64,000 nt of DNA from assembly GCA_934636245.1 (NCBI GenBank), contig CAKUAI010000014.1, positions 31,258 through 95,257 on the forward strand. Direction: 5' to 3'. This document shows positions 1-64,000 of the stretch, in pieces. Position 1 is the stretch's first letter. Each line of letters begins with the position of its first letter. The translations under genes were made by a program, and so were the position numbers. The notes under the pieces are model-generated. The model was not told the origin of the DNA, did no database searches, and worked only from the letters and a program-made list of their open reading frames with translations. The stretch comes from an uncultured Coriobacteriales bacterium. GTDB lineage: Bacteria > Actinomycetota > Coriobacteriia > Coriobacteriales > UMGS124.

Positions 1-63
1 CGACAATACAACCTCAGGGGTGATGTGCTTTTTAGCGTCCCATGCGCCCCACCGCACGAAAAA

Positions 64-92
64 GGCCCCGCGGGCGCGAAGCTCGCGGGGCC
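64..92. terminator. GC-rich hairpin GGCCCCGCG-N11-CGCGGGGCC just downstream of the minus-strand Fe-S gene
   Basis: Perfect 9-bp inverted repeat. The same structure recurs at 5624..5652 between convergent genes. There is no clear T-tract. Confidence 0.45.
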
Positions 93-163
93 TTGGGGAC
101 CGACCGGGGGTATGAGGGGGACGTCACGGCCGGCCCCACGTCAGGCGCCGAGGCGCCCAGGCC

Positions 164-793
164 TTACTGCATGGAGACGTCGCCGCCCTGCCAGGCCATG
201 CGGCGCAGGATGTAGACGCCCTGGGGCGCGTTGCCCTCGTCGTCCAGGCGGTAGAGGTCGCCCTCGGCGTACTCCTCCACGAAGTCGCCCAGGGTCTCGC
301 CGCGCGGGCCCTTGAAGGTCTCGATGCCCTCGTCGAGGTCGCCGTACCAGCGGGCCATGCCGCCGCACTGCGTGACGCACTGGGGCAGGCCGCCCTCGGA
401 GGTGATGCTCGCGCACAGGTCGCACTTCTCGGCGACGGAGGTGTCCACGTCGACGTAGCGGCAGCCGTAGGGGCAGGCCGTGAGGCACGCGCCGCAGCCG
501 ATGCACTGGTCGCGGTCGATCTGGACGGTGCCGTCCTCCTCGTTGATGCGCGAGGCGCCGGTGGGGCACACCGTCACGCACTCGGGGCTCGCGCAGTGCT
601 GGCAGGACACGGGCAGGAAGTACATGTCGACGTCGGGCCAGTTGCCGCCCTCCTGGCGGGGGAAGGGGCCCTGGCGCAGCACCTTGTTGCGGAAGGAGCC
701 GACGCGCACGTCGTTGACCGTCTTGCAGGCGACGATGCAGCCCAGGCAGCCGACGCAGCGGTTCAGGTCGGTGACGATAGTCTTGTGTGCCAT
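164..793 (-). CDS. 4x[4Fe-4S] ferredoxin-type electron-transfer subunit (DmsB/NrfC-like) of a molybdopterin oxidoreductase
   Basis: 209-aa ORF with Cys clusters CVGCLGCIVAC, CQHCASPECVTVCP, CIGCGACLTACP and CDLC...C. The ATG lies 3 nt after the stop of the upstream Mo-subunit gene. Confidence 0.9.
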   Translation of the reverse strand: MAHKTIVTDLNRCVGCLGCIVACKTVNDVRVGSFRNKVLRQGPFPRQEGGNWPDVDMYFLPVSCQHCASPECVTVCPTGASRINEEDGTVQIDRDQCIGCGACLTACPYGCRYVDVDTSVAEKCDLCASITSEGGLPQCVTQCGGMARWYGDLDEGIETFKGPRGETLGDFVEEYAEGDLYRLDDEGNAPQGVYILRRMAWQGGDVSMQ

Positions 794-796
794 CGC

Positions 797-3784
797 TTAC
801 GCCTCGTTTCGAATCTCGTAGTTGGGCATCCAGTCGAGCAGGCGCGGGTCGGAGGCGTCGCAGATGATGGGCGTGCCGTCTTCGCCGCAGGGCACCGGGT
901 TGCCGAAGGGGGAGTTCTCGGCCGTGGCCTTGTAGACCTTGACGTTGTAGGAGCGCAGGTAGGACGCGCCGCAGATGGGGTCCTGGTCGTCGGGGGTCAC
1001 CAGGCAGTTGATGGTGGACAGCTCGAAGCCGCCGCCGGCCTGGTCGAGCTCGGGGTACCACCACTGGTGCTCGCAGTTGATGACGCCGGGCTCCACGCCG
1101 TAGTACAGGTCCACGGTCTGGCGCACCTTGCCCTCCGGGCTCTCGATCCACACCCAGTCGCCCTGCCCCACGCCCAGCCTCTCGGCGTCGGCGGGGTTGA
1201 TCTCGCACTTGGGCACGGGCCACAGCTCGCGGCACCAGGGCAGCTGACGGTGCTCGGAGTGGAAGTACACCGGGATGCGGCGGCCGGTGGTCATGAGGAA
1301 CGGCCACTCCTCGACGATGGAGGGGTCGGCGAGCTCGGTGCGGGGCGCGGGCTCCCAGGAGGGAAGGTTGAACTTGCCCGAGGGCTCGTAGGTCTCCATG
1401 ACGGTGGACCAGAGCTCCTGCTTGCGGGTGGGCGTGGAGAAGCCCTTCATCGGGTTGCCGGCAGGCGTGAGACCCACAATCTTCGGCTCGCTCATCATGC
1501 CGGTCTCGTAGCGGCGGTACGTGCCCCAGACCTCGGGGTTGATCTCGCGGCAGTCCCACCAGCCGTGCTTCTGGAAGGCCTCCTTGTAGCCCTGCCAGTC
1601 AACGCCCATCGGGGCGACGACGCCCGAGAGCAGCGTCTCGACGTCGGGCCAGTAGTTGCCCTCGCCATAGCCCGAGGCGACCGGGTCGTCGCACCAATGC
1701 ACCCCCATGGCCTTGTACAGGTCGAGGACGATCTGCAGGTCGAACTTGCAGTCGGCGGGAGGCTCGATGCAGCAGCAGTTTGCACCCTGCGCACCGGTCG
1801 CGCCCTGCGAGAGGCGCGGGAAGTCGACCTCGAGCCAGTGGAGGACGGGCAGGATGATGTCGGCGGCGCCGGTCGTCGGGGTCTTCCACAGGTCCTGGAC
1901 CACAAAGAAGTCGAGGGCGTTGAGGGCGTCCCAGTACTTGAGGGAATTGCCCTGGTTCATGAAGCCGGAGGCCTCGCAGAGTCCACCGCGCACGGGGTAG
2001 GGGTCGCCCGTGAGGATTGCGTCGGCGACGGCGTTGGCATCGGCCCACTGCTGCCACCAAGACAAGGTCGGGATGCGATCATGGCCGAGGATCTTCTCAG
2101 GGAAGACGGAGAAGTCAACACCCTCGCCGTGCTCGGCGGCCAGAAGGGGCTGCGAGTCGTCCATGCGCTTGAACATGCCGCAGCTCGGGCCGCGCATGCC
2201 GGCGGGCGTGTCAAAGTTGCCGGTGATGCCGCAGAGGTTGTCGAGGGCGCGGTTGTTCTGAATGGCGTTGCAGGCGTGCTCGGCCGCGAGCATGTACTGC
2301 AGGCCGCCGTTACCGTACCCCGTGGAGGGGTCGATGGGCGTGGCCCAGGTGAGGGCGGCGTTGCGAATGTCGTCAGCCGAAACGCCGGTGATTTCCGCAG
2401 CAATCTCGGGCGTGAACTCATGGGCGCGAGCCGCATAGTGCTCCCAGACAGGCTTCATCTGGTAGGTTTTGCCGTCCTTGAGCGTGACCTCGAACTCGCC
2501 GTAGATGGCAGGGTCGATCTCGGGGTCGAACGGGCTCTGTTCGGCGATGCGGCCAGGGACCGTACCCTTGGGCAGGTTGGGCTGGGGGTTGTCGTAGAAC
2601 TTGTCCCACACGACGTCGGGCTCGTTCTCCCACAGGCCCGTCTGGGCATCGAAGTAGGTGAGGTGGCCGGAAGGGTCGTTCTCATGCAGCGGGTGGTCAG
2701 CGTCGGTGCCGGCAAGCTCGTCCCACACCATGAAGCGCTGGGGGCTGCCGCCCTCCTTGAGGTCGCACTCCTTGAGAAGGGTCGTGGACATCGTCTTGCA
2801 GAGGCTCCAGGCAATCTTATGCTGCACCGGCACTTCGCCGGAAGGCTCCATGCCGTCGACCACGAGGAAGGGGGCGTCGGTCCAGCGCTTCACGTACAGG
2901 TCGTTGTACAGCTTATTCTCGATGACGACATCGGTCCAGGCAAGAGCCAGTGCGCCGTCGGTGCCGGGCTTGAGGTACATGTGGATGTCGGCCTCGTGGC
3001 CCAGGTTGGTCATGCGCGGGTCGACGGAAATGTAGGCCTCGGCGGTCTTGGCAAGGTCAACCGTGGTACGGCAGCTCTCGTCGTAGTTGGAGATCTCGGA
3101 GGCGCCGCCCCAAGAGACGAAGACGCGGGGACGGTCGGTGGTGGCCATCCAGGAGTAGGAGTACTCCGAGACCATCATCGATGCCATGTGGCGCGGGCCC
3201 TTGCAGATCTGCCAGGCGGTCACCGCGTTGGGGCTTCCCGTCATCTGCAGCCACGCGGCATAGGCGTGCTGTGTCCAGATGCGGCTCGTGCCGCCCATGA
3301 AGAACAGCGACTCGGGGCCGTACTTGTCCATGAACTCATGGAACTTCTCGGCGATAGTGCCGTACGCCTCATCCCAGGAGATGCGCACCCAACCCGGGTC
3401 GGTGGAACCCTTGGGATTCGTGCGCTTCATGGGGTGGTAGACGCGGTTGGGATGATAGGCAGCCTGGATGGACGCCTGGCTCTTGGTGCAGCAGTTGCCC
3501 ATCGAATGGAACGCCGTCTCGGCGTCGCCCTCGACCTTGACCGCACGGCCGTCCTTCACGGTGACGATGACGCCGCACTCGTTCTTGCCGCAGGCGCGGC
3601 AGCAGGTGCGGACGAGCTTCACGCCGTCGCCCTGGTCGCCCATCTCGGTCTTGACAAGATCAGTCTTGTCGAGCGGAATCTCAGCAAGAGCGCTCAGGGG
3701 TGCGCTTGCAAAGGCCGCTGCCGCACCGGCGATTGCCGCCACTTTGGCAAACGTACGGCGCGTCATGCTTTTCTGCATGTCCAT
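797..3784 (-). CDS. Molybdopterin (bis-MGD, DMSO-reductase superfamily) oxidoreductase catalytic subunit, Tat-exported
   Basis: The ORF spans 797..3856. The preferred ATG is at 3784 (MDMQKSMTRRTFAKVAAIAGAAAAFA, a twin-arginine signal) with GGGAGG upstream. There is an N-terminal Cys motif CCRACGKNEC...C (FS0 cluster). The C-terminus resembles a molybdopterin-dinucleotide-binding domain (INPADAERLGVGQGDWVWIESPEGKV). Confidence 0.9.
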   Translation of the reverse strand: MDMQKSMTRRTFAKVAAIAGAAAAFASAPLSALAEIPLDKTDLVKTEMGDQGDGVKLVRTCCRACGKNECGVIVTVKDGRAVKVEGDAETAFHSMGNCCTKSQASIQAAYHPNRVYHPMKRTNPKGSTDPGWVRISWDEAYGTIAEKFHEFMDKYGPESLFFMGGTSRIWTQHAYAAWLQMTGSPNAVTAWQICKGPRHMASMMVSEYSYSWMATTDRPRVFVSWGGASEISNYDESCRTTVDLAKTAEAYISVDPRMTNLGHEADIHMYLKPGTDGALALAWTDVVIENKLYNDLYVKRWTDAPFLVVDGMEPSGEVPVQHKIAWSLCKTMSTTLLKECDLKEGGSPQRFMVWDELAGTDADHPLHENDPSGHLTYFDAQTGLWENEPDVVWDKFYDNPQPNLPKGTVPGRIAEQSPFDPEIDPAIYGEFEVTLKDGKTYQMKPVWEHYAARAHEFTPEIAAEITGVSADDIRNAALTWATPIDPSTGYGNGGLQYMLAAEHACNAIQNNRALDNLCGITGNFDTPAGMRGPSCGMFKRMDDSQPLLAAEHGEGVDFSVFPEKILGHDRIPTLSWWQQWADANAVADAILTGDPYPVRGGLCEASGFMNQGNSLKYWDALNALDFFVVQDLWKTPTTGAADIILPVLHWLEVDFPRLSQGATGAQGANCCCIEPPADCKFDLQIVLDLYKAMGVHWCDDPVASGYGEGNYWPDVETLLSGVVAPMGVDWQGYKEAFQKHGWWDCREINPEVWGTYRRYETGMMSEPKIVGLTPAGNPMKGFSTPTRKQELWSTVMETYEPSGKFNLPSWEPAPRTELADPSIVEEWPFLMTTGRRIPVYFHSEHRQLPWCRELWPVPKCEINPADAERLGVGQGDWVWIESPEGKVRQTVDLYYGVEPGVINCEHQWWYPELDQAGGGFELSTINCLVTPDDQDPICGASYLRSYNVKVYKATAENSPFGNPVPCGEDGTPIICDASDPRLLDWMPNYEIRNEA

Positions 3785-3891
3785 GTTCCTCCCTTGTGTT
3801 TCCTCTACGTCTTTGTGCATCCGAGGTCGTGCTCGGCGGCTGCACGGTGCAATCATTGACTACGCAGGGGGTCCGGGAGAACTTTCAGACT

Positions 3892-3963
3892 TATGGTTTG
3901 GTGTATGATTGGCGGCGCCAGGTGACCTGTCTGAAACCGTTCGGTTTTATGGGTTGACAGAAA
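3892..3963. promoter_or_regulatory. Two conserved intergenic islands: TATGGTTTGGTGTATGATT (3892..3910) and GTTTTATGGGTTGACAGAAA (3944..3963), separated by 33 nt
   Basis: These are the only alignable blocks between the two paralogous divergent intergenic regions (partner 9447..9531). The spacing is the same in both. The second island contains a TTGACA -35-like hexamer. Confidence 0.5.
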
Positions 3964-4010
3964 ACTCCCTGGTTACATGCGAATTTTTACCAAAGCACCT
4001 AAAAGGAACA

Positions 4011-5579
4011 ATGGAGATGCACGGCATGACTGAACAAAATGAGGCCAACGCCATGAACAGCGAAAGCAGCATCTCGGCGCTCGTACGACCCGATTTGTTG
4101 GGCTTCTCATTTCACCTGGCTTGGCTCTGCCTCTTCATATACAACGTGGTTCCCGGATTTGCCGGACGATCGGACCACAACATTGAGTTCGGCGTGTTCA
4201 ACCCCGTCTATTTTTACTCGATGGTCAGCCTCGTCGTCGTGCTTGGCTACGGAATCGCGAAGACAAAGAACTTCATGCACCTTGCGCGGTCGCGCGTTGG
4301 AGTTGTCGCGGCACCAGTTGCCTGCTCTCTTGGCACGCTCATCTACGCTCTCTCGGCATCGGGATTGACACCCGCCGCCCTCAACACCGCCCTGCTCGTT
4401 GTCGGCGGCATCCTGAGCGGCGCTGGCTCGGCGTTTTTGGCCGCACACTGGGCAAGCGCCTTCGGCCGGGCAAAGGCAAGGGCGTTCGTCGTCAACCTCC
4501 CGCTTATTTTTGCCGCCGTCCTTATCACGTGCCTGGCAATAACCTACGTCTTTGCCGCGATCGCGCTTGTGTTCGCCACGCTGCTCCCCCTAGCATCGGG
4601 CGGCTGCCTCATATATGCCGACCGCTATGCGGCGTCCCTGGCCGACCAGGCCCGCCCAGATACCGACAGAACCGAGTCGAAGCCTTCGCACTCCCGCCGC
4701 ATCTATTTGATACTCATCGCCGCCGTGTGCCTCATCGGCCTCACAACGGGAAGCCTCAACCAAATCAGGTCGATCAACGCGGGCTATTGTTTCGCCTTTT
4801 CATGCATCACTTCGGTGCTCATTCTCCTTATAACGGGCTGGCTTATTGTCCAAGACAATCCGAAGGCGTTTCTTCCCCTGTTCGTCGCGCCGCTCGTCGT
4901 TTTCCTCATTTTTGCACTGCCCCTCATCCGCTTCACTCCAAATGATGCGCCTGGTATCGTGTATGCCATAGGAAGCGTGACGCGTGAGCTTATGCTCATG
5001 TTCGAGGCAGTGCTGTTCGCGCTGCTCTTTGACTTGTCATGTGCCAAAACGTTCATGATCGGTCGAGTCGTCATGGCCCTGTCCGACCTCTGTGGTGCGC
5101 TGTGCGCGGCCGCCATCATGGAGCACCTGGGCAACCAGGCAGGTGCGCAGTTTGCAGGCGGCGTGCTTCTCGTTGGATCCGAGGTCATTATCGCAGGCCT
5201 GCTCATGATGTACCTGCTTCTTCGTCGCAAGTCTCTCGCCACGCCGTCGCTCAACACGCGTGCGGCCGGCGTAGATACAGCAGCCCAGGAGGCGACCACG
5301 CGCCCAGAAGACGCCGCGGACACATCGCAGCCAGATGAGAGCGCCGCATCGCAAAGCGAGATTGTGGCGAACCTCACCGCCGAGCGATTCGGCCTCTCCC
5401 CTCGCGAGGCCGACGTGCTGAGGCTGCTCGTCGCCGGCGAGTCAACCACTCAGATTCAAGACACGCTCTGCATCGCCCCCGGCACGTTCAACTACCACAT
5501 GCGCAACATCTACTCCAAGCTCGGCGTGCACTCCCGCCAGGAGCTGCTCGTTTTCATCTACAACCAGCCGGAACAATAA
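4011..5579 (+). CDS. Membrane-embedded LuxR/GerE-family transcriptional regulator (polytopic N-terminal sensor-like domain plus C-terminal HTH)
   Basis: The ORF spans 3909..5579; the preferred ATG is at 4011 after AAGGA. Many hydrophobic helices fill the first ~430 aa. The C-terminal HTH reads LSPREADVLRLLVAGESTTQIQDTLCIAPGTFNYHMRNIYSKLGVHSRQEL. Confidence 0.85.
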   Translation: MEMHGMTEQNEANAMNSESSISALVRPDLLGFSFHLAWLCLFIYNVVPGFAGRSDHNIEFGVFNPVYFYSMVSLVVVLGYGIAKTKNFMHLARSRVGVVAAPVACSLGTLIYALSASGLTPAALNTALLVVGGILSGAGSAFLAAHWASAFGRAKARAFVVNLPLIFAAVLITCLAITYVFAAIALVFATLLPLASGGCLIYADRYAASLADQARPDTDRTESKPSHSRRIYLILIAAVCLIGLTTGSLNQIRSINAGYCFAFSCITSVLILLITGWLIVQDNPKAFLPLFVAPLVVFLIFALPLIRFTPNDAPGIVYAIGSVTRELMLMFEAVLFALLFDLSCAKTFMIGRVVMALSDLCGALCAAAIMEHLGNQAGAQFAGGVLLVGSEVIIAGLLMMYLLLRRKSLATPSLNTRAAGVDTAAQEATTRPEDAADTSQPDESAASQSEIVANLTAERFGLSPREADVLRLLVAGESTTQIQDTLCIAPGTFNYHMRNIYSKLGVHSRQELLVFIYNQPEQ

Positions 5580-5623
5580 CGGCACACGCATCACATGGGC
5601 GATTTACGCCCCCAAACGCAAAC

Positions 5624-5652
5624 GGCCCCGCGGGCGCAAGGCTCGCGGGGCC
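5624..5652. terminator. Hairpin GGCCCCGCG-N11-CGCGGGGCC between the convergent LuxR (+) and Fe-S (-) genes
   Basis: Perfect 9-bp inverted repeat located between stop codons at 5579 and 5724. Confidence 0.5.
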
Positions 5653-5723
5653 GTGGGGGCCGACCGGGGGTATGAGGGGAACGTCACTGCCGGCCCCGTG
5701 TCAGGCGCCGAGGCGCCCGGGTC

Positions 5724-6353
5724 TTACTGCATCGAGACGTCGCCGCCCTGCCAGGCCATGTGGCGCAGGATGTAGACGCCCTGGGGGGCGTTGCCCTCGT
5801 CGTCCAGGCGGTAGAGGTCGTCGTCGGTGTAGGCCTCGACGAAGTCGCCCAGGGTCTCGCCGCGCGGGCCCTTGAAGGACTCGATGCCCTCGTCCAGGTC
5901 GCCGTACCAGCGGGCCATGCCGCCGCACTGCGTGACGCACTGGGGAAGCCCGCCCTCGGAGGTGATGGAGGCGCACAGGTCGCACTTCTCCGCCACCGAG
6001 GTGTCCACGTCGACGTAGCGGCAGCCGTAGGGGCAGGCCGTCAGGCACGCGCCGCAGCCGATGCACTGGTCGCGGTCGATCTGGACGGTGCCGTCCTCCT
6101 CGTTGATGCGCGAGGCGCCGGTGGGGCACACCGTCACGCACTCGGGGCTCGCGCAGTGCTGGCAGGACACGGGCAGGAAGTACATGTCGACGTCGGGCCA
6201 GTTGCCGCCCTCCTGGCGGGGGAAGGGGCCCTGGCGCAGCACCTTGTTGCGGAAGGAGCCGACGCGCACGTCGTTGACCGTCTTGCAGGCGACGATGCAG
6301 CCCAGGCAGCCGACGCAGCGGTTCAGGTCGGTGACGATAGTCTTGTGTGCCAT
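5724..6353 (-). CDS. 4x[4Fe-4S] ferredoxin-type subunit, paralogue of 164..793
   Basis: 209 aa. It differs from copy 1 at only a handful of C-terminal residues (for example EGIESFKG, EAYTDDDL, LRHMAW). Confidence 0.9.
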   Translation of the reverse strand: MAHKTIVTDLNRCVGCLGCIVACKTVNDVRVGSFRNKVLRQGPFPRQEGGNWPDVDMYFLPVSCQHCASPECVTVCPTGASRINEEDGTVQIDRDQCIGCGACLTACPYGCRYVDVDTSVAEKCDLCASITSEGGLPQCVTQCGGMARWYGDLDEGIESFKGPRGETLGDFVEAYTDDDLYRLDDEGNAPQGVYILRHMAWQGGDVSMQ

Positions 6354-6356
6354 CGC

Positions 6357-9338
6357 TTACGCCTCGTTTCGAATCTCGTAGTTGGGCATCCAGTCGAGCA
6401 GGCGCGGGTCGGAGGCGTCGCAGATGATGGGCGTGCCGTCTTCGCCGCAGGGCACCGGGTTGCCGAAGGGGGAGTTCTCGGCCGTGGCCTTGTAGACCTT
6501 GACGTTGTAGGAGCGCAGGTAGGACGCGCCGCAGATGGGGTCCTGGTCGTCGGGGGTCACCAGGCAGTTGATGGTGGACAGCTCGAAGCCGCCGCCGGCC
6601 TGGTCGAGCTCGGGGTACCACCACTGGTGCTCGCAGTTGATGACGCCGGGCTCCACGCCGTAGTACAGGTCCACGGTCTGGCGCACCTTGCCCTCCGGGC
6701 TCTCGATCCACACCCAGTCGCCCTGCCCCACGCCCAGCCTCTCGGCGTCGGCGGGGTTGATCTCGCACTTGGGCACGGGCCACAGCTCGCGGCACCAGGG
6801 CAGCTGACGGTGCTCGGAGTGGAAGTACACCGGGATGCGGCGGCCGGTGGTCATGAGGAACGGCCACTCCTCGACGATGGAGGGGTCGGCGAGCTCGGTG
6901 CGGGGCGCGGGCTCCCAGGAGGGAAGGTTGAACTTGCCCGAGGGCTCGTAGGTCTCCATGACGGTGGACCAGAGCTCCTGCTTGCGGGTGGGCGTGGAGA
7001 AGCCCTTCATCGGGTTGCCCGCGGGAGTCTCGCCGATAGCACTCATCCTGCCCGTTTCATAACGGCGGTAGGTGCCCCAGACCTCGGGGTTGATGGCACG
7101 GCAGTCCCACCAGCCGTGCTCCTGGAAGGACTCCTTGTACTCCTGCCAGGTAAGCCCCGTCGTTGAGATGGTGCGGTCGTAAAGTTGCTCAGTCGTGGGC
7201 CACTGAACACCCTCGGGCAGACCGTACGACACGGGGTCATCAGCCCACGGAATGCCCATCCTCTTATAGACATCAAGAATGATGTCGACATCGAAGTGGC
7301 AGTCTGCGGGAGGCTCGATGCAGCGGCAGTTCGCGCCCTGGGCGCCGGTGGCACCCTGGGACAGGCGCGGGCAGTCGACCTCGAGCCAGTGGCACACAGG
7401 CAGCACGATGTCGGCGGCGCCCACCGTGGGGGTCTTCCACAGGTCCTGGACCACGAAGAAGTCGAGCGAGTTGAGCGCGTCCCAGTACTTGAGGGAGTTG
7501 CCCTGGTTCATGAAGCCGGAGGCCTCGCAGAGTCCTCCGCGCACGGGGTAGGGGTCGCCCGTGAGCATGGCGTCGGCGATGGCGTTGGCGTCGGCCCACT
7601 GCTGCCACCAGCCAAGCGTGGGGATCTTGTCAATACCAACGATCTTGTCAGTCCACAGGCTCCAGTCGACACCATCATAGTGGCCAGAGGTAATCGTCGG
7701 CTGAGCGTCATCAACGCCTGCATACAGACCCAGCGAAGGACCGCGCATGCCGGCAGGCGTGTCGAAGTTGCCGGTGATGCCGCAGAGGTTATCGAAGATA
7801 CGGTTGTTCTGGATGGCGTTGCAGGCGTGCTCGGCCGCGAGCATGTACTGCAGGCCGCCGTTGCCGTAGCCCGTGGAGGGGTCGATGGGCGTGGCCCATG
7901 TCAGGCAGGCGTTCTCAATCTCATCGGCAGGAATGCCGGTGATCTTGGAGGCAGTGTCGAGGTCGTACTTGGCGGCCTCGGCGGCATAGAGCTCCCAGAC
8001 GGGCTGCATGGAGTAGGTCTTGCCGTCCTTGAGCGTGACCTCGAACTCGCCGTAGATGGCGGGGTCGATCTCGGGGTCGAACGGGGACTCCTCGGCGATG
8101 CGGCCGGGCACGACGCCCTTGGGGAGGTTGGGCTGGGGGCTCTCGTAGAACTTGTCCCACACGACGTCGGGCTCGTCCTCCCACAGGCCCGTCTCGGCGT
8201 CGAAGTAGGTCAGGTGGCCGGAGGGGTCGTTCTCATGCAGCGGGTGGTCGGCGTCGGTGCCGGCGAGCTCGTCCCACACCATGAAGCGCATAGGCGAGCC
8301 GCCCTCGACAAGGTCGCACTCCTTGAGCAGGCGCGTGGCCATGGGCTTTCCGCTCGTCCACTCAATCTTATGGTCAATGGGCACGCCGCCGGAGGGCTCC
8401 ATGCCGTCGACCACGAGGAAGGGGGCGTCGGTCCAACGCTTGACGTAGAGGTCCTTGTAGAGCTTGTTCTGAATAATAAGGTTGGTCCACGCGAGACCGA
8501 GGGCGCCGTCGGTGCCGGGCTTGAGGTACATGTGGATGTCGGCCTCGTGGCCCAGGTTGGTCATGCGCGGGTCGACAGACACATAAGTGTCGGCACTCGT
8601 GGCGATATCAACCGTGGTACGGCAGCTCTCGTCGTAGTTGGAGATCTCGGAGGCGCCGCCCCATGCGACGAAGACGCGGGGACGGTCGGTGGTGGCCATC
8701 CACGAGTAGGCGAACTCGGAGACCATCTCGGTGGCCATGTGGCGCGGGCCCTTGCAGATCTGCCAGGCGGTCACGGCGTTGGGCGAACCCACGAGCTGAA
8801 GCCATGAGCCGTAGGCGTGCTGGGTCCAGATGCGCGAGGTGCCGCCCATGAAGAACATGGACTCTCCGCCGTACTTGTCCTTGAGCTCCTGGAACTTCTC
8901 GGCGATGGTGTCGTACGCCTCGTCCCAGGAGATGCGCACCCAGCCGGGGTCGGTTGAGCCCTTGGGGTTCGTGCGCTTCATGGGGTGGTAGACGCGGTTG
9001 GGGTGGTAGGCGGCCTGGATGGACGCCTGGCTCTTGGTGCAGCAGTTGCCCATCGAGTGGAACGCCGTCTCGGCGTCGCCCTCGACCTTGACCGCGCGGC
9101 CGTCCTTGACGGTGACGATGACGCCGCACTCGTTCTTGCCGCAGGCGCGGCAGCAGGTGCGGACGAGCTTCACGCCGTCGCCCTGGTCGCCCATCTCGGT
9201 CTCGACAAGCTCGTTGTCGAGCGGCAGGGCCGACTCGGCGAGCGCGGCGAGCGGGGCCCCCGCGAAGGCCGCGGCCGCGCCGGCGATTGCCGCCACTTTG
9301 GCGAACGTACGACGCGTCATGCTTTTCTGCGTGTCCAT
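6357..9338 (-). CDS. Molybdopterin oxidoreductase catalytic subunit, Tat-exported, paralogue of 797..3784
   Basis: The ORF spans 6357..9401. The preferred ATG is at 9338 (MDTQKSMTRRTFAKVAAIAGAAAAFAGA) after GGGAGG. It has the same FS0 Cys motif. The C-terminal ~220 aa are identical to copy 1, while the N-terminal ~770 aa are clearly diverged. Confidence 0.9.
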   Translation of the reverse strand: MDTQKSMTRRTFAKVAAIAGAAAAFAGAPLAALAESALPLDNELVETEMGDQGDGVKLVRTCCRACGKNECGVIVTVKDGRAVKVEGDAETAFHSMGNCCTKSQASIQAAYHPNRVYHPMKRTNPKGSTDPGWVRISWDEAYDTIAEKFQELKDKYGGESMFFMGGTSRIWTQHAYGSWLQLVGSPNAVTAWQICKGPRHMATEMVSEFAYSWMATTDRPRVFVAWGGASEISNYDESCRTTVDIATSADTYVSVDPRMTNLGHEADIHMYLKPGTDGALGLAWTNLIIQNKLYKDLYVKRWTDAPFLVVDGMEPSGGVPIDHKIEWTSGKPMATRLLKECDLVEGGSPMRFMVWDELAGTDADHPLHENDPSGHLTYFDAETGLWEDEPDVVWDKFYESPQPNLPKGVVPGRIAEESPFDPEIDPAIYGEFEVTLKDGKTYSMQPVWELYAAEAAKYDLDTASKITGIPADEIENACLTWATPIDPSTGYGNGGLQYMLAAEHACNAIQNNRIFDNLCGITGNFDTPAGMRGPSLGLYAGVDDAQPTITSGHYDGVDWSLWTDKIVGIDKIPTLGWWQQWADANAIADAMLTGDPYPVRGGLCEASGFMNQGNSLKYWDALNSLDFFVVQDLWKTPTVGAADIVLPVCHWLEVDCPRLSQGATGAQGANCRCIEPPADCHFDVDIILDVYKRMGIPWADDPVSYGLPEGVQWPTTEQLYDRTISTTGLTWQEYKESFQEHGWWDCRAINPEVWGTYRRYETGRMSAIGETPAGNPMKGFSTPTRKQELWSTVMETYEPSGKFNLPSWEPAPRTELADPSIVEEWPFLMTTGRRIPVYFHSEHRQLPWCRELWPVPKCEINPADAERLGVGQGDWVWIESPEGKVRQTVDLYYGVEPGVINCEHQWWYPELDQAGGGFELSTINCLVTPDDQDPICGASYLRSYNVKVYKATAENSPFGNPVPCGEDGTPIICDASDPRLLDWMPNYEIRNEA

Positions 9339-9446
9339 GTTCCTCCCTTTCAAATCACGTACATCGATATGCACCGGGCTAAACACCCGATGCGTGGACA
9401 AGACACATTTTTGCGCCAGCTCTGCTTTCGTTTAAACACATGTGCC

Positions 9447-9531
9447 TATGGTTTGGCGTATTGTTTGGTGTATCATTTACGGCGTATGCATGCCCATAAA
9501 CAACAGTAGAGTTTTTATGGGTTGACTGAAA
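9447..9531. promoter_or_regulatory. Conserved islands TATGGTTTGGCGTATTGTTTGGTGTATCATT (9447..9477; the 12-mer GTTTGGYGTATN is duplicated in tandem) and GTTTTTATGGGTTGACTGAAA (9511..9531), separated by 33 nt
   Basis: Paralogous footprint of 3892..3963. The surrounding intergenic sequence cannot be aligned. Confidence 0.5.
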
Positions 9532-9565
9532 TACCTGCTGTTTTGGTTGAAGGGGACACCAAGGG

Positions 9566-11131
9566 ATGGCAAAGATACAACCGAATGCTTCAGGTCTCTC
9601 TGCAGAAACACCTGAAACGAGGCTTGCCCTGGCATCACTTGTCCAACCGGACCTTCTCGGCTTTGCCTTCCACCTTTCCTGGCTCTGCCTCTTCATGTAC
9701 AACGTCATTCCGGGATTCGCTGGTAACGAAGACGCCGGTTTCAACGCGCTTAATCCTGTATATTTCTTCTCTGCCATTAGCCTGATGGCAGTGCTGTGCT
9801 TCGGCATAGCCAAGACGCGCACCTTCATGCAGATTGTTCGCTCAAAAACAGGATGCTATGTAGCACCAATTGTCTGCTCAATCGGCACCCTCTTTTACGC
9901 ACTTTGCGCCATGAACGTCATCCCGCAAACCGCAATGACGCCGCTACTATTGCTCGGCGGCATCATGACGGGAGCAAGTTCGGCTATGCTTGCGGCACAT
10001 TGGGCAAGCGTGTTCGGACGCGCAAAGGCACGAGCGGTCATCATGAACTTCACGATCATACTCGTAGCCGTTCTCATAGCCTGTCTTGCCATCTCGTATT
10101 TGCTCCCCACCATGTCGCTTATCGTGGCAACGCTGTTGCCGCTTGCCTCAGGTGCATCTCTTATATATGCCGACAAACACGCTTTTGAATCCGCTGGCTC
10201 GAATACTCCCCAGGTCAAGCGCCGCCGCAATCAAAAGGCATACGCCATTTTGTCTGGTGCCGTTGCATTGCTGGGACTTTCCACGGGATGCCTTCCCCAA
10301 TTCAGCATCGATGGGAGCAACTTCGACCAGCTGTTTTATTCCATAACGTCGGTCATCACCCTGGGAGCAATTGGTTGGCTTGTTGCCAGGGAAGAACGCT
10401 CCGCATTGCCCGCGTTGTATATTGCACCGCTTGCCATTCTTGGCGTTTTCGCGTTGCCCTACATTCGATTTACAGGCAACGATACCGTAGGGCTTTTCTA
10501 CGCTTTGGGAAATGCCTCGCTTGAACTCATGCTGCTTTTCGAAGCCGTGCTGTTCGCGCTGCTTTTTGATTTTTCTTGCGCACGTACATACATGATTGCA
10601 CGCCTTACGATGGCCGTTTCCGACCTGGGAGGCTGGCTCTTGTCATGTGTAATCGTCCAAACATGGGGCGCAGGAGCAGTAGTACAAGCTGCGGCGGCCG
10701 CCATCCTCATCGGCTCAGAAGTCGTAATCACAGCATTACTAGTTACATACCTACTTCTGCGTCGCAAGTCCCTCACCACATCTGACCTCAACACGCGCGC
10801 GGCGGGCGTGGATTCTGTAGACGAAAGTGACGAAACAGATGACGAGGTCGTCAAGAGGCGCATGACACCAGCCGATATTGATTCCTCAACTTACGGTGCC
10901 ACAACGGCCGCAGATTTCGCGGCGGAACGCTTTGGCCTCTCCCCTCGCGAGGCCGACGTGCTGAGGCTGCTCGTCGCCGGCGAGACGACCGCGCAGATTC
11001 AAGAAGCACTCTGCATCGCCCCGGGCACCTTCAACTACCACATACGCAACATCTTTACCAAGCTCGGCGTGCACTCCCGCCAAGAGCTTCTCATATGCGT
11101 CCGTGACCTGCAAGAACAGCGAAAACAATAA
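9566..11131 (+). CDS. Membrane-embedded LuxR/GerE-family regulator, paralogue of 4011..5579
   Basis: 521 aa with a polytopic hydrophobic N-terminal domain. The C-terminus reads LSPREADVLRLLVAGETTAQIQEALCIAPGTFNYHIRNIFTKLGVHSRQEL. GC looks lower than in neighbouring genes, by eye. Confidence 0.85.
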   Translation: MAKIQPNASGLSAETPETRLALASLVQPDLLGFAFHLSWLCLFMYNVIPGFAGNEDAGFNALNPVYFFSAISLMAVLCFGIAKTRTFMQIVRSKTGCYVAPIVCSIGTLFYALCAMNVIPQTAMTPLLLLGGIMTGASSAMLAAHWASVFGRAKARAVIMNFTIILVAVLIACLAISYLLPTMSLIVATLLPLASGASLIYADKHAFESAGSNTPQVKRRRNQKAYAILSGAVALLGLSTGCLPQFSIDGSNFDQLFYSITSVITLGAIGWLVAREERSALPALYIAPLAILGVFALPYIRFTGNDTVGLFYALGNASLELMLLFEAVLFALLFDFSCARTYMIARLTMAVSDLGGWLLSCVIVQTWGAGAVVQAAAAAILIGSEVVITALLVTYLLLRRKSLTTSDLNTRAAGVDSVDESDETDDEVVKRRMTPADIDSSTYGATTAADFAAERFGLSPREADVLRLLVAGETTAQIQEALCIAPGTFNYHIRNIFTKLGVHSRQELLICVRDLQEQRKQ

Positions 11132-11216
11132 CCCAACCATACACCCGTATGGGTGACTCGTCCCCCAGTTCAACCCTAGGATTGCAGCATCGCAACCACA
11201 TGAGGAGTTGATGAGG

Positions 11217-11957
11217 ATGAGCCAGATGGAAAACGACGAAATCGAGTGCGGCGACCCTGATTGCGGAGCGCAGGCAGCATGGCAGCCCGGCCCAACGCTG
11301 CAGGAATCGATTGCAAAGGCCGCAGGGCACCGCGATGCCGATGATGCCAAGGCTTTGGAGAAGCTGATGCAGCGCATGTCCACGCGACGCAGCTCCCTGC
11401 TGGGCATTCTTGACCTTTGCCGCGAGCCCCACGGCGCCGCCGAGGTCGATGCCTGCGTCGCTAAGCTGCAGGCGCACAATGCAAGCGTCTACGACGGGGC
11501 CGCGCTTTGCTCCATGCTGCAGCAGGCAGGCGCGCTTGAGACCGTGGCCGATGAAGACGAGACGGCCGACACCGACGACGAGCCCCAGATCGAGGTTGTC
11601 GACGGAGTCGAGTACCTGCGCCCGGCCAAGCCCGCTCAGAAGCTCTGGCGGACAACTGAGATTGGCCTTGCATACCTCGACAGCTTCGACCCGAAGGCCG
11701 ACCTTGCCCGCCTGCTGGCGGACGACGCCGCGTACATGGACATCTACCTGCGCGTGCTCGACATGTGCGCCGACAACGGCGGCACCACGACGCCCGCGCT
11801 TTCGGCTGCCATCGACAAGGACCCCCTCGTGCAGTTGCCGCGCTTCTTTGCCCAGCATTTCACCGAGCGTCTTGAGAAGGCCGGCGCAGTGGAATGGGAC
11901 GGTGCCTGGAAAATCACCGACTTGGGGCGCTCCTACCTTGAGGACGCATCGCACTAA
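11217..11957 (+). CDS. Hypothetical acidic cytoplasmic protein with two similar helical, possibly winged-helix-like halves
   Basis: The ORF spans 11208..11957. The ATG at 11217 lies 9 nt after GAGGAG. There is no signal peptide or TM segment. Internal similarity: LLGILDLCREPHGAAEVDACV resembles YLRVLDMCADNGGTTTPALSA. I recognised no family. Confidence 0.55.
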   Translation: MSQMENDEIECGDPDCGAQAAWQPGPTLQESIAKAAGHRDADDAKALEKLMQRMSTRRSSLLGILDLCREPHGAAEVDACVAKLQAHNASVYDGAALCSMLQQAGALETVADEDETADTDDEPQIEVVDGVEYLRPAKPAQKLWRTTEIGLAYLDSFDPKADLARLLADDAAYMDIYLRVLDMCADNGGTTTPALSAAIDKDPLVQLPRFFAQHFTERLEKAGAVEWDGAWKITDLGRSYLEDASH

Positions 11958-12056
11958 TCCCTCGAAAAGCCACCAAGGCGAACAGGGCCACATGCATTCG
12001 AAAGTCGGCGTTGCAACCGCCGCAACGCCGACGCACAACAAGACAAGGACGACACC

Positions 12057-12917
12057 ATGAACCGCGAGGAATGCACCAAGAACCGCGTTATCAACCCCAA
12101 TTTCGACGCCTCCCCCAAGCCTGAGGCAGTGGCCCAGCTCACGCCCACCCCTGAGCTCATCGCCTCCCTCGCCGCCGCAGAGAAGGCACCCCATGCAGCA
12201 AGGACGCTGGGCGACATCGACCTGGGGAAGATGGAGGCAGAGGAGCTTGAAGAGCTCGCCGGCGCCTGCGAGTCGCGCGCAAACATGTATGCGCTGCTCA
12301 GCCGTGTCTATCGCGTTGAGGCCGACCAGGCCCTTCTTGACCAGCTGCAGGCAGCGAACTATGCAGCGAACACGGGCAACAAGGACGTCGACGAGGGGTA
12401 TCGCCTGCTCGTGAAGTGGCTGGGGCAGACCTGGGAGCACAGCCTGCTCGACCTTGCGAAGGACTACGTGCGCGCGTTCATCGGCTACACCGGCGACCAC
12501 GCAAGCGCCGCTTACCCCTTCGAGAGTGTGTACCGCTCCGAGAAGCACCTGCTGATGCAGGAATCTCGTGACGAGGTGCTGGCCTGCTACCGCGCCGCCG
12601 GCCTTGAGAAGGACGAGAGTTGGCGCGAAGGCGAGGACCATGTGGCGTTGGAGTTCGAGTATATGAGCACCATGGCAACCCGCTCCGCCGATGCCTTGCG
12701 CTCGGCGGACACGAAGCTTGCCCAGGGCCTGCTCAACGACCAGTCGCATTTCCTGCAGGACCATCTCAACGCATGGGTGCCCAACTTCACGAAGGATGTG
12801 GAGCGCTGCGCAACCACGAAGTTCTACCGCGGCTTTGCACTCATCACGCGCGGATACCTCGAGTGCGAGATGGAGCTCTTCGGCGACCTGGCCGCGCAGG
12901 TAGAAAAGGCCGCGTAG
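12057..12917 (+). CDS. TorD/DmsD-family redox-enzyme maturation chaperone with a ~70-aa N-terminal extension
   Basis: The core YPFESVYRSEKHLLMQESRDEVLACYRAAGL...EDHVALEFEYMS is typical of the TorD/DmsD/NarJ family. Confidence 0.8.
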   Translation: MNREECTKNRVINPNFDASPKPEAVAQLTPTPELIASLAAAEKAPHAARTLGDIDLGKMEAEELEELAGACESRANMYALLSRVYRVEADQALLDQLQAANYAANTGNKDVDEGYRLLVKWLGQTWEHSLLDLAKDYVRAFIGYTGDHASAAYPFESVYRSEKHLLMQESRDEVLACYRAAGLEKDESWREGEDHVALEFEYMSTMATRSADALRSADTKLAQGLLNDQSHFLQDHLNAWVPNFTKDVERCATTKFYRGFALITRGYLECEMELFGDLAAQVEKAA

Positions 12918-13124
12918 TACGCGCTCAAAAGGTCGGGCCACACCACTCGACAAACATGCGACTCCAAGGGGCCGCCGCATCCCGGTCTGAACTGCGCGGG
13001 TGCGGCGGCCCCTTTGCCTACGTTTTCAGTGTGATGCCCTGTGAACTTGCGTTTCGGCAGGCGGGGTGCAGGCATTTGGAGTATCGTCCTTGCGTCAAAC
13101 TCTTATCACAACGGGGGTAACGCA

Positions 13125-14009
13125 ATGTACGACAACATGCCCGAACTCGGCCGCAACGACGCCTGCTGGTGTGGAAGCGGCAAGAAGTACAAGAAGTGCC
13201 ACGAGGCCATCGACACCCGACTGCAGGAGCTCTACATGCAGGGCGAGGAGGTGCCGAGCAGGGTTCTGCTCAAGACCCCGGCCGACATCGAGGGCATCAA
13301 GGCGTCCGCCGAGGTAAACGTGGGTGTGCTCGACTACGTGGGCGAGCACATCAAGGCCGGCGTCACCACCGCCGACATCAACCGCTGGGTGGAGGAATAC
13401 CTGGCCGCGCATGACGCGGTGAGCGCCGACCTCAACTACGAGGGCTATCCCTTCAGCGTGTGCACCTCGGTGAACGACGTCATCTGCCACGGCTTTCCCA
13501 ACGAGAACGAGGTGCTGCACGACGGCGACATCATCAACGTCGACATGTCCACCATCAAGGGCGGCTATTTCTCCGACTCCTCGCGCATGTACTGCATCGG
13601 CGAGGTGAGCGAGGAACGCAAGCGCCTCGTGGAGACCTGCAAGGCCGCGGTCGAGGCCGGCCTTGCCGCCGTGAAGCCTTGGGCGCATCTGGGCGATGTG
13701 AGCGCCGCCGTGAACAAGGTGGCCACCGACGCCGGCTTCTCGGTGGTGGCCGAGTACGGCGGCCACGGCATCGGCAAGGAGTTCCACGAGGACCCCTTCG
13801 TGAGCTTCGTGGAAGAGGCTGGCACCGGCCCCATCATGGCGCCGGGCATGTGCTTCACCATCGAGCCCATGGTGAACGCCGGCGAGGCCACCATCACCAC
13901 CGACGAGGACAACGGCTGGATTGTGCGCACCGCCGACGGCAGCGACTCCGCCCAGTGGGAGGTCCAGCTCGTCGTCACCGAGACGGGATATGAGCTGCTG
14001 AGCTGGTAG
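13125..14009 (+). CDS. map: Type I methionine aminopeptidase with an N-terminal SEC-C zinc motif
   Basis: The ORF spans 13041..14009; the ATG is at 13125 after GGGGG. Motifs: CWCGSGKKYKKCH, VCHGFPN, DIINVDMS, GHGIG, FTIEPM. Confidence 0.92.
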   Translation: MYDNMPELGRNDACWCGSGKKYKKCHEAIDTRLQELYMQGEEVPSRVLLKTPADIEGIKASAEVNVGVLDYVGEHIKAGVTTADINRWVEEYLAAHDAVSADLNYEGYPFSVCTSVNDVICHGFPNENEVLHDGDIINVDMSTIKGGYFSDSSRMYCIGEVSEERKRLVETCKAAVEAGLAAVKPWAHLGDVSAAVNKVATDAGFSVVAEYGGHGIGKEFHEDPFVSFVEEAGTGPIMAPGMCFTIEPMVNAGEATITTDEDNGWIVRTADGSDSAQWEVQLVVTETGYELLSW

Positions 14010-14047
14010 TTCGACAAGCTGGCAAGCACCGACCCAACGCACTCACC

Positions 14048-14081
14048 AGCCCGCTTTCCGCAAAGGGAGGCGGGCTTTTTT
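14048..14081 (+). terminator. Rho-independent terminator AGCCCGC-N15-GCGGGCT followed by TTTTTT
   Basis: A 7-bp GC stem followed by a T6 run, 39 nt after the map stop codon. Confidence 0.75.
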
Positions 14082-14099
14082 CGAGCCGCAGTTCAAGCC

Positions 14100-15725
14100 T
14101 TAGCAGCCTTCGTTCTCCACCATGTCGATAAGCTCCTGCTGCTTGTGCACGCCGAGCTTCGTGTAGATGTGCATCATATGAGTGCGGGCGGTGCCTTCTG
14201 CAATGTTGAGCTCGCGTGCCACAACAGAAAGCGTGCGGCCGCGGGCAAGCAAGAGCAGTACATCGCGCTCGCGCGGGGTCAAGTCGCAGCGGGCGGCAAC
14301 CACCTCGCAGCGGGTCTCGAGCGACTCGGCAGCCTCGCCGCTCATGTGGGAACCCTCGCCCATGCGGCCCACAAACCCCACCTTGGAAAGCACGTCCTCA
14401 GGCAAAACGAGAACGACCAGCACAACAAGAACCAGAATGCACATGAGCGCCAAAGCTGACATGTCAAGTGTGCCGGCAAGGATGGGCGGTACCACGATGC
14501 GCGACAACAGCGTGCCCGCTCCCATGCCGACATAGGTCATCGCCACGCCCCACCCAAACACAAACAGCGGACGCGGCACAGCCCCCTGCCTGGACAGCCC
14601 GACCAGCAATACCCAAAACAGCAGGTCAAAAAACTCATAGCCGACCGTCACCACGGCAATGGAGACCACGGTGAATCGGTCCATGAACATGGTGAGAATC
14701 GCAAACCCGGCCACCATGCAAGGAAGCGACAACCGATACACGAGCATGACATCAAAGCGCTCTCGAAACATCAGCGCAAACACCGCAAGCACGGCACCCA
14801 CGGCGAAGACGGCCAGAAACGCGTAGTTGTCCGCCACAAACGACGGAACTCCACCCTCGACTGTCGCGGCCGGGAACGAATCGAGACAGCGTCCCACCAG
14901 GGAAAACACCGCGATGGATGCCATCAGGCGGACGAAGGTCGTAAGCGAAACCGCCTCGCTCTGCTCGTCTGCGGCACGAGAATCACACATACCGCCAGCT
15001 TGATTGCGTGATTCCTGCTCTTTCAAGCTCAAAGCCACCGCACCGTCGCCCACACGATGCGCGTAAAGCAACAGAAGCGACAGGGCAGGCAACACATAAA
15101 GGCACATGAGCAGCGCCGAATCGGGCAAGACTATCATGATGACCGCCATTGCGATGGCACCCATGGGGACCGACAGAAGCGCCGTGGCCATCCCAAAGCG
15201 GCTGAAACGGATGCCCCATTCTACCTGCAGCAAAGCTGAAGAAGCTCCGCACAGCGCAAAGGCAACCAAGAGAAGGGGCTTCATCAACGTTGACGCAGCA
15301 ACCCCAAGCATGCAGAGGGAAGCGATGCAGCATGCAATATTGGCGAGGGCAAATCGGACCGAATCGGCAACAGGCGCATCGCTTAAGTCTTTGGAAGCGT
15401 CCACCCCTTCGTTGCGCACGGCACGGCGAGTCGGGCTACCCGGGCGATGCAGGCGCGAAAGGCACGACACAAGTATCGCCGCGAGCGCACCGGCAAACAG
15501 GTACACCTGGTCGTATCCAAACAGGCCGGACTCGATGAGACTGTAACGGGCCGCAAAGGCCAGAAATCCCACGACCCAGGCGTGACAGAGGCCAAAACCG
15601 AGCGCAAGAACGACAAGCTCAAACGGATCGGGCTTGTCATGCCCCTCCCCCGCGGCCGCACCCATCGCCCCGCCTTTGGTGCGCGCCCGCGTATCCTCAC
15701 CTGCACCCATGTGCCCACCCCTCAC
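14100..15725 (-). CDS. Membrane-embedded LuxR/GerE-family regulator
   Basis: 541-aa ORF with multiple hydrophobic helices. The C-terminus reads LTPRERDVLLLLARGRTLSVVARELNIAEGTARTHMMHIYTKLGVHKQQEL. The start is uncertain; in-frame Met codons occur at codons 6 and 21. Confidence 0.8.
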   Translation of the reverse strand: MRGGHMGAGEDTRARTKGGAMGAAAGEGHDKPDPFELVVLALGFGLCHAWVVGFLAFAARYSLIESGLFGYDQVYLFAGALAAILVSCLSRLHRPGSPTRRAVRNEGVDASKDLSDAPVADSVRFALANIACCIASLCMLGVAASTLMKPLLLVAFALCGASSALLQVEWGIRFSRFGMATALLSVPMGAIAMAVIMIVLPDSALLMCLYVLPALSLLLLYAHRVGDGAVALSLKEQESRNQAGGMCDSRAADEQSEAVSLTTFVRLMASIAVFSLVGRCLDSFPAATVEGGVPSFVADNYAFLAVFAVGAVLAVFALMFRERFDVMLVYRLSLPCMVAGFAILTMFMDRFTVVSIAVVTVGYEFFDLLFWVLLVGLSRQGAVPRPLFVFGWGVAMTYVGMGAGTLLSRIVVPPILAGTLDMSALALMCILVLVVLVVLVLPEDVLSKVGFVGRMGEGSHMSGEAAESLETRCEVVAARCDLTPRERDVLLLLARGRTLSVVARELNIAEGTARTHMMHIYTKLGVHKQQELIDMVENEGC

Positions 15726-15936
15726 AAACTACCAGCTCAACAGCTCATACGACGCACAGTATGAGTCCAAATACCCATCAATACGACAGCCCGAGAGATG
15801 CCCCAAAGACCCCTATCGGCAATAGTCAAACCCGGCACGCCGCCGGCGCCGCCCAACGGTGGGCAGCGCACACAAGCATACCAGCATTGCGTCAAAAGCG
15901 GCAAAAAGAGCACCACGCATCTGAAAGGGGAAGCAA

Positions 15937-17583
15937 ATGGGCAACAACGTATCGCGTCGCAACTTCGTGAAGGGGGCCGGTGCCGCCGCCGGCATGGCCG
16001 CGCTCACCGGCGCGTCTATTGCGACGGCCGACGAGGCCACCGACAACTCCTGGCTGCCTGCAGCTTGGGACTACGAGTGCGACCTGCTCGTCATCGGCTA
16101 TGGCGGAGCAGGCATGTGGGCCTCGCTCATCGGCGCTGACGAGTGCGGCCAGGAAGTCCTGATCCTTGAGAAGGCCCCCGTGGAGGGTGGCGGAAACTCC
16201 CGCATCAACAACGGCGAGTGGACCATCATTCCCGAGGACAAGAAAGAGACCTTCAAGGAGTACCTGCGCACGTTCTCCAAGGGCGCCATCGCCGACGACA
16301 TGGCCGACGCCTGGGTCGAGGAGTGCGCGCGCAACACCGAGTACGCCGACAAGTATGGCATGACGTACGAGATCGTGGACTCGGCCCTAGCCGGCTCCAT
16401 TCCCGAGTACTACAAGCTCGACGAGAACAAATTCGCAGGCTGCCAGCGCCTTTCCTCCGTTGAGGGCTTCGGCATGAAGACTTTCCACGAGCTCGACGCC
16501 AAGCGCGTCGAACTGGGCGCCGAGATTCTGTTCGACTGCCATGACGAACACCTCATCCAGAACCCCACCACGCGCGAGATCGTGGGAGCCTACACGCTCA
16601 TCGGCGACGACGAGACCCCCAAGGCCGTCAAGGCGCGCAAGGGCGTCATCATGTGCTGCGGCGGCTTTGAGTTCAACGAGGAGCTCAAGAACAAGTACCT
16701 CAAGATCTATCCCTTCAAGTTCGAGGGCTGGCGCTTCAACACTGGCGACGGCATCCGCATGGTCGAGGAGGTCGGCGCGAAGCTCTGGCACATGGACAAC
16801 GTCATCTCGATGACCTCCATGTACACCCGCGACCCCGAGAACGACTTCTCCATCCTCGCCTTCCCGTCCGGCCCCTCCTACATCTGGGTGAACCGCCTGG
16901 GCAAGCGCTTCGTCGACGAGAACAACACCGGCTCGCCTCACAACGGCTGGCACACGCTCATGTCGTTCGACGACCGCATCTGCGACTTCGACCGCATTCC
17001 TACCTGGTGCGTCTTTGACCAGGCCACCTTCGAGGCCGGCAAGCTCTCCACGAGCCAGGGCGACTTCTTCGAGTGCGGCAACTACGCAAGCGACCTGCCC
17101 GATGAGATTCGCGACTGGGACGGCTGGAGCCAGGACAACCAGGCCGAGGTCGACAAGGGCTGGATCATGAAGGCCGACACCCTCGAGGAGCTCGCCGCGC
17201 AGATGAAGGACTGGGACTCCTGGATGGATGCCGACACGCTCGCAGCAACCGTCGCCGAGTACAACGGCTTCTGCGAGCAGGGTCGCGACGAGCGCTTCGA
17301 CCGCGCCGCCTCCACGCTCGTGGCCCTCTCCGAGGAAGGCCCCTACTACGCCTACGCCATTTACCCGGGCTCCTGCTCCACGCTCGGCGGCCCCGAGAAG
17401 AACGTGAACGGCCAGGTGCTCGACCCGGCCGGCAACCCCATCCCTCGTCTGTACGCAGCCGGCTGCTTCGGCAACTTCCAGGATCACTCCTACGGAATCA
17501 CCGGCGGCAACAACGCCGAGAACCAGGTGTGGGGACGCATCAGCGCTCGCCATGCCTCCAGCCTGGAGAACTGGGACGCCTAA
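15937..17583 (+). CDS. Tat-exported FAD-dependent oxidoreductase (fumarate reductase/succinate dehydrogenase flavoprotein-like, FAD_binding_2)
   Basis: The N-terminus is MGNNVSRRNFVKGAGAAAGMAALTGASIATA. The dinucleotide fold is DLLVIGYGGAGMWASL. The C-terminal family signature is RLYAAGCFGN. GGGGAAG precedes the ATG. Confidence 0.85.
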   Translation: MGNNVSRRNFVKGAGAAAGMAALTGASIATADEATDNSWLPAAWDYECDLLVIGYGGAGMWASLIGADECGQEVLILEKAPVEGGGNSRINNGEWTIIPEDKKETFKEYLRTFSKGAIADDMADAWVEECARNTEYADKYGMTYEIVDSALAGSIPEYYKLDENKFAGCQRLSSVEGFGMKTFHELDAKRVELGAEILFDCHDEHLIQNPTTREIVGAYTLIGDDETPKAVKARKGVIMCCGGFEFNEELKNKYLKIYPFKFEGWRFNTGDGIRMVEEVGAKLWHMDNVISMTSMYTRDPENDFSILAFPSGPSYIWVNRLGKRFVDENNTGSPHNGWHTLMSFDDRICDFDRIPTWCVFDQATFEAGKLSTSQGDFFECGNYASDLPDEIRDWDGWSQDNQAEVDKGWIMKADTLEELAAQMKDWDSWMDADTLAATVAEYNGFCEQGRDERFDRAASTLVALSEEGPYYAYAIYPGSCSTLGGPEKNVNGQVLDPAGNPIPRLYAAGCFGNFQDHSYGITGGNNAENQVWGRISARHASSLENWDA

Positions 17584-17866
17584 AGTTTGATTGGATTCGC
17601 TGTGGCTGCGTTCCGCAAGGACTCATGTACGCCCAGTACACTTCGCCCTTGCGCGCCTTGCCACAGCGAATCCTGATTAACACGTGAACGAAGCGGGCGG
17701 CAAGAACCCGGGTGCGTTCAACGAGGAAAGCCTGTGCCAGGCATGTCGTCCTCGCGCACCCCTTACAGCGACTCCTTGTTTGCGCATAGGACACGGGCGG
17801 CCGGGCTCTCCCCTGCCGCCCGCTTCACACGCTTCACTTCCTACATGAGATAGTTAGGAGATTCAC

Positions 17867-19546
17867 ATGAGCATTTCCCGTCGTTCCTTTGTCGCCGGTG
17901 CAGCCGCTGCCGGCGTCCTCGCAGGTACGAGCATCGCCGTGGCCGACGAGACCACCGCGGCTGATGTCGAGGCCCCGGCATTCCTCACCAAGCCCGAGGT
18001 TCCTGCCGACGTCGTGGACGAGCAGGACTGCGACGTCCTCGTCATCGGCATGGGCCTGGCCGGCACCGCCGCTTTCAAGGCTGCGGCCGAGACGGGCGTG
18101 AAGACCATCGCCCTGGAGAAGCAGCCCGAGGACACCTACTCGGTCATCTACATGGCCGGCGACTTCGGCGTCGTGGGCTCGCAGATTCAGAAGGACCTGG
18201 GCATCGAATGGGCGCCCAAAGAGGTCATCATGCACGAGATGCAGAAGGAGTGCGCCTCCCGCATCGACCCGTGGATGCTTTCCTACTGGTACGACCACTC
18301 CGGCGCCGACTTCGACTGGTTCGTCGAGGGCTCTGACTTCGAGGTGCTCAAGGGCACGGCCGCCGAGAGGGAGACCGACAAGGAGTACTACATCCGCCCA
18401 AAGTGCTTCCCGCGCAACGAGGGCTACGACTACCGCGAGGAGTTCTATCCCTACTTCCACGGCACCATCACCACGAACCCCAACATGCAGTGGGCCTGCC
18501 AGGCCGCCATGGACGCAGGCGTCGCCGCCGGCGGTCAGATCATCTTCGGCGCCGCCGGTGAGCAGCTCATCCAGGATGAGGACGGCACTGTGACGGGCGC
18601 TTACGCCAAGACCGACGCCGGCTACATCAAGGTGAACGCCAAGCAGGTCGTCCTGACCTGCGGCGACTACGGCGCGAACAAGGACATGGTGCGTTACTAC
18701 GCCCCCGAGTACGCCGACTACGGCGGCGGTGTGGACACGGGCGACGGCCACCTCATGGGCATCTGGGCCGGCGGTCGCATGGAGAACGGCCCCCACGCCC
18801 CCATGGCTCACCACATGGGCGCGGCCCTGGGCGTGGACTCCTACCTGCACCTCAACATGGCCGGCAAGCGCTTCATGGACGAGGACATCCCCGGCCAGAA
18901 CCTGACGCAAATGCTCTGCCGCCAGCCGGTCTCGTCCGACCCCGAGAAGGCCGCCCAGGACATCCGCTCTTACCAGATCTTCGACTCCAAGTGGCCTGAG
19001 CAGATCATCGACATGCCAGACGGCCATGGCTACACCACGCACTTCGTGCCCGATGACGAAATTGACAACTACCAGCTCGTTCTCTCTGGCTTTGGCCTGG
19101 GCTACACCACGCAGCAGATGGTGGAGGACTCCGTCACCTACAAGGCCGACACGCTCGAAGAGCTCATCGAAATGATGGGCCTTCCCGCTGAGACCGCCCT
19201 GGCCGAGATCGCCCACTACAACGACCTGTGCCATGCCGGCTTCGACGAGGACTTCGGCAAGATGTCCAAGCGCCTCTTCCCGGTGGAGAACCCGCCGTTC
19301 TACGCCTGCGCCTTCTCGGCAAGCAAGTACATGCTCGTCATGATGGGCGGCCTTGAGTGCGACCATGACCTGCACGTGATCAACGACGCCGAGGAGCCCA
19401 TCCCGGGTCTCTTCTGCGCCGGCAACAACCAGGGCCGCCGCTTCCTGGTGGACTACCCGGTCATCGTGGCAGGCATCTCGCTGGGCACCGCGCTCACGTT
19501 CGGCCGCCTGGCCGGCGCCAACGCCGCCGCAGCAGTCAACGCATAG
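17867..19546 (+). CDS. Tat-exported FAD-dependent oxidoreductase (FAD_binding_2 family)
   Basis: The N-terminus is MSISRRSFVAGAAAAGVLAGTSIAVA. The dinucleotide fold is DVLVIGMGLAGTAAF. The C-terminal signature is GLFCAGNNQG. AGGAG RBS. Confidence 0.85.
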   Translation: MSISRRSFVAGAAAAGVLAGTSIAVADETTAADVEAPAFLTKPEVPADVVDEQDCDVLVIGMGLAGTAAFKAAAETGVKTIALEKQPEDTYSVIYMAGDFGVVGSQIQKDLGIEWAPKEVIMHEMQKECASRIDPWMLSYWYDHSGADFDWFVEGSDFEVLKGTAAERETDKEYYIRPKCFPRNEGYDYREEFYPYFHGTITTNPNMQWACQAAMDAGVAAGGQIIFGAAGEQLIQDEDGTVTGAYAKTDAGYIKVNAKQVVLTCGDYGANKDMVRYYAPEYADYGGGVDTGDGHLMGIWAGGRMENGPHAPMAHHMGAALGVDSYLHLNMAGKRFMDEDIPGQNLTQMLCRQPVSSDPEKAAQDIRSYQIFDSKWPEQIIDMPDGHGYTTHFVPDDEIDNYQLVLSGFGLGYTTQQMVEDSVTYKADTLEELIEMMGLPAETALAEIAHYNDLCHAGFDEDFGKMSKRLFPVENPPFYACAFSASKYMLVMMGGLECDHDLHVINDAEEPIPGLFCAGNNQGRRFLVDYPVIVAGISLGTALTFGRLAGANAAAAVNA

Positions 19547-19572
19547 ACCCGCCGCAACCCGGCACGCCTTCA

Positions 19573-19607
19573 AGCCCGCCTTCCGCAAAGGAAGGCGGGC
19601 TGTTTTG
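19573..19607 (+). terminator. Rho-independent terminator AGCCCGCCTTCC-N5-GGAAGGCGGGCT followed by GTTTTG
   Basis: A perfect 12-bp stem, 27 nt after the stop at 19546. Confidence 0.75.
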
Positions 19608-20178
19608 TCGAGCACCTCGCGGCACTCCCATTTCTCCCTCTTTGAGGGGTGGCGTCCCGTCGAGCCCACTCGGCAGGGCACCTTTATGGGCTCGCCTGGC
19701 AGAAATAGGGAATCTGGAAATTCACAGCCCCCGCAAATCCGTTCACCCAACTGACTGGCAGGGGTTTCTTTCGCGCGGCCCAAGCAAGGTATCTGCCCTC
19801 TTCTTTGGAGACCTCGGCCGCAAGCACGTAGGAGGTCGCAAGAAGGCCAGCCACATCGCCGTCGGCACTACCCCTCGACAGGAATCACGCGGATGGTCGG
19901 CTCAAAAAACACGCATGTTTGCGTTTTAATTCTCACTTGCAAGTAGCCGTAAACCGCGCACGTCATCTACCTGCGGCGATGTTGTGGGGCAACAGCCGAA
20001 TAGTCAGTACAACCGATTTAAAGCGCAAACATACGCTGTTTTTTACTGCTCCCGTTCGGCTGGCCGTCAAATCGAAGGGTCTAGTCCGACAAAAATGGCG
20101 ATTTTGCCCCACTGGGGCGGCTTAAGCGCCTACCATATCGCCAGCGAAAAGAAACCGGCGGCGCACAAGGAGGGTTCA

Positions 20179-20529
20179 ATGACATCGGAAGGTTTGTTTC
20201 GGGAGTTCTATCAGGTCGTGAAAGCCATCCCGCGCGGCAAGGTTGCCAGCTATGGACAGGTCGCGCTGCTTGCCGGCCATCCTCGCGCCGCACGCTTCGT
20301 GGGCTACGCCCTGCACTCCAACCCCGAACCCGGCATCATCCCCTGCCACCGCGTGGTGTTCAAGAACGGCAGCCTCGCAAGCGGCTTTGCCTTCGGCGGC
20401 CCCGGTGTGCAGCGCCAGCTACTTGAAGACGAAGGCATCGCCTTCCTGCCTGACGGGCGCGTTGACATGCAAGAATGCCAGTGGGGATGCTTCAACCAAG
20501 CCGAACTGGAAATCGAGCGGCAAGATTAG
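20179..20529 (+). CDS. MGMT-family protein (methylated-DNA-protein-cysteine methyltransferase DNA-binding/active-site domain only)
   Basis: The ORF spans 19984..20529; the ATG is at 20179 after AAGGAGGG. The sequence VKAIPRGKVASYGQVALLAGHPRAARFVGYAL...IIPCHRVV contains the PCHR motif. Confidence 0.8.
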   Translation: MTSEGLFREFYQVVKAIPRGKVASYGQVALLAGHPRAARFVGYALHSNPEPGIIPCHRVVFKNGSLASGFAFGGPGVQRQLLEDEGIAFLPDGRVDMQECQWGCFNQAELEIERQD

Positions 20530-21100
20530 CAATCAAATCCCAATTTCCACCTTCTTCGATGGCCCCGCTGGCAATGTTCCCAGCGCCCCTCTCACACGCA
20601 ACTCATTTCTAATTTTGATTTCCGCCGGAGTTCATGCCAGCAACCTCAACAAAGCCCCGACGTTAATCGATGCAAGAAACAGCTCCGGTTGTTTCCGCTC
20701 CAATTCTTTGCCTCGCCCGCATTTGTCAATCACATCCCCAGCGAGGCCTCAAACAAGCGATTGGCAGCAGACCCCAGTCTCATCCCATCACTTTTGCTTG
20801 ACACAAAAAGCGCTGCCTGCCTGGTATATCCAAGCAGGCAGCGCTTTGTCTAGAGCAGTGAGTCACCGAACGCAGACAGTTCTCAACGGGCGCAAACACC
20901 CCGCCGCATCAGCCCGCAACAACACCGCAATCGCAATCATCGAGGTGTGCGCCGGCATCATCCACACTGACGCAATCAGCGTCGACACCCGGACTCTCGC
21001 CGCGTGGTTCACAGCAACGTAGTCGTCCCCGGCATCCGAATCGTTGCCTTGTCTTCGCGGCAGCAAAGACAAGGCCATCGCACAGCGCGCGCCAGCGGCG

Positions 21101-22483
21101 CTACTCCGCCTGCTCGTCCTCCGCAGGCGCAACACCTTTGGCCTCGTGGCGCTTGAGGTAAAGCGCCAGGTAGAGCAGGCCAACAACAGCGGCCGTGAAG
21201 GTGCCCAGCAGGATGCCCACCTTGGCGTTCATGATGTAGGTCGGGTCGGTGAAGGCCAGGCCGCCCACGAGGATTGCCATGGTGAAGCCGATACCGGCGA
21301 GCATGCCGATTCCGAGCATGTGGCCCCACGTGGCGTTCTTGGGAAGCGAGAAGCCGCAGAACTTGACCATGACAAAGGTCGTAAGCAGGATGCCGATCGG
21401 CTTACCCAGGACAAGGCCCACCCACACGCCGAGCGTCACCGGCGAAGTGAGCACGGTAAGCATGTCGGCATCAGCCACGAAGACCTGCGCGTTCACAAAG
21501 GCGAAGAGCGGCAGGATGAGGTAGTTCACCGGGAACGTGATGGCATGCTCCAGGCGCTGCAGCGGCGGGGTCACGATGTGGGACACGCGCTCGACCTCAT
21601 GCGTGAGCTCAGTAACCTCGTGCTGACCAAGAATGCGCAGGTCAGAGTCGTAGGTGCGGTCAAACTCGGCAGACTTGCCGGCAATCCAGTGTGCGTAGGC
21701 CTTGAGGTTGACGTTGGATTTCACGGGCAGAGTGAAGGCGAGCACCACGCCGGCCAGCGTCGCATGGATGCCGGCGTTAAAGAAGCACACCCACAAAAAC
21801 ACGCCGAGCAGCAGGTAGGGCGTGAGCTTGAACACGTGCAGGCGGTTGAGCACAATCAGAACCACCACGGCGAGCGCGGCGAGGACCAGCCAAAGCGCGG
21901 CGATGTCGGTGCTGTAGAACAGGGCGATGACCACGATGGCCACCATATCGTCGGCAATGGCCAGCGTGGAGAAGAAGACCTTCACACCCACGGGGATGCG
22001 CTCGCCGAACAGGCTCATGACCGCCAGGGCAAACGCGATGTCGGTGGCAGTGGGGATGGCCCAACCCTGCACGGCGTCGCCACCCATGTTGATTGCCAGG
22101 TAGATGAGGGCCGGACCGCACACGCCACCCAGCGCCGCCACCATGGGCAGAATCGCCTGCTTGGGCTTGGCGAGGGCGCCCACGGTCATCTCATACTTGA
22201 GCTCACAGCCCACAAGCAGGAAAAAGAATGCCATGAACAGGTCGTTTACAACCTGCTCAAACGTGAGGCCCACAAAGGTCTCGCCAATGTAGAAGCCAAG
22301 CGGTGTCTCCATGGCATGGTGGAGGGGCTCGTGGAAACCCACGTTCGTAAGGATAAGAGCCACAATCGCAGCGGCAATCATCACAAGCGCCGATACGGTG
22401 CCCGTAAGTCGGCTCATGAGGCGGACGTGCTTCTCGGCACGCTTGGCGCTCACGTCGATAAGGATGTCAGTGCCACGTGTCAT
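21101..22483 (-). CDS. nhaA: Na+/H+ antiporter NhaA
   Basis: The ORF spans 21101..22621; the ATG is at 22483. Polytopic. Motifs: FFLLVGCELKYE, IPTATDIAFALAVMSL, IADDMVAIVVIALFY. Confidence 0.88.
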   Translation of the reverse strand: MTRGTDILIDVSAKRAEKHVRLMSRLTGTVSALVMIAAAIVALILTNVGFHEPLHHAMETPLGFYIGETFVGLTFEQVVNDLFMAFFFLLVGCELKYEMTVGALAKPKQAILPMVAALGGVCGPALIYLAINMGGDAVQGWAIPTATDIAFALAVMSLFGERIPVGVKVFFSTLAIADDMVAIVVIALFYSTDIAALWLVLAALAVVVLIVLNRLHVFKLTPYLLLGVFLWVCFFNAGIHATLAGVVLAFTLPVKSNVNLKAYAHWIAGKSAEFDRTYDSDLRILGQHEVTELTHEVERVSHIVTPPLQRLEHAITFPVNYLILPLFAFVNAQVFVADADMLTVLTSPVTLGVWVGLVLGKPIGILLTTFVMVKFCGFSLPKNATWGHMLGIGMLAGIGFTMAILVGGLAFTDPTYIMNAKVGILLGTFTAAVVGLLYLALYLKRHEAKGVAPAEDEQAE

Positions 22484-22780
22484 ACGCGTTCCCTTTCGGT
22501 CGTTCTGCTTCTCACGAAAACGCCCCGGGTACGCACGCAACGCACCCGGGGCGCAGACGTTTCTCGGCCATACGGCGGCCATTATGCGGAAGTATTCCCC
22601 GCCCGCATGCCAGCAAATCAACGTTCACGAGGTGACCATGACCTCATGGAACACACTTCTCCGACGGCCGCATAAAAGCAATCCCTAAGACATGGGGCCG
22701 AAACTGTTCATATTAGTATCCCAGTGTCAGAGGCGACCCGTCCTTTCAAAGGACGGCGACACCACACAAGCCCAACTGGC

Positions 22781-24337
22781 TTACGCCTCAAGCGACGGAA
22801 TCAGCTCGCCAGCAGCGTGCTCCGCAGCCCAGTAGCCGCTGACTCGACCCCAAAGCTGCGTGGAGCCAGGTGCGATTGACACGTCGTAATACGGGCCGAA
22901 AAGTCCGCCAGCATCAGAACCACCAGCATATAGGCCTACAATCGGCTTATAGTCGGAACCGATAACGCGAGCGAATTCATCTACGCGAAGACCGCCAACA
23001 TTGTTATAGAACGCAAGCTGTGAACGGAAGAGGTAGAACGGCGGGGTCTGAATCTTGCGCAGATACTGGGGGTCCTTCATGAAGTCTGCGTCAAAACCAG
23101 CGTCCACGTAGCCGTTGAACTTCTCAATTTCCGCGATAGTCGTCTCCACGTCAATATCAACGTTGGCACAGAGTTCCTCGATCGTGTCAGCCTTATACAC
23201 GCGAGGATTCTCACGAACAAGCGCGGCATCAATCTCGTCCTGGAACTGAGGAACCGGCTCGCCAACCTCAAAATAGTTATGGCGCTTGGTGACGACGCCT
23301 TCATCCATGATTTTCTGAACAAAATCCTGGTCAACAATCATATAGATATGATGCTGTTGGGAGCAGATATTACCAGAGGTCGTCCAGTCGGAAATAACCT
23401 CCTCATCGCAGAAACGACGACCAGACTCGTTGAAGAAGCATGTGTCAGCCTGGTTGACGCCACAAATGGTAAGCGCGCCCTTGTTGTAATGACCAGGAAG
23501 AATGGGACTGCAGTAGTTGATAGCCTCAGGATGGAAAAGCAGGGCACCAAGTTCCTCGCCCATCGTGATACCGTCGCCCATCTGAGTACCCATGCCGCCG
23601 CGATTGATGACGCGATCGTAGGAAACGTTGGTAAAGCGCTCGAACATCTCCTTGTTGCAACCGTAACCACCCGTGCACAAATCAACAGCCTTGGCATTGA
23701 CCTGAATGACCTCACCAACGCGGTTGCGGCACTTTACGCCCGTTACGCGCCCCTCGTCATTAACAAGCACCTTGTAAGCGCGCTCGTCAAAGAGGAACTG
23801 CACGCCCAGCTCCAAGGCATAGTTGTACATAGTGTAGATAGCCGTCTTGCCGCCATTGGTGCCGTTTCCGTCTTCCTCATACTTAAGGCGACCCTCTTTA
23901 AAAACAACGCCTTGGTTGTCGCGCGTCCAATCGATGACCTTTTGTGCGTCATCGGCAAATCGACGCGTCACAATGGCGTTGCTTGCAAAGCGATGGTAAT
24001 CGACAAGATTGCGGTACAGCTCATCAGCGCCGCCCTCAGGAACCTCGCCGCAATTCTCGACATAACGCGAGTTGCCACCAATGCCATTCTCAGTATTGAC
24101 ATCAACTAGAATGGTCGACATGCCCAATTCGGCCGCGCGAATAGCAGCGCAAAGACCCGCAGTGCCGGAACCCGCGACCACAAAGTCGCACTCGTAAGTC
24201 TCAACGGGATCCACGTCGGGCGCGGCAGCATCAAGTGGCTCTTCCTTAGCGTATGCCACATGCGCAGCACCGGCAGCGACGGCGCCCAAAGCCGCCGACC
24301 CAATCAACATGTCACGACGAGAGAAATCCATACTCAT
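22781..24337 (-). CDS. Tat-exported FAD-dependent oxidoreductase (FAD_binding_2), the flavoprotein partner of the upstream cytochrome c
   Basis: The ORF spans 22781..24382. The ATG at 24337 (MSMDFSRRDMLIGSAALGAVAAGAAHVAYA) follows GAAGGGGTGG. The dinucleotide fold is DFVVAGSGTAGLCAAI. The C-terminal signature is GLYAGGSDAGG. GC is visibly lower than in flanking genes. Confidence 0.85.
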   Translation of the reverse strand: MSMDFSRRDMLIGSAALGAVAAGAAHVAYAKEEPLDAAAPDVDPVETYECDFVVAGSGTAGLCAAIRAAELGMSTILVDVNTENGIGGNSRYVENCGEVPEGGADELYRNLVDYHRFASNAIVTRRFADDAQKVIDWTRDNQGVVFKEGRLKYEEDGNGTNGGKTAIYTMYNYALELGVQFLFDERAYKVLVNDEGRVTGVKCRNRVGEVIQVNAKAVDLCTGGYGCNKEMFERFTNVSYDRVINRGGMGTQMGDGITMGEELGALLFHPEAINYCSPILPGHYNKGALTICGVNQADTCFFNESGRRFCDEEVISDWTTSGNICSQQHHIYMIVDQDFVQKIMDEGVVTKRHNYFEVGEPVPQFQDEIDAALVRENPRVYKADTIEELCANVDIDVETTIAEIEKFNGYVDAGFDADFMKDPQYLRKIQTPPFYLFRSQLAFYNNVGGLRVDEFARVIGSDYKPIVGLYAGGSDAGGLFGPYYDVSIAPGSTQLWGRVSGYWAAEHAAGELIPSLEA

Positions 24338-24382
24338 ATCAGTCCACCCCTTCAATGGTTGTTCGTCATCACTCAGTGTCAA

Positions 24383-24883
24383 TTAGTAAAAGCCCGTCCA
24401 ACCAGCGGGAAGCTCCAGGTAGTGACAGCCAACGCAACTCAGAGTGGACGTCGTGCCATCGATCGAGTGACAGTCAGAGCAGTTCACGAGACCATTGTGA
24501 TTATCGTGCACGTTATACAAACCCTGCTTGTTGTACACAGTCACATCGCCAGGAAGCATCGTGGAATCAACGATGGAGTCCCAGTCATGACAACCCAGGC
24601 AAAATTCGCGGGTTCCAAGCGTAGCAGCCGACTTCTCAACCGGCGCCGCGTCCTGTGCCAGAGCGGCCTGGGCATCAGCGGCAACCTTCTCCAAATCAAG
24701 ACCGAGCCCCTGATGAAGCGCCAGAACGTTCTCCGTACCAGCCTTCTTCGGATCACCGTCAGAGACGTCTGCCATCGCAAACGCCGCAAATCCGAGCGCT
24801 CCAACGAGCGCGGCCGCAGCCAGGGCACTTATAACCTGAGGCATCTTTCGCCCGGAAGTCATGCGGTCTCTGTTCTTCCTCAT
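24383..24883 (-). CDS. Small membrane-anchored multihaem c-type cytochrome (three CXXCH motifs)
   Basis: The ORF spans 24383..24946; the ATG at 24883 follows AAGGAGGAGAG. There is an N-terminal hydrophobic anchor (VISALAAAALVGALGFAAFAMA) and haem motifs CLGCH, CSDCH and CVGCH. The stop lies 45 nt upstream of the flavoprotein ATG. Confidence 0.8.
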   Translation of the reverse strand: MRKNRDRMTSGRKMPQVISALAAAALVGALGFAAFAMADVSDGDPKKAGTENVLALHQGLGLDLEKVAADAQAALAQDAAPVEKSAATLGTREFCLGCHDWDSIVDSTMLPGDVTVYNKQGLYNVHDNHNGLVNCSDCHSIDGTTSTLSCVGCHYLELPAGWTGFY

Positions 24884-25173
24884 AGTCTCTCCTCCTTGGT
24901 TTGCCATTACGGTAAGACGCCGACGTTTGTCCGCGCCTGTTGGCAACTATGGTCTTTGCCGGATGGCCATGCGAGCCATAAACCATGGCGTTTCGACTCG
25001 GCCCTTCCCTCATAAAGCATGGGGGTTGACTCTATTTATGCAGGCAAACGGTCAAATATTAAAATTCGAATCCGCAGGAATATCCTATCCCGTCGCCCGT
25101 TTGGTATGGGATTCGTGCGATAATCATTGCGGTAAATAGGAGAGACCATGGCGTTCAGTCAAATGGGGCGAGA

Positions 25174-26682
25174 TTGACAATTCAAGCGGCTCAAGAACAT
25201 TCAACCAGTACGTATAAAGCAAGCCCTACCGGCTCATTCGTTGCATTGGTATTAGGGCTGACTTTTTGGTGGCCGTTTTTCCGCAAGTACGAGTACTCTG
25301 CCCTCTTTGCTTTTTATCAACAACCAGTTGAAACAATGTGGTCCGCCTATACACCCACAATGATTGGGCTGGGCATCGCCTTGCTTGTCGGTGCTATTGC
25401 TCACAAACATCTTGAACGTTTCATCGAGAAACGCCGTCTCATTGCAGGTCTCGTCTGCATAACGGGAAGTCTCGGATGGACCCTGACGCTCGTAGCGCCA
25501 TTTTTCGACATCTTCACCCAGCCTATTCTCGCTCTAGGCTGCCTTCTGAGCTCGTTCGGTTATGCCTGGTTAACACTGTGCTGGGGATTCAGAATCTGCT
25601 CTCTGTCCTTATCGCACTCCGCCTTGGCACTCCTCCTTGCCTTTGCGGCAAGCTCCGTATTACAGCTCACAGCCTTCCTTCCCCTCCCCGTCGTGGTTAC
25701 GGTTGCTGTCATTGCACCTATTTTGTCTGGAATCGCCTGGCTTTGTTGCGATTCACTGACACGAGACCGTAACACCCATGAGCTTCACAACGTCTCTCGT
25801 TCCATGCCTCTCGGCGTCATCGGAATACTTGGTTTCTTCCTTATTGCAGGCCGACTTGCCGTGGGATTGCTGGCGTACGTGACCGAGGCCGTGCCAGACA
25901 ATGACAGACTTCTTACCATTGTTTGCTCATTGGTAATGTCGGCTCTTGTTCTTGTCGCATCCCGGCACATACAGGACAAGGGAAGATTGCTTCAGATCAC
26001 CTGGAGCGGGCTTGTCGTGATTTTCATGGCAGGAATGTTCTCCCTACTTGTCGGCAACGCAATGATGGGGCATGTCGCCACCGCATCACTCTCCGCCGTA
26101 CTAGGGTGCTTTGAAGTCGAGCTATTTGCCATTGTTGCAATGTCAGCAAAAAGCTGTGGCGTTTCAGGAGCATCAGCGTTCGGGGCTACCGTGCTTTTAT
26201 TCCGCGTGCTACCAAACTTCTTGGGTAAAAACCTCACGCCGATTCTTATCGGGACGGACCCTGCATGGGCTCAACAGGTGACAGCTTTTGTCGTCCCATG
26301 TATGACGTTTCTAGCCGTGGTGGCGACCATAGTCTTTATGAACGCACGCACGATAGGAAAGATTTCTTGGTTCGGCGACATAAATCCGGTTGACGCTGCA
26401 CTTGACGACATCGAAGACGCTCTTTGCCCGGATACGCAAGCAATACAGGCCCACAACCAGGCATCCCCCGCCGCAACCTGTAAGATGCTTGCATCCCAAT
26501 TCGGCCTTACAGCCAGAGAAACCGATGTGCTGCTTCTCGTGAGCGAGGGGCGAAGCTACCAAAAGATTGCCGACTCACTCGGGATTTCCCTCGGCACCGT
26601 ACAGGGGCACGTCAAATGCCTTTATCGCAAGCTTGGGGTCCACACCAAGCAAGAGGTCATCGAGCTGGTTAGAAACTCATAG
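25174..26682 (+). CDS. Membrane-embedded LuxR/GerE-family regulator
   Basis: 502 aa with an apparent TTG start, since no upstream in-frame ATG exists. Polytopic N-terminal domain. The C-terminus reads LTARETDVLLLVSEGRSYQKIADSLGISLGTVQGHVKCLYRKLGVHTKQEV. Confidence 0.8.
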   Translation: MTIQAAQEHSTSTYKASPTGSFVALVLGLTFWWPFFRKYEYSALFAFYQQPVETMWSAYTPTMIGLGIALLVGAIAHKHLERFIEKRRLIAGLVCITGSLGWTLTLVAPFFDIFTQPILALGCLLSSFGYAWLTLCWGFRICSLSLSHSALALLLAFAASSVLQLTAFLPLPVVVTVAVIAPILSGIAWLCCDSLTRDRNTHELHNVSRSMPLGVIGILGFFLIAGRLAVGLLAYVTEAVPDNDRLLTIVCSLVMSALVLVASRHIQDKGRLLQITWSGLVVIFMAGMFSLLVGNAMMGHVATASLSAVLGCFEVELFAIVAMSAKSCGVSGASAFGATVLLFRVLPNFLGKNLTPILIGTDPAWAQQVTAFVVPCMTFLAVVATIVFMNARTIGKISWFGDINPVDAALDDIEDALCPDTQAIQAHNQASPAATCKMLASQFGLTARETDVLLLVSEGRSYQKIADSLGISLGTVQGHVKCLYRKLGVHTKQEVIELVRNS

Positions 26683-26740
26683 CTCAATGGCCCTTCGCCC
26701 AAACCCCTTCAAGGATAGGGCGCGGTCAACTTATCGCTGT

Positions 26741-26788
26741 ACAAAAAAACGCAAAGGGCCGCCTGGGCATTTCAATCCCAGGCGGCCC
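26741..26788 (-). terminator. Hairpin GGGCCGCCTGGG-N9-CCCAGGCGGCCC with a T-run on the minus strand
   Basis: A perfect 12-bp stem at 26756..26788. On the minus strand it is followed by TTTGCGTTTTTTT. It sits between the convergent LuxR and hydrolase genes. Confidence 0.75.
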
Positions 26789-26817
26789 CACGCTCTTTAA
26801 TCGTTCGGCACAGATGC

Positions 26818-27819
26818 TTACTCCGCCGTCAGGCAGCCTTCGAGCCAGCAGAGAACATCGGAGAAGACTTCGTCACGGTTCGTCTCGTTGAGGAGCTCAT
26901 GGCGGGCGTCGGGGTAAATCTTCTCTTGCACGTCACGCACACCGCAGGCACGCATGAGATGAGCAACCTTGGGGATGGCCTCGCCGTTGTTGCCAACAGG
27001 ATCCTGCGAGCCGGCGATGAGCAGCACCGGAACCTCGGGGCGCATGTATGCCACACGGCTGCGCTTCTGGCTGCTTCCCACGAGAGAAAACAACTCGTGA
27101 TAGGCGGCCACGGAGAACGTAAATCCGCAGGCAGGGTCCTTGTCAAACAGTTCGCGCTGCTCAGGGTCGCGCGTAAGCCAACCGAGCTTGCCGCCTTCCT
27201 CGGGACCGAAGGCACGGGCGTACGCACCGTCGGCCAGGAAATTGACGAATTTCGAGCGATGGTCCCAGCCGCGCACGCCGCCCACGATGTCGCATACAAG
27301 CTTGCCAAAGGCGAGCGCGACAGGCGGCTGCCAGCCGGTGGCGCACACGACGGCGCCACTCAGACCCTTGCCGTACGCGCACAGGTAGTTGCGTACAACA
27401 AACGACCCCATCGAGTGGCCAAAAACGAAGTACGGAATGTACGCGTTGCGCACCTGCACGTAATTGCGCACGCGGTGCACGTCTCCCACCAGGTGGTCGG
27501 CACCCGTCTTGGCCTTCATGACACCCCAGCTTGAAGGGTCGGGGACGCTCTCACCATGCCCGATGTGATCGTGACCCACCACGAGGAAGCCGTACGTGGC
27601 CAGATAGCGGGCAAACGGCTCATAGCGCAAGATATGCTCTGCCATGCCGTGGACAAGCTGGACGATGGCGCGCGGTTTGCCTTGGCCCGGGGCCTGCCAC
27701 ATATAACCGACCAGCGCAGATGTTCCATCGCTGGAGGAAAGAGAGATTTCTCGCCTTTCCACGTCGCCCGGTTCGCAGACGTAGTTGTCTGCCTGGATAG
27801 AGGCAAAATCGCACGCCAT
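26818..27819 (-). CDS. Alpha/beta hydrolase (lysophospholipase/monoacylglycerol-lipase-like)
   Basis: 333 aa. It has an HG oxyanion motif (LVHGMAEH), the nucleophile elbow GHSMGS, and a C-terminal Asp/His region. AGGGGGA RBS. Confidence 0.8.
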   Translation of the reverse strand: MACDFASIQADNYVCEPGDVERREISLSSSDGTSALVGYMWQAPGQGKPRAIVQLVHGMAEHILRYEPFARYLATYGFLVVGHDHIGHGESVPDPSSWGVMKAKTGADHLVGDVHRVRNYVQVRNAYIPYFVFGHSMGSFVVRNYLCAYGKGLSGAVVCATGWQPPVALAFGKLVCDIVGGVRGWDHRSKFVNFLADGAYARAFGPEEGGKLGWLTRDPEQRELFDKDPACGFTFSVAAYHELFSLVGSSQKRSRVAYMRPEVPVLLIAGSQDPVGNNGEAIPKVAHLMRACGVRDVQEKIYPDARHELLNETNRDEVFSDVLCWLEGCLTAE

Positions 27820-28007
27820 GTCGGTCCCCCTGTCTCATTGCCATGTCCAGCCGCACAAAAGCGGTCGCGCCAGAGTCTCGGATGCAGCATACCCACTGCG
27901 GGCACAACCGCTTCGTAAAATTCGGGTATCGGCATGAAGCACGACGGCACATGAAACAGCGGGTGGAAATCAATGCCCAAAACGAGCGGTGCCCCCATGT
28001 CAAAAGT

Positions 28008-28069
28008 CCCACCAAACAACAAACCCCCGTCTCTCGAAGCATGAGCGCATGCAACTCGAGAGACGGGGG
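28008..28069 (-). terminator. Hairpin CCCCCGTCTCTCGA-N18-TCGAGAGACGGGGG with a T-rich tail on the minus strand
   Basis: A 14-bp perfect stem at 28024..28069. On the minus strand it is followed by TTTGTTGTTTGG. It lies 67 nt downstream of the stop at 28136. Confidence 0.7.
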
Positions 28070-28135
28070 CAACCAAGCGAGTAAATCTATGTAACAAGCA
28101 AACTACCAGGCAAAAGACTATAAGTTGCCAGGCTT

Positions 28136-30193
28136 TTACGCAGTGGCGAGAGCGATGTTCACGGCGTCGAAGATGGCCTTGGAGGTGACAGTGGCGCCGG
28201 AGACGCCGTCGACACCCTCGGTACCGTTGGCGGCCACGATGGCGGCAGGCAGCTGCTCGATGGCCTTGGAGCCGATGCCCTGAGTCTCGGAGTTCTCGCC
28301 GACCTCGACGGCAGTAATCTTGCCGCCTTCAACGGTCACCGTGACGGGCACGTTGCCGCCAATGCCCTTGCCAGCGCCCTCGTAGGTGCCGTCGGCAACG
28401 GTCGAGACATCGGTCTTAGTCGCAGCGGCCTCAGCCTGAGCGGCGGCCTCGGGGTCGACGTAGTTCACATCGCCCTTGGTGACGTTGGACAGGTCGTAGC
28501 CGGCGAGCTCGGCAACGTGACGGGCAACGTGGCGACCAAACGTCACAGTGCGGCCGCAGGCGCAGGCCACGATGTACTCGGGATAGTTGTTGGCAAAGAG
28601 GCTGCCCGAGCAGTCGCCAGCGGCGTACAGACCGTCGATGACCTGGTCGTTCACGTCGAGGACCTGCATCTCCTCGTTGATGCGCAGGCCGTCGGTCGTC
28701 GTCAGGAAGCTGCCACCATACCAAGCACCGAAGAACGGCGGGGTGCGCAGCTCGGAGAGACGGTAGGCCTCCTTGCCGAACTCGTCATCTTCCTGGGCGT
28801 CGAACATCTCGTTGTAGTGGTCGCACGTGGCCAGGAAGGTCTCCTTGACCTCGCCTTCAAAGCCTAGTTTGTCGGCAAGCTCGTCGAGGGTATCGGCCAT
28901 GAAGATGGTGCCCTCCTCGATCTTGTCGGCGAAGAACTCCTCGAGCGTGATGTCGGGCTTGGCGGCCAGCTGCTGCTGAATCTGACGCGAGCAGCCGATG
29001 GTGTTGAAGCGCTTGATGTCCTCGCGGGCGTTGTTGTCGAACACCTGGCAGAAGACACCGCCCGGCTTCTCGGCAACGGTGTTGAGGTCGAAGTCGTACG
29101 GCGTGGACTCGTTGCCGTAGCGGCGGCCGTCGCGGGCAACCTTGAGGAAGGGCTGGGAACCGATGTTGTACTGCTTGCCCTGGCCAGCAAATGCACCCGT
29201 GCCATCGGTGGACACGTAACCGGCATCCTCGCCAGGCTTCACGAGGCCGCGGTTGAAGAGCATGGGCGCGGGGTCCTCGTCTTTCTGGGCACCGAGCCAC
29301 ATAGCAGCCTTGATGCCGTCACCCGTGTCGTTGGTGTTGTAGTACACAAGCGTGACGACGCGGTCGATGATAGGAGCAAGAGACTTGCACATGGCGGGGT
29401 TGGCGGGATAGCCGCCCGTAGCCAGAAGCACGCCAGCGCTGGCGTTGATGCGCACGTAGCCGTCGGCAGTCTGGAAGATACCGCCCGTCACGCGGCCAGC
29501 CTCGTCCTGCTCGAGCTTGACGAGGGACGTCTCGTAGCTCACGTTGTAACCGAGCGAGTTGATGTAGCGCTCGAAAATCTCGTTACGAACGAGACGGTTG
29601 CCCTCGGCGTCCTTGCCGGAATAGTAGTGCTCGGTGTAGGGGATGTAGTAGCAGGTGCCGCCCGTGGGGTCCTGGTTGTCGGCATCGAGGGCACAAGTCA
29701 TACCGGCCTCGACCAGCAGCTCGTCGAGCCAGTCGATCATGCTGGCACTCTCGTCAATCCAGACCTTCCAAACGCGGGGGTCGCACTTGCCGGAAGCATA
29801 GCGAACGAGCTCGTTGAGAAGCTTGCCCTTGTCGTCGGAAACGCCGGCGGCCTCGCAGTACTTGGAGTTGACGGCGCCGAGCCAGTGACGCGTGTCGCCC
29901 ACAATGGAGCCCTTCTCGGCAACGATGAAGTCCATGCCGAGCTCGGCAGCAGAAGCAGCGGCGGCCATACCGGCGTTGCCGGCACCTACGATGAGCAGTT
30001 CGCACTCGCGGGTCTCGACAATATCGGACTCAGCGATCTCGGGAGCGGTGCCGAGCCAGTCCTCGGAGCTGCGCTCGGGAGCCTTTGCCTGGGCCTGCTG
30101 GGGAGCAGCGGCAAGAGTAAGGCTGTTTGCGGCGGCAACGGCTGCAGATGCGGCGGCACCAGCGGTGAGAAGCGAACGGCGGGTCATTTCCAT
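28136..30193 (-). CDS. Tat-exported FAD-dependent oxidoreductase with a C-terminal FMN_bind (covalent flavinylation) domain, a urocanate-reductase-like architecture
   Basis: The N-terminus is MEMTRRSLLTAGAAASAAVAAA. The dinucleotide fold is ELLIVGAGNAGMAAA. The C-terminal ~90 aa (GKGIGGNVPVTVTVEGGKITAVEV...GVDGVSGATVTSKAI) carry the SGAT flavinylation motif. AAAGGAG RBS. Confidence 0.85.
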   Translation of the reverse strand: MEMTRRSLLTAGAAASAAVAAANSLTLAAAPQQAQAKAPERSSEDWLGTAPEIAESDIVETRECELLIVGAGNAGMAAAASAAELGMDFIVAEKGSIVGDTRHWLGAVNSKYCEAAGVSDDKGKLLNELVRYASGKCDPRVWKVWIDESASMIDWLDELLVEAGMTCALDADNQDPTGGTCYYIPYTEHYYSGKDAEGNRLVRNEIFERYINSLGYNVSYETSLVKLEQDEAGRVTGGIFQTADGYVRINASAGVLLATGGYPANPAMCKSLAPIIDRVVTLVYYNTNDTGDGIKAAMWLGAQKDEDPAPMLFNRGLVKPGEDAGYVSTDGTGAFAGQGKQYNIGSQPFLKVARDGRRYGNESTPYDFDLNTVAEKPGGVFCQVFDNNAREDIKRFNTIGCSRQIQQQLAAKPDITLEEFFADKIEEGTIFMADTLDELADKLGFEGEVKETFLATCDHYNEMFDAQEDDEFGKEAYRLSELRTPPFFGAWYGGSFLTTTDGLRINEEMQVLDVNDQVIDGLYAAGDCSGSLFANNYPEYIVACACGRTVTFGRHVARHVAELAGYDLSNVTKGDVNYVDPEAAAQAEAAATKTDVSTVADGTYEGAGKGIGGNVPVTVTVEGGKITAVEVGENSETQGIGSKAIEQLPAAIVAANGTEGVDGVSGATVTSKAIFDAVNIALATA

Positions 30194-30616
30194 GGGTAGT
30201 ACTCCTTTGCTCGATACGTGCCTGGGTTACGTGACAGTACTTGCAACGCTTGGACGACGAACTCTGTCAATGGGTGTGGGGCGTAACGCCCCGCGTGCCC
30301 CTTGGACAACGCACACTTTGCTCCAGAATCGCCTAAAGCACCTCGCACCAGCAGGTCGAACTTATCTACCAGGTCTTTTGTTGTTTCTCAGCCTCGATTT
30401 TTCACGCCTCATACCGTCCTCACCCTCGTGGGTCGATTTTGCGCGACCTGGCATTTTGTTGATTCAGGCTGTCAAGCGCTGATACACTGACTGGTGCGCA
30501 TCAAAGAAAGGCAGGCATTCGGGCCTGGGGCAACTTCCGACGTCAAGGCCGGAAGTAGTTCGCGACCAGCTTGAGTGGCGCGCATTCAAGCATGGGGGAA
30601 CCAAGGAAGGCACGCA

Positions 30617-32080
30617 ATGAGCGAGACGACATCGCAGGGCTGCTCGCCCGACAAAACTAGCGCCCGTGCGTCTCGCACGGCCTGGCTTGCCGCAGCATGC
30701 GCCGTCGGCGTCTATCAGCTCAGCATCACGCTTCTCAACATGTCGGTCTTTCCGCTCTTCAAGCCCGTGTTCTTGGAAGCCCGCGACGTGGGCACGCTAT
30801 CCGCAGCCGCCTTGGCGCTTGCACTGTACGCAATTTTGAGCAAGCATCCCCAATTCTGCCGACCGCGCACCTGGATGGGCATTGCAGCGGGCTGCTACCT
30901 TATCGGTGCGCCATCAATACTTTTGGGAATCTGGCTCACAAATCCCGTGTTGCTCACCGTTGGCATGCTGTTACGCTCAGTAGCCTCAACCTGGTTCGGC
31001 ACTACCATTCTCCTTCAGCTTACAAGCCTCGCCATAGGGCAGGGCGTGCGCAGCACTTTCGCGGCCCTATGTACCGGCTGGGCTTTGAGTTATGCGCTCG
31101 AGCTCCTGGTGACAGCCCTTCCCCTCACGGTGCACTTGGCGGTTTTTTTCGCGGCGGGCTTTATCATCATGATGCTCACGTATCGACCCTCTTCCATGCT
31201 TGTGAGCGACATGGCGCAGGCCGCCCCTATCGCAGAACTACGCGTCACGAACCCGCGCTCGTTCTTGCCGGTCGGCAATGCCCTCTTCGTGACGCTCATC
31301 CTGCTCAAGGCCTCTTTCGGCTTTGCCATGACGTTCTCAAGCGTCAACGCCACGCCTCAAACCACCATACTGGCATGTATTCCGGCCCTACTCATTGCCT
31401 GCGCCCTACTCGCATGCAATCGCGTGGGGCTCGACGCGCTCTACAAAGCCGCAATGCTGTGCGTGTTGGCGGGCTTTTTGCTGGTAAATCCCCTGATTGA
31501 CTCACTGATGGGCCTGCCGGCAATGTCAAACGTGATGCTGCGCGCAGGATCGGACCTCACGCGTATGCTCGTCTTTATGATTGTCGCGAACTTGGGCGCG
31601 CGCAACCCCATGGCCGCGACGGGCGTCGCCCTCTTTGTGGGCGGTGCCAACTCCTTGGGTAGCGTTGCCGGAGCCCAGCTCGGCCTGCTCGCCAACGACG
31701 CGCTCGCACGTGATCCCGCGCTCTTTGCGCTGCTTCTTGCCGTAATCGTGTTCGCTTTCGTCGCCTTTAACGTGCTTGCACCCGACGTCTTCAACTTCGA
31801 CAAGACCGTACGCGAAGTGGAGGCAGTGCGCCCCGTGAAGCAAATCGAGCAGGTAGACGCCCTTGCTCAAGCGTGCAAGACGGCGGCTGCCGTATACGCG
31901 TTAACCCCGCGCGAGGCTGAGGCGCTCGAACTTCTCGCCCACGGGCGCAACACGGCCGCCATCCAGGAACGCATGGTCGTATCGCGCTCCACCGCCAAGA
32001 CGCACGTGCGCAACGTCTACGCCAAGCTCGACGTGCATTCTCAACAAGACTTGATTAACCTGGTAGAAGGGTTGAAATAA
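30617..32080 (+). CDS. Membrane-embedded LuxR/GerE-family regulator
   Basis: The ORF spans 30575..32080; the ATG at 30617 follows AAGGAAGG. Polytopic N-terminal domain. The C-terminus reads LTPREAEALELLAHGRNTAAIQERMVVSRSTAKTHVRNVYAKLDVHSQQDL. Confidence 0.82.
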   Translation: MSETTSQGCSPDKTSARASRTAWLAAACAVGVYQLSITLLNMSVFPLFKPVFLEARDVGTLSAAALALALYAILSKHPQFCRPRTWMGIAAGCYLIGAPSILLGIWLTNPVLLTVGMLLRSVASTWFGTTILLQLTSLAIGQGVRSTFAALCTGWALSYALELLVTALPLTVHLAVFFAAGFIIMMLTYRPSSMLVSDMAQAAPIAELRVTNPRSFLPVGNALFVTLILLKASFGFAMTFSSVNATPQTTILACIPALLIACALLACNRVGLDALYKAAMLCVLAGFLLVNPLIDSLMGLPAMSNVMLRAGSDLTRMLVFMIVANLGARNPMAATGVALFVGGANSLGSVAGAQLGLLANDALARDPALFALLLAVIVFAFVAFNVLAPDVFNFDKTVREVEAVRPVKQIEQVDALAQACKTAAAVYALTPREAEALELLAHGRNTAAIQERMVVSRSTAKTHVRNVYAKLDVHSQQDLINLVEGLK

Positions 32081-32082
32081 CC

Positions 32083-32805
32083 GTGAGGAACCTGAACAAC
32101 GTCAACCTGTGGCTCGACGGCGCCCCGCAGGAGGTGCGCGCAGCTTGCGAGCGCCTCATGGGCGAGGTCGCGGCGATGCGCGGCACGCAGACCATCTACC
32201 CGGCGCAAGACGACATCCTCAACGCCCTGGCCTACACGGCGCCCGGCGATGTGCGCGCCGTCATTCTCGGACAAGATCCCTACCACGAGCCCGGACAGGC
32301 CATGGGGCTTTCGTTCTCCGTGCCGCGGGGACAGAAGCTCCCGCCGAGCCTGCGCAACATATATAAGGAGATGGCCGCCGACCTGGGATGCGAGGCACCA
32401 AAATCCGGCGACCTTACCAGGTGGGCTGAACAGGGCGTTTTGCTGCTCAACACGACACTCACCGTGACGGAGCACGCCGCCAACTCCCACAGCAAGCTTG
32501 GCTGGCAGGTGTTGACGCACTACCTGATTGAGAAGTGCTTCACGCTGCCGCAGCCCGTGGTGTTCCTGGCCTGGGGCCGCTTCGCCGTGGGTTTGGTGGA
32601 AGAGGCGCGCTCACATGCTGGCGTCGCAGGAGCGGCAACGCTTGCCAACAAGTTCGTTCTGGCCTCCACGCACCCCTCGCCGCTTTCTGCGAGCAGGTCG
32701 AGCGCCGGGCTGCCGGCGTTTCTCGGATCGCGCCCGTTCTCGCAGGCAAACGAGCTGCTGGAAGGCGCGGGAGCGCAGGCAATCGAGTGGGAGCGTGCGG
32801 GTTAG
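32083..32805 (+). CDS. ung: Uracil-DNA glycosylase (family 1)
   Basis: Motifs: VILGQDPYHEPGQAMGLSFSV, LLLNTTLTV, HPSPLSA. A GTG start lies 2 nt after the LuxR stop. Confidence 0.9.
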   Translation: MRNLNNVNLWLDGAPQEVRAACERLMGEVAAMRGTQTIYPAQDDILNALAYTAPGDVRAVILGQDPYHEPGQAMGLSFSVPRGQKLPPSLRNIYKEMAADLGCEAPKSGDLTRWAEQGVLLLNTTLTVTEHAANSHSKLGWQVLTHYLIEKCFTLPQPVVFLAWGRFAVGLVEEARSHAGVAGAATLANKFVLASTHPSPLSASRSSAGLPAFLGSRPFSQANELLEGAGAQAIEWERAG

Positions 32806-32917
32806 CAAGCGCGTGCGATGCAGCCCAGGCCCTCAGCCGCGCTTGAACGCACGCGTGCACGGGCCGCAGGCATGGCAAGGCAAAGGCGCTTGGCCACCCC
32901 AGGCCCAAAACCGGCCC

Positions 32918-33637
32918 TCAGCTGCGCTTAAGCTGCGCGGGCACGATGCAGTCGTAGCGCACGGCCTTGCCCTCGATGGAATGGCTCGGCTTGATGCCGG
33001 CCAGATGTGGCGCCTTGGGTGGGCGCTTGACAACCACCTTGCGCGGGCACACGCTCAGCGCAGCCGCCATGAGCTCTTCCTCGTTTGCGCAGGGGCATTC
33101 GAGATGGTGCAGGAGCTGGAACTTCTTCTTCACGGCGGCCGACTTCTGCCGCGCGGGGAACATGGGGTCAAGGTACACGACATCCGGACGCCGCTCGTCA
33201 CCTTGCGCGATGCGCCCAAGCTCGGCCACGCTGTCTACCTGGCGAAGGTGCATGCGCGCAACGATGGATGCGAGGCGATCGTCTTGGGCGGCGCGGGAAA
33301 GGGCGTCCTCGAGCAGCGCCGCAATCACGGGATTTGCCTCGCAGAGCACGACATCGAAGCCGGCCGCAGCCAGCAGAAAGGAGTCCTCCCCTAGCCCGGC
33401 GGTCGCATCGAAGACACGCGCAGCAGGCTGCCCTTTTATCCGGGCGACCTTCACAAGCAACTCGCCCGACAACCTGTCGGGCCGGATGCGCGACAACATG
33501 GTGGCAAAATCGGCGCACAGCTCCATACCGTCCCCAGCTAGCACAAGGCCGCACTCTTCGCGGCACAGCTCGAGCCCCGCCGCCCGCGCCATCTCCTCTG
33601 CCTGGGTCATGCCCCCGCCCTCCATCCTACGAGCCAT
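32918..33637 (-). CDS. rsmJ: SAM-dependent methyltransferase, RsmJ-like (16S rRNA m2G methyltransferase family)
   Basis: The ORF spans 32918..33733. The start is uncertain (Met at 33637 or 33610). Motifs: VFDATAGLGEDSFLLAAAGFDVVLCE and VVYLDPMFP. Confidence 0.7.
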   Translation of the reverse strand: MARRMEGGGMTQAEEMARAAGLELCREECGLVLAGDGMELCADFATMLSRIRPDRLSGELLVKVARIKGQPAARVFDATAGLGEDSFLLAAAGFDVVLCEANPVIAALLEDALSRAAQDDRLASIVARMHLRQVDSVAELGRIAQGDERRPDVVYLDPMFPARQKSAAVKKKFQLLHHLECPCANEEELMAAALSVCPRKVVVKRPPKAPHLAGIKPSHSIEGKAVRYDCIVPAQLKRS

Positions 33638-33751
33638 CAAAAACCGCCCGCAGTAATGGTAGACCCCATGCGAGCACGTGCCTTCAGGCACCAATTGCCC
33701 GCGTATTGTACCCCATGGAGTGGGGCGCCGCACCGCTTGGCCCCTCGACCT

Positions 33752-34666
33752 TTAACACCCAGCAGTCTCCAAGCCCAGGGGCTCCACGCGCTCGGTGATC
33801 TTGGTAAAGTCGCCGCTTGCCTGGATGTATGTGTCCCAATCGGACGTGTTGACGCTGCGCACGCCGCCGAACTCCGTGACGGCACCGAGGCCAAACCCCA
33901 GGCACGCGAAGTCCTCACCCCTCTGCGGCAAGGCCCACACGGGGTCCTCGTCACCAGGGCGGGCAAAGCGCAGCGGGGCATACTCGCAAAAGCCGGCCTG
34001 CGTCAGAACCTCGCGCGCCTCCCCAAGTTGCGCGGCCTGCAGATCCTGCGATGCAGCGGCCACGCCCGGCCCACACCAGCGCTCGAGAATGAGATGCGCG
34101 GCTGGCATACGCGTAAACTGCACCACCGACCTGCGGAAAGCCCTGGTATCCGGCGCATCGAAGCCATACGCGAGCACCATGCCGAGCGATTTGTTGGCAT
34201 AGGCATGGAGGAAGTCATCCACCACATAGCCGAGATCCTGCAAGGCGTCGGCATGGTTGAGTCGGCAGAAGTCAGCGTTGTCGAGAGCGAGCAGCTCGAA
34301 ATCGAACCTTGTCACGCCAGCGCGGCGCAGATAGGGCATGCTGGCACCGCTGATGTTGCAGATGGACGCACGGCAACTCATGGGTGTGCCGGGTGCCACA
34401 TGCAGGGTCTCGCGCAGAGTCCGGCCCATGGCCCAGAGCTCCTCGGCCGGCGCGTTCGTTGCAATGCCGCCCCCCAGGTGCACGCCCACGACCTCGCAGT
34501 CGTCGAACTCGTCGACGTTTGCCGCGATCTCAGCACGCAAGGCCCGCAGGTACTCGGTTGCCCTTTGCGAATCCCAGCCTACGATATGCTCGCGCTCCGC
34601 TTGTCCACGGCGCTCCAACGCAAAAGGAAGAGCCAGCTCGACAATCGCCTGCTTCTTCTCGCCCAT
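33752..34666 (-). CDS. HemN/HemW-like protein lacking the radical-SAM CxxxCxxC motif
   Basis: 304 aa. It resembles the HemN core and C-terminal domain (VVGVHLGGGIATN, GVTRFDFELLALDN, a HemN_C-like tail). The position of PFCxxxCxYC reads LPFALERRGQAE, and an upstream in-frame stop precludes extension. Confidence 0.6.
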   Translation of the reverse strand: MGEKKQAIVELALPFALERRGQAEREHIVGWDSQRATEYLRALRAEIAANVDEFDDCEVVGVHLGGGIATNAPAEELWAMGRTLRETLHVAPGTPMSCRASICNISGASMPYLRRAGVTRFDFELLALDNADFCRLNHADALQDLGYVVDDFLHAYANKSLGMVLAYGFDAPDTRAFRRSVVQFTRMPAAHLILERWCGPGVAAASQDLQAAQLGEAREVLTQAGFCEYAPLRFARPGDEDPVWALPQRGEDFACLGFGLGAVTEFGGVRSVNTSDWDTYIQASGDFTKITERVEPLGLETAGC

Positions 34667-34827
34667 GTACCCTGCCCCATCTCACCCGAACGACCGCTTC
34701 ACCGACATTGTGACCCACTCGACCCGCCAAAACAAACGCCGCCGCCCGTCCCAACAAAGCGAACGGACGGCGGCGAGGACACGGCGAGGCACCCCGGAGG
34801 CACCCCGCCGCGCAATCGGCGTCTTAC

Positions 34828-36738
34828 TTAGAGGCCCAGGGCCTTTGCGACGCACTCACCGGCGACATAACCGCTCGTCAGAGCGCTTGCGCAGGAGTTG
34901 CCGGCCGTAGGCGTGCAGTACTGGATGCCGATGCGCTGGCCGCAGGTGTTGCCGGCGGCGTACAGGCCCTCGATGGGGCTCTTGTCGCCATGAAGCACCT
35001 GGTAGTTGCCATCGGTGCACACGGCGGCGTGCTGGCACAGGCCACCGGAGGGGTTGCCGCCCGTCGTGGTGAAGTTGAAGAAGAAGGGCGCGTCCTTGAT
35101 GGGCATGAGCAGCTGCGGATCGATGCCCCAGTCGGTGTCCTCGCCCGCCTCGCACATCTCGTTCCAGTGGGCGACCTCGGCCACGAAGTTCTCGGCAGCC
35201 TCGCCCTCGAGACCGGCGATCTCGGCGACCTCCTCGAGCGTGTCGGCGGCGTACATCGTGGTGTATTCCTTGCCGAAACGGGAGAACGCGCGCACGGGGA
35301 AGCCGTCGGCGCCCGTCACGTAGGCGTCCATGTTCTCCCTGACCTCGTCGCACATGTAGTCGGAGCTGCGGTCCATGGTCTCATGGCCATAGCCCTGGTG
35401 CGTGAGGTACTCCTCCCAGTTGGAGTCGGTGACCTGCACCATCAGGAAGCCAGCGGGCAGCATGTCGAGGTAGCCGTCGGAGCCGTGCTTGATGAGGCAC
35501 TCGTTGTAGAAGCGCTTGCCGTCGGCGCCGAAGCAAGGCCAGCAGCCGCCGAAAGCGAGGCCGGGCTTGCCGTTGATGCCTGCGGCCTGGCCGGCGCGGG
35601 GGCCGCCCTCCATGGTGCCGCCGGCCCACATGCACATCTTGATGCCGCTGCCGTCGCGACCCAGGCCACCGATGGAACCGGTGTCGGTGCGGTCCTTGCC
35701 GAAGGACCAGGCAAGGTTGCGCATCTGGTCGGAGAGATCCAGGCGCATGTCGGGGTTGCCGCCGAAGTCGCCGGCGCACACGATGACGGCCTTGGCATCA
35801 ATCTCGTGGTACACGCCGTCAACGTCGCGCAGCAGGGCGCCCGTCACGGCGTCGTCGGTCTTGACGAGCTCGATGGCCTGGTAGCCCCAACGGATCTGGC
35901 CGCCCTTGTCCTCGAGCGCGGTGTGCAGCGAGCGGATGACATAGGGCCACATGTTGACGTTGGAATCGGCGTCGCGCCACTGGGTCATGCCGATGAACGA
36001 CTTCTGGCCGCAGTGCTCGCCGTTGAAGTTGGCGTTGCCCTTGTAGTTGGACGTCTTGGCGTAGTTGTCGATGAGGTCCTGAGGGATGTAGGTGCACATC
36101 CAGTCGAGCATCTCACCGGAACGCGTGGCATAGTCGCGCACGAGCTTCTGATGGGCATGGCCGCGGTACTGGCGCATGTACTCGTTGAAGATGTCCATCG
36201 TGTCGATCTCGGGCGTACCCTTGTCGAGGAACAGCTTGGAGTTGTAGCAGGCCATGTCGCAGGCGTACTCGTCGTACTCGTCGTAGGTCTGGGTCTCGGC
36301 GAGGATGACATTGGCACCCATCTCCTGAGCACGCAGGGCGGCCACGGTACCGGCGTTACCAGCGCCGATGACGAGAACGTCGCACTCCTCGGCGTCGGCG
36401 ACGTCGGTGATCTCGGGAGCGGTGCCGAGCCATGCGGGCACGTTGAGCATGAAGTCGGCAGGCGTGATGCCCAGCTCGTCGACCATACCGCCGGCAGCCA
36501 GCACGCCGTCGCCCTTGGAGATGATGAACTCCTCGGGGGTGGTGGGGGCGACCTTGTCGGGGTTCTCGCCATGGTTGTAGGTGGAGAACTGGCTCATGAT
36601 GTCGTACGTGCCGGTGGCAGCGGGCGCCTCGTCGGCCTTGGCCACGTTGGCGGCCACCATGCCGGACAGGGAGGCGACGCCCATGGTGCCGGCGGCGGCA
36701 CCGGCGAGGAAGTCACGACGGGAGACGGTCTTGGACAT
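34828..36738 (-). CDS. Tat-exported FAD-dependent oxidoreductase (FAD_binding_2 family)
   Basis: The N-terminus is MSKTVSRRDFLAGAAAGTMGVASLSGMVAANVAKA. The dinucleotide fold is DVLVIGAGNAGTVAAL. The C-terminal signature is GLYAAGNTCG. AAAGGAA RBS. Confidence 0.85.
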   Translation of the reverse strand: MSKTVSRRDFLAGAAAGTMGVASLSGMVAANVAKADEAPAATGTYDIMSQFSTYNHGENPDKVAPTTPEEFIISKGDGVLAAGGMVDELGITPADFMLNVPAWLGTAPEITDVADAEECDVLVIGAGNAGTVAALRAQEMGANVILAETQTYDEYDEYACDMACYNSKLFLDKGTPEIDTMDIFNEYMRQYRGHAHQKLVRDYATRSGEMLDWMCTYIPQDLIDNYAKTSNYKGNANFNGEHCGQKSFIGMTQWRDADSNVNMWPYVIRSLHTALEDKGGQIRWGYQAIELVKTDDAVTGALLRDVDGVYHEIDAKAVIVCAGDFGGNPDMRLDLSDQMRNLAWSFGKDRTDTGSIGGLGRDGSGIKMCMWAGGTMEGGPRAGQAAGINGKPGLAFGGCWPCFGADGKRFYNECLIKHGSDGYLDMLPAGFLMVQVTDSNWEEYLTHQGYGHETMDRSSDYMCDEVRENMDAYVTGADGFPVRAFSRFGKEYTTMYAADTLEEVAEIAGLEGEAAENFVAEVAHWNEMCEAGEDTDWGIDPQLLMPIKDAPFFFNFTTTGGNPSGGLCQHAAVCTDGNYQVLHGDKSPIEGLYAAGNTCGQRIGIQYCTPTAGNSCASALTSGYVAGECVAKALGL

Positions 36739-37106
36739 AGCGCAATTCCTTTCTCAGGTGGATGCGTACACCGCTCGCCCCTTGGCGGGCGGACAATTTG
36801 AGACCCTAAGCCGCAAACGACAGGCGCGCATCACCGCCAACGATGATTGGACGTGCGGAAATTGGAATGCCATTCCGGGTGAAGGTCTCACCAATTGCGG
36901 TGATGACAGGGTTGAACTGGTGTCTTGTCCAATACGGAGATTCTCGGTTCGCCAGGATGGCAGCATGGGACGAGACCTGCACCAAGGATGAGACAGGTTG
37001 TACCTTCCGCATGAGAGCTCTTTGTCTGTCGGGCAGCAACTGGCAAAATGTGCGACAATGCTGTGAGAGGGATGACAAGGCAGCCGAACAATACAAGGGA
37101 AGGCAC

Positions 37107-38642
37107 ATGGCCGACACAGCTGAACACATCGCATGCGTCAAGCCCATGGGCTCGAAGGCGCTTGCCGCGTTGTCCGGCGTCGGCATCGGCTCGGCCCTGT
37201 CGCTTGCGCTGTGCATGACCCGCCGACTTGATTCCAGCCTCGGCTCCATCGGCATCGCCGAGTCCACGGCCGCCGTCTACGGATTTCTCGCAGGCATGGC
37301 GATCGCATGCGGTGTCGTCCTCGCCTTGCACGCTCGTACCGCAAGCAAAAGAAGCAGCGGCATTCTGCTGGCAAGACACGGACGCGGCCTCGCTTGCCTG
37401 CTGTGCCTCATATGCCTTATGGCGCTGCTGGGACTTTTTGCAGCACCGGCCCTCCTCGCTTCTGTCTGCTCTGCCCTGCTGGGCGCATGCACGGCCTTGT
37501 CGGGCATCTGGTGGTTTTCCCGCGCCAGTGTGCTTGGCATCAACCAGCTGATACATGCAAGCTGCCTGGCAGTTGCGCTCGCAGGCCTTACCCAAGCATT
37601 ATTCAAAACCGTGCCGTCTGCAGGATCGTACGCCCTCATGGCATGTCTCTGCCTTTTTGAAACCCTGGGGCTTGCCATTCAGGCAAATCAAATCTCTCAG
37701 AACGCGGATTACCCGAAATCAACTATCAATCGCATGGACCTGGCCGAAGCAATGGGAGGCTTCAAAGCACAAGCGTTGCTCGAAGACAGCAGCAGGCCCG
37801 CGCGAGTGCGTGACATCCTCGCACTGTCGTGGATTGCCGTGGCATCGCTGGCCTTCAGCGGCTTTATCACCGGGCTCACCTGGGACCCCCTGCTCTCGGA
37901 CGAAACCAACTGGCGCGTGGCATTCGTTGAGGTCGTCGGGGTCGTCGCCGGTGCCTTGCTCGCCTGCATCATCCTGCTTCTTGGCTCAAAAACTGGCGAA
38001 ATACGCCGCTTGCACCTGCTTGTAGGGGCAGCGCTGCCCATGGCGATCGCCCTGCTCATCATTGTTCCCGTGGTCAAGCTCATGGTTCAAGGGCCTGCCG
38101 TTGCCATTGTGTCCACCATTTTGTCGGCATTGTCCTTTGCACTCATCAGCGCCATTGCTTTCATCGAGATTTGCTGTCTCGCTCATACCTTTGACGCAGA
38201 TGCCTCTCGCTGCGGGGCGGCGACCCTTCTCATTGCCAGCTGCTGCGCGGCCCTGGGCATGACCCTCATTAACGTGGTTGGCACCGGCGGGCGCATGCTG
38301 TGCTTCCTGCTCGAAGCGGCATTTTTCACCGCAATCGCCATCTCCTATGCCCTCATGGCGCATACGGGGTCGACACAAACAACCGCCGAGAACAACGTTG
38401 GCGGCGAAGTGGGCGCCGAGACAGATCTCGCGCAGCGCTGCGGCTCCCTCGCCCAGCAAAAGGGCCTCTCCCCACGCGAGACCGATGTCCTGCTTCTCTT
38501 GGCACGCGGCTACGGCTCGACTCACATCGCCAATGAGCTGGGCATTTCCGAGAACACCGTGCGCACCCACGTGCGTCACATCTACGAGAAACTCGGCGTC
38601 GGCGGCCGCGAAGCCCTCATCGCCCTCGTCGACTCGCTGTAG
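37107..38642 (+). CDS. Membrane-embedded LuxR/GerE-family regulator
   Basis: The ORF spans 36843..38642; the ATG at 37107 follows AAGGGAAGG. Polytopic N-terminal domain. The C-terminus reads LSPRETDVLLLLARGYGSTHIANELGISENTVRTHVRHIYEKLGV. Confidence 0.82.
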   Translation: MADTAEHIACVKPMGSKALAALSGVGIGSALSLALCMTRRLDSSLGSIGIAESTAAVYGFLAGMAIACGVVLALHARTASKRSSGILLARHGRGLACLLCLICLMALLGLFAAPALLASVCSALLGACTALSGIWWFSRASVLGINQLIHASCLAVALAGLTQALFKTVPSAGSYALMACLCLFETLGLAIQANQISQNADYPKSTINRMDLAEAMGGFKAQALLEDSSRPARVRDILALSWIAVASLAFSGFITGLTWDPLLSDETNWRVAFVEVVGVVAGALLACIILLLGSKTGEIRRLHLLVGAALPMAIALLIIVPVVKLMVQGPAVAIVSTILSALSFALISAIAFIEICCLAHTFDADASRCGAATLLIASCCAALGMTLINVVGTGGRMLCFLLEAAFFTAIAISYALMAHTGSTQTTAENNVGGEVGAETDLAQRCGSLAQQKGLSPRETDVLLLLARGYGSTHIANELGISENTVRTHVRHIYEKLGVGGREALIALVDSL

Positions 38643-38666
38643 GAAGCCGAGCAACAAGCAGCAGAC

Positions 38667-39572
38667 CTACACCGGGTCACTCGGAAGGCGCTTGGCGTAT
38701 GACACACACCAGTTCCAAAAAGCCTGCTCGGCGTTGTCCAGTGCATGAGTTCGAAGCCTCTCGATGCCAAAACCCCAGCTCAGTTCGGCCAGAGGAACCG
38801 CCACTACTGAATCATCGTGGGCGAACACCGATAGGTTCACATGGTGGCGGGCGGTGAATCCCACCCCACGACCGCGGGCGGCGAACTCATAGAGCTGGAA
38901 TATCTCGCTCATCTCGAAAATATGGCCCAGACCAAGCGAGCGTTCCTCGTTGAGCCGGCGAAGGGCATCGAAGCACTTGAACCCCTCGCCAGGCAGGGCA
39001 AGGTCGTAGCCTCGCAAATCCTCCAAAACGAGCGACTCCTTGCGAGCAAGCTGATCGTCAGCGTTCACCCAAAAATATAGGGGGCATTTGTAGAGCGGAG
39101 CCGACACAAACTCTGGCAAACATGGCAGCACCGCAAGGGCCAGGTCATAGTCACCATGCGCAAGTCCCTCGTCACAGAGGGTGTCATTCGTCTCCCAATA
39201 CGAAACGCGAACATCGGGACGCATGGCGCGGAACCCGTCGAGAAAATCTGGCCCAAGCGCCCCCATCACGCCAAGCGAACATCCCAGGCGAAGCTCATGG
39301 AGCTCCTGGCCGCGTATGCGGTCGAAAGCCTCCCGCATAAGACGCAGATTGCTGCTCGTGACTTCGGTGAACTCGTACAGCTCCTGGGCATAAGGCGTCG
39401 GCTGCGGCATTCCGTTGGAGTCAGGCTCAAAAAGGGTGACACCAAGCTCCTTTTCCAGGGCCCTGATCGCCTTGGTAAGCCCCTGCGGCGAAACAGGCAC
39501 CATTCGCGCCGCCGCCGAATAGTTGCGCTCCTGATAGGTCAGCTCAAAGTACTTTAGTTGCTCGCTGTTCAC
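38667..39572 (-). CDS. LysR-family transcriptional regulator
   Basis: The N-terminal HTH reads MNSEQLKYFELTYQERNYSAAARMVPVSPQGLTKAIRALEKELGVTLF. Length is ~300 aa. It is divergent from the reductase gene at 39838. Confidence 0.88.
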   Translation of the reverse strand: MNSEQLKYFELTYQERNYSAAARMVPVSPQGLTKAIRALEKELGVTLFEPDSNGMPQPTPYAQELYEFTEVTSSNLRLMREAFDRIRGQELHELRLGCSLGVMGALGPDFLDGFRAMRPDVRVSYWETNDTLCDEGLAHGDYDLALAVLPCLPEFVSAPLYKCPLYFWVNADDQLARKESLVLEDLRGYDLALPGEGFKCFDALRRLNEERSLGLGHIFEMSEIFQLYEFAARGRGVGFTARHHVNLSVFAHDDSVVAVPLAELSWGFGIERLRTHALDNAEQAFWNWCVSYAKRLPSDPV

Positions 39573-39837
39573 CTGTGCCCCCGTTTGGCCCCATCAAACC
39601 GCACTCGAACATTCCCTAACGTTGCAGAGCTACGCAAATATACTGCCACAAATCGCAACGCGCGAGGTACAACTTGCAGTTCGGGGGGTTCACTTCTGGC
39701 TGGGTCCAGCCGTCTTGAAAGGACGGGGCCGCAGGCCCTATTCTGCCCAGCGAAGACGCCGGATGGCGCCTGCAAGGGGAGCTGGGCACTCCAGAGGCAC
39801 ACGTCTCGAAGCGCCCCCATGAGTGAAAGGTGCATGT

Positions 39838-41424
39838 ATGTCCAACGCAATGTCTCGTCGTTCGTTCGTCACTGCCACCGCCGGTGTCGCCGCCGCTGGC
39901 CTTGCCGCCGCAGGCCTCTCCACCGAGCCTGCCCAGGCCAAGGTCATCGCCGAGTCGAGCAGCGTGTGGGATCTCGAGGAGGTCGGCGATCCCACCGAGA
40001 CCCTGACCTGCGACATCGCCATTTGCGGCGCAGGTGGCGCTGGCATGTCGTGCGCCTGCCAGGCCAAGCAGCTCGGCCTTGAGCCCATCGTGCTCGAGAA
40101 GTTCAGCTTCACGGGCGGCTCGTTCGTCGGCGTCGAGGGTTCCTTCGGCGTTCAGACCCACTGGACCGAGGAAGCCGGCGAGACTCAGACCGTGGCCGAG
40201 GCCATCAACAACTGCATGGATTACCATCACTGGGTGCCCAACCACGACCTTTACAAGAAGTTCTTCGGTACCACGGGCGAGACCGTCGAGTGGCTTGAGG
40301 ACCTTGGCGTGGAGTTCGACCACGTGCAGCAGTACGGCGACCACAAGGCTTGGCACATCTTCAAGCGCAATCTCGACAAGGGCCCAGGCGTGAGCTTCAT
40401 GGAGTCCCTGGCCAAGGCTGCCGAGAACCTCGGCGTGCAGGTCGAGCTTGAGTGCCCCGCAAAGCAGCTGGTCATGGAGGACGGCAAGGTTGCAGGTGTG
40501 CTCGCCGTGCGCGCCGACGGCACCGTCGTCAACGTCGAGGCCCCCACTGTCGTTCTCGCCACGGGCGGCTATGCAAACAACCTGGACTTCCTGTACGCCG
40601 TCTCCGAGACCCACAACGAGCTGCTTGCTCCTCAGGGCATGACCGGCCGCGACGCCGACGGCATCAAGATGGCCCGCGCGGCAGGTGCCGACATGGCCGA
40701 GGGCCTGGGCACCGTCATGTGGTGCGGCCCCGTCATGGTGGGCTCCACGTGGGCCCAGCCCGACTACATCGCCTCTACGCAGCCCGTTCTCTGGATCAAC
40801 GAGAAGTGCGAGCGCTTCGTCAACGAGGACAAGTGGGAGAACGACTTCGCCCGCGTCGGCATCGCGCAGCGCAACCAGAACAAGACGTATGCCGTCTTCT
40901 GCAAGGGCGACCTCGATGCTTGGGAGAACGAGGGCGTCTACAGCACCTGCTTCAGCTTCGTTGCCGCCGGCGAACCCATGGCCGGGTTCACTGAGGCCGT
41001 CGAGGCCCTCGACTCCGTTCACAAGGCGGACACCATCGAGGAGCTTGCCGAGGCCGTCGAGCTCGATCCCGAGGCCCTGAAGGCCGTCGTCGACCAGTAC
41101 AACAGCTACTGTGCCGCAGGCGAGGACCCCGACTTCAACAAGGCCCCCGAGAAGATGCACGCCATCGAGGAGGGCCCGTTCTACATCGCCGAGATTGCCG
41201 ACGGCTACTACTGCACCGTGGGCGGTGCGAAGATTGACACCGATTGCGAGGTCATCAACACCGAGGGCGAGGTCATTCCTGGCCTCTATGCCACCGGTTG
41301 CGACGCGGGCGGCCTGTACGGCGACGCCTACGACGTGAACAAGGCCCCGGGCTCGCAGTCGAGCTGGGCCTGCAACTCCGGCCGCTTCGCCGCTCAGGCC
41401 GCAGCCAAGTACCTGGGCAAGTAA
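39838..41424 (+). CDS. Tat-exported FAD-dependent oxidoreductase (FAD_binding_2 family)
   Basis: The ORF spans 39823..41424; the ATG is at 39838 (MSNAMSRRSFVTATAGVAAAGLAAAGLS). The dinucleotide fold is DIAICGAGGAGMSCAC. The C-terminal signature is GLYATGCDAGG. Confidence 0.85.
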   Translation: MSNAMSRRSFVTATAGVAAAGLAAAGLSTEPAQAKVIAESSSVWDLEEVGDPTETLTCDIAICGAGGAGMSCACQAKQLGLEPIVLEKFSFTGGSFVGVEGSFGVQTHWTEEAGETQTVAEAINNCMDYHHWVPNHDLYKKFFGTTGETVEWLEDLGVEFDHVQQYGDHKAWHIFKRNLDKGPGVSFMESLAKAAENLGVQVELECPAKQLVMEDGKVAGVLAVRADGTVVNVEAPTVVLATGGYANNLDFLYAVSETHNELLAPQGMTGRDADGIKMARAAGADMAEGLGTVMWCGPVMVGSTWAQPDYIASTQPVLWINEKCERFVNEDKWENDFARVGIAQRNQNKTYAVFCKGDLDAWENEGVYSTCFSFVAAGEPMAGFTEAVEALDSVHKADTIEELAEAVELDPEALKAVVDQYNSYCAAGEDPDFNKAPEKMHAIEEGPFYIAEIADGYYCTVGGAKIDTDCEVINTEGEVIPGLYATGCDAGGLYGDAYDVNKAPGSQSSWACNSGRFAAQAAAKYLGK

Positions 41425-41586
41425 GGCCGCGCGTTGTTCTAGCCTGATTCGGCCTGATTCAGCTCGACATTCCCCAAGGGCGCCGCCGTAGCCACTCGTG
41501 GGCACGGCGGCGCTCTGCGTTTTGGGAGCAAGTTGGGAGCGCGGCGGGGCCGCGAGCAGGCCGCGGGGCTCAGGCGCTCGCGTAAC

Positions 41587-41672
41587 AACATACATTTCAG
41601 GAAAACGAAAATCGCGCCAACTGGGGTTTTGTAGATTTAACATACATCTCAACAGTTGAGATGTATGTTAAA
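41587..41672. repeat. Nested-palindrome element, copy A: AACATACATTTCA (41587..41599), then the 18-bp-arm palindrome TTTAACATACATCTCAAC-A-GTTGAGATGTATGTTAAA (41636..41672)
   Basis: Read directly from the sequence. Two further copies lie at 44901..44987 and 46799..46885, with the shared core GAAAATCGCRCCAACTGGGSTTTTG between the first motif and the palindrome. Confidence 0.85.
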
Positions 41673-41711
41673 TCTACTGACAGACACGCGCAGCCCCATC
41701 CCATACCCTCT

Positions 41712-41845
41712 TTACAGCTCGCTGGTCTCGAAAAGCGTCCTCACTTCACGCGGGCTCTCGCACACGCGTGTAGCCAGGGCGCGAATCTCGGGCGTGGGCT
41801 GACACTGGCCGGGAACCATCGCAGCCACGAAGCCGCCCGCCGTAC
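41712..41845 (-). pseudogene. 3' remnant (~44 codons plus stop) of a HAD-family hydrolase paralogue
   Basis: Minus-strand translation gives ...GGFVAAMVPGQCQPTPEIRALATRVCESPREVRTLFETSEL*. The intact HAD gene ends ...GGFVTVMVPDLHQPTPEIRALATRVCESLHEVKALFEASEL*. There is no upstream continuation or start codon. Confidence 0.75.
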
Positions 41846-41940
41846 CAGACCCAATTCACCGACCACGCCGGGCCTAAGTCACCCACTGCACCAGCACTAA
41901 TCCGCCGGCCACGTAGGGCCCAATCCGCCAGCCGAGCTCC

Positions 41941-42819
41941 TCACGCCAGCGCATCGCGCTCCAGCTTGGCCAGCATGCGCTTTGCTCGCCAACTGACTGC
42001 ACGCACGGGCAGGTGAACGCGCGTATAGAACACGCCCTTGATGGGCAAAGCATGGGAGGTGTACGCATCTCCTGCCTGCTCAAACCCATATTCGTCCATA
42101 AACGCCCGCAATTTTTTGCGCGTGCTACCGTCCCTGTCAAAACCAGGGATTTTATCCGCATCGGCCGCGTAAGCGATTTCCACGCAAGGACAACCTCCCA
42201 CCTGAACCGGCGGCCGGCTCGCAAGTGATAGCTGCGGCAACAAGGGCGCATCGCATGCGTATACAATCCGTCCCCATTTCGGCAAGTCAAGACAATCCGA
42301 GAAAAAATCCCCCTCGATAATTGAGCCAAACGTTGCTATCGGCATACTCCGGATGAGTACATCCTGTGCTGGATCAGGCACATGGTTGTCATAACCAGTC
42401 TCGCATTCATCGAAATAGACAAGGGCCGGGCGACCGACGGAAAGGCGAGGCATAGGCCCCCGATGTATATCGTCGCAGATAGCTTTAAGCGTCTCCAGGG
42501 AGTCTTGAACCGCAGCATGCCATGCCTGCTGGCGCATATTTTGCTCCGAAAGTCTGCCAACGAACTCCGAAGCGTCCTCGGTCTTTTCCATGACAACCTG
42601 GGCGTCAGCCACTTCAAAACCTGCATTTTTTAGCATGTTAAGCTGAGCGACGCTAAAAACGTCGTCATTCGTGTACACGCGATAGTTTGAATCAGGGTCA
42701 CGCACGGGCGAGATAACGCCGATTTGCTCGTAATAGCGCAGCGTATTGCGAGAAATGCCCAGAACGCTCAGCAGCGTCTTGATGGTATAGGTCTTGCCCC
42801 GTGCGCTTTCGGTCGTCAT
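41941..42819 (-). CDS. MerR-family transcriptional regulator with a C-terminal effector-binding-like domain
   Basis: The N-terminal HTH reads YTIKTLLSVLGISRNTLRYYEQIGVISPVRDPDSNYRVYTNDDV. 292 aa. It lies directly downstream of the reductase at 42925..44508 on the same strand. GC looks lower by eye. Confidence 0.85.
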   Translation of the reverse strand: MTTESARGKTYTIKTLLSVLGISRNTLRYYEQIGVISPVRDPDSNYRVYTNDDVFSVAQLNMLKNAGFEVADAQVVMEKTEDASEFVGRLSEQNMRQQAWHAAVQDSLETLKAICDDIHRGPMPRLSVGRPALVYFDECETGYDNHVPDPAQDVLIRSMPIATFGSIIEGDFFSDCLDLPKWGRIVYACDAPLLPQLSLASRPPVQVGGCPCVEIAYAADADKIPGFDRDGSTRKKLRAFMDEYGFEQAGDAYTSHALPIKGVFYTRVHLPVRAVSWRAKRMLAKLERDALA

Positions 42820-42924
42820 ATCATGCCCCCGTTTGCCGGCCCCGTACCGAACAATCGAGTGGATGATACCAAAAGGGGCTGCCGTTCAATCCCGGCAGCC
42901 CCCATGGATCAATCTAGTTAATGC

Positions 42925-44508
42925 CTACTCGACACCCATTGCCGCGTTCTCGCCAGCAATTTTGCCGAACACAAGGCACTCGGCAACGTTTCCGCCGCCC
43001 TGATAGTAGAAAGCGTTCACGCCGCCGCACTCGCCGGCGCTGAACAGGCCCTTGATGGGCTCGCCGTTGGTGTCCATAACCTGGGCCTTGGCGTTGCGGC
43101 GCGGGCCACCCTGGGTGTTCAGCACGCTGGGCTGCAGAGGCAGTGCGTACAGCGTGCCTTCAAATGCCCTCATCGACTCCGGCGCGCGGTTGAACTCGAT
43201 GTCCTCGCCGTTCTCCGCGTAGCCGTTGAAACGCTCAATCGTCTTGGTAAGCGTCTCGGGATCGGCGTCGATGATTCCAGCCAGCTCGACGGCATCAGCT
43301 GCACTTACAAGCTTCTCATCAACATTGATCGGCATGTGGCCGTTCTCTTCAAGAATGGCCTTCTGAGCCTCGTCAAAAACAGCCCAGGGGCGATAGCTCG
43401 CGTTGGGGATACGCCACAGACCATGGCTGAACAGGTGACCGTGACGGTCAATCTGATCCTCGCGCAGGAAGCGGGAGCCATCCTCGGCGACGCAAATCAT
43501 TGCGCCCTTCACCGACGGCTTGAAGCGCGCGGAGAGCATCAGGATGGCCCGGTCACCGTCCTCAACCTCGAACTGGTTGCCGCCGAACATGCCCAGGCTC
43601 TCGTAGTTGTGCATGTGCCAGAGGTCAGCGCCGACCTCCTGCGCCATGCGAATGCCGTCGCCGTTGTTGTGCAGGCCACCCAGAGGAGCCAGGCGTGCGC
43701 AGCCGAGGTAATCCTGAATCATCTGCTGGTTGCACTCAAAGCCGCCGCACGAAAGAACGACACCCTTGGCACCGATGCGCAGCTCCTTGCCCTCATGCTC
43801 GACCACGACACCGATGACAGCCTTGGACTCGGGGTCCTGGATGAGATGCGTCGCCGGGGACTCAAGCCACACCGTGATGGCGTCCATAGCCTGGACGGTC
43901 TCCTGAACAACCGGATAGAACGCACCGTCGAAATACGCAGGATGCATCGTGACGGCATCAACCGTGGAAGAGCCCTCAACCTCGGGGTACTCGGGGCAGA
44001 TTGCACCAAAGGAGCGCTTGATCTTCTGGGCATCGGTCTCGTCGTTTCCGCCCGTACCAGCCTCACCCTCAGCCGTCGCGGCAAACTCGCTCCAGATGCA
44101 CGGATCTTCGACGCCCATACGCTTGAAGATATCGGGCACGCCCATGATGCCGTCAACGTACGTGTCGAGCACGTCGGAGTCCTGGTTCATCTTCCAACCA
44201 AGGCCCTCATAGTAGTTGCGAAGCTCGTCGCGATCCTGGCCGTACACGACAATCTGCGCGCAGAAACGGGAGTTGCCGCCCTCCTGACCCTCGGGTGCAA
44301 CGTCAACGAGCAGGACCTTCTCGGCACCGGCATCGGCTGCGGAGATGGCAGCCATACCACCGGCGAAACCATAGCCCACGACGACGACATCGTAATTGTC
44401 GTCAAACTCGGCGGCTGCGTCATCGGCGAATGCGACGGAGGCCATACCACTTGCTGCGATAGCGGCACCGGCACCAGTGATGAAATTCCTACGCGAGATG
44501 GTCTTCAT
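42925..44508 (-). CDS. Tat-exported FAD-dependent oxidoreductase (FAD_binding_2 family)
   Basis: The N-terminus is MKTISRRNFITGAGAAIAASGMASVAFA. The dinucleotide fold is DVVVVGYGFAGGMAAI. The C-terminal signature is GLFSAGECGG. AAAGGGGAG RBS. Confidence 0.85.
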   Translation of the reverse strand: MKTISRRNFITGAGAAIAASGMASVAFADDAAAEFDDNYDVVVVGYGFAGGMAAISAADAGAEKVLLVDVAPEGQEGGNSRFCAQIVVYGQDRDELRNYYEGLGWKMNQDSDVLDTYVDGIMGVPDIFKRMGVEDPCIWSEFAATAEGEAGTGGNDETDAQKIKRSFGAICPEYPEVEGSSTVDAVTMHPAYFDGAFYPVVQETVQAMDAITVWLESPATHLIQDPESKAVIGVVVEHEGKELRIGAKGVVLSCGGFECNQQMIQDYLGCARLAPLGGLHNNGDGIRMAQEVGADLWHMHNYESLGMFGGNQFEVEDGDRAILMLSARFKPSVKGAMICVAEDGSRFLREDQIDRHGHLFSHGLWRIPNASYRPWAVFDEAQKAILEENGHMPINVDEKLVSAADAVELAGIIDADPETLTKTIERFNGYAENGEDIEFNRAPESMRAFEGTLYALPLQPSVLNTQGGPRRNAKAQVMDTNGEPIKGLFSAGECGGVNAFYYQGGGNVAECLVFGKIAGENAAMGVE

Positions 44509-44759
44509 GAAACTCCCCTTTCACTTTCATGTTCGTTTACCGACGGCCATCGCGACCATCAGGCAACCCATCCGACGTCCCTTGCGTCGGTGATTCCCAA
44601 TGTGACCAGGCCACAGTGGGCGGGTAAAGGGCACAAAGATGACAAGAGTGGCCAGGTCCAAAGGAAGGGGCTGAGCAGGCGAAATATATTGCAAGCAATA
44701 AAGGCGGCCATTGTGGTCGAGTTGGGTGGAGCGCCGTCGTGGTCATCATGCGAGTACGG

Positions 44760-44987
44760 AGGCGCTTCCGCTCGCGTTTGGAGCGCGAGTTGGGGGCGCG
44801 GCAGGACTGCGGAGGCACTCGCGTTTGGAGCGCGAGCCGGGGGCACGTCGGGGCGAGCCGGGAGCACGTCGGAACGTCAGGGCCCTGTTGTACGTGCAAT
44901 AACATACATTTCAAGAAAATGAAAATCGCGCCAACTGGGGTTTTGATGAATTAACATACATTTCAACTGTTGAAATGTATGTTAATT
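44760..44987. repeat. Nested-palindrome element, copy B, with an internally duplicated GC-rich leader
   Basis: AACATACATTTCA lies at 44901..44913. The 19-bp-arm palindrome AATTAACATACATTTCAAC-T-GTTGAAATGTATGTTAATT lies at 44949..44987. The leader carries two copies of CTCGCGTTTGGAGCGCGAG and two of GAGCCGGGRGCACGTCGG. Confidence 0.8.
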
Positions 44988-45000
44988 GCCACCCCTGAGC

Positions 45001-45474
45001 CTAAGGCTGCACACATGTGTCTGTTTCGGCTTTGCTCGCATGCCCCTCGTCCGTCAGGCCCTCCATGACCGACACGAGGTCGGCCAACGTGCGTGACTTC
45101 AGCCGTGCCTCGAGAGCGGCTTGAGCTGCATCAAGTTCTGCGTCGAGGATGGGGTGGATTCGGCGTCCTACCGGACACGCCGGATTTGGGTCCGCATGAA
45201 AAGAAAAGAGCGGCCCCTCAACGCTCTCCACTGCATTGAAAACGTCGAGAAGCGTAATCTCAGATGGGTCTCGCTCAAGAGACGCTCCGCCCACCCCTGC
45301 CTCAACAGCCACAATGCCCGCATCCTTAAGCTGACCGAGCACCTTGCGAATAATAACTGGGTTTACACCCACACTCGAAGCGATGAAGCTGGATGTGAGC
45401 TTGTAATCCCCCGAGAAGTTAACGATGCACAGCAAGGTATGCAGGGCGATGGTGAAACGCGAGGATATCCGCAT
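45001..45474 (-). CDS. Rrf2-family transcriptional regulator
   Basis: The ORF spans 45001..45519; the ATG is at 45474. The sequence is MRISSRFTIALHTLLCIVNFSGDYKLTSSFIASSVGVNPVIIRKVLGQLKDAGIV. A single Cys (NPACPVG) is present, so an Fe-S cluster ligand set is not evident. Confidence 0.85.
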   Translation of the reverse strand: MRISSRFTIALHTLLCIVNFSGDYKLTSSFIASSVGVNPVIIRKVLGQLKDAGIVAVEAGVGGASLERDPSEITLLDVFNAVESVEGPLFSFHADPNPACPVGRRIHPILDAELDAAQAALEARLKSRTLADLVSVMEGLTDEGHASKAETDTCVQP

Positions 45475-45534
45475 AGAGGAGCCTTTCGAGCGCAGGTGAA
45501 TCGAATAGCAGCTAAACAACAGTCAGTATAGCAT

Positions 45535-45665
45535 GTTGTAACAATTGACATTACAACTTGTTGCCATTATGTGATGACCGATATATCTTCGCTGTAATTG
45601 TTGACGTTACAACGTTGGCTTGCTTTAATTCTTTCGTCAGCTGTTGTAACTACATTGCTTACAAC
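45535..45665. promoter_or_regulatory. Three operator-like inverted repeats of form GTTGTAA-N9-TTACAAC (45535..45557, 45591..45613 with GcTGTAA, 45643..45665) in the Rrf2/SnoaL divergent region
   Basis: Read directly. The spacers of sites 1 and 2 contain TTGACA and TTGACG. TTGACG (45601..45606) is followed after 17 nt by TTTAAT, a plausible sigma-70-type promoter facing the SnoaL gene. Confidence 0.6.
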
Positions 45666-45707
45666 AACTCTAACAACCAGCACTTGCTAAAACGAAGGAG
45701 ACCAATC

Positions 45708-46622
45708 ATGACCAGCACGATCAACCCCCGTCTCACTCGCCGCGAACTCGCCTGCGGTGCCGCCCTCGCGAGCGCATGCGCCGTCGCCGGAAATCTCGCA
45801 GTGAAGCCCGCCGGCGCCGACGAGGCCCCGGAGTCCCAGACCACCCAGCAGCGCAACATTGCCAACGCGCTTGCCCTTATCGGCACGTTCGCAAGCGGCG
45901 ACGCCGATCTGGCCGCCACCCTTCTCGATGAGGGCTACATCCAGCACAACCTGGCCTACGGCACGGGTCGCGATGCCTTCGTAGGCTCGGTAGAGTACCT
46001 GGCTGCCGCCGACGCCCCCACGACTGTGAATACCATCCGCTCCTTCGCCGACGGCGACTACGTGTTCCTGCAGACCGTGTACAACTTCGCCGGCGCAGGC
46101 GAGCAGGTGGCCTTCGACATCTTCCGCTTCAACAAGGCCGGCCTCATCGCCGAGCATTGGGACAACCTGGCTTCCGTCGTCGAGCCGAACCCCTCGGGCC
46201 ACACGCAGATCGACGGCACGCTTGAGATCGCCGAGCCGGGCCGCACCGCGCAGAACCGCCAGCTTGTGTGCGACTTCCTCTTCGACGTCATGCAGGGCAA
46301 CAAGCCCGAGAAGACTCCGGACTACTTCGACGGCGACACGTACATCCAGCATAACACCGCTATCGCTGATGGTCTTAGCGGCCTGTCTGACGCGCTTGCA
46401 GCCCTGGCCGAGCAGGGCATCGAAATGATTTACGACCGCACCCACATGGTGCTTGCCCAGGGCGACTTTGTCCTGGCCGTCAGCGAGGGCACCTACGGCG
46501 GCGCCCCCACCAGCTACTATGATCTGTGGCGCGTCTCCAATGGCAAGATTGCCGAGCACTGGGATGTCATGGAGACCATTGCCGATGCTTCTACGTGGGC
46601 AAACGACAACGGCAAGTTCTAA
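45708..46622 (+). CDS. Tat-exported protein with two tandem SnoaL/NTF2-like domains
   Basis: The ORF spans 45558..46622; the ATG at 45708 follows GAAGGAG. The N-terminus is MTSTINPRLTRRELACGAALASACAVAG. Two repeats share a similar core (EGYIQHNLAYGTG...AEHWD and DTYIQHNTAIADG...AEHWD). Confidence 0.7.
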   Translation: MTSTINPRLTRRELACGAALASACAVAGNLAVKPAGADEAPESQTTQQRNIANALALIGTFASGDADLAATLLDEGYIQHNLAYGTGRDAFVGSVEYLAAADAPTTVNTIRSFADGDYVFLQTVYNFAGAGEQVAFDIFRFNKAGLIAEHWDNLASVVEPNPSGHTQIDGTLEIAEPGRTAQNRQLVCDFLFDVMQGNKPEKTPDYFDGDTYIQHNTAIADGLSGLSDALAALAEQGIEMIYDRTHMVLAQGDFVLAVSEGTYGGAPTSYYDLWRVSNGKIAEHWDVMETIADASTWANDNGKF

Positions 46623-46691
46623 GGGTCGCCTTTAACCGTATCAACAAGGCCGTGTGAGCAACCAAACTCGCCGAGCCCATTTCATATGTGA

Positions 46692-47057
46692 GCGCCGCCG
46701 TGGCAATGTATGGGCACGGCGGCGCTTCGCGTTTTGGGTGCGAGTTGGGGCGGGGCGAGGCCACGAGCGGGACCGTGGGGCTGCAATACTCGCCAAATAA
46801 CATACATTTCAGAAAAACGAAAATCGCACCAACTGGGCTTTTGATGAATTAACATACATTTCAACTACTGAAATGTATGTTAATTCTGCCAAGAGACCCC
46901 AAGCGCCCTCGCCCCATGTCCCCTTTTACAGCTCGCTGGCCTCGAAAAGCGCCTTCACCTCGTGCAGGCTCTCGCACACACGCGTGGCAAGGGCGCGAAT
47001 CTCGGGCGTGGGCTGATGCAGGTCGGGAACCATCACGGTCACGAAGCCGCCGGCCGC
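46692..47057. repeat. Right copy of the ~365-bp direct repeat. It includes nested-palindrome element copy C: first motif 46799..46811, then the 17-bp-arm palindrome AATTAACATACATTTCA-ACTAC-TGAAATGTATGTTAATT at 46847..46885.
   Basis: See 41480..41845. The right part overlaps the 3' end of the intact HAD gene. Confidence 0.8.
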
Positions 47058-47579
47058 GCCGGCCCTCACGCCGGCAAAGCTGTCCTCGAGCACAAGCGTG
47101 CACGCAGGATCGCTGCCCAGGCGACGCGCAGCCTCGAGGAAGATGTCAGGCGCTGGCTTGGAGCGCTCAATAAACTGGCCAGACACAACGTGGTCGAAAT
47201 ACGCCTCAACCTCACCGGCACGCAGATCACCCTCGATGATGCCCACGGGGCTCGACGAGGCGACCGCCATGGGGATGCCCTGGGCCTTCAGGTATTCAAG
47301 CAGCTCGTCAAGGCCTGGCTTCTTGGGCACACCCTGGGCAAAGCGCTCGGCGGCAATGCGATAGAACTCGCGGAACACGCCCTCGGCGTCGATGTCCTCC
47401 CCGCAGTGCATGCGAATGGCCGCAATCGTGGCGTCGCCCGTGGTGCCGCAGGCCGCGGCCGGCAGCCCCTCGGGCACCGTGCGCCCGAACTTTGCAAGCG
47501 CGGGCTCCCACAGCGTTTTCCACACGCACTCACTGTCGAACATGAGTCCGTCCATATCAAAAATGACCGCGTCTATCAT
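46926..47579 (-). CDS. HAD-superfamily hydrolase (beta-phosphoglucomutase-like subfamily IA)
   Basis: The ORF spans 46926..47729; the ATG is at 47579. It has the MIDAVIFDMDGLMFDSE DxDG motif, and SSS/K/D motifs further downstream. Confidence 0.82.
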   Translation of the reverse strand: MIDAVIFDMDGLMFDSECVWKTLWEPALAKFGRTVPEGLPAAACGTTGDATIAAIRMHCGEDIDAEGVFREFYRIAAERFAQGVPKKPGLDELLEYLKAQGIPMAVASSSPVGIIEGDLRAGEVEAYFDHVVSGQFIERSKPAPDIFLEAARRLGSDPACTLVLEDSFAGVRAGAAGGFVTVMVPDLHQPTPEIRALATRVCESLHEVKALFEASEL

Positions 47580-47775
47580 CTGCACCGCACGCCTTTCTGC
47601 ATCAATCGAATGTTCGATCGCCAATTCTACCAGCCCCCAACGTCCGCCCTGCAAACCCCAAGTGAAATCACGGGGATAGAGGAGTCGAATCCACATGCAA
47701 ACTTGCAGCATACCTGCTTGACAACTCATCGCAAGGTGCCCGAGTTCTTACCTGTAAAAGCGAGGAGATGCCATC

Positions 47776-48180
47776 TTGTGCATAATGAATATATACATGC
47801 ACCCTGAGGGGAGGCCCCAAATCGAACGACAAGAAACCGCTCACACTATCGAACAAATAAGGCAGCGCCTCGAGCCAGTTTTTGTACAATACGGAGTTGT
47901 CAGAGCGATGCTTTTTGGATCGTACGCAAGAGGTGAGCAATCCGATGCGAGCGATATCGACATTGTCATCGACGAAGGGCGAGTCCGAGGACTTGCATTC
48001 TTTCGTCTTCAAACGGAGCTCTCCGATGCCCTCAACAAGCCAGTTGACCTCCAATCACTCAACGGATCTAACCTGGAGTTTCTCAACGCCATTCTCAAAG
48101 ATGCAGTCTTGATTTACAGCATCGAGAGAGATTCCAGCCCCCACTCCCAGCAAAGGACGCCTAACCATGCTCTTCATTGA
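47776..48180 (+). CDS. Minimal nucleotidyltransferase (MNT/NTP_transf_2-like) domain protein
   Basis: The sequence LFGSYARGEQSDASDIDIVID carries the GS...DxD motif. A TTG start lies 8 nt after GAGGAG. This is a lower-GC segment. The 3' end overlaps the next gene by 14 nt. Confidence 0.7.
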   Translation: MCIMNIYMHPEGRPQIERQETAHTIEQIRQRLEPVFVQYGVVRAMLFGSYARGEQSDASDIDIVIDEGRVRGLAFFRLQTELSDALNKPVDLQSLNGSNLEFLNAILKDAVLIYSIERDSSPHSQQRTPNHALH

Positions 48181-48640
48181 CGCGGATGCTTGCCCTGTTA
48201 CGCGCGACGCGCTGGCGGTTGCCCGGCGCTGCCATGTGCCCGTCGTCATAGCCGGCAACTCGACGCAGAACCTCGAGCGGCACATCCGCCGCGATGACCC
48301 CCGCACGCCTGAAGAGGCCCGCAAGGGGTTCTGGGTGGAAACGCTCGCCGTCGATGTGGGTGCCGACAGTGCCGACTTCGCCATCGTCGAGCGCCTGCAG
48401 CCCGGCGACGTTGTCGTCACGCAGGACATCGGCCTTGCAAGCATGGTGCTGGGCCGCGATGCCGCCGCCATCGGCGTGCGAGGCCGCATCTACGACAAGG
48501 CAACCATCGACATACAGCTCTTCATTCGCCATGAGGAGAAGAAGGTCCGTCGCGCCGGCGGCCGCACCAAAGGCCCCGACCCCTTCACCGACGAGGACCG
48601 CGCCCGCTTCGTCCGCAATCTCGAGGGGCTGCTGAAGTAG
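48167..48640 (+). CDS. YaiI/YqxD-family protein (DUF188, UPF0178)
   Basis: MLFIDADACPVTRDAL...GDVVVTQDIGLASMVLGRDAAAIGVRGRIY resembles E. coli YaiI (IWVDADACP...DLVITADIPLAA). Confidence 0.8.
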   Translation: MLFIDADACPVTRDALAVARRCHVPVVIAGNSTQNLERHIRRDDPRTPEEARKGFWVETLAVDVGADSADFAIVERLQPGDVVVTQDIGLASMVLGRDAAAIGVRGRIYDKATIDIQLFIRHEEKKVRRAGGRTKGPDPFTDEDRARFVRNLEGLLK

Positions 48641-49066
48641 GCCGCCCAAACTAGCCGCGCATACGCAGCATGCAATTTGAGATACAGCCCGCCGGCAACC
48701 GAAGCGAGCACCCCATGCCAGGGCGCAGCCTTCGTTCAACTCCAACACTCTGCGTGACCTTCCCACGTGCGCTCCCACAGTTGTCGTTGCACACGCCGCA
48801 GCCGTCAAGCAGGATGGCCCCCGCACGTGCGTGCTCGCACGCCACCTACAGCCGCCCCCGTTTCCCACGTCTGACATGCTCTCGCAAATCACCGAGCATC
48901 AACCTGCCATCTGCGCGAAACCGTGCTTCCATTGCATTGCACCTGGTTAAGAGTGTCGTTAACCGGTGTTACCAATTGCTTAACAGCACTGGGCCCATGA
49001 GGGTTCCTCCCCTATCCTTCACCTCGTTCCACACGCCCAAGCACCACCGACCCCCAGGAGGACCCC

Positions 49067-50224
49067 ATGGAAACCACCCGCAGGACGTTCGTTGTAGGCA
49101 CCGCAGCAGCTGGCATCGCACTCGCAGCCGCAGGCACCGCCTTTGCCGAAGAGGCCAAGACCGATGAAGCCGCAGCCCAGACCGAAGGCGACGGCTACAG
49201 CGTCGTCGAGACCGAGTCGGGGTTGCAGGTAACCATCGCCGACAACGAGAACCCCGACCTGCCCACCGTCGTCGTGCTCGCCACGGGCGGCACCATCGCG
49301 GGAACCGGCGAGGCAGGCAAGACCACGGGCTACTCCGCCGGCCAGCTCGACGTCGGCACGCTTGTGGCCAGCGCCGCCGGCATTACCGACATCGCCAACG
49401 TCCGCGGTGTGCAGGTGTGCAACGTCGGCTCCGACGACATCACCGACGCTTACTGGATCCAGATGGCGCAGACCATCAACGAGCTTGCTGCCGACGACGC
49501 CATCTCCGGCTTCGCCATCACCCATGGCACCGACACGCTTGAGGAGACGGCCTACTTCCTCAACCTGGCCGTAAAGACCGACAAGCCTGTCGTCATCACC
49601 GGCGCCATGCGCCCCTCCACCGCCACCTCGGCCGACGGCCCCATGAACCTCTACCAGACCATCGCCCTGGCCGCCAACCCCGACGCCGCCGGCCGCGGCT
49701 CCATGGTCGTCTTCTCCGACGGCATCTATGGCGGCCGCGACGTGCAGAAGGTCAACACTTTCAAAACCGATGCCTTCAGCATGCGCGACATGGGTTGCCT
49801 TGGCTACATGCAGGACAACAACGCTTACTTCTACAACGCCACCACCAAGAAGCACACGGTGGACACCGAGTTCTCCGTGGACGGCCTCGACGCGCTGCCC
49901 GCCGTGGGCGTGGCCTACTTCACCATCGATGCCGACCCCGGCGTGCTCGACTACTATGCCGAGAACGCCCAGGGCATCGTCATCGCAGGTGCTGGCGCTG
50001 GCTCCTACTCTGGCCTGTGGGGCGAGAAGATCGAGGAGCTCGTGGGCCAGGGCATCCCCGTGGTTGACTGCTCGCGCATCAACAACGGCCTCGTGTCCGG
50101 CGAAGACGGCGGCATGATCGAGGGCTACAACCTGCCTCCCCAGAAGGCCGTCGTGCTGCTGCGTCTTGCCCTCACCGTCACCACCGACCTCGACGAGATC
50201 CAGGAGATGTTCAAGACGTACTAA
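49067..50224 (+). CDS. ansB: Type II L-asparaginase with a twin-arginine signal peptide
   Basis: The N-terminus is METTRRTFVVGTAAAGIALAAAGTAFA. Motifs: VVVLATGGTIAG and ITHGTDTLEETAYFLNL. Confidence 0.88.
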   Translation: METTRRTFVVGTAAAGIALAAAGTAFAEEAKTDEAAAQTEGDGYSVVETESGLQVTIADNENPDLPTVVVLATGGTIAGTGEAGKTTGYSAGQLDVGTLVASAAGITDIANVRGVQVCNVGSDDITDAYWIQMAQTINELAADDAISGFAITHGTDTLEETAYFLNLAVKTDKPVVITGAMRPSTATSADGPMNLYQTIALAANPDAAGRGSMVVFSDGIYGGRDVQKVNTFKTDAFSMRDMGCLGYMQDNNAYFYNATTKKHTVDTEFSVDGLDALPAVGVAYFTIDADPGVLDYYAENAQGIVIAGAGAGSYSGLWGEKIEELVGQGIPVVDCSRINNGLVSGEDGGMIEGYNLPPQKAVVLLRLALTVTTDLDEIQEMFKTY

Positions 50225-50276
50225 ACGTCCAGCGAGGCCCAACCCAACACAGCTCCGCTCAATACGTTGCACCACC

Positions 50277-50324
50277 GTGCCTCCAGCCCTCCCCCCACAG
50301 GCTGGAGGCACGTTTGTTGTTTTC
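50277..50324 (+). terminator. Rho-independent terminator GTGCCTCCAGCC-N11-GGCTGGAGGCAC followed by GTTTGTTGTTTT
   Basis: A perfect 12-bp stem and a T-rich tail, 53 nt after the ansB stop. Confidence 0.8.
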
Positions 50325-50536
50325 CAGCCGCGCCTGCCCATTGCATGCAACCCCAGCCCGGGGCGAACCTCGCATCACAACGCAGGCCCGCTCGGGCCCC
50401 TCGCATGCAAAAGCGCCCGCCCGCCCCACAGGGAACGGACGGGCGCTTGTTCGCGGGCGCCTATGCGCTCAGTGCTCAGCCCACATAGTCGGCCTCAAAC
50501 CAGCTCGGGACGGTACCGCGCAAAGGTTGGAACGCT

Positions 50537-51034
50537 CTATCGGCGAGAATCGCGCAACCAGTCGTACGCCAGGCGGGCAGACCCGTCTTCGACGTGGATG
50601 ATGCCACGCTGCTCGAAGCCGAACTTGAGAATGGCTCCCTGCATGGGGCGGTTGTCGGCATGCGTGTCAATCCTCAGATGCGGAATCTGAGCGGCGCAGA
50701 AATCGAAGCACGCACGAGCGACACCTCGAACCGTGCCGTCGGAGGCAATGCGGTGAATTGTGCCGTACGGCTCCTCGCTGCGCCAGGAGCCGTCCTCAAT
50801 CACCTGGTAGGTAGGCTCTTCTCCTACAATGAAGGCAAACGCGCCCACCACACGGCCGCCCTCTTCGCATACGTAGCCCACGCCATCTGCAACGTCGGCA
50901 CGTGCCGTATCGGCGTTGGGATATTCTCCAGCCCACTGCGTGGGGTTTCCCTGCTCACACATGAAGATACGGGCCCTGTCATAGATGGCGGCCACCGCGT
51001 CGATATCGGCAAGCGTGGTCTTTCGAATTTGCAT
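50537..51034 (-). CDS. GNAT-family N-acetyltransferase
   Basis: The ORF spans 50537..51079; the ATG is at 51034. The N-terminus is MQIRKTTLADIDAVAAIYDRA. The acetyl-CoA-binding-like segment reads RGVARACFDFCAAQ. ~165 aa. Confidence 0.75.
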   Translation of the reverse strand: MQIRKTTLADIDAVAAIYDRARIFMCEQGNPTQWAGEYPNADTARADVADGVGYVCEEGGRVVGAFAFIVGEEPTYQVIEDGSWRSEEPYGTIHRIASDGTVRGVARACFDFCAAQIPHLRIDTHADNRPMQGAILKFGFEQRGIIHVEDGSARLAYDWLRDSRR

Positions 51035-51102
51035 GCAGTCTCCAGACGTTAAAAGCCGATGCACCCTTCCGGGACACATCGTATTGAAAATACCCTACCT
51101 TA

Positions 51103-51131
51103 CCTCTACCAGCTCGTACTCGCGGCTGCCG
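51103..51131. repeat. 29-bp perfect direct repeat CCTCTACCAGCTCGTACTCGCGGCTGCCG, copy 1 (partner 52787..52815)
   Basis: Exact match read from the sequence. An imperfect extension runs ~15 nt to the left (AAATACCCTACCTTA versus AAATCCCCTACTCGA). Confidence 0.85.
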
Positions 51132-51439
51132 GCGCACTGTCCACCGCTTTTGCCAGGCCGAGCAAGATGGCGGCAGGGGCGAGTCGACGTGCGCGGCGAG
51201 CACGAGGGGACTTTCTTGCCCGCCCAGCTCAACCAACGTGTTGCCTTTACGCGGAAGCTGCGGCCCAGAGCCCATGCCCTCAAGCGTGGCGCACACACGC
51301 GGCGGCCTGCCTGATAAAACCCGAGGGCCCGGGATGGCCGTGAGTTCCTTCAGCTACGAGCAGATGTGATCGACAATCGATTGTATACAATTCCTCTATT
51401 CCAATCTAATTCCCAAGACAAAACATCAATAGCCCGACC

Positions 51440-52594
51440 CTAAAAACCCCACTGCTGAGCTAGGGCGGCTTCACTTTCCTTCGGGTGAGTCTCCAACATA
51501 TAAGCTTGCAAATATGGGACGTTAAACATGAGCTCGCCATATCCGGTACTCACAACAAGGCCCTCGCGTATCAGCTCGTCACGAGCGAAACTCGTAGCCT
51601 TCTGCGTCTTGGAAAGGGCCCCTGCAACATCACGCGTACGAACGGTACGGTCCGCCTGCACGACTTTTGCCATTGCACTTAGATACTCGCTGGAAGAAGG
51701 CGGCAATGCCTCCACAATAGGCCGGAGCGCCCGCCGCTCATAGGCCGCCAAAATAGCAGGAAAAGCTTGTTCTACGTCTGCTTGCAAAATTGTATAGGAG
51801 CCATGCGCCACCTTCTCGTTCGCCAAGGCGACAAGGTAATAACCGGCAAGTTGGATAAAGTACGGATGCCCATAGCTTCTCGAAACAAGCAGGTCATGAG
51901 CTTGGTCAGACAAAGCCAAACCTTTTGTCCTGGAGAATGCCTCAGCTATTGCAGCACTCGCCTCCTGCGGAGCAAAGACCCCCAAGCGCTCGTGCACCGC
52001 CCGACGCATGAACGTGCACCCCTCGTATTGAATAACTTTCTCATGAGCATACGGCAGGCCCGCAACCGCGAGAATGATGTTGAATCCCTTGCGCGAGGCC
52101 ATTTGAAACGCACCGCATATAACAGACAGGTCTTGCAGAGAAATCTTTTGAATCTCATCAACTGAGACGAAAACGCCCTTCTTTGACTGCCTGCATGCCT
52201 CAAGAAACAGCACCTCGACGTCATCGATACTGTTCACAACCGTTTTGGATGACGCAGGGCCACTGATATGCCCGCCACTGCCAAAAACGTTGACCTCAAT
52301 CTCAGGGCTCATAGTCTTGGTAGCCGAGTCATGGCGCACAAGCCCGCGCGTAAAACCGACAAGCGCCTTCTCGGCGTTGAGATCGATAGTCTGCCAACCC
52401 GCCTCAGTCGCCATTTGGGAAAACTGTTCAAGGAGCGCCGTCTTGCCGCACCCGCGGTTGCCTGTGATAAAGAGCGCACGATCTTCGCTCCCCCGGTCAA
52501 CAAGGGCAAACGCAAACCGATTGAGCAGCTCCTTGCGTCCAAAAAAGAAGTCAGGCTTGCCGCCGAATACCGGAACAAAAGGATTCTCAAACAT
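51440..52594 (-). CDS. AAA/ORC-Cdc6-like ATPase (ATPase_2-type) with a probable C-terminal winged-helix domain
   Basis: Walker A is ITGNRGCGKTALLEQF. The Walker B-like segment is VFVSVDEIQ. The C-terminal ~80 aa resemble a wHTH. The gene and its flanks have distinctly lower GC by eye. Confidence 0.7.
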   Translation of the reverse strand: MFENPFVPVFGGKPDFFFGRKELLNRFAFALVDRGSEDRALFITGNRGCGKTALLEQFSQMATEAGWQTIDLNAEKALVGFTRGLVRHDSATKTMSPEIEVNVFGSGGHISGPASSKTVVNSIDDVEVLFLEACRQSKKGVFVSVDEIQKISLQDLSVICGAFQMASRKGFNIILAVAGLPYAHEKVIQYEGCTFMRRAVHERLGVFAPQEASAAIAEAFSRTKGLALSDQAHDLLVSRSYGHPYFIQLAGYYLVALANEKVAHGSYTILQADVEQAFPAILAAYERRALRPIVEALPPSSSEYLSAMAKVVQADRTVRTRDVAGALSKTQKATSFARDELIREGLVVSTGYGELMFNVPYLQAYMLETHPKESEAALAQQWGF

Positions 52595-52738
52595 GATGTC
52601 TCCTCACTACATGCAGTCCGGTAAACATCATATCCTAAAATCTTAGAAATCTAAAGAATCTAGTTTGTCTTAGAAATTGAGACAAGTCTAAGATGATGTT
52701 CTGGAGGCAAAAACTCTCGTGAGTCCAGCGAAAACATT

Positions 52739-52767
52739 GGGCCCCCGGGAGACTATCCCGGGGGCCC
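52739..52767 (-). terminator. Hairpin GGGCCCCCGGGA-GACTA-TCCCGGGGGCCC downstream of the DUF362 gene
   Basis: A perfect 12-bp stem 12 nt after the stop at 52779. The minus strand continues AATGTTTTCG. Confidence 0.7.
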
Positions 52768-52778
52768 ATGTAAATCCC

Positions 52779-53660
52779 CTACTCGACCTCTACCAGCTCG
52801 TACTCGCGGCTGCCGACGCCGAGGGCCGCGGCGGCTTCGACGGTATGGACACCGTTGCGGCTCTCGATGCGCTCGATGAGGTGGTCGCGGCCGGGGTCGT
52901 CCGTGGCGGCATAGACAAGGTCGAGGCACGCCTGGTCGATGGCGACGGGGTCGGTGGACACCAGGATGCCGATGTCGGCCATGCAGGGGTCCTCGGCGAC
53001 GGCACAGCAGTCGCAGTCGACCGACATGTTCTTCATGACGTTGACGTAGGCGATGCCGCCGCGCTGGGCGAAGAAGTCGACAACCGAGCTTGCCGCATCG
53101 GCCATGGACTCGAGGAACTGGTCGTGGTCGGCCGTCCAGATGTTCTCGGGCACCGTGACGCCGTGGATGTATGCCTTGCCGTACGAGGAGGCAACACCGA
53201 TGGAGAGCTGCTTGAGGGCGCCGCCGAAGCCTCCCATGGGATGGCCCTTGAAGTGCGAGAGCACCAGCATCGAATCGTACCTGGCCAGGTTCTTGCCCAC
53301 AAAGTTCTTCTTGAGACGCAGGCCGCCAGGGATGGGCAGTTCAAGGTCGGGACCCTCGGCATCCATGAGGTCGACGTCGAAGTAGTCGTTCCACCCATGC
53401 TGGGCAATCGCGCGCAGGTGCTTCTCGGTCGTGTTGCGCTCGCCGTCGTAGGCGGTGTTGCACTCCACGACCGTGCCGTGCAGCTGGGCAACCATCGGAG
53501 CCCAGAAATCGGGATGCAGGAAGTTCTGGTTGCCCACCTCGCCGGAGTGAACCTTGACGGCAACCTTACCGGGCAGCTCAACGCCCAGCATGCCATAGAG
53601 TTCCACGACCTTCTCAGGCGTAATGGTACGGGAGAAATACACCTTGGGTTTGTCGGCCAT
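52779..53660 (-). CDS. DUF362-domain protein
   Basis: The ORF spans 52779..53708; the ATG at 53660 follows AAAGGGG. The sequence MADKPKVYFSRTITPEKVVELY...VKVHSGEVGNQNFL...CDCCAV is typical of DUF362. No attached ferredoxin domain was seen. Confidence 0.7.
   Translation of the reverse strand: MADKPKVYFSRTITPEKVVELYGMLGVELPGKVAVKVHSGEVGNQNFLHPDFWAPMVAQLHGTVVECNTAYDGERNTTEKHLRAIAQHGWNDYFDVDLMDAEGPDLELPIPGGLRLKKNFVGKNLARYDSMLVLSHFKGHPMGGFGGALKQLSIGVASSYGKAYIHGVTVPENIWTADHDQFLESMADAASSVVDFFAQRGGIAYVNVMKNMSVDCDCCAVAEDPCMADIGILVSTDPVAIDQACLDLVYAATDDPGRDHLIERIESRNGVHTVEAAAALGVGSREYELVEVE
52787..52815. repeat. 29-bp perfect direct repeat, copy 2, lying inside the 3' end of the DUF362 gene
   Basis: Identical to 51103..51131. 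It encodes ...GSREYELVEV. Confidence 0.85.
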
Positions 53661-53789
53661 GACTGACCCCTTTCGTTCGATACGCAAAAGCAGCTCGATA
53701 TCGCTCACTGCAACTGGTCGCGATTGTACCGTCAGAGTTTGCCGTGTCGAAAGTCCGCGCTTTCAAATTCACGTCAAATACCAGGCATT

Positions 53790-54398
53790 CTACTGCACGA
53801 ACAAGCCGAGAATATCCTCGACGGTTTTCGGCGTGGGCCCAACCTCGCAAATCTCGTTGTTCCAGGCAGGGCCAAACACCATGCGGGCACGCGGCACGAG
53901 CCAGTCACGCACAACAATGAGGGCATGCGGCCAGCCAGGCCTGGGCCCCCGCGCCACGAGGTTCACTGCCTCCGTCAGGCCCAAGCCCCCGCGCTCAAGC
54001 TCAAGGCGACCGAGCTCATCCACCACAAGCAGGCCCGGACGAGCGGGGGGCTCACCGGACGCAAGCCCCGCGAAGTGGGCGTTCACCCGCTCGATCGCCT
54101 CATCGGAAAACGCCCAGGCAAGCTTCATGTCGACAGGCATGCCCTGAAGCTCCATCTTGCTCGTCTCGCCTGAGGCCAGGTCGCGGCGGCGCGCAAACGG
54201 CACCACTTCACCGCTTGGCAGCATGACGTTGTCGATGCCAAGCTTCTCAAAACCGTTCGGCTTGTCGGGGTTGGGCTTCCAGACGCCTGGGGCCAAGACG
54301 CCCTCCAGCGGCACGCCCTTCTTCTGCATCTCGTCAATAAACCCCTGCAACCAGCGGGTTTTACCTGTCTGGATCTCTCCGGTCAAGATGTACAACAT
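53790..54398 (-). CDS. P-loop NTPase (THEP1/DUF2478-like)
   Basis: Walker A is MLYILTGEIQTGKTRWL. The Walker B-like segment is LLVVDELGRLE. ~200 aa. Confidence 0.55.
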   Translation of the reverse strand: MLYILTGEIQTGKTRWLQGFIDEMQKKGVPLEGVLAPGVWKPNPDKPNGFEKLGIDNVMLPSGEVVPFARRRDLASGETSKMELQGMPVDMKLAWAFSDEAIERVNAHFAGLASGEPPARPGLLVVDELGRLELERGGLGLTEAVNLVARGPRPGWPHALIVVRDWLVPRARMVFGPAWNNEICEVGPTPKTVEDILGLFVQ

Positions 54399-54774
54399 AG
54401 CGTCTGGGCCCTCCCAAGGTCACACGCATGCACAAGACAAGAACGTATGGTATCGCATGGAACATGGACGCATGCGTTCAACGCGCCCAAATCGCACGGG
54501 CACAGTACCCGCCCCCGCCAAACATGTTCGAGCCGCGTCAAGCACCTGTCCCCTACAAGCAAATTGCAAGCGCAGAACCCTGCAGAGCCTTGCGCAAACC
54601 TCACAAGAACACAGCACTTCTCTTGCGCCTCCCTACCCGCCCCTTTGCCCGTGGGCCTCATTCTTCTCATCGCAGTCGCAAAGCCGACGCCCACAGGCGC
54701 CACCCAACGTCGACTGCACATACAAGAGCCCCTGAGCGGCTCGCCAACGAGGAGAGGGAAGAGGAACACAGCGC

Positions 54775-56322
54775 ATGGACATCACCAGAAGGAACTTTGT
54801 TGCAAGTGCAGCTCTCACCGGTGCAAGCGCAGCTGGCATCGCGGCCGCTGCCGCCACGCTTGCCGACACCGAGCAGGCCCTGGCAGTCTCCTCCGTCACC
54901 CCCGAGGTGGACAAGGAGACCGGCGAGGAAGTTCCTACCATGAACTACACCGAGCCTTACCTGCTTACCCTGAAGCCTTCCCGCGAGATGAACGTGCTGT
55001 GGCTCGCCAAGGAAATGTGTGAGGGCTACGTCGAGTACGGCCCCACGCCCGCCCTGGGCGAGCGCGTCGAGGCCAAGCCGTACGCCTTCGAGGGCCTGCG
55101 CTCCTCGGCCAAGGCCGACGGCTACGACGCCGACCCCGAGAACAACCCCGAGCTTGAGGTCTGCCAGCTCATCGCCACGCTCGAGGGCCTCGAGCCCGGC
55201 TCGGTCGTGTACTACCGCGCCGTCACCGTGGGCAGCCTGGGCGAGGAGGTCGGCGAGCGCTACTACTTCAAGACCGCTCCCCTGCCCGGCGGCGACTTCA
55301 AGTTCGCGCTGCTCTCGGACATGCAGATGAAGGTGCGCACCAAGGAGACCGTCAAGGTCCTCGGCCAGGCGGACAAGGACTTCATCGTCTTCGCCGGCGA
55401 CATGTGCAACACTCCCTGGAAGGCCGGCGAGTGGTTCAACGTCGAGGGCTGCTACGAGGTTGAGGGCGAGGACGACCGCGGCTTCTTCGAGTGCCTCAAC
55501 CAGACCTCCGAGAACACCCACCTGCTGCAGTTCATGCCCGTCTTTCCCTGCCCGGGCAACCATGAGTTCGACGACCAGCGCGTTTGCACCGACAAGGACT
55601 TTGCGACCGACGACTCCAAGTGGACCTGGAAGATCTACATGCAGATGTTCCGCCCGCTCTACCCCGAGCAGGACTACAGCGTGAACGGTAAGCGCTGGTA
55701 CAGCGTGGATTACGGCGACATGCACCTGTGCTCGCTCAGCGTGGCCCGCTGGAACGCCTGGGACGGCTTTGAGTACCCGGGCTGGATCACCAAGGACGAC
55801 ATCTCGGCCGACAGCGCCCAGGTGGGCTGGCTCGTCGACGACCTCAAGCATTGCGACGCCCGCTACAAGTGGGTCACGCAGCACTGGCACATGCTCAACC
55901 GCGGCGAGGACGGCTACTTCCCCGTGTCCACCGCCATCGAGGACCCCGAGAACCCCGGTGTCGCCATCTACCCCGACGGCGACAACTGTTGGAACGTTCT
56001 GCGTCCCATTTACGAGGCCTATGGCGTCGATGCCGTCAACTTCGGCCACAGCCACGTGTACGAGCGCTACTACATCAACGGCGTCAACTACATCGAGGCC
56101 GCCAGCATCGGCAACAACTACCGCAACACCGCCGACCCCTTCCACCCCTCCGGAAACCTCCCCATCATCGAGGAGAACAACTTCCGCTCGTTCATGATCG
56201 TGACGGTGGACGAGAACGGCATGCAGGGCCACGGCGTGCAGGCGAGCGTCGAGACCTCTGATGTCGAAACCGAGGTCGGCTACTGCGGCCGCGTCTTCGA
56301 GACGTTCACCATCGCGGAGTAA
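54775..56322 (+). CDS. Tat-exported metallophosphoesterase (purple-acid-phosphatase-like)
   Basis: The N-terminus is MDITRRNFVASAALTGASAAGIAAAAA. Motifs: LSDMQ, FAGDM, GNHEF and GHSHVYER, preceded by an N-terminal beta-sandwich-like segment. Confidence 0.8.
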   Translation: MDITRRNFVASAALTGASAAGIAAAAATLADTEQALAVSSVTPEVDKETGEEVPTMNYTEPYLLTLKPSREMNVLWLAKEMCEGYVEYGPTPALGERVEAKPYAFEGLRSSAKADGYDADPENNPELEVCQLIATLEGLEPGSVVYYRAVTVGSLGEEVGERYYFKTAPLPGGDFKFALLSDMQMKVRTKETVKVLGQADKDFIVFAGDMCNTPWKAGEWFNVEGCYEVEGEDDRGFFECLNQTSENTHLLQFMPVFPCPGNHEFDDQRVCTDKDFATDDSKWTWKIYMQMFRPLYPEQDYSVNGKRWYSVDYGDMHLCSLSVARWNAWDGFEYPGWITKDDISADSAQVGWLVDDLKHCDARYKWVTQHWHMLNRGEDGYFPVSTAIEDPENPGVAIYPDGDNCWNVLRPIYEAYGVDAVNFGHSHVYERYYINGVNYIEAASIGNNYRNTADPFHPSGNLPIIEENNFRSFMIVTVDENGMQGHGVQASVETSDVETEVGYCGRVFETFTIAE

Positions 56323-56447
56323 GCAATCAAGTAAATTAACAAAGTGTAACAATATTTTGAACCAAAAGGCAGCGGATGAATATCTCCGCTGCCTTTATTT
56401 ATACTATTCGTATATTAGGGGGGATCAAATCAAGCAGAGGAGCTCGA

Positions 56448-57080
56448 ATGGTCTCAGAAGAAGAGCTTTTTGCGCACGACACAGATTCGAACTTTGAGCG
56501 CCTTCGCATTGTCTCGGTGATGGACTGTTTGGCCGAGACAATGCCCTTCGACAAACTTACGGTAACTGCAATCTGTTCGCAAGCCAAGATCTCCCGCACA
56601 ACATTCTATCGTCTTTTTGATGATAAGTACGCTGCTGCTAACTGGTATGTACATCTCGTATCCCGTGTAGGGCACGTTGAATGTGGCCGGACGCTCTCTT
56701 GGCATGATGCCAGCGTTACAACATTGTCCGGTCTCGCCATGATGAAACACCTGCTTATGAGTACAAACGTATGTGCTGGTTACGACTCTTCTGAAAACAG
56801 CGGCATACGCTTGCGTATAAGCAGCCTTACTGAGACAGTAGTCCGGCGCCTGCACGCACAACCAGACGCCGAACTCGCTTTTCAAATTAAATTCTTTGCC
56901 CGCTCGGAGATACCCCTCGTGCGTGAATGGTATCGAGACAGCGACTCAATACCCGTCGAAGAAATGGCCCGTGCAATCGAATCTTGTGTCCCTCAGCGCC
57001 TACACGATCTCATTGCGCTGCCCAACGACCCCACAAAGGCCATGCCGCTTACATACCCTCGTTTAATGGCAAGTCTGTAA
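56448..57080 (+). CDS. TetR/AcrR-family transcriptional regulator
   Basis: The ORF spans 56376..57080; the ATG at 56448 follows GAGGAG. The HTH reads LTVTAICSQAKISRTTFYRLFDDKY. Lower GC. Confidence 0.78.
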   Translation: MVSEEELFAHDTDSNFERLRIVSVMDCLAETMPFDKLTVTAICSQAKISRTTFYRLFDDKYAAANWYVHLVSRVGHVECGRTLSWHDASVTTLSGLAMMKHLLMSTNVCAGYDSSENSGIRLRISSLTETVVRRLHAQPDAELAFQIKFFARSEIPLVREWYRDSDSIPVEEMARAIESCVPQRLHDLIALPNDPTKAMPLTYPRLMASL

Positions 57081-57100
57081 GGAGAAGGCCGCCGCACGGC

Positions 57101-57790
57101 TTACCGGCCGCCTCGCACACTGCCATGCATAACGACAAGGTTCTCCTCCTCCAAGGCACTTGTCGACAGGATTGCCACACCCTCAGCAGGCATATCCACC
57201 GCACCTGCTGGTAGCCTGCAAATGCCCTCGTCATGATTGACACATTCAACCCGCACGGTATATGGAGCATCGGCGACAATGTCAGTACGCGCCCATCCAT
57301 CATCGCCGCTCACGGCCTGCAGCGGCTTGACCTTTTTAAGGTTGTCATTATAGAAAAAGAGCGATGCGTTCGACAAAGGCCCGCCCGTCTCAGCGTCACA
57401 TACACGTACACAGGCGCGACGATTCGGCATAGGGGTTACCGATAAAGGAAGCGGGCGCATACCCAAAATCTCTTGATTCGAAATCACTTCCACACGCCAA
57501 GTGACTCCGCCGGCCTGACATGGGGCTTTGAGACCGAGCTCGAATGCAGCGCATGTCGCATCGTGTTCGAGCTCAGGCTCAACACATGCAATTACATTCC
57601 CCCGTTCGTCTTTCACTTGAACCTTGACTTCTCTAAGTGATCCACCGCCCAAACTCTTGATGCTTATATTGGCGCAAAATGCCGAGCCGGCGACGAGAGG
57701 ATTCCGCACGCCCCATACCACGACGCCAACCTTTGAAGCCTTGGCGGCTTTTTCCTGTTGCGCCTTTTGAGATGCTTTTTGAGATTCCAC
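57101..57790 (-). CDS. Hypothetical protein with two predicted beta-sandwich domains and no signal peptide
   Basis: 229 aa with a Lys/Gln-rich N-terminus. The second half (VRVCDAETGGPLSNASLFFYN...GWARTDIVADAPYTVRVE) resembles carboxypeptidase-regulatory-like domains. It lies 135 nt downstream of the reductase gene on the same strand. Confidence 0.5.
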   Translation of the reverse strand: MESQKASQKAQQEKAAKASKVGVVVWGVRNPLVAGSAFCANISIKSLGGGSLREVKVQVKDERGNVIACVEPELEHDATCAAFELGLKAPCQAGGVTWRVEVISNQEILGMRPLPLSVTPMPNRRACVRVCDAETGGPLSNASLFFYNDNLKKVKPLQAVSGDDGWARTDIVADAPYTVRVECVNHDEGICRLPAGAVDMPAEGVAILSTSALEEENLVVMHGSVRGGR

Positions 57791-57925
57791 GCTGGACTCC
57801 TTTCAGTCAGATATGCCGACGTTCATGTGCCGTCGGCACTGCCTCGCAAAAAATGGGGTCACCGCAAGACAGCGCGGTGACCCCATTGTCAGGGATAGCT
57901 CTATGTCACAGGGGGATGTGTATGC

Positions 57926-60013
57926 CTAGAGCTGAATACGCTTGAGCCCCTCGGGGTTCTGCGACTCCTCGTGAGTCTCTCCCCAGTTCTCATAAGGGGT
58001 CGTATCAATAATGGCAATATCAGGCGTCGTCTCGTTCTTCATGTAGCTGCCGTCTGCCGCTTCATTCATGTAGCGCTCGGAATTTGCCTGCATAGCAGCC
58101 TCGTTGGCCGCCTTGGCCTCATCAGAAAGATCGTCATAGGTCACAGGAGAGCCGATTGCGGAACGAGCCGCCAGGAAACCACCGATACCCGACATGGCCA
58201 CGCCTCCCGCAAATGAGGGGTTGCCAAACTGGCCGGCATAGCAGCACTCGCCACAGATGCCGCCAGCAGTGTAGAAGCCGGCATACAAACCAGGGATGGG
58301 GTTCGCGTTTGCGTCGAGAACCTCCATCTCGCCGTTTACGCGCAGGCCAGCAATGATCTTGCCGATCTGGCCAGCGCAGGGAATGCAGTAGAACGGCGGC
58401 TTCTGCACGGGAACAAGCCAATCCGGGAAGTACTGGGGGGTGAAGTCAGAGTCATCACCCGTGGCAACATGTTCGTTCCACTCGTCGACAGCGGCAACGA
58501 ACTTATCGACATCAAGGCCAGCCTTCTCGGCAAGCTCCTCAAGCGTGTCCGCCTTAAGAACAGCACCGCGCTCGACGGCCTTCTCGAACTCGCCCGTCCA
58601 ATCAGTGGAGACATAAGGAGTCTCAGGCGTGCCGTCGCCCTCATGCACGGGGATACGGGCGCGATCAGCACCGGTGTGGGCGCTCTTGAAGTTCCAAAGG
58701 TTCACGCGGAAGTCATCATCAAAGATGCTGTAGTTGCGGTTACCAATGGAGCTCATCCACGCAGCATTATTGGGCAGGTCACCCATGGACTGCGTCATAA
58801 CGTCAAAGCCAGGCTGAAACTCCTCGCCAGGCTTGAAGTTAACGCCCGAGCCACAGTAGTAAGGAAGGCGCTTGCAGGCCTTGTCGAGCAGGAGCCACGG
58901 GTTCTTGGCAACCTGGCGCTCGCCACTCCAGAAGTAATGCCAGTAGTTGCCGTCGCCAGTGCCCCAGTACTCGTCAGCCGCGCCGTCCCAGCAATCCCAA
59001 GAATCGAAGCCCGACACATCGGCACCCAAAGCAAGTGCCATGCGGAAACACTCGCCGGTAGCCCAGGGCATGGGGCCACCCTGCGTGGCCTCCATGTAAG
59101 CCGTGGGGCAATACTGCTCGAGCAGATCCTGGTTCATGCCGAAGCAACCGGCAGTAAGAATAACGCCCTTCTCACCCTTATAGTAGGCAGTCCCGCCCTC
59201 GGGAGTCTTCACCTGAATACCGATGACACGACCATCGGCAACAACAAGTGCAGTGCACTCGGTCTTGGTGAAAAGCTGACCACCAGCCTCCTGGGTGTGC
59301 TCAGCAAGAAGCTCAAGCGCAGGCTGGTTGCCCAGCAGCGTGGAAACGGTGCCCGCGGCAATATCGGGATACGCAAAGCGCGACTTCACGTTGACCCATC
59401 CGGGCTTCTGAGTATCCTGCATCCAGTCAAGCCAAACGGCATTACCAATAACGCAAGAACGCAGCAGGTCCAGGTTGATAGTCTGCTGGTAAACGTTGTT
59501 AAGCTTGTTCACGATATCGTGAATGCTATAAGTATCGCCCGGCCAAGCGTAACCATTGAGAATCTGCTCACGGCTGCCACCAACAAGGGCCACGTTGATG
59601 GCCGAGTGGGCCGAAGCACCGCCAATCTCAGCGTTCTTCTCGACAATGACCGTGCGCAGACCCGCCTGAGAAGCGACCGTGGAGGCAGTCAGGCCGCCCA
59701 TACCAGTGCCGACTACGACCACATCGGCCTCAATGTCCCAGCTCTCCGGCGCCTCGACAGGCATGATAGGCATCGCGTCGGGACCAACATAACCCGTGGT
59801 CTGAGGCAGCGGGTGGCCAGTGTGGGGCTCGGGACGACGGCGCCCGCCCGACACAATGTTAAATCCACCAATCTGAACGCCTTCAGCAGGAACTGCAGCC
59901 TGCGCATCGACAGCTTCCTCGGCACGAGCTGTAGCCGTAACGGCCGCGCCCGTGACGACGCTTGCCGCGATTGCTGCGCCCTGAACAAAGGTACGACGAG
60001 ACACATCTTCCAT
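57926..60013 (-). CDS. Tat-exported FAD-dependent oxidoreductase (FAD_binding_2 family, long form)
   Basis: The N-terminus is MEDVSRRTFVQGAAIAASVVTGAAVTATARA. The dinucleotide fold is DVVVVGTGMGGLTAST. The C-terminal signature is GLYAGFYTAGG. 695 aa. Confidence 0.85.
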   Translation of the reverse strand: MEDVSRRTFVQGAAIAASVVTGAAVTATARAEEAVDAQAAVPAEGVQIGGFNIVSGGRRRPEPHTGHPLPQTTGYVGPDAMPIMPVEAPESWDIEADVVVVGTGMGGLTASTVASQAGLRTVIVEKNAEIGGASAHSAINVALVGGSREQILNGYAWPGDTYSIHDIVNKLNNVYQQTINLDLLRSCVIGNAVWLDWMQDTQKPGWVNVKSRFAYPDIAAGTVSTLLGNQPALELLAEHTQEAGGQLFTKTECTALVVADGRVIGIQVKTPEGGTAYYKGEKGVILTAGCFGMNQDLLEQYCPTAYMEATQGGPMPWATGECFRMALALGADVSGFDSWDCWDGAADEYWGTGDGNYWHYFWSGERQVAKNPWLLLDKACKRLPYYCGSGVNFKPGEEFQPGFDVMTQSMGDLPNNAAWMSSIGNRNYSIFDDDFRVNLWNFKSAHTGADRARIPVHEGDGTPETPYVSTDWTGEFEKAVERGAVLKADTLEELAEKAGLDVDKFVAAVDEWNEHVATGDDSDFTPQYFPDWLVPVQKPPFYCIPCAGQIGKIIAGLRVNGEMEVLDANANPIPGLYAGFYTAGGICGECCYAGQFGNPSFAGGVAMSGIGGFLAARSAIGSPVTYDDLSDEAKAANEAAMQANSERYMNEAADGSYMKNETTPDIAIIDTTPYENWGETHEESQNPEGLKRIQL

Positions 60014-60316
60014 CGTGGAACTCTCCCATCTTGGTTAACTGAGTCATGTCCAATCGAGGCTTCCCTCCTCGCCCCAACATGGCTCCCACCTCAGGATGAT
60101 GGGTGTTGGAAATCAGAACAACCATTGTAGCTGCGGTTATTCCGTTTCTAACACCCGCATCCCCTTACAGCTACCAAGATAGGAGGTCGCAAGTCAGCAA
60201 TCAATTTGCAACAAAACTGTCCCTGTTACGGATGCGAACAGGCACGCGCCGCTTGTCCTAGACATGTAACAAAAGAACGGCAACTGTCCAATACGGCAAG
60301 GTCCTCTTGCTAAAAC

Positions 60317-61831
60317 CTACTCGCCTTCGGCGGTGTCGGTGGAAGACCCTCCGGTCTCCCCGGCACCGCCTTCGCTGCCGCCGGTCGAACCAGAGTCGCC
60401 CGCACCAGTGTCCGGCGCCTCAGCGCCACCACCCGACCCGCCAGCCTCTCCAGAACCGCCGGTCTCCCCAGAGCCGCCCGCGCCCTCCGACCCGGAGCCG
60501 GCGCCGGCGCCGCCGGTCTCGCCGGAACCCTCGCCGCCCGTGGTGCCGCCGGTGCCGCCGGCGCCAGGCTCGGGCACGGTACCGCCCGTCTCGCCGCCGG
60601 TCCCACCACCGGTTTCCGTGCCAGTGCCGGGTTGCGTGGGCTCGGAGGGCACCGTCGTTCCGCCCGTCTCGCCCGAATCTCCGGGCACCTCGTCCGACCA
60701 GCCATAATCCGCGCCGCCGTCGTAGCTGTAGTCGGGCGTGAAGAACACGCCGGGCTCGTCGTAGTCAAAGGCGTACTGCGCACCGCCCGCCGCATTGATC
60801 GCATCTTGGACGCCCTGCGCTGTGGCGTTGGCCTGCTCCACGCCCTCGTTGCCGTTCGTCGCGACATACACCGCGCGCGACACGTCTGCAATGACCGAAA
60901 CGCCCAGGTAGTTGTCGATGCCCTCTGTCATCACGACAAGCACGTAGGAGTGAGCCGCCAGCACGATGCCGCCGTCGTGCTCGGCCTGGTTGAGCTCGCC
61001 GGTCTTATGCGCCACCTGGACGCCCGCAGGGATGGCGTCGGTGAGACCTGCGTCGATGGTCTGCTGCAGCAGGAAGCTCATGGCGAGCTCGCTCATCTGC
61101 TCGTTCACCAGCTTGCCCGAGGCGATGAGGTTCAGGATGGTCGCCGCGTCGTCGGAGGTCATGCGGTTGCGCATGCCCTGGTCGGCCGCCACCATATCCA
61201 TCATCTTGCGCGCCATGACGGTGCCCGTGAGGCCGAGCTTGCTCGCCTCCTCGTTGACCGCGTCCATTCCGATGAGGTCGACGATGACGTTGGTGGCCGT
61301 GTTGTCGCTGTCGGCAATCATGCGACGGGCAAGTTCGCGCAGCTCATAGGTGCCAGGCCCGTCGTCTTGCACCGTACCCGTGCCCGAAACGATGTCCGAG
61401 GCCTTGACCTCCACCTGGGCGGCGAGGTCAACCTCCCCCGCGGCCACCTTGTCGAACAGCGCCGCCAACACGACCAGCTTGATCATGCTTGCAGAGGCGT
61501 GCTGGGTCGCGCCGTTCACGCTCACGATGCCGGCGGGCATGCCCACGGGAAGATACGTGACCGAGACGGTCTCGCCATAAGGCGCGGTCACCTGCTCGAT
61601 GGCCTGGCGGATGGCAGCACTGACGCGCTCGACATCGGCCGTATTGTGGGCAACCGCTGCCTGGCGAATGGTGTCAACCGCAGAAACAGAGTCCTGCTCC
61701 GCGGCGTTGATGGAAGAGCCCACAGCAGACGTGGACGTCGCCTGATCGGTATCGCTCGCATCGGTGCCGCACCCTGCCAGGAAAAGCAGGCAGCAACCCG
61801 CGAGCACGCAGGGAAGCGCACGATGCATCAT
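60317..61831 (-). CDS. Lipoprotein-type class A beta-lactamase-like serine hydrolase with a ~130-aa Gly/Glu/Thr/Ser-rich C-terminal tail
   Basis: The ORF spans 60317..61900; the likely start is at 61831 (MMHRALPCVLAGCCLLFLAGC lipobox). Motifs: SMIK (SxxK), SDN, KTG. The tail is made of GGTGGETGG/GSGETGG-type units. Confidence 0.75.
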   Translation of the reverse strand: MMHRALPCVLAGCCLLFLAGCGTDASDTDQATSTSAVGSSINAAEQDSVSAVDTIRQAAVAHNTADVERVSAAIRQAIEQVTAPYGETVSVTYLPVGMPAGIVSVNGATQHASASMIKLVVLAALFDKVAAGEVDLAAQVEVKASDIVSGTGTVQDDGPGTYELRELARRMIADSDNTATNVIVDLIGMDAVNEEASKLGLTGTVMARKMMDMVAADQGMRNRMTSDDAATILNLIASGKLVNEQMSELAMSFLLQQTIDAGLTDAIPAGVQVAHKTGELNQAEHDGGIVLAAHSYVLVVMTEGIDNYLGVSVIADVSRAVYVATNGNEGVEQANATAQGVQDAINAAGGAQYAFDYDEPGVFFTPDYSYDGGADYGWSDEVPGDSGETGGTTVPSEPTQPGTGTETGGGTGGETGGTVPEPGAGGTGGTTGGEGSGETGGAGAGSGSEGAGGSGETGGSGEAGGSGGGAEAPDTGAGDSGSTGGSEGGAGETGGSSTDTAEGE

Positions 61832-62029
61832 CCGCCGCGCGCTCCGCAAGATTCTGCTTGTCCCTACTGTCTCGCCCTGTATCGACATGCCATCTCCCAC
61901 CTAATACAGGCGGCCCCACGTCAAGTCACCGCGGGGCCGCCGTCTCAGTTTTAGAAGTGGGTATTATCCTGTGCTCGCATGGCAAGGTGGAAGAGGAGAT
62001 TCAATTTCATCTAATAAGGAAAGCCCCCA

Positions 62030-62707
62030 TCAAGCAGCAATCTCCTCATGCAAAAGTTCGATGTTCCCAGGCTCTTCGCCAATAAACGCACCCGTCAATT
62101 TCAACACGCCGCGATAAAAGCGCGTTTGGACAATCCTAGACGCAAGAGCTTGGAAATCTGTGTACCAACTCGTCACATGCTCTGCCAAGAAGCTCCGTTG
62201 CTTGTCGAGAACCTCGATTGCCCCGGAGGTGTCCCCACAACGAACACACTCGATAGCCCTGTCGCACAGAAGCGCCAGATAATCGAACATAAACGAAAGA
62301 TGGTCCTCGGGAACATCAAGGCCCGCGGGAACCCTAACGCGGTTTGCCTTGAACTCCCCGTATACCTCGCCTTGCGGCGCGCCCATGAGTTGTGCCCCGC
62401 CAAAGCGAAAGAGCGACTCATAGGGCATGGCAGTGCGGCCCTCGACGATGATCGTGCCATAGAACGTGGATGTGAAGTCGCATGCAAGCTCCTCACGCGT
62501 TCCCGTGTTGCGGCGGCGCAGGTAGCGCGCAATATCGTTGCATCCCTCATCGCAAGCATCTGCGCCGGCCCGGGCTGCCTCGGCAAACCCAGACACCACG
62601 AGAGCGTCAATCTCCTCTTGCGTCAGTGGCTTGAAGAACAGCCGCGCAAGCAGGCGATACGTACCCCCGCGCTCTTCCAGCATGCCAATAATCTCATCGT
62701 TGTTCAT
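62030..62707 (-). CDS. TorD/DmsD-family redox-enzyme maturation chaperone
   Basis: The ORF spans 62030..62725; the ATG at 62707 follows GGGAAGG. The sequence is YRLLARLFFKPLTQEEIDAL...MPYESLF...PEDHLSFMFDYLALL. Confidence 0.8.
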   Translation of the reverse strand: MNNDEIIGMLEERGGTYRLLARLFFKPLTQEEIDALVVSGFAEAARAGADACDEGCNDIARYLRRRNTGTREELACDFTSTFYGTIIVEGRTAMPYESLFRFGGAQLMGAPQGEVYGEFKANRVRVPAGLDVPEDHLSFMFDYLALLCDRAIECVRCGDTSGAIEVLDKQRSFLAEHVTSWYTDFQALASRIVQTRFYRGVLKLTGAFIGEEPGNIELLHEEIAA

Positions 62708-62757
62708 TCTCGTTTGCCTTCCCACCGCTTCAGGCCGTTTTCAGCCCGGGTACCGTC

Positions 62758-63345
62758 CTAGCACTCACCCGTCCACGAGGCATACTTGGGTGAGAGGATA
62801 TAACGCGTCACCGGATGCGCACCCGTCTCGTCAGCCAACTCGTGGATGCAGTCCTCGCCGTATCGCGCCATTTCGCGGCATACGTCGCTATCTGGATCGT
62901 CGAAGTCTCCAAAGAAGCGCGCCCCACAGTTGCAGTTGTGCACGCAGGCCGGAACGTCGCTGCCGTCGGCCGTGAGCTCATGGCACAGAGTGCACTTGCG
63001 CACGATGCCCGCGTCCTCGTCGACTTGGCGCGCATCGAACGGACAGGCCGTGACGCACAGACCGCAACCGATGCATGCGTCGGTGTCCACCATCACATAA
63101 CCCGTCTCGTCCTCGCGGAACGAGGCACCCGTGGGACACACCTCGATGCAAGGGGCGTTCTCGCACTGCTGGCACTGCACGGGAAGCCAGTATTTCTCAA
63201 CGTTGGGGAATGTTCCGAAGGGCCCCATCGCCTTCACCTTGTTGTATGCCGAACCCAGGGGTAGGCTGTGCTCAAGTTTGCAACACACCACACATGAGTC
63301 GCACCCAGAGCAGCGATCGAGGTTGATAAGCAGTCCCTTGCGCAT
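62758..63345 (-). CDS. 4x[4Fe-4S] ferredoxin-type subunit (DmsB-like) of a third molybdopterin oxidoreductase
   Basis: Cys clusters CSGCDSCVVCC, CQQCENAPCIEVCP, CIGCGLCVTACP and CTLC...C. The ATG directly abuts the TAA of the upstream gene. Confidence 0.9.
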   Translation of the reverse strand: MRKGLLINLDRCSGCDSCVVCCKLEHSLPLGSAYNKVKAMGPFGTFPNVEKYWLPVQCQQCENAPCIEVCPTGASFREDETGYVMVDTDACIGCGLCVTACPFDARQVDEDAGIVRKCTLCHELTADGSDVPACVHNCNCGARFFGDFDDPDSDVCREMARYGEDCIHELADETGAHPVTRYILSPKYASWTGEC

Positions 63346-64000
63346 TTAGAACACCTCCGGGCTGGTCGGCTCGCCCTGCAGAGTGGGCATGAACGGTCCA
63401 AACTCCTTGGCCTGCGTCCACACACGCTCGGGCTTCTCGCTCTTCTCAATCTTTACCGTGAACGCTCGGTAGCTGTTCGTGGCAAAGGCGGGGTTCTGGA
63501 ACGAATCGGCAGACAGACAGTTGTAGCCGCACTCCTCGATACCGGGCGTAATGGACTCTTGCGTGTCGTCGAAGCACTCGGGGTTCCAAAAGCGCTCGGT
63601 AAGCAGCACGCCAGGAGCAATGCCCTGCGTCACCTGCGCCATGGCATGCGTACTCGCACGGCGAGAAGTCACCTTCACCCAGTCGCCGTCAGCAATGCCG
63701 TACTCATCGGCGGTCTGGGGGTTGATGCGCAGAAGAGGCGCAGGCATGAGCTCGCGGATGAACGGGGCATGGCGCATTGTGCCGTGATGGAAATGCGGCA
63801 GGCGGCCCGTGGTGATGACGAGCGGGTACTCATCATCGGTCAACGGGCTTTCCGTGGGCTCGTTGAACGTGCAGATGGGATCGTAATCCTCGCATGCCTC
63901 CTGCTCAAAGGGATACATGTAGGGGAAGCCCGTGCGAGCAAGACGCAGCATGGCCTCACAGTACACATCCACCTTGCGCGACATCGTGGCAAAGCCGCGT
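63346..64000 (-). CDS. Molybdopterin oxidoreductase catalytic subunit, C-terminal part only (5' end beyond the window)
   Basis: The reading frame stays open to position 64000. The molybdopterin-dinucleotide-binding-like segment reads PLVITTGRLPHFHHG...INPQTADEYGIADGDWVKVTSRRAS. Confidence 0.85.
   Translation of the reverse strand, partial: RGFATMSRKVDVYCEAMLRLARTGFPYMYPFEQEACEDYDPICTFNEPTESPLTDDEYPLVITTGRLPHFHHGTMRHAPFIRELMPAPLLRINPQTADEYGIADGDWVKVTSRRASTHAMAQVTQGIAPGVLLTERFWNPECFDDTQESITPGIEECGYNCLSADSFQNPAFATNSYRAFTVKIEKSEKPERVWTQAKEFGPFMPTLQGEPTSPEVF

Follow-up and report, generated by a model that had tools for sequence, protein, structure and literature searches.

What does a 64-kb stretch of a gut bacterial genome do with this many exported reductases, and are the membrane regulators beside them their private sensors? 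The stretch analysed here (64,000 nucleotides, hereafter the window) belongs to an uncultured human-gut lineage of Coriobacteriales from Hadza metagenomes; the host is not E. lenta, nor any cultured Eggerthella or Gordonibacter. The window encodes eight FAD_binding_2 proteins and three operons that each pair a bis-MGD enzyme with a 4Fe-4S subunit; two of these operons are complete, and the third is represented by its 3' part. It also encodes six GerE/LuxR regulators, every one of which is transcribed divergently from a reductase.

This corresponds to about 11 reductase units per 64 kb. Published "high-reductase" genomes contain 30-103 reductases per genome, from which we estimate that ~1-2 would be expected per 64 kb if the genome size is assumed to be about 3.5 Mb. 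The reductase genes are therefore clustered even in comparison with high-reductase genomes. The initial annotation had counted eleven exported reductase units, eight flavoproteins and three Mo operons, and this number holds; operons A and B are complete, while only the 3' part of operon C lies inside the window. Its remark that the layout is familiar from Eggerthellaceae is borne out by published LuxR/reductase genetics and by reductase-rich genomes.

We consider it probable that the window belongs to a flexible "reductase island" of self-contained modules in an Eggerthellaceae genome, working as follows. Each module would contain a Tat-exported reductase, either a FAD enzyme of the flavocytochrome c/urocanate reductase type or an acetylene-hydratase-related bis-MGD enzyme with its 4Fe-4S subunit. 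Six of the modules in the window, and one more directly beyond its end, also have a divergent putative activator in which a membrane domain of 10-12 helices is joined to a cytoplasmic LuxR/GerE domain. Judging from published relatives, the membrane domain would detect an extracellular organic substrate, and the tethered DNA-binding domain would then switch on the neighbouring promoter and, probably, its own. The detected compound would at the same time be the electron acceptor of the exported reductase, with electrons presumably passed on from the membrane by the Fe-S subunit in the Mo enzymes, by a tri-haem cytochrome c for FAD3 and by an FMN-binding domain in FAD4. In published work, the electron acceptors of such reductases induce them (10.1101/2022.12.26.521950), and the enzymes sustain growth by respiration. 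The earlier proposal that the modules are candidate substrate-inducible reductases is thus supported by the divergent LuxR pairing, the non-housekeeping flavoproteins and the published genetics.

Operon A consists of Fe4S_A (164..793, minus strand), a 4Fe-4S electron-transfer subunit (Pfam Fer4_11, 2.8e-22), and Mo_A (797..3784, minus), a bis-MGD catalytic subunit of about 995 aa with the Tat motif TRRTFAK. Operon B consists of the 4Fe-4S subunit Fe4S_B (5724..6353, minus; Fer4_11) and the catalytic subunit Mo_B (6357..9338, minus; Tat TRRTFAK). Both catalytic subunits have the Pfam domains Molybdop_Fe4S4, Molybdopterin and Molydop_binding. The top PDB match of Mo_A is acetylene hydratase (2e7z, 1.7e-50), the enzyme to which catechol dehydroxylases are most closely related according to the literature, and the nearest named relatives are only generic "molybdopterin oxidoreductases". 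The Mo cluster ends with a TorD/NarJ-like Mo-enzyme chaperone (12057..12917, plus; Nitrate_red_del 1.7e-34). Beside it, as in relatives, lies an accessory gene (11208..11957, plus) whose product matches no Pfam family and is a homologue of a 255-aa protein upstream of Mo_C (L040:5198-5965; BLASTP 2e-11).

Operon C contains a TorD-like chaperone (62030..62725, minus; Nitrate_red_del 3.1e-20), Fe4S_C (62758..63345, minus; Fer4_11 2e-21) and the last ~212 residues of Mo_C (63346..64000, minus; Molydop_binding 4.3e-19), cut by the window end. On contigs with an identical Fe-S protein (L040-L042) the complete Mo_C has 958 aa and a TRRSFLK motif, and it matches acetylene hydratase over PsrA by a small margin (108.6 vs 105.9 bits). 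Beyond the window at this operon lie the accessory-protein homologue and a divergent seventh polytopic LuxR (LuxR7).

FAD3 (22781..24337, minus; Tat SRRDML; FAD_binding_2 5.7e-28) is encoded downstream of a tri-haem cytochrome c with three CxxCH motifs and one TM segment (24383..24946, minus; Cytochrom_c3_2 1.6e-5), the sole multi-CxxCH ORF of the window. This membrane-anchored cytochrome likely supplies FAD3 with electrons, and the two genes are arranged like Cgr1/Cgr2. FAD4 (28136..30193, minus; Tat TRRSLL; FAD_binding_2 1.9e-34) has a C-terminal FMN_bind domain (residues 610-682, 2.6e-15). Five flavoproteins are without an obvious electron-donor partner, which counts against the scheme proposed above.

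An alternative is that the enzymes detoxify xenobiotics and host compounds or transform them by co-metabolism, do not conserve energy, and are induced as a protective response; such a role was first proposed for Cgr2 and digoxin. This would fit the Cgr1/Cgr2-like set of cytochrome c, flavoprotein and LuxR at 22781-26682, as well as the MerR and TetR-like regulators described below, which are typical of drug responses. It would also fit the finding that no gene for a quinol-oxidising membrane-anchor subunit adjoins Mo_A or Mo_B. However, E. lenta and Gordonibacter have been shown in published work to gain ATP or growth from acceptors of this kind, and the hallmark of respiratory-type reductases is Tat export combined with relay domains that carry Fe-S, haem or FMN, so we regard detoxification as unlikely to be the main role. 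The two readings are compatible and not mutually exclusive.

For the flavoproteins, the initial annotation had listed starts at 15937(+), 17867(+), 24337(-), 30193(-), 36738(-), 39838(+), 44508(-) and 60013(-), and Pfam finds exactly eight, with FAD_binding_2 E-values from 6e-25 to 4e-50. Every one of them has a twin-arginine signal: the S/T-R-R-x-F/L/M motif falls among the N-terminal 25 residues, and behind it come an Ala-rich h-region and an AxA site. Besides FAD3 and FAD4 these are FAD1 (15937..17583, plus; SRRNFV; 1.1e-30; also a TAT_signal match), the co-directional FAD2 (17867..19546, plus; SRRSFV; 1.9e-32), which lacks a regulator of its own, FAD5 (34828..36738, minus; SRRDFL; 5.8e-25), FAD6 (39838..41424, plus; SRRSFV; 3.9e-50), FAD7 (42925..44508, minus; SRRNFI; 8.7e-36) and FAD8 (57926..60013, minus; SRRTFV; 3.6e-26). 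According to the gene order in the related locus L040, Mo operon C and a gene with a beta-lactamase domain precede FAD8 on the same strand, so that FAD8 is downstream of both.

A placement in housekeeping families such as aspartate oxidase or SdhA would have spoken against specialised reductases. No reductase of the window reaches the NCBIfam cut-off for SdhA, FrdA or NadB; the flavoproteins score 25-52 bits against 450-570. Their best partial NCBIfam matches are flavocytochrome c, KstD and vinyl-phenol reductase, and FAD6 comes nearest to the curated family of the vinyl phenol reductase VprA, with 312 bits where NF053717 requires 600. In PDB the best matches, also for FAD3, are the soluble flavocytochrome c3 fumarate reductase and the urocanate reductase UrdA.

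Some or all of the flavoproteins could instead be oxidative, that is KstD-like 3-ketosteroid or other C-C dehydrogenases, and "reductase" would then partly be a misnomer. 3-Ketosteroid-delta-1-dehydrogenase models are indeed among the best partial NCBIfam matches of FAD1, FAD7 and FAD8, and KstD structures occur among the PDB matches. Further, the His/Arg positions that we take to be typical of the fumarate/urocanate type, after the Shewanella flavocytochrome c3 motifs, appear unconserved in the window paralogue alignment, which is approximate. Yet all KstD scores are far under the cut-offs (81-146 bits vs 788-793), Tat export is found in all eight proteins, as in respiratory reductases, and the characterised Eggerthellaceae paralogues Cgr2, Cber, UrdA and Crd are reductases. 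An oxidative role is therefore quite improbable, and we keep to exported reductases.

The six membrane LuxR proteins predicted to start at 4011, 9566, 15725(-), 25174, 30617 and 37107 all have a C-terminal GerE domain and 8-11 hydrophobic segments each on the Kyte-Doolittle scale, so that all are polytopic. LuxR1 (4011..5579, plus; GerE 3.8e-16; 11 segments) is divergent from Mo_A and LuxR2 (9566..11131, plus; 3.4e-16; 10 segments) from Mo_B. LuxR3 (14100..15725, minus; 3.2e-14; 10 segments) faces FAD1, LuxR4 (25174..26682, plus; 3.9e-13; 10 segments) the cytochrome c-FAD3 pair, LuxR5 (30617..32080, plus; 2.3e-12; 8 segments) FAD4, and LuxR6 (37107..38642, plus; 2.4e-16; 11 segments) FAD5.

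The intergenic regions of the two complete Mo modules contain boxes, here defined as invariant blocks in a 6-sequence footprint over related loci. Between LuxR1 and Mo_A (3892..3958) these are TATGGTTTGGTGTAT and TTTATGGGTTGAC, candidate operator or promoter elements; between LuxR2 and Mo_B (9447..9526) they are two copies of GTTTGGYGTAT and the inverted repeat CCCATAAA-N13-TTTATGGG. Operator-like boxes are common to both duplicated promoters, and the DNA-binding domains of LuxR1 and LuxR2 are near-identical; therefore regulation need not be strictly one-to-one.

Most modules had been assigned a private adjacent regulator, and this stands for the six LuxR and for the LysR-type protein at 38667..39572 (minus; HTH_1 and LysR_substrate in Pfam), which is divergent from FAD6. 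The MerR-family gene at 41941..42819 (minus; MerR_1 5.1e-13) is confirmed and adjoins FAD7; however, it lies immediately downstream on the same strand, and an Rrf2-family regulator absent from the earlier list (45001..45519, minus; Rrf2 1.1e-30) is found upstream of FAD7, also on the same strand. The pairing of a TetR with FAD8 is not supported: the possible TetR-like HTH protein (56448..57080, plus) is a sub-threshold call (TetR_N 21.7 bits vs a cut-off of 24; best PDB E = 0.07; no recorded Pfam for the gene in L040), a 229-aa ORF intervenes, and the TetR-like gene is convergent with that ORF. FAD2, FAD7 and FAD8 are thus without a clear private sensor.

That the adjacency is a by-product of the abundance of two families hugely expanded in Eggerthellaceae, with the LuxR proteins controlling other targets or acting globally, is hardly credible despite the shared boxes and DNA-binding domains of LuxR1 and LuxR2, as each of the six LuxR in the window, like the one beyond it, lies head-to-head with a reductase operon, and the LuxR/Mo pairing and boxes are kept in the 12 related loci compared, from several Eggerthellaceae genera. 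Moreover, when three members of the family were knocked out, induction was lost for the neighbouring enzyme only, with no cross-regulation (PMC9734109).

Mo operons A and B form a 5.55-kb tandem duplication, in which the Fe-S subunits are 97% identical, the Mo subunits 84.5-86%, the LuxR DNA-binding domains 86%, the whole LuxR 54% and the sensor membrane domains about 50%. Mo_B is the ancestral copy, with 96.7% identity to the single copy in the sister locus L001. Across related loci, orthologues show 72-97% identity for Mo and 29-77% for LuxR. These identities indicate that sensors diverge faster than enzymes, the membrane domain fastest after duplication. Further, window positions 14084-21011 (LuxR3-FAD1-FAD2-MGMT) are missing from the sister locus, which is 90-93% identical, and so is the Mo_A/LuxR1 copy. 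Gain, loss and duplication affect modules as a whole.

As stated initially, the ligand-binding mechanism of polytopic LuxR is uncharacterised, in agreement with PMC9734109, and we found no later account in the literature searched. AlphaFold (AF2) models LuxR1 with 12 membrane helices, arranged 6+6 (pLDDT 75), and with 18 K/R inside and 3 outside; a second model, of a flavin-associated LuxR, reaches only pLDDT 53. In a Foldseek search of the LuxR1 model against PDB, all 50 top matches are transporters of the major facilitator superfamily (MFS), at TM-scores of 0.40-0.53. The TM domain has no match in Pfam or PDB sequence searches and no detectable repeat between its N- and C-halves, MFS motif A was not identified in it, no MFS_1 domain occurs in remote relatives, and the literature searched does not mention an MFS fold for 12-TM LuxR. 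Tentatively, from a single model with modest TM-scores, the sensor domain may have the MFS transporter fold. The ligand would then bind in the central cavity, flanked on either side by a lobe of six helices, and the DNA-binding domain would respond to a conformational change of the kind made by transporters. MFS transporters (MelB, LacY, VMAT, NorA, G6PT) and "transceptors" share with the model the 6+6 helices, the central cytoplasmic loop and the N-in/C-in topology, whereas the LuxR sensor is without sequence similarity to them and is fused to a DNA-binding domain.

The layout of sensor and reductase is real, yet it has already been published for Eggerthellaceae, so our interpretation is supported rather than novel, and the reductases and sensors of the window are further members of these systems. 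The additions made here are the A/B tandem duplication, the presence or absence of modules in a sister lineage, and the MFS-like sensor model.

Compared with known systems, the genes at 24946-22781 and 25174-26682 resemble Cgr1/Cgr2 of E. lenta, with a multi-haem cytochrome c directly upstream of a Tat flavoprotein and a divergent polytopic LuxR. The closest relatives of FAD3 among the matches listed are from uncultured Eggerthellaceae, Adlercreutzia and Gordonibacter, and Cgr2 is not among the source-named ones of its best 120 relatives, most of which are listed without a name. This set is most likely an analogous architecture and not a digoxin reductase.

The respiratory-like flavin reductase arsenals of Eggerthellaceae, with UrdA, Crd/Cir and reductases for itaconate, shikimate and resveratrol (Little et al., 10.1101/2022.12.26.521950), likewise combine PF00890 with a signal peptide, have numerous paralogues in one genome that are 22-31% identical, and lie next to transmembrane regulators; in E. 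lenta 64 reductase genes adjoin such regulators and are induced by their substrates. Urocanate and fumarate reductases carry FMN_bind, as does FAD4, where its C-terminal position is a difference.

The Mo operons resemble the catechol dehydroxylases Dadh, Hcdh, Cadh, eCadh and Vadh (Maini Rekdal 2019/2020; Dong 2025, PMC11887054), which are Tat bis-MGD enzymes of ~1000 aa nearest to acetylene hydratase, with an adjacent 4Fe-4S subunit, a divergent private LuxR and a duplication hot spot. Eggerthella dehydroxylase clusters also have hypothetical and TorD accessory genes at one end, and the accessory gene at 11208..11957 occupies the position of their hypothetical one; in contrast to the three-subunit Eggerthella-type enzymes, operons A, B and C are without an adjacent membrane-anchor gene.

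The regulators are closest in architecture to DadR, HcdR and CadR of E. lenta (Dong et al. 2022, PMC9734109), 12-TM LuxR activators of divergently encoded dehydroxylases that are needed for substrate-specific induction, with TM and DNA-binding domains both essential. Of the 83 regulators of this kind in E. lenta, 19 adjoin Mo enzymes and 50 adjoin flavoenzymes (PMC9734109). Like these, the window LuxR have a C-terminal GerE HTH after a polytopic N-terminal part of ~400 aa and are divergent to a Mo or flavin reductase, and 10-12-TM LuxR paralogues in general, like the window pair, combine TM domains of very low identity with conserved DNA-binding domains. What sets the window apart from DadR, HcdR and CadR is a tandem pair, in an uncultured host, that has kept its DNA-binding domain and boxes while the sensor domains have diverged.

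Because the G+C content of the window is about 54-68%, spurious long ORFs are common. Reading frames were picked by third-position GC, and the ~48 candidate genes were then scanned against Pfam; against Rfam, nothing in the whole window reached the gathering threshold. The start coordinates in the initial annotation proved correct nearly everywhere. It had also listed eight FAD_binding_2 flavoproteins, and exactly eight were found in the Pfam scan, with E-values from 6e-25 to 4e-50. Numbered in coordinate order, these are FAD1 (15937-17583), FAD2 (17867-19546) and FAD6 (39838-41424) on the forward strand, and FAD3 (22781-24337), FAD4 (28136-30193), FAD5 (34828-36738), FAD7 (42925-44508) and FAD8 (57926-60013) on the reverse strand.

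At the N-terminus all eight carry a twin-arginine motif (S/T-R-R-x-F/L/M), an Ala-rich hydrophobic stretch and an AxA site, and all are predicted to be exported by the Tat system; FAD1 also matches the Pfam TAT_signal model. Pairwise identities among them are 22-31%, and judged by their sequences they are old paralogues. A housekeeping identity, which the initial annotation had named as a refuting outcome, is not borne out: the eight score 25-52 bits against TIGR01812 (cut-off 567) and the nadB model gives 38 bits (cut-off 453), so that scores of 25-52 bits stand against cut-offs of about 450-570 for SdhA, FrdA and NadB. The eight flavoproteins, like Mo_A, the catalytic subunit of molybdenum operon A, stay below every curated NCBIfam cut-off. 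The closest partial matches of the flavoproteins are flavocytochrome c, KstD-type dehydrogenases and vinyl-phenol reductase, the last matched by FAD6 with 312 bits (cut-off 600).

For FAD3 the nearest solved structures are the Shewanella flavocytochrome c3 fumarate reductase and urocanate reductase. The gene directly upstream encodes a cytochrome c that is anchored in the membrane and has three CxxCH motifs; it is the only multi-CxxCH ORF in the window. Among the listed relatives of FAD3 that have a source name none is called Cgr2, and most of the listed proteins are nameless. Urocanate and fumarate reductases have an N-terminal FMN_bind domain. FAD4 differs from them in that its FMN_bind domain is C-terminal (residues 610-682), preceded by a linker of ~45 residues. 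An ORF of 304 aa (33752-34666) with good coding statistics comes next after FAD5 in the same orientation; neither a Pfam match nor haem motifs were found in it.

Three molybdenum operons had been described. Operons A (164-3784) and B (5724-9338), both on the reverse strand, are indeed complete, whereas operon C runs off the window at its right edge. In all three a gene for a 4Fe-4S subunit (Fer4_11; Fe4S_A to Fe4S_C) lies directly downstream of the gene for the bis-MGD catalytic subunit (Mo_A to Mo_C). Mo_A and Mo_B are each ~995 aa long, with Molybdop_Fe4S4, Molybdopterin and Molydop_binding domains and a TRRTFAK motif. Inside the window operon C consists of a TorD-like gene, the Fe-S gene and the final ~212 residues of the catalytic subunit. 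Metagenome contigs encoding an identical Fe4S_C contain the full 958-aa Mo_C, with TRRSFLK, together with a 255-aa accessory protein and, in divergent orientation, a polytopic GerE protein of 501 aa, which is a seventh sensor beyond the window. The top PDB match of Mo_A is acetylene hydratase 2e7z (175 bits; runner-up 107), while for Mo_C the relationship to this enzyme is marginal.

No membrane-anchor subunit gene was found beside operons A and B. The gap between Fe4S_B and the end of LuxR1 measures only ~145 nt, homologous sequence follows Fe4S_A, and no anchor gene comes after the Fe-S gene in the sister locus (L001) either. After the Fe-S gene of operon C comes the TorD-like gene and no anchor. 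The electron-relay parts seen are the Fe-S subunits of the molybdenum enzymes, the tri-CxxCH cytochrome c of FAD3 and the FMN_bind domain of FAD4. A protein family of ~250 aa with a C-terminal WDGAWK and no Pfam model, represented at 11208-11957 and at L040:5198-5965 on a related contig (BLASTP 2e-11), goes with a TorD-like chaperone in both molybdenum clusters; it is probably the "hypothetical" accessory protein required for dehydroxylase maturation. Further, the gene for a 527-aa Beta-lactamase2 protein (6e-56; 60317-61900) lies between operon C and FAD8 and shares their orientation.

The six polytopic LuxR proteins (LuxR1 to LuxR6) all have a C-terminal GerE domain (2e-12 to 2e-16). On the question of transmembrane helices, also raised in the initial annotation, each shows 8-11 Kyte-Doolittle hydrophobic segments, and a model of LuxR1 has twelve helices. 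All six genes stand head-to-head with a reductase: Mo_A, Mo_B, FAD1, the cytochrome c-FAD3 pair, FAD4 and FAD5, in this order. The partner of Mo_C is the seventh divergent LuxR outside the window.

That most units have a private adjacent regulator is borne out for the LuxR pairs and for the LysR gene (38667-39572, reverse strand), which is divergent from FAD6, but not for FAD2, which comes after FAD1 and lacks a private regulator, nor for FAD8. The MerR gene (41941-42819, reverse strand) is adjacent to FAD7 as claimed, but lies downstream on the same strand; upstream of FAD7 there is an Rrf2 regulator (45001-45519, reverse strand) that had not been listed. The TetR regulator reported at 56448 is below threshold (21.7 bits against 24), its best PDB match has E = 0.07, and the public gene call has no Pfam on record. 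We reject this gene (56448-57080) as the sensor of FAD8, given the weak score and a convergent 229-aa ORF between the two. FAD8 itself is downstream of operon C and the beta-lactamase-domain gene, on the same strand. Divergent from the Rrf2 regulator is a 354-aa protein with two SnoaL-like domains (45558-46622), which may be a further small-molecule-transforming module, one that has no reductase.

Operons A and B form a 5.55-kb tandem duplication, with 88.7% nucleotide identity between 56-3795 and 5616-9349. The divergence of the two copies is strongly mosaic. Fe4S_A and Fe4S_B are 97% identical in amino acids, and Mo_A and Mo_B 86%, with variable patches at residues ~450-600 and 700-750. LuxR1 (4011-5579) and LuxR2 (9566-11131) are only 54% identical overall: their conservation is limited to the DNA-binding end (86%, pS 0.19), while the membrane domains are ~50% identical with synonymous differences near saturation (pS 0.64-0.82). 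The copy with Mo_B and LuxR2 is ancestral, and Mo_A with LuxR1 is an extra copy of this lineage. Within the duplication, which is otherwise 82-92% identical, a block of ~900 nt (~501-1400, corresponding to ~6061-6960) is 100% identical. It takes in the 3' end of the catalytic gene plus the 5' half of the Fe-S gene and reflects either recent gene conversion or an artefact of metagenome assembly.

The same tendency is seen when the stretches of these two LuxR genes (3909-5579 and 9566-11131) are compared with loci L001-L013. The order of a divergent LuxR, the catalytic gene and the Fe-S gene is kept in 12 of 12 related loci from several Eggerthellaceae genera, and TorD and accessory genes adjoin the LuxR gene in about eight of the 12. 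Across the related loci the catalytic subunits are 72-97% identical, but the cognate LuxR proteins only 29-77%. By this measure the sensors diverge much faster than their enzymes, and the LuxR1/LuxR2 pair would amount to a natural specificity-swap experiment.

A footprint of the divergent intergenic region between LuxR and the molybdenum enzyme shows invariant boxes, GTCAACCCATAAA and ATACACCAAACCATAG, that are common to both duplicated promoters. The boxes at 3892-3958 and 9447-9526 are TATGGTTTGGYGTAT and TTTATGGGTTGAC; in copy B the latter has an inverted CCCATAAA partner. The intergenic boxes are conserved in six related loci and qualify as candidates for LuxR operators and promoter elements. 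A basic search for inverted repeats in the six LuxR/reductase intergenic regions gave no shared motif beyond the A/B pair. Since the DNA-binding domains are near-identical and the boxes are common, cross-activation between A and B is possible, and we put it forward as a hypothesis for the Mo_A and Mo_B promoters. The ligands of LuxR1 and LuxR2 may then converge on both promoters as an OR gate, the alternative being two insulated circuits.

The membrane domain of these regulators has no match in Pfam at E-values up to 10, and a profile run against PDB sequences matched only the HTH. Among 1.84 billion representatives, an exhaustive profile search retrieved 218 at E <= 1e-3; judging by length and matched positions, they are consistent with an N-terminal sensor followed by a C-terminal extension. 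When ten remote representatives were scanned with Pfam, GerE was found in six and another Pfam domain in none. On these searches we regard the domain as an orphan family.

We also studied an AlphaFold2 model of LuxR1, based on an alignment of 31 sequences (mean pLDDT 75, pTM 0.68; pLDDT 80-92 across most of the membrane part). Its twelve helices are arranged 6+6 around a disordered central loop (214-226), and a disordered linker (407-445) leads to the HTH domain. The predicted cytoplasmic loops contain 18 Lys/Arg and the outside loops 3, consistent with a topology in which both termini are inside (N-in/C-in) and the DNA-binding domain is cytoplasmic. In a Foldseek search against the PDB the top 50 hits are all MFS transporters (E ~3e-4), including MelB, G6PT, FLVCR1, VGLUT2, VMAT1/2, NorA, DgoT and LacY, with target-normalised TM-scores of 0.40-0.53 for this one model.

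From these matches it is conceivable, at somewhat below an even chance, that the membrane LuxR sensor of Coriobacteriia is a diverged MFS fold acting as a "transceptor" with the ligand in the central cavity. A rocker-switch-type change would then be passed to the tethered DNA-binding domain. An internal repeat between the N and C halves was not detectable with hhalign (probability 0.5%), and the model of LuxR3, a flavin-associated sensor, is too poor (pLDDT 53) to carry the fold over to the flavin-associated sensors. Because a signal at the sequence level is absent and the LuxR3 model is this poor, we keep the transceptor reading as a lead. It was not found mentioned in searchable papers, and nothing relevant on later mechanistic work on the LuxR membrane domain was found in the searchable literature. 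Together with the recently duplicated Mo_A and Mo_B modules, the hint of a transporter-like fold offers practical handles on ligand recognition by membrane regulators.

Whole modules are gained or lost as units. The sister locus, with flanks 90-93% identical, lacks both the stretch 14084-21011 of the window (LuxR3-FAD1-FAD2-MGMT; counterpart L001:4128-5230) and the Mo_A/LuxR1 copy. G+C is 0.53-0.55 at 22000-26000 and 56000-58000 versus 0.58-0.68 elsewhere; these parts, which cover the cytochrome c-FAD3-LuxR4 module and the region of the TetR-like gene and the 229-aa ORF, may be of foreign origin. The cytochrome c-FAD3 module is nonetheless 95-98% identical in the sister locus.

An AT-rich element of ~125 nt is present in three copies (41561-41685, 44875-44999 and 46773-46897), two between convergent 3' ends and one upstream of FAD7. 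Each copy contains the 13-mer AACATACATTTCA three times, two of which form a perfect palindrome with ~17-bp arms; nine matches are observed and 0.02 expected. It did not turn up in any of the 42 other loci fetched, nor does it match Rfam. Adjoining one copy, after FAD6, a 146-nt stretch (41706-41851) is 83% identical to 46920-47065, the 3' end of a HAD hydrolase gene (46926-47729, reverse strand). It looks like a gene relic at a segmental-duplication or recombination junction between modules.

Uncultured Hadza-derived MAGs match the window at 98.5-100%; for locus L003, identity is 100% by tblastn (protein) and 98.5% by blastn (DNA). Proteins identical to those of the window also occur on Hadza and other human-gut metagenome contigs. 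In a collection of species-representative genomes the relatives of Mo_A are all from Coriobacteriales, and among the matches listed the nearest cultured relatives of Mo_A and Mo_B are 74-75% identical (Eggerthella sinensis, E. guodeyinii and Gordonibacter sp. An230). An exact-sequence cluster look-up and two large homology searches gave only generic names ("FAD-binding protein", "molybdopterin-dependent oxidoreductase"); in those searches no module could be linked by name to Cgr2, Dadh, Hcdh, Cadh, UrdA or other known enzymes, and no functional name occurs among the best 120 Mo_A relatives listed.

In the gut, Eggerthellaceae reductases decide what becomes of drugs, neurotransmitters and dietary polyphenols; most of these enzymes are orphans. 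Genomes carrying 30-103 flavin and molybdenum reductases with signal peptides were described by Little et al. (bioRxiv 10.1101/2022.12.26.521950), who also found 64 E. lenta reductase genes adjoining 10-12-TM LuxR regulators and already applied the RNA-seq induction approach proposed in the initial annotation. This regulator family was defined by Dong et al. 2022 (PMC9734109), who used deletion and complementation to show that DadR, HcdR and CadR each switch on their divergently encoded dehydroxylase in response to the substrate of that enzyme, and that the TM and DNA-binding domains are both needed. They counted 83 such regulators in E. lenta, 19 beside molybdenum enzymes and 50 beside flavoenzymes, and called the sensing mechanism unclear. 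In the characterised cases the specificity of the sensor follows that of its enzyme, so each LuxR-promoter pair of the window could act as a ready-made reporter to deorphanise its enzyme.

Hypervariable dehydroxylase clusters, with a divergent regulator for each enzyme, accessory genes (hypothetical, TorD) at one cluster end and duplication hot spots, were described by Dong et al. 2025 (PMC11887054). An acetylene hydratase relationship has been reported for gut catechol dehydroxylases (bioRxiv 10.1101/725358). Mo_A resembles the Eggerthella-type catechol dehydroxylases in its large, predicted Tat-exported bis-MGD subunit related to acetylene hydratase and in the adjacent 4Fe-4S subunit. The three-subunit "Eggerthella-type" definition (PMC11887054) applies only in part, because operons A and B, like C, have no adjoining anchor gene; the same paper takes 75% or more identity to a dehydroxylase with known biochemistry as its threshold. 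In gene arrangement, the cytochrome c gene upstream of FAD3 resembles Cgr1/Cgr2 of E. lenta. Further, the membrane LuxR proteins are like the 10-12-TM LuxR activators of Coriobacteriia in their GerE C-terminus, polytopic N-terminus and adjacency to a molybdenum or flavin enzyme. The analysis thus supports the interpretation of the initial annotation, with corrections: the window is a further instance of the published Eggerthellaceae architecture. The overall architecture is no discovery, but its members are new, and with 11 orphan enzymes and seven sensors from a lineage without a cultured representative, the repertoire extends beyond E. lenta and Gordonibacter.

Follow-up and report, generated by a model that had tools for sequence, protein, structure and literature searches.

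Two paralogous molybdopterin reductase modules with mosaic divergence in an uncultured Coriobacteriales bacterium, predicted members of the Eggerthella-type catechol dehydroxylase family

Introduction

The closest described systems are the catechol dehydroxylase modules of Eggerthella lenta. In the "hypervariable" cluster of this species, El Vadh, (+)-Eddh, Cadh, (-)-Eldh1, and eCadh each have their own regulator (Dong 2025, PMC11887054), and the cluster has been proposed as a hot spot for duplication and diversification (PMC11887054). The Dadh/DadR system of E. lenta A2 (Maini Rekdal 2019/2020, Dong 2022) includes a divergent 12-TM LuxR activator (PMC9734109), and LuxR activators with 10–12 TM segments form the DadR, CadR, HcdR family of Coriobacteriia (Dong 2022, PMC9734109), whose genes adjoin and diverge from operons for Mo- or flavin-dependent reductases. 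A TorD-like gene and a hypothetical accessory gene are needed for Dadh activity (PMC11887054), and an Arg at Dadh position 506 predicts that activity (PMC7745125). The Gordonibacter-type enzymes (Dodh, Cldh, Gp Hcdh, Eadh1-3) lack a Tat signal and are cytoplasmic and smaller; they lie beside MFS transporters and are about 20–23% identical to the Eggerthella type. The eLife 2020 supplement names acetylene hydratase (AHY) for the catechol dehydroxylase class.

We analyzed a window of 64,000 nucleotides from an uncultured gut Coriobacteriales bacterium (contig CAKUAI010000014.1); all coordinates are positions in this window. Its first 13 kb probably hold two paralogous modules for respiratory reductases of the Eggerthella-type catechol dehydroxylase family, likely inducible by their substrates, which arose by an old duplication and later underwent gene conversion at the 3′ side. 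The unit is of a known kind and differs from the described family in the absence of a C gene and in the mosaic make-up of its two copies.

Results

Two head-to-tail units with one shared accessory pair

Exactly two FeS(-)/Mo(-)/LuxR(+) units lie head-to-tail, repeating at ~5,560 bp. The first consists of FeS1 (164..793, minus strand), Mo1 (797..3784, minus strand), and Lux1 (4011..5579, plus strand), and the second of FeS2 (5724..6353, minus strand), Mo2 (6357..9338, minus strand), and Lux2 (9566..11131, plus strand). Gene order and ORF coordinates are as the initial annotation had placed them, and the tandem duplication that it described is borne out by direct-repeat families relating 49–5608 to 5609–11150 with start-to-start spacings of 5560, 5551, 5554, 5558, 5543, and 5537 bp. 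The homology spans each unit from the terminator to the LuxR stop codon and stops there. An intrinsic terminator hairpin lies about 70 nt beyond FeS in both copies. The one 3′ of FeS1 (64..92, minus strand) reads GGCCCCGCG...CGCGGGGCC, followed by TTTTT on the minus strand, with a terminator scan match at 82–65 (minus strand); the one 3′ of FeS2 (5624..5652, minus strand), also picked up by the scan, shares its stem and differs at two loop positions, so the earlier observation of one hairpin at both places is correct.

The two units are real, but neither is a complete module, as the initial annotation had it: the gene for the C subunit (membrane anchor) is absent and one accessory pair is common to both. 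A tblastn search with the C subunit of L044 found no C gene in the window or in the related loci L001, L002, L004, L005, L040, and L043; the same query detected homologues after FeS in L006-L013, L024, L031-34, and L038-39. Deletion of dadhC left dopamine metabolism unchanged in G. urolithinfaciens (PMC11887054). No membrane ferredoxin gene was seen near the modules; DadhC, the LysR partner DadS, a helicase-domain protein, and membrane ferredoxins are found near Dadh, and none of these is found here.

The accessory pair is present once, downstream of Lux2, which means that the unit is not fully self-contained. Its first gene (11208..11957, plus strand; ~249 aa, GC3 0.80) has no Pfam family and occupies a DadhE-like position; homologues accompany nearly all related operons, and in over 20 related loci they lie beside the gene for LuxR or TorD, and its putative role follows that of the DadhE-like gene in PMC11887054. 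The second gene (12057..12917, plus strand) encodes a DadhF-like, TorD-like protein, probably a Tat-proofreading and cofactor-insertion chaperone (Nitrate_red_del, E = 1.7e-34; TorD model 3.9e-26, under its cut-off). Both accessory genes are conserved beside related operons. The E. lenta cluster has the same plan, with head-to-tail operons for Tat-exported Mo enzymes, divergent TM-LuxR genes, and one hypothetical plus TorD-like set at the end; however, it holds five to nine modules instead of two and, unlike this locus, a C gene, and its A paralogues are 46–52% identical, compared with 84.5% here, where there is also a 977-bp identical tract.

Catalytic and iron-sulfur subunits

FeS1 is predicted to be a DmsB/PsrB-like B subunit of 209 aa with four [4Fe-4S] clusters and without a signal peptide (Fer4_11, E = 2.8e-22). 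Its translation has 16 Cys in four cluster motifs, and it is DmsB/NrfC/TtrB-like in NCBIfam, with scores under the equivalog cut-offs. FeS2, also of 209 aa, has six amino acid differences from FeS1, all within aa 151–200, and both genes begin 3 nt past the stop codon of the A gene.

The catalytic (A) subunits Mo1 (~995 aa, bis-MGD type) and its paralogue Mo2 (993 aa) lie in ORFs of 797–3856 and 6357–9401; their likely true starts at 3784 and 9338 stand behind a GGGAGGA ribosome-binding site. [quoted passage not shown] Mo1 starts with a Tat signal (MTRRTFAKV...ALA-E) and contains both an FS0 Cys motif and an Arg equivalent to R506 of Dadh. The FS0 motif of both copies, CCRAC-x4-C...CC(T)K, aligns with the FS0 cysteines of Dadh, Cadh, and AHY. 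The superfamily assignment in the initial annotation thus holds on the domains and Cys motifs, as does its twin-arginine signal (TRRTFAK), and binding of bis-MGD is predicted.

The best solved-structure match of Mo1 is AHY (2e7z, 1.7e-50). The superfamily fold, as judged by sequence, and the positions of the FS0 cysteines and the metal-ligand Cys are common to both: the Cys of QICKGP in Mo1 and Mo2 aligns with that of MYMCIG in AHY, which we take to be the tungsten ligand Cys141. However, local identity is ~27%, AHY has 730 aa and Mo1 ~270 extra residues distributed over several insertions, and the position of Asp13 in AHY is Gly in Mo1 and Mo2.

Placement among the catechol dehydroxylases

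In full-length comparisons, Mo1 is 50.8% identical to Dadh and 51.8% to Cadh, with both copies at 52–53% to Cadh; identity is 44% to (+)-Eddh and 37–42% to Hcdh. The closest characterised enzyme found is (-)-Eldh2 (53.6% to Mo1, 53.1% to Mo2); this enzyme (C1858_02810) was identified as our entry P0055, which both cloning primers match, and its C-terminal tail differs from that of the present enzymes (LPTYEGRE versus NYEIRNEA). These levels are comparable to those among the characterised enzymes themselves (Dadh-Cadh 51.6%, Dadh-(-)-Eldh2 58.6%, Cadh-(-)-Eldh2 57.4%). With Dadh, the two proteins share the domain order, the Tat signal, FS0, the QICKGP Cys, and the Arg506 equivalent, which stands in QNNR in Mo1 and Mo2 versus QNCR in Dadh.

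Their size of ~995 aa and their TRRTFAK/ALA-E signal are those of the large Tat-exported enzymes (about 950–1200 aa) of the Eggerthella type. The A + B organisation, the bis-MGD family, and the catechol chemistry, here predicted, are shared with the Gordonibacter type; however, the Tat motif, the ~995 aa, and a module without a transporter gene separate Mo1 and Mo2 from that type. Given their size and Tat signal, they are of the Eggerthella type in sequence despite having two subunits only. In neighbor-joining (NJ) trees rooted on Dadh, Cadh falls outside the clade of Mo1, Mo2, and their 72–97% identical relatives, so the placement in the characterised clade rests on identity levels. On these sequence grounds, Mo1 and Mo2 are members of the Eggerthella-type catechol dehydroxylase clade, and the suggestion that they are enzymes of the catechol dehydroxylase kind holds at the clade level (51% to Dadh, 52–53% to Cadh, 53–54% to (-)-Eldh2). 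Dong 2025 (PMC11887054) used 75% identity as the threshold for functional homologues. Since the identity to every characterised enzyme, including (-)-Eldh2, is far below this value, the substrate class is extrapolated, and the reductive removal of a catechol hydroxyl is the predicted activity.

A mosaic of saturated and identical segments

Similarity between the copies varies strongly along the unit. At the protein level, FeS is 97.1%, Mo 84.5%, and LuxR 52.6% identical. At the nucleotide level, identity is 87% in the terminator and spacer, 93.7% in the 3′ part of FeS, 100% over 977 bp (483–1459 versus 6043–7019), 82.1% in the rest of Mo, 52.7% in the Mo-LuxR intergenic region, 56.1% in the TM domain of LuxR, and 80.4% in its HTH. 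The identical block (483..1459 in copy 1; 6043..7019 in copy 2, 0 mismatches) covers Mo aa 800–1019 (domain IV) and FeS aa 1 to ~104. It is bordered on either side by 6–18% divergence, and a mismatch-free run of 977 bp has a probability of <1e-27 even at the lowest neighbouring divergence. Mo1 and Mo2 are 81.5% identical at aa 84–799 and 100% identical past aa 800; the divergent N-terminal part described in the initial annotation was confirmed, but ~81.5% protein identity is more than the "only moderately similar" stated there.

Synonymous divergence follows the same pattern. pS is 0.63–0.87 (saturated) in the LuxR TM domain, 0.38–0.45 in the HTH, 0.09–0.60 and patchy in the N-part of Mo, 0.36–0.53 directly upstream of the identical block, 0 in Mo past aa 800 and FeS aa 1–100, and 0.10–0.20 in FeS aa 101–209. 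In NJ trees, built without bootstrap, the N-part of Mo1 groups with P0001 and P0002 (94%, 87%) and that of Mo2 with the proteins of L001 and L002 (97.5%, 94%), whereas the C-parts of Mo1 and Mo2 are the same and that of P0001 is nearest to L001 (98.2%). The conflict between the N-part and C-part trees, together with a pS that runs from saturated to zero, indicates that gene conversion shaped the similarity profile. Simple divergence from one ancestral pair, as first proposed, is therefore too simple. Saturated synonymous sites in the sensor mark the duplication as old; recombination between the copies has since overwritten the 3′ part of the operon more than once, and the 977-bp block, which shows the tract and the tree discordance expected under concerted evolution, represents the latest conversion tract. 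Gene conversion was not found in Dong 2025 (PMC11887054), and a full-text literature search joining gene conversion, Eggerthella, and molybdopterin returned no paper.

Taken at face value, the identical block and the 94% identity towards the 3′ end of FeS could reflect a pair that is actually young, with rapid adaptive change in the sensor and part of the enzyme. A young duplication of this kind is scarcely credible, as pS reaches 0.63–0.87 in the sensor and 0.4–0.6 in parts of Mo, positive selection does not raise pS, pN/pS exceeds 1 in no window, and the N-parts of Mo1 and Mo2 are each nearer to relatives in other species than to each other. Both copies look functional: their ORFs are intact, and pN/pS, with overall values of 0.33 (Mo) and 0.45 (LuxR), stays below 1 in every 50-codon window.

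We also considered an assembly artefact, in which strain variants were stitched in tandem or a collapsed repeat was threaded twice. Several short-read MAG contigs break within the block or close to it (L003 at 1283 of the window; L014-L016 at Mo aa 670–710), although a real two-copy repeat is itself expected to break contigs there. Merging of bubbles could remove a few inter-copy SNPs. A second sample (L040, an ENA scaffold of 114,991 bp) contains a candidate polymorphic micro-conversion patch in Mo2 (8577..8607, 31 bp), where it carries the Mo1 sequence at 13 of 13 differences; identical runs on its two sides (74 and 56 bp) also leave room for an assembler artefact. If the window derives from short reads, bubble-merging could sharpen the 977-bp identity and this patch, but it does not explain the contrast with the neighbouring 18% divergence. 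For the locus as a whole, an artefact is very improbable: the window contains no N, LuxR genes at 52.6% identity are not strain variants, and L040, which is 99.88% identical to the window across 10.8 kb, has the same tandem order with unique flanks on both sides, FeS1 being followed by genes for a flavoprotein, a GerE protein, and PEPCK. FeS1 is also present on three contigs of 50–200 kb.

Trees of LuxR and of the Mo N-part conflict over the relatives of module 1, so duplication in situ is not proven. An already diverged module may instead have been inserted or recombined alongside, followed by gene conversion. The N-part of Mo1 is closest to P0002 (87.4%), which lies in other genomic surroundings (L043), where it has an accessory gene of its own and a LuxR only 33% identical to Lux1, and strain-variable module content suggests horizontal transfer, according to Dong 2025 (PMC11887054). 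We regard this origin as unlikely, because Lux1 is sister to the Lux2 lineage and not to the regulators of L043 or L044, the homology takes in the full unit, terminator to LuxR stop, and goes no further, a motif pair is common to both promoters and occurs nowhere else in the window, and module 1 has no accessory genes of its own, as expected when only a sub-unit was copied.

Sensors and shared promoter motifs

Lux1 (~520 aa; ORF from TTG 3909, likely start 4011 or 4017) and Lux2 (521 aa) are predicted multi-TM LuxR-type sensors/activators. Each has a C-terminal GerE HTH (E about 3.5e-16; 3.8e-16 for Lux1) and many hydrophobic 19-mers, 11 in Lux1 and 10 in Lux2 by the Kyte-Doolittle scale, which is a crude predictor; both adjoin and diverge from the Mo operon, as in the 10–12-TM LuxR family. 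These results agree with the reading of both proteins as membrane LuxR sensors with only moderately similar membrane domains: nucleotide identity there is 56.1% (52.6% amino acid identity overall), and about half of the membrane-domain residues differ, whereas the HTH recognition helices are nearly identical. Elsewhere, the window holds four further TM-LuxR/flavoprotein pairs with the same divergent layout.

The two divergent promoter regions (3785..4010 and 9339..9565) each contain two copies of the motif TATGGKTTG, at 3892–3900 and 3948–3956 and at 9447–9455 and 9516–9524. The motif occurs four times in the 64 kb, versus 0.38 expected, always in the two Mo-LuxR intergenic regions, and is kept in orthologous loci. 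Given the shared paired motif and the near-identical recognition helix, cross-activation between the Lux1 and Lux2 promoters is possible.

Discussion

Each module comprises a predicted Tat-exported molybdopterin subunit A, a putative four-cluster ferredoxin subunit B, and a divergent multi-TM LuxR, and the single DadhE-like and TorD-like pair past Lux2 probably matures both enzymes. By analogy with E. lenta genetics, an aromatic ligand would act on either sensor, Lux1 or Lux2, at its membrane domain, and the C-terminal HTH would then switch on the adjacent promoter. Subunits A and B would acquire their cofactors, assemble, and leave jointly through Tat, and the enzyme would strip a hydroxyl from a substrate that serves as electron acceptor. 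Between the copies, the membrane domain of the sensor and the central region of A remain distinct, and the two enzymes would run on one common electron-transfer "chassis".

Two specificities, as the initial annotation suggested, are plausible. Most likely, the substrates of Mo1 and Mo2 are related but not the same, or both enzymes use one substrate at different positions or as different enantiomers. At 81–85% identity they could also share a substrate, and (+)-Eldh1 and (+)-Eldh2, which are 74% identical and thus less close than Mo1 and Mo2, act on one substrate at different positions (PMC11887054). With no characterised enzyme above 54% identity and hundreds of uncharacterised members in the clade, the two may even be Mo reductases of non-catechol compounds. 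Either alternative, reductases of non-catechol compounds or a pair with one substrate that provides dosage or regulatory breadth and no new specificity, is a minority prospect in our estimate. The characterised members of the Eggerthella-type clade are all catechol dehydroxylases, roughly every second membrane-domain residue differs between the sensors, and the lineage-fixed enzyme differences are clustered (56 of 82 in aa 451–600 and 651–750, p = 8e-10), with one adjoining the Arg506 equivalent.

Beyond the preferred reading of two inducible modules of related specificity, we tentatively propose a "cassette plus chassis" arrangement, although it is doubtful at present. Conversion would keep domain IV of A and subunit B (plus C, where present) interchangeable, the sensor and the middle of A would be free to explore ligands, and the sensors would converge on one operator. 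An E. lenta-type array (L052) has the same 3′ bias, with a pS of 0.26 in the C subunit versus 0.62 in A and B. If this arrangement is true, the 3′ part would keep fitting the shared maturation and electron-transfer partners, and the TATGGKTTG pair, acting as one operator, would make the two modules a two-input OR gate.

Tandem organization of the two modules

The initial annotation described a tandem duplication of a unit composed of an iron-sulfur subunit, a molybdenum catalytic subunit and a divergent membrane LuxR sensor. The 5.56-kb periodicity was checked by a repeat search of window positions 1–14,000, in which long direct-repeat families had start-to-start spacings of 5537–5560 bp (5560, 5551, 5554, 5558, 5543 and 5537 bp). 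The gene order is also seen twice in the ORF table, which bears out the duplication: FeS1 (164–793, minus strand), Mo1 (797–3856, minus) and Lux1 (3909–5579, plus) form module 1, and FeS2 (5724–6353, minus), Mo2 (6357–9401, minus) and Lux2 (9566–11131, plus) form module 2. The minus-strand terminator hairpins at 64–92 and 5624–5652, described as the same, do have a common stem, with two differing loop bases and a T-run after each, and both were also found by a terminator scan. Protein identity between the copies was 97.1% for FeS, 84.5% for Mo and 52.6% for LuxR.

The window sequence is N-free. A 114,991-bp ENA scaffold from another sample (L040) carries both modules, is 99.88% identical to the window over 10.8 kb, and continues past FeS1 into genes for a flavoprotein, a GerE protein, PEPCK and an MFS transporter. 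Because this scaffold has both modules and continues into other genes, the copy number is exactly two, and the tandem layout is not confined to one assembly. The FeS1 protein was found on three contigs of the 50–200 kb class. The organism is present, for example, in ENA ERZ28614046.

Relationship to characterized catechol dehydroxylases

As anticipated for the DMSO-reductase superfamily, the domains of Mo1 and Mo2 are Fe4S4, Molybdopterin and Molydop_binding, and both proteins also have the FS0 cysteine motif along with a twin-arginine motif (MTRRTFAKV...ALA-E). FeS1 and FeS2 belong to the DmsB/PsrB type of four-cluster ferredoxin. Lux1 and Lux2, with a GerE helix-turn-helix (HTH) at the C-terminus and 10–11 hydrophobic helices, were rightly taken for membrane LuxR sensors. 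The close homologues all come from Coriobacteriales, and NCBIfam lacked a specific model, every match lying far under the equivalog cut-off.

For comparison with characterized enzymes, the sequences of Dadh, Cadh, Hcdh and acetylene hydratase came from the deposited alignment of Maini Rekdal et al. 2020, and (-)-Eldh2 (P0055) and (+)-Eddh (L051) were recognized through published cloning primers; an exact match to its primers located the (+)-Eddh gene in gut metagenome contigs. Identities of Mo1 and Mo2, respectively, were 53.6% and 53.1% to (-)-Eldh2, 51.8% and 52.9% to Cadh, 50.8% and 50.8% to Dadh, 44.0% and 44.3% to (+)-Eddh, and 37% and 42% (local) to Hcdh; acetylene hydratase, the best relative with a solved structure, was ~27% identical to each (local). 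Since Dadh and Cadh are themselves 51.6% identical, Mo1 and Mo2 fall, by identity level, within the Eggerthella-type clade. The suggested catechol dehydroxylase-type assignment therefore stands at the clade level only (51–54% identity to Dadh, Cadh and (-)-Eldh2). In the alignment, both proteins keep the equivalent of Arg506 and the Cys of QICKGP; an Arg at Dadh position 506 predicts Dadh activity (PMC7745125). Functional homologues have been called at 75% identity (Dong 2025, PMC11887054), and all identities to characterized enzymes lie below this value, so the substrate of Mo1 or Mo2 cannot be named. Two other candidates were rejected: (+)-Eddh as the nearest characterized enzyme, suggested by the resemblance of its tail NYTIREEA (cloning primer) to NYEIRNEA, is only 44% identical, and the urolithin-forming Eadh enzymes are Gordonibacter-type.

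LuxR proteins with 10–12 transmembrane (TM) helices (DadR, CadR and HcdR) switch on divergently encoded catechol dehydroxylase operons when the substrate of the enzyme is present (Dong 2022, PMC9734109). The combination of a sensor with a divergent Mo enzyme and the array layout are both already published. The locus, from an uncultured Eggerthellaceae bacterium, is a real tandem pair of modules, each with a TM-LuxR sensor and an enzyme that its sequence predicts to be an Eggerthella-type catechol dehydroxylase. The closeness of the Mo1/Mo2 paralogue pair is new here.

Uneven divergence and gene conversion

Nucleotide comparison by segment showed that the similarity of the copies is strongly uneven along the unit: 87% for the terminator and spacer, 93.7% for the FeS 3' part, 100% for a 977-bp block (483–1459 vs 6043–7019) covering domain IV of the catalytic subunit and the 5' half of the FeS gene, 82.1% for the remaining Mo gene, 52.7% for the promoter region, 56.1% for the sensor TM domain and 80.4% for the LuxR HTH. 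Synonymous divergence (pS) was 0.63–0.87 in the sensor TM domain, 0.38–0.45 in the HTH, 0.09–0.60 (patchy) in the Mo N-part, 0 for Mo beyond aa 800 and FeS aa 1–100, and 0.10–0.20 for FeS aa 101–209. Because synonymous differences follow the same pattern, protein constraint cannot explain the uneven similarity. A mismatch-free run of 977 bp has p < 1e-27 at the lowest neighbouring divergence. The FeS genes (164–793 and 5724–6353) have a GC3 of 0.98–0.99, against 0.59–0.72 for the LuxR genes; this extreme codon bias is consistent with high expression and lowers the synonymous divergence expected of FeS.

The N- and C-terminal parts of the catalytic subunit were compared in neighbour-joining trees without bootstrap, and reliance was placed on the identity matrices; the two parts give conflicting trees. 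Over aa 84–799, Mo1 is nearest to the related proteins P0001 (94%) and P0002 (87%), and Mo2 to those of the metagenome contigs L001 (97.5%) and L002 (94%). The N-terminal part had been called only moderately similar between the copies; at 81.5% identity over these residues this was an understatement, although the part is indeed less alike than aa 800–1019, where Mo1 and Mo2 are identical. Over aa 800–1019, the Mo1-type P0001 is nearest to the Mo2-type L001 (98.2%). Taken together, the sequences point to an old duplication followed by concerted evolution of the 3' part. Such clear gene conversion of a 3' "chassis", as read from these sequences, is new here.

Over the shared 10.8 kb, L040 is a strain identical to the window but for 13 positions; these lie without exception within 8577–8607 of Mo2, and each equals the Mo1 sequence. 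This 31-bp patch could be a micro-conversion tract that is polymorphic between strains or an artefact of bubble-merging by the assembler, since it lies between identical runs of 74 and 56 bp. In an E. lenta-type array (L052:2869-14013) with two adjacent modules of catalytic subunit (A), FeS subunit (B) and membrane anchor (C), identity between the two A subunits is 48.6% (pS 0.62), that between the B subunits is 68.6% (pS 0.62), and the first 138 aa of C are 91% identical with a pS of just 0.26. Cadh and eCadh also have one and the same published cloning primer for the 3' end of the C gene. These observations hint that 3' homogenization may also occur in E. lenta arrays and is not peculiar to this locus.

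Origin of module 1 and single-module loci

The regulator and the N-part of the enzyme disagree on the origin of module 1, since Lux1 is sister to the Lux2 lineage in the LuxR tree and the Mo1 N-part is nearer to P0001 and P0002. The regulators adjoining P0002 and the related P0004 share just 33% identity with Lux1, and this conflict would suit a pre-existing paralogue having been brought beside module 2. We consider such juxtaposition unlikely, because the homology covers the unit exactly, both promoters have a common private motif, and module 1 lacks accessory genes of its own; duplication in situ is favoured for the same reasons.

Four contigs (L001, L002, L004 and L005) have the same flanks as the window, with an M24 peptidase, TorD and the hypothetical gene on one side and a flavoprotein or PEPCK on the other, and a single Mo2-type module between them. 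This may be a real state, by deletion or ancestral, or an assembler collapse across the ~1-kb identical repeat; diagnostic sites, used to ask whether L001 and L002 derive from the tandem by deletion or by collapse, gave mixed patterns. L004 and L005 sit in bins named Acutalibacteraceae and Alistipes onderdonkii, probably by binning contamination. A Hadza contig (L041:1-2618) encodes the exact FeS1 protein, and its Mo part shares 92.5% identity with copy 2 and 90.9% with copy 1. The contig may be chimeric or may represent a third kind of mosaic.

Enzyme differences and regulation

Both copies look functional, with uninterrupted ORFs and pN/pS values of 0.33 (Mo) and 0.45 (LuxR). Mo1 and P0001, which make up the Mo1 lineage, are set apart by 82 fixed differences from Mo2, L001 and L002, the Mo2 lineage. 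Of these differences, 56 lie in aa 451–600 and 651–750 (p = 8e-10; 995-aa numbering, counted from window position 3784); they include the residue beside the Arg506 equivalent (AL vs IF). The idea that the differences decorate insertions which acetylene hydratase lacks was rejected, as they are not enriched there (18.8% vs 18.3%, p = 0.91).

The 64-kb window has four copies of the motif TATGGKTTG against 0.38 expected, two in each Mo-LuxR intergenic region, and the motif is kept in orthologous loci, not in more distant ones. The HTH recognition helices of Lux1 and Lux2 are nearly identical, unlike those of the four other TM-LuxRs of the window. From the shared motif and these helices, the two sensors may recognize the same predicted operator. 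A sigma-70 promoter scan gave no match in the window, as expected for the phylum.

Accessory genes, anchor and surroundings

Beyond Lux2 lie plus-strand genes for a 249-aa protein without a Pfam family (11208–11957) and a TorD-like chaperone (12057–12917; Nitrate_red_del, 1.7e-34). The pair adjoins related operons in more than 20 loci and matches DadhE and DadhF in position, both of which are needed for Dadh activity (PMC11887054). It is single-copy and terminal in the array, a layout also described for the E. lenta hypervariable cluster, which has one accessory set at one end (Dong 2025, PMC11887054). At the P0002 locus (L043:6465-8003), the two are fused into a 512-aa product with Nitrate_red_del at aa 332–467. 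A 629-aa ORF on the minus strand (11091–12980) was rejected as spurious antisense of the pair: no family matches it, and it has an odd GC by codon position, 0.78/0.44/0.66 vs 0.66–0.69/0.41–0.44/0.80–0.83 for the two plus-strand genes.

The C anchor gene lies 3' of FeS in many relatives (L006–L013, L044 and others) and was not found in the window, L001, L002, L004, L005, L040 or L043. What had been called a complete module is thus doubled as the FeS/Mo/LuxR unit, but lacks the C gene and has the accessory pair once. Deletion of dadhC had no effect in the heterologous host Gordonibacter urolithinfaciens (PMC11887054), which makes an A+B enzyme without C plausible. Such a natural form, by its sequence a Tat-exported Eggerthella-type enzyme, is new; it fits a dispensable DadhC and raises the question of the electron path to the enzyme, with no electron donor gene evident near the modules.

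Outside the two modules, the window forms a reductase island that includes four further divergent TM-LuxR/flavoprotein (FAD_binding_2) pairs of alike layout: 14100–15725 (minus)/15937–17583 (plus), 22781–24382 (minus)/25174–26682 (plus), 28136–30193 (minus)/30575–32080 (plus) and 34828–36738 (minus)/36843–38642 (plus). With a LysR/flavoprotein pair (38667–39572/39823–41424) and a MerR gene with a flavoprotein (41941–44508) in addition, the window is densely packed with sensor-reductase pairs. At 62030–64000, the minus strand carries a second Mo-enzyme operon, which the window end truncates; this operon comprises a Molydop_binding C-terminus (63346–63984, minus), a Fer4_11 subunit (62758–63345, minus) and a TorD-like chaperone (62030–62725, minus) 27% identical to that at 12057–12917. 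No Moco riboswitch, other Rfam family or tRNA was found in the window.

Significance

Catechol dehydroxylases decide which catechols from diet, drugs and host are removed by gut Coriobacteriia, among them dopamine, catechins, lignans and urolithin precursors, and for the majority of the family, which numbers in the hundreds, no substrate has been assigned. The locus offers direct sequence evidence for the idea of a "duplication and diversification hot spot" and adds gene conversion, of which Dong 2025 and a full-text literature search gave no mention, as a force new to the description of these clusters. The residues that set the specificity of enzymes or sensors are an open problem (Dong 2025, PMC11887054). 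Mo1 and Mo2 are a natural near-isogenic pair, with domain IV and B identical and the 82 lineage-fixed differences mainly in two segments. This pair, together with its half-diverged sensors, considerably narrows the search for specificity residues by mutagenesis or chimeras.

Follow-up and report, generated by a model that had tools for sequence, protein, structure and literature searches.

How do two otherwise diverged gene cassettes come to share a long stretch of DNA without a single difference? The question is raised by a 64,000-nucleotide piece of DNA (the window, meaning the whole stretch that was analyzed). Its host is an uncultured gut member of the Coriobacteriales, Eggerthellaceae-like. 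The window carries two tandem cassettes, modules A and B, each consisting of a LuxR regulator, a TAT-exported bis-MGD molybdoenzyme, and a 4Fe-4S subunit, with the copies 5,560 bp apart. The modules align at 88.4% (56..3795 versus 5616..9349). Their parts are as follows.

56..163, minus strand: 3' terminal segment of repeat unit A, following fesA; terminator-like hairpin at 64..92
164..793, minus strand: fesA, 209-aa 4Fe-4S subunit (Fer4_11)
483..1459, minus strand: identical block, module A copy, comprising the last 220 codons and stop of catA, a 3-nt spacer, and codons 1-103 of fesA
797..3778, minus strand: catA, 993-aa TAT-exported bis-MGD molybdopterin oxidoreductase, predicted to be catechol-dehydroxylase-like
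3909..5579, plus strand: LuxR-A, GerE/LuxR helix-turn-helix (HTH) regulator with ~12 predicted transmembrane (TM) helices, divergent from catA
5379..5549, plus strand: LuxR HTH-coding patch, 88.9% identical to 10922..11092, the other end of homology between the units
5580..5615, no strand: junction between the two units, at which the stop of LuxR-A adjoins the terminator region of fesB
5616..5723, minus strand: 3' terminal segment of repeat unit B, following fesB; hairpin at 5624..5652
5724..6353, minus strand: fesB, 209-aa 4Fe-4S subunit of module B
6043..7019, minus strand: identical block, module B copy, comprising the catB C terminus and the fesB N-half
6357..9338, minus strand: catB, 993-aa, paralogue or allele class B
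9566..11131, plus strand: LuxR-B, module B's membrane regulator of the LuxR type (start at 9695 in public gene calls)

The open frame of catA reaches 3856, and the start at 3778 (MDMQKSMTRRTF) agrees with public gene calls, which place the start of LuxR-A at 4017. Exact protein look-ups matched records for the Fe-S proteins and the 993-aa catA product; the same look-up returned no record for the window's exact catB, nor any match for the 1019-aa and 1014-aa open reading frames (ORFs), because the true start is the downstream ATG. How alike the two modules are depends on where one looks. Over residues 1-772, CatB and CatA share 81.5% amino acid identity, and over residues 773-993 they share 100%; the two regulators share 52.6% amino acid identity, the 3' ends of the units (56..163 and 5616..5723) are 88.9% identical, and the two Fe-S proteins differ at six residues, all beyond residue 158.

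What do the cassettes encode? The catalytic subunit matches Pfam PF04879, PF00384, and PF01568 (the Fe4S4, Molybdopterin, and Molydop_binding domain set), while all of its NCBIfam matches fall far under the cut-off, with no curated equivalog reached. Its best PDB match is acetylene hydratase (2e7z, E = 1.7e-50), followed by thiosulfate/polysulfide reductase (6e-30), and acetylene hydratase as closest characterized relative is the criterion that has been applied to catechol dehydroxylases (PMC7028382). A twin-arginine motif, SMTRRTF, predicts a TAT signal, the Fer4_11 protein is encoded 3 nt downstream, and the GerE regulators have 10-12 hydrophobic segments. The likeness to the catechol dehydroxylases of gut Eggerthellaceae (Dadh, Cadh, and Hcdh; PMC7028382, PMC11887054) thus extends to a TAT-signal bis-MGD subunit of ~990 aa, the closest solved structure, an adjacent 4Fe-4S subunit, and a Coriobacteriia host. 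It also includes divergently encoded LuxR-type regulators with many TM helices (PMC9734109) and an occurrence in paralogue clusters (PMC11887054), which the tandem modules resemble. In contrast to the Eggerthella lenta Dadh/Cadh/Hcdh-type enzymes, which have a membrane-anchor gene, the two modules have none beside them: no third gene follows either fes gene, and a nearby 246-aa protein has no hydrophobic segment. Gordonibacter-type enzymes are smaller and also lack an anchor, but they lack a TAT signal as well (PMC7028382). On these features, both modules are best described as catechol-dehydroxylase-like.

The identity between the modules is exact: set against each other at a constant offset of 5560, 483..1459 and 6043..7019 agree at all 977 positions, as the sequence-only reading had reported. 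That reading had also counted about 22 differences in the adjacent 141..482 (there are exactly 22), had noted that indels are needed beyond 1460/7020 (a 9-nt indel lies at 1480..1488), and had placed the start of the shared C-terminal ~220 aa at AGNPMKGF, a motif that begins at residue 799 of the 1019-aa ORF, at nt 1462. Its estimate for the Fe-S subunit was too generous, since codons 1-103 of 209 are half of the protein rather than its N-terminal two-thirds. Across the whole module alignment, the second-longest A/B identical run is 94 bp. Among the columns that vary between A, B, and four relatives, A equals B at all 301 within the block, as against a longest chance run of 42 sites in 20,000 permutations, and with the milder mismatch rate of the Fe-S flank as the sole base, log10 P for the block is about -22. 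The identical fragment is therefore significantly longer than the divergence of the pair elsewhere predicts. Identity patterns are also incongruent along the module: the N-terminal part of catA is 98.9% identical to L048A, from a lineage with module A only, versus 82.7% to its own catB, while in the block A matches its own B at 100% and both L048A and the sister-species orthologue L002 at 95.8%.

Where does the block end? Dense A/B mismatch (~30%) starts at 1460, and the 482/483 edge falls within the third Cys motif (CIGCGACLTACP) of the Fe-S protein; the boundaries of the block are unrelated to gene or motif boundaries. Beyond it, the C-half of fesA (164..482, minus strand) differs from fesB at 20 positions (6.3%, dS 0.175), dS reaches 0.49 in the N-terminal part of the catalytic gene, and pS between A and B, taken along that gene in bins of 40 codons, spans 0.08 to 0.86. 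This spread is a mosaic of ages, not uniform divergence.

Could selection alone hold the stretch constant? The sequence-only reading had offered, as its alternative, concerted evolution of the interface through which the subunits exchange electrons, and purifying selection on such a shared interface would need no recombination. The stretch is indeed conserved in protein across relatives, with Fe-S proteins 94-97% identical to those of L002 and L003, and its extreme GC3 of 0.97-0.99 restricts the available synonymous states. Selection on protein cannot remove synonymous differences, however, and the block has none over ~222 synonymous sites (dS = 0), with the 3-nt intergenic spacer identical as well. 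Given the dS values of the flanks, protein constraint offers no explanation. What constraint alone looks like can be seen in Fe-S residues 104-158, equally constrained, in which the protein is the same in A and B but ~13 nucleotides differ. Nor is zero the default for this stretch, since A/B pairs drawn from different lineages differ in it at 21-31 positions (2-3%); against L002 it differs at 41 sites (dS ~0.1), and against L004 at 122. Finally, the canonical alpha-beta electron-transfer element of the enzyme family, the N-terminal FS0 cluster motif (CCRACGKNEC), lies near nt 3600, outside the block. The synonymous-site data effectively refute constraint as the sole cause, to which we give next to no chance, and the claim of interface selection is left unsupported.

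A more practical concern is the assembly itself. The contigs used for comparison come from metagenome assemblies, several of them clearly short-read (k77, k141), and the window's own catA is found in NCBI/ENA on ~115-kb contigs of presumably metagenomic origin. An exact repeat of 977 bp exceeds the usual short-read inserts, so nonidentical copies, or the copies of co-occurring strains, might have been collapsed into one node that was written out twice, or the tandem might have been misjoined. Several short-read contigs do end inside or at the block (L001, L042, L129, and L044), although a true repeat itself yields such breaks; contig L001 (k77) ends 78 nt past its last A-specific SNP, as expected if an exact repeat follows. 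Two further observations make an artefact very unlikely as the source of the block. The tandem arrangement recurs in independent metagenome assemblies (L043/L040, L129, L044, L045, and L001), and the junction at 5580..5615, which only a tandem can produce, is present in L043, L129, L044, L045, and L001, which come from at least five separate samples or studies and were built with more than one assembler (k77, k141, scaffolded). In addition, copies more than ~1-2% apart would not collapse, which means that the near-identity is real, and contig L044 holds both copies, 100% identical to each other over 452 bp. The near-identity is thus robust. The exact zero is less secure. When a de Bruijn or string-graph assembler collapses a repeat, the one node appears at both places in the output, and a few genuine A/B differences may have been lost in this way; the 4 B-specific SNPs in L129, a strain otherwise identical to the window, are differences of this kind. 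Small mosaic patches in short-read contigs can likewise come from path switching between paralogues or co-occurring strains.

Are A and B truly paralogues that diverged in place? Most related lineages (L048, L130-132, L047, L002, L003, L053, and L133) have a single cassette, A or B, while the window's lineage holds both in tandem. Because sister lineages hold A or B alone at the same locus, the two are not simply in situ diverged paralogues, a point that the sequence-only reading had not anticipated. A and B are two old allele classes of one conserved locus, found within a group of gut Eggerthellaceae-like lineages that are close relatives. Strong divergence separates them in the regulator and the first ~773 enzyme codons, and they have in common a "constant" 3' part, made up of enzyme domain IV and the Fe-S gene. 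Dense A/B divergence also stops at 1460 when an A allele of one species is set against a B allele of another, which makes the 1459/1460 edge older than the recent event; it is the old boundary of the A/B allelic dimorphism rather than an edge of that event. We had considered L046/P0002 as an A-lineage orthologue and outgroup (84.6% aa identity to the CatA N-terminal part) and used it to polarize the block as B-type. It was dropped for three reasons: a regulator that shares just 35% identity with LuxR-A and LuxR-B alike, a different genomic context, and the presence of a B-like 3' part even in lineages with A only. Long near-identical repeats (megablast, ≥300 bp) were found among the ~130 fetched loci only in the window's lineage; the other self-repeats (L059, L060, and L077) stand at only 75-89% identity.

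These allele classes suggest another origin for the block, namely, a young duplication. One cassette would have been duplicated recently, and the regulator and catalytic N-part of one copy later replaced by those of the other class through homologous recombination with sister-lineage DNA, leaving the identical block as the part that was never replaced. The single cassette of most related lineages, the coincidence of 1459/1460 with a species-wide edge of the dimorphic region, and the low background divergence of the tandem strains (~0.3%) all fit. So does the catA N-part: its near-identity to L048, whose flanks are only ~90% identical, indicates that inter-lineage import of this part occurs. 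However, LuxR-A is also only ~90% identical to the L048 regulator, a flank-like divergence, and module A therefore does not appear to be a fresh import as a whole. A duplication remnant would further need a second import ending at 482/483, and it leaves unexplained why the Fe-S C-half has diverged by 6.3% and the segment downstream of it by 11%, and why L043, L129, and L044 have patches, particular to a strain, in the state of the paralogue. We consider it unlikely. An argument from age, that strain divergence makes the tandem much older than the block, was set aside as weak, because the LuxR-A differences between L044 and the window are clustered imports on a background of only ~0.3%.

Comparisons between strains also bear marks of conversion. 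All 13 differences between L043 and the window in 13 kb are confined to 31 bp of catB (8577..8607, minus strand), and at every one L043 has the catA state (A 3026..3056); we take this to be a short tract converted from A to B and polymorphic among strains. Similarly, all 4 differences between L129 and the window in 6.3 kb are confined to 85 bp of the B block (6135..6219, minus strand; A-equivalent 575..659), where L129 is L002-like and the window's B equals its A copy. In L044 and L045, the Fe-S C-half and downstream region of module A have the B state at A/B-distinguishing sites from 482 to 63, segment 164..482 being 100% B-type. The start and stop of A = B identity therefore vary among close relatives. 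At the other end of the block, positions 1452/1451/1361 are G/C/T in the A copies of L001, L044, L045, and the A-only L048, and C/G/C in the window's A and B alike, as in the B orthologues L003 and L053. Such small paralogue-copying clusters in near-identical strains point to ongoing conversion in both directions. Which copy was the donor? A single direction is rejected: sites 1452/1451/1361 indicate B to A, while 575..659, as judged from L129, indicates A to B, and with the two ends of the block pointing opposite ways, a composite history must be assumed. A conspecific catB with an unconverted C terminus was not found among 15 listed members of a 249-member protein cluster.

Recent nonreciprocal homologous recombination (gene conversion) between the tandem cassette copies is thus the probable origin of the block, and the earlier proposal stands as the best explanation of an identity that reaches synonymous sites and the spacer, ignores gene boundaries, and has strain-variable edges. 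How might it work? The constant parts of A and B form direct repeats that are nearly perfect, between which RecA-type strand exchange, followed by mismatch correction or repair synthesis, could repeatedly copy stretches from one cassette to the other; the patches seen run from tens to several hundred bases. The 977-bp block would then probably be the union of at least two conversion events in opposite directions. Its 1459/1460 edge may lie where A/B homology collapses, at the 9-nt indel and ~30% mismatch, and 482/483 may be the mere end of the last conversion tract.

A broader and more tentative proposal, which we would sooner doubt than adopt, is that the sensor-regulator and the substrate-binding two-thirds of the enzyme form a variable unit, with at least two deeply diverged classes plus mosaics, exchanged as a natural cassette. 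Exchange among gut Eggerthellaceae lineages would proceed through homologous recombination, anchored at one end by the constant unit (domain IV and the Fe-S subunit) and at the opposite end by the LuxR HTH/p246 region, with recurrent conversion, possibly GC-biased given the GC3 of 0.97-0.99, keeping the anchors near-identical. If this is true, specificity modules could be stacked in tandem, reshuffled patchwise, or lost, and the determinants of substrate specificity in this enzyme class would be marked by the most divergent A/B patches (codons ~321-360, 441-480, 521-600, and 681-760 of the 993-aa protein).

Duplicated bacterial genes are known to undergo gene conversion and concerted evolution, as in tufA/tufB of Salmonella and the rRNA operons. 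In Mycobacterium tuberculosis, gene conversion has been described both during an outbreak and at antigen and virulence-associated loci (PMC12046097, PMC13061034), along with rearrangements in a duplicated PE_PGRS gene pair (PMC1762029). The block resembles the known bacterial cases in being a tract identical even at synonymous sites inside otherwise diverged paralogues, with ends that are unrelated to genes, strain-polymorphic, bidirectional, and dependent on local homology. Unlike them, it lies in operon cassettes repeated in tandem at a distance of 5.56 kb, it extends over two genes and their spacer, the "paralogues" are allele classes that are also single-copy in sister lineages, and the case comes from assemblies. 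Gene conversion between bacterial repeats being well known, the block is confirmatory, not surprising: the conversion is in all probability real and recent, and it is ordinary in kind. What is new, within the literature searched, is the enzyme family, in which gene conversion has not been described before. The phrase is absent from the texts of PMC7028382 and PMC11887054, and a literature search for gene conversion in Eggerthella or this family returned no relevant paper. Paralogue clusters of these enzymes have been proposed, as a hypothesis only, to be "hot spots for duplication and diversification" (PMC11887054), with an analogy drawn to the rdhA clusters of Dehalococcoides. There, too, many substrate-specialized respiratory reductase paralogues with dedicated regulators are unevenly distributed across strains, though in another enzyme family with another cofactor.

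Why does this matter? Catechol dehydroxylases made by gut Coriobacteriia influence what becomes of dietary polyphenols, neurotransmitters, and drugs, and the locus gives a concrete mechanism for how the family diversifies. Short-read metagenome-assembled genomes will misassemble or break at such loci, whole-gene phylogenies are misleading there, and, given perfect direct repeats, a module should often be deleted or amplified. The unconverted patches, in turn, are natural pointers to specificity-determining regions. The locus is a snapshot of a population in which two classes occupy one site, stack in tandem, convert each other patchwise, and are exchanged between lineages.

Modules A and B are tandem cassettes 5,560 bp apart, each carrying a LuxR-type regulator, a catalytic subunit (cat), and an Fe-S subunit (fes), as listed here with the starts of the cat genes placed at the ATG of the public gene calls.

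797..3778, minus strand: catA, catalytic subunit, 993 aa
6357..9338, minus strand: catB, catalytic subunit, 993 aa
164..793, minus strand: fesA, 209-aa Fer4_11 protein, 3 nt downstream of catA
5724..6353, minus strand: fesB, 209-aa Fer4_11 protein, 3 nt downstream of catB
3909..5579: LuxR-A, GerE/LuxR regulator, transcribed divergently from catA
9566..11131: LuxR-B, GerE/LuxR regulator, transcribed divergently from catB

Both catalytic subunits contain Molybdop_Fe4S4, Molybdopterin, and Molydop_binding domains along with the twin-arginine signal SMTRRTF, and the regulators have 10 to 12 hydrophobic segments. The modules encode no membrane anchor, and for the catalytic subunits every NCBIfam equivalog falls far short of its cut-off. 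Among solved structures, their best match is acetylene hydratase (2e7z; E = 1.7e-50). PMC7028382 names the same enzyme as the nearest to the gut catechol dehydroxylases among characterised proteins; closeness to acetylene hydratase and Dadh was the inclusion criterion in that study. Both fesA and fesB are followed by a GC-rich, terminator-like hairpin with a T-run after it (64..92 and 5624..5652, minus strand), the two hairpins being near-identical. A/B homology stops at 56/5616, just past the hairpins, and next comes the tandem junction, 5580..5615. An acidic 246-aa protein with neither a Pfam match nor a hydrophobic segment (11217..11957) adjoins a TorD/NarJ-like chaperone (Nitrate_red_del, 12057..12917). 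The two are kept beside the cassette in all lineages examined and may be a shared maturation pair for both molybdoenzymes.

How alike are the two modules? Overall (56..3795 versus 5616..9349, aligned with BLAST and MAFFT) they are 88.4% identical, with 100-bp bins ranging from 51% to 100%. Compared at a constant 5,560-bp offset, however, 483..1459 and 6043..7019 show 0 mismatches in 977 positions; the second-longest identical run is 94 bp, and the window contains no N. On one side, 141..482 has exactly 22 mismatches to module B, and on the other, mismatches are dense from 1460 on. The sequence-only reading had these coordinates, the zero, and the 22 flank differences right, and the indels it called for past 1460 are borne out by a 9-nt indel at 1480..1488, but the portion of the Fe-S subunit covered is half (codons 1-103 of 209) rather than two-thirds. 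The intergenic spacer lies inside the block, whose 482/483 edge cuts within a CxxCxxCxxxCP cluster motif. A GENECONV-style test used the columns that vary among A, B, and four relatives: 301 of 301 such sites inside the block matched between A and B, while the longest matching run among 20,000 permutations was 42 sites.

Could selection on the subunit interface, offered by the sequence-only reading as an alternative to gene conversion, produce such a block? By the Nei-Gojobori method, A/B dS is 0.49 in the catalytic N-part (cat 5' of the block), 0.175 in the Fe-S C-half, and 0 in the block, which holds about 222 synonymous sites. The same stretch differs from the sister-species orthologue L002 at 41 sites (dS of ~0.1) and from another relative, L004, at 122. 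Protein constraint cannot explain the identity, because the synonymous sites and the spacer are identical too, unlike at Fe-S residues 104-158, where the A and B proteins are identical, yet ~13 nucleotides differ. The latter is the look of constraint alone. The block aligns to roughly residues 545-727 of 2e7z, mainly the C-terminal beta-barrel domain IV. CCRACGKNEC, the FS0 cluster motif through which the catalytic subunit receives electrons from the beta subunit, is found near nt 3600, outside the block.

Codon usage also varies along the modules. GC3 is 0.97-0.99 in the block and both Fe-S genes (164..1459 and 5724..7019), 0.88 in the catalytic N-parts (1460..3778 in A), and 0.59-0.72 in the LuxR genes; the high values could reflect strong codon bias or GC-biased conversion in a recurrently homogenised part. 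Between species (window versus L002 and its fellow relative L003), dS in the constant part, made up of the 3' end of cat and the fes gene, is 0.02-0.10, lower than the 0.33 of the catB N-part. This points either to exchange or homogenisation of the constant part between lineages as well, or to codon-level constraint on it.

The locus was recovered from many assemblies by exact look-ups and collection scans. The tandem, with the same junction 5580..5615, is also present in L043/L040/L128 (a 115-kb scaffold), L129 (a 45-kb k141 contig), L044, L045, and L001. Other loci carry a single cassette, either A-type only (L048, L130-L132, and L047) or B-type only (L002, L003/L049, L053, and L133). These share one context, with an M24 peptidase, the TorD-like chaperone, and the 246-aa protein, then the cassette, then an FAD reductase, LuxR, PEPCK, and MFS, and their flanks match the window lineage at ~90-97% identity. 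The two cassettes thus represent allele classes, A and B, of a single locus, and one lineage carries both stacked in tandem. LuxR-A and LuxR-B have 52.6% amino acid identity, and the catA and catB N-parts 82.7% nucleotide identity. When A and B are compared across lineages (L048A/L002 and L048A/L133B), the dense mismatches likewise end at 1460, so the 1459/1460 edge is an old boundary of the dimorphic region, at which homology for strand exchange also collapses. The block-equivalent stretch in these pairs shows 2-3% differences, the level of A versus A or B versus B; two copies of independent origin would thus be expected to differ at 20-50 positions in the block, not 0.

A young duplication followed by allele replacement, with the block as the unreplaced remainder, would account for part of this picture, including why the block edge falls on the dimorphism edge and why many relatives have a single cassette. 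The 482/483 edge, however, would call for a second import that ends there, and strain-specific patches are left unexplained.

What do those patches look like? Relative to the window, L043 has 13 differences in total in 13 kb, all within 31 bp of catB (8577..8607) and all in the catA state. This patch (catA equivalent, 3026..3056) is bordered by runs of 74 bp and 56 bp over which A and B do not differ, and it may have arisen by short-tract conversion or by a path switch in the assembler. L129 has only 4 differences in 6.3 kb, all in the B block (6135, 6168, 6215, and 6219), at sites where it shows L002-like states and window B equals window A. Module A of L044/L045 has the B state at the A/B-distinguishing sites of the Fe-S C-half and downstream (482 to 63), and within L044, 452 bp of both copies are 100% identical. 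The window's A-type haplotype of this segment looks ancestral for module A because it is partly common to the A allele of L047, from another lineage. At sites 1452/1451/1361, the A copies of L001, L044, L045, and A-only L048 read G/C/T; window A and window B both read C/G/C, the same as the B orthologues L003 and L053.

These states suggest a transfer from B to A at the catalytic end of the block and one from A to B in its Fe-S part. With opposite directions at the two ends, the 977-bp identity probably combines two or more tracts. Any single patch is suggestive, but the ensemble of near-identical strains differing in clustered paralogue-state patches is convincing evidence of ongoing conversion. 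Values of pS along the catalytic gene, from 0.08 (FS0 domain) to 0.86, are consistent with many older exchanges.

The exact zero may nevertheless owe something to assembly, through collapse of near-identical copies. The comparison contigs are metagenome assemblies, several of them clearly short-read, graph assemblers write a collapsed repeat node twice, and L129, an otherwise identical strain, hints at 4 true B-specific SNPs. Erroneous path switching could in principle also have generated the small patches seen in short-read contigs. Near-identity and tandem order are robust, however: the junction recurs across five or more samples, assembled with different programs, and contigs break at the block as a real repeat would give, L001 (a k77 assembly) stopping 78 nt past its last A-specific SNP.

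Besides conversion within the tandem, exchange between lineages also occurs. The window's catA N-part is 98.9% identical to L048, far closer than LuxR-A and the flanks (~90%), which indicates recent exchange, here of a ~2.7-kb segment. Identity to L048 (Ga0129314_1000554) is 97-100% over the catA N-part and promoter region (1171..3920) and only ~80-96% in the adjacent LuxR-A and both flanks. The HTH-coding 3' ends of the regulator genes, for their part, share a 171-bp patch (5379..5549 versus 10922..11092) of 88.9% identity in regulators otherwise 52.6% identical in amino acids; an A-like HTH patch is found in both the L002 B-type and L048 A-type regulators, the window LuxR-B patch being the exception.

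Beyond the two modules, the window forms an island in which LuxR-type regulators sit alongside FAD_binding_2 reductases as pairs. Between 14100 and 60013 there are at least four further regulators (14100..15725, minus strand; 25174..26682; 30575..32080; and 36843..38642). Beside them are the flavoprotein reductases at 15937..17583 and, on the minus strand, 22781..24382, 28136..30193 (which adds an FMN_bind domain), 34828..36738, 42925..44508, and 57926..60013. A ~360-bp sequence occurs in three copies of 76-92% identity (41480..41842, 44810..44987, and 46692..47056), and the 527-aa product of 60317..61900 (minus strand) contains a Beta-lactamase2 (class A-like) domain (E = 6e-56).

That repeats in bacterial genomes undergo gene conversion is well established, tuf genes and rRNA operons being examples. 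Mycobacterial cases involve antigen, virulence-associated, and PE_PGRS loci (PMC12046097, PMC13061034, PMC1762029). The block is thus a further example of a known process, not a new kind, though new for this enzyme family: a literature search for gene conversion in Eggerthella found nothing, the term goes unmentioned in PMC11887054 and PMC7028382, and duplication hot spots are only hypothesised in the former. Its interest lies mainly in the A/B cassette dimorphism with a common constant part, in what this means for MAG assembly and gene trees, and in the unconverted patches, which could serve as pointers to specificity determinants.
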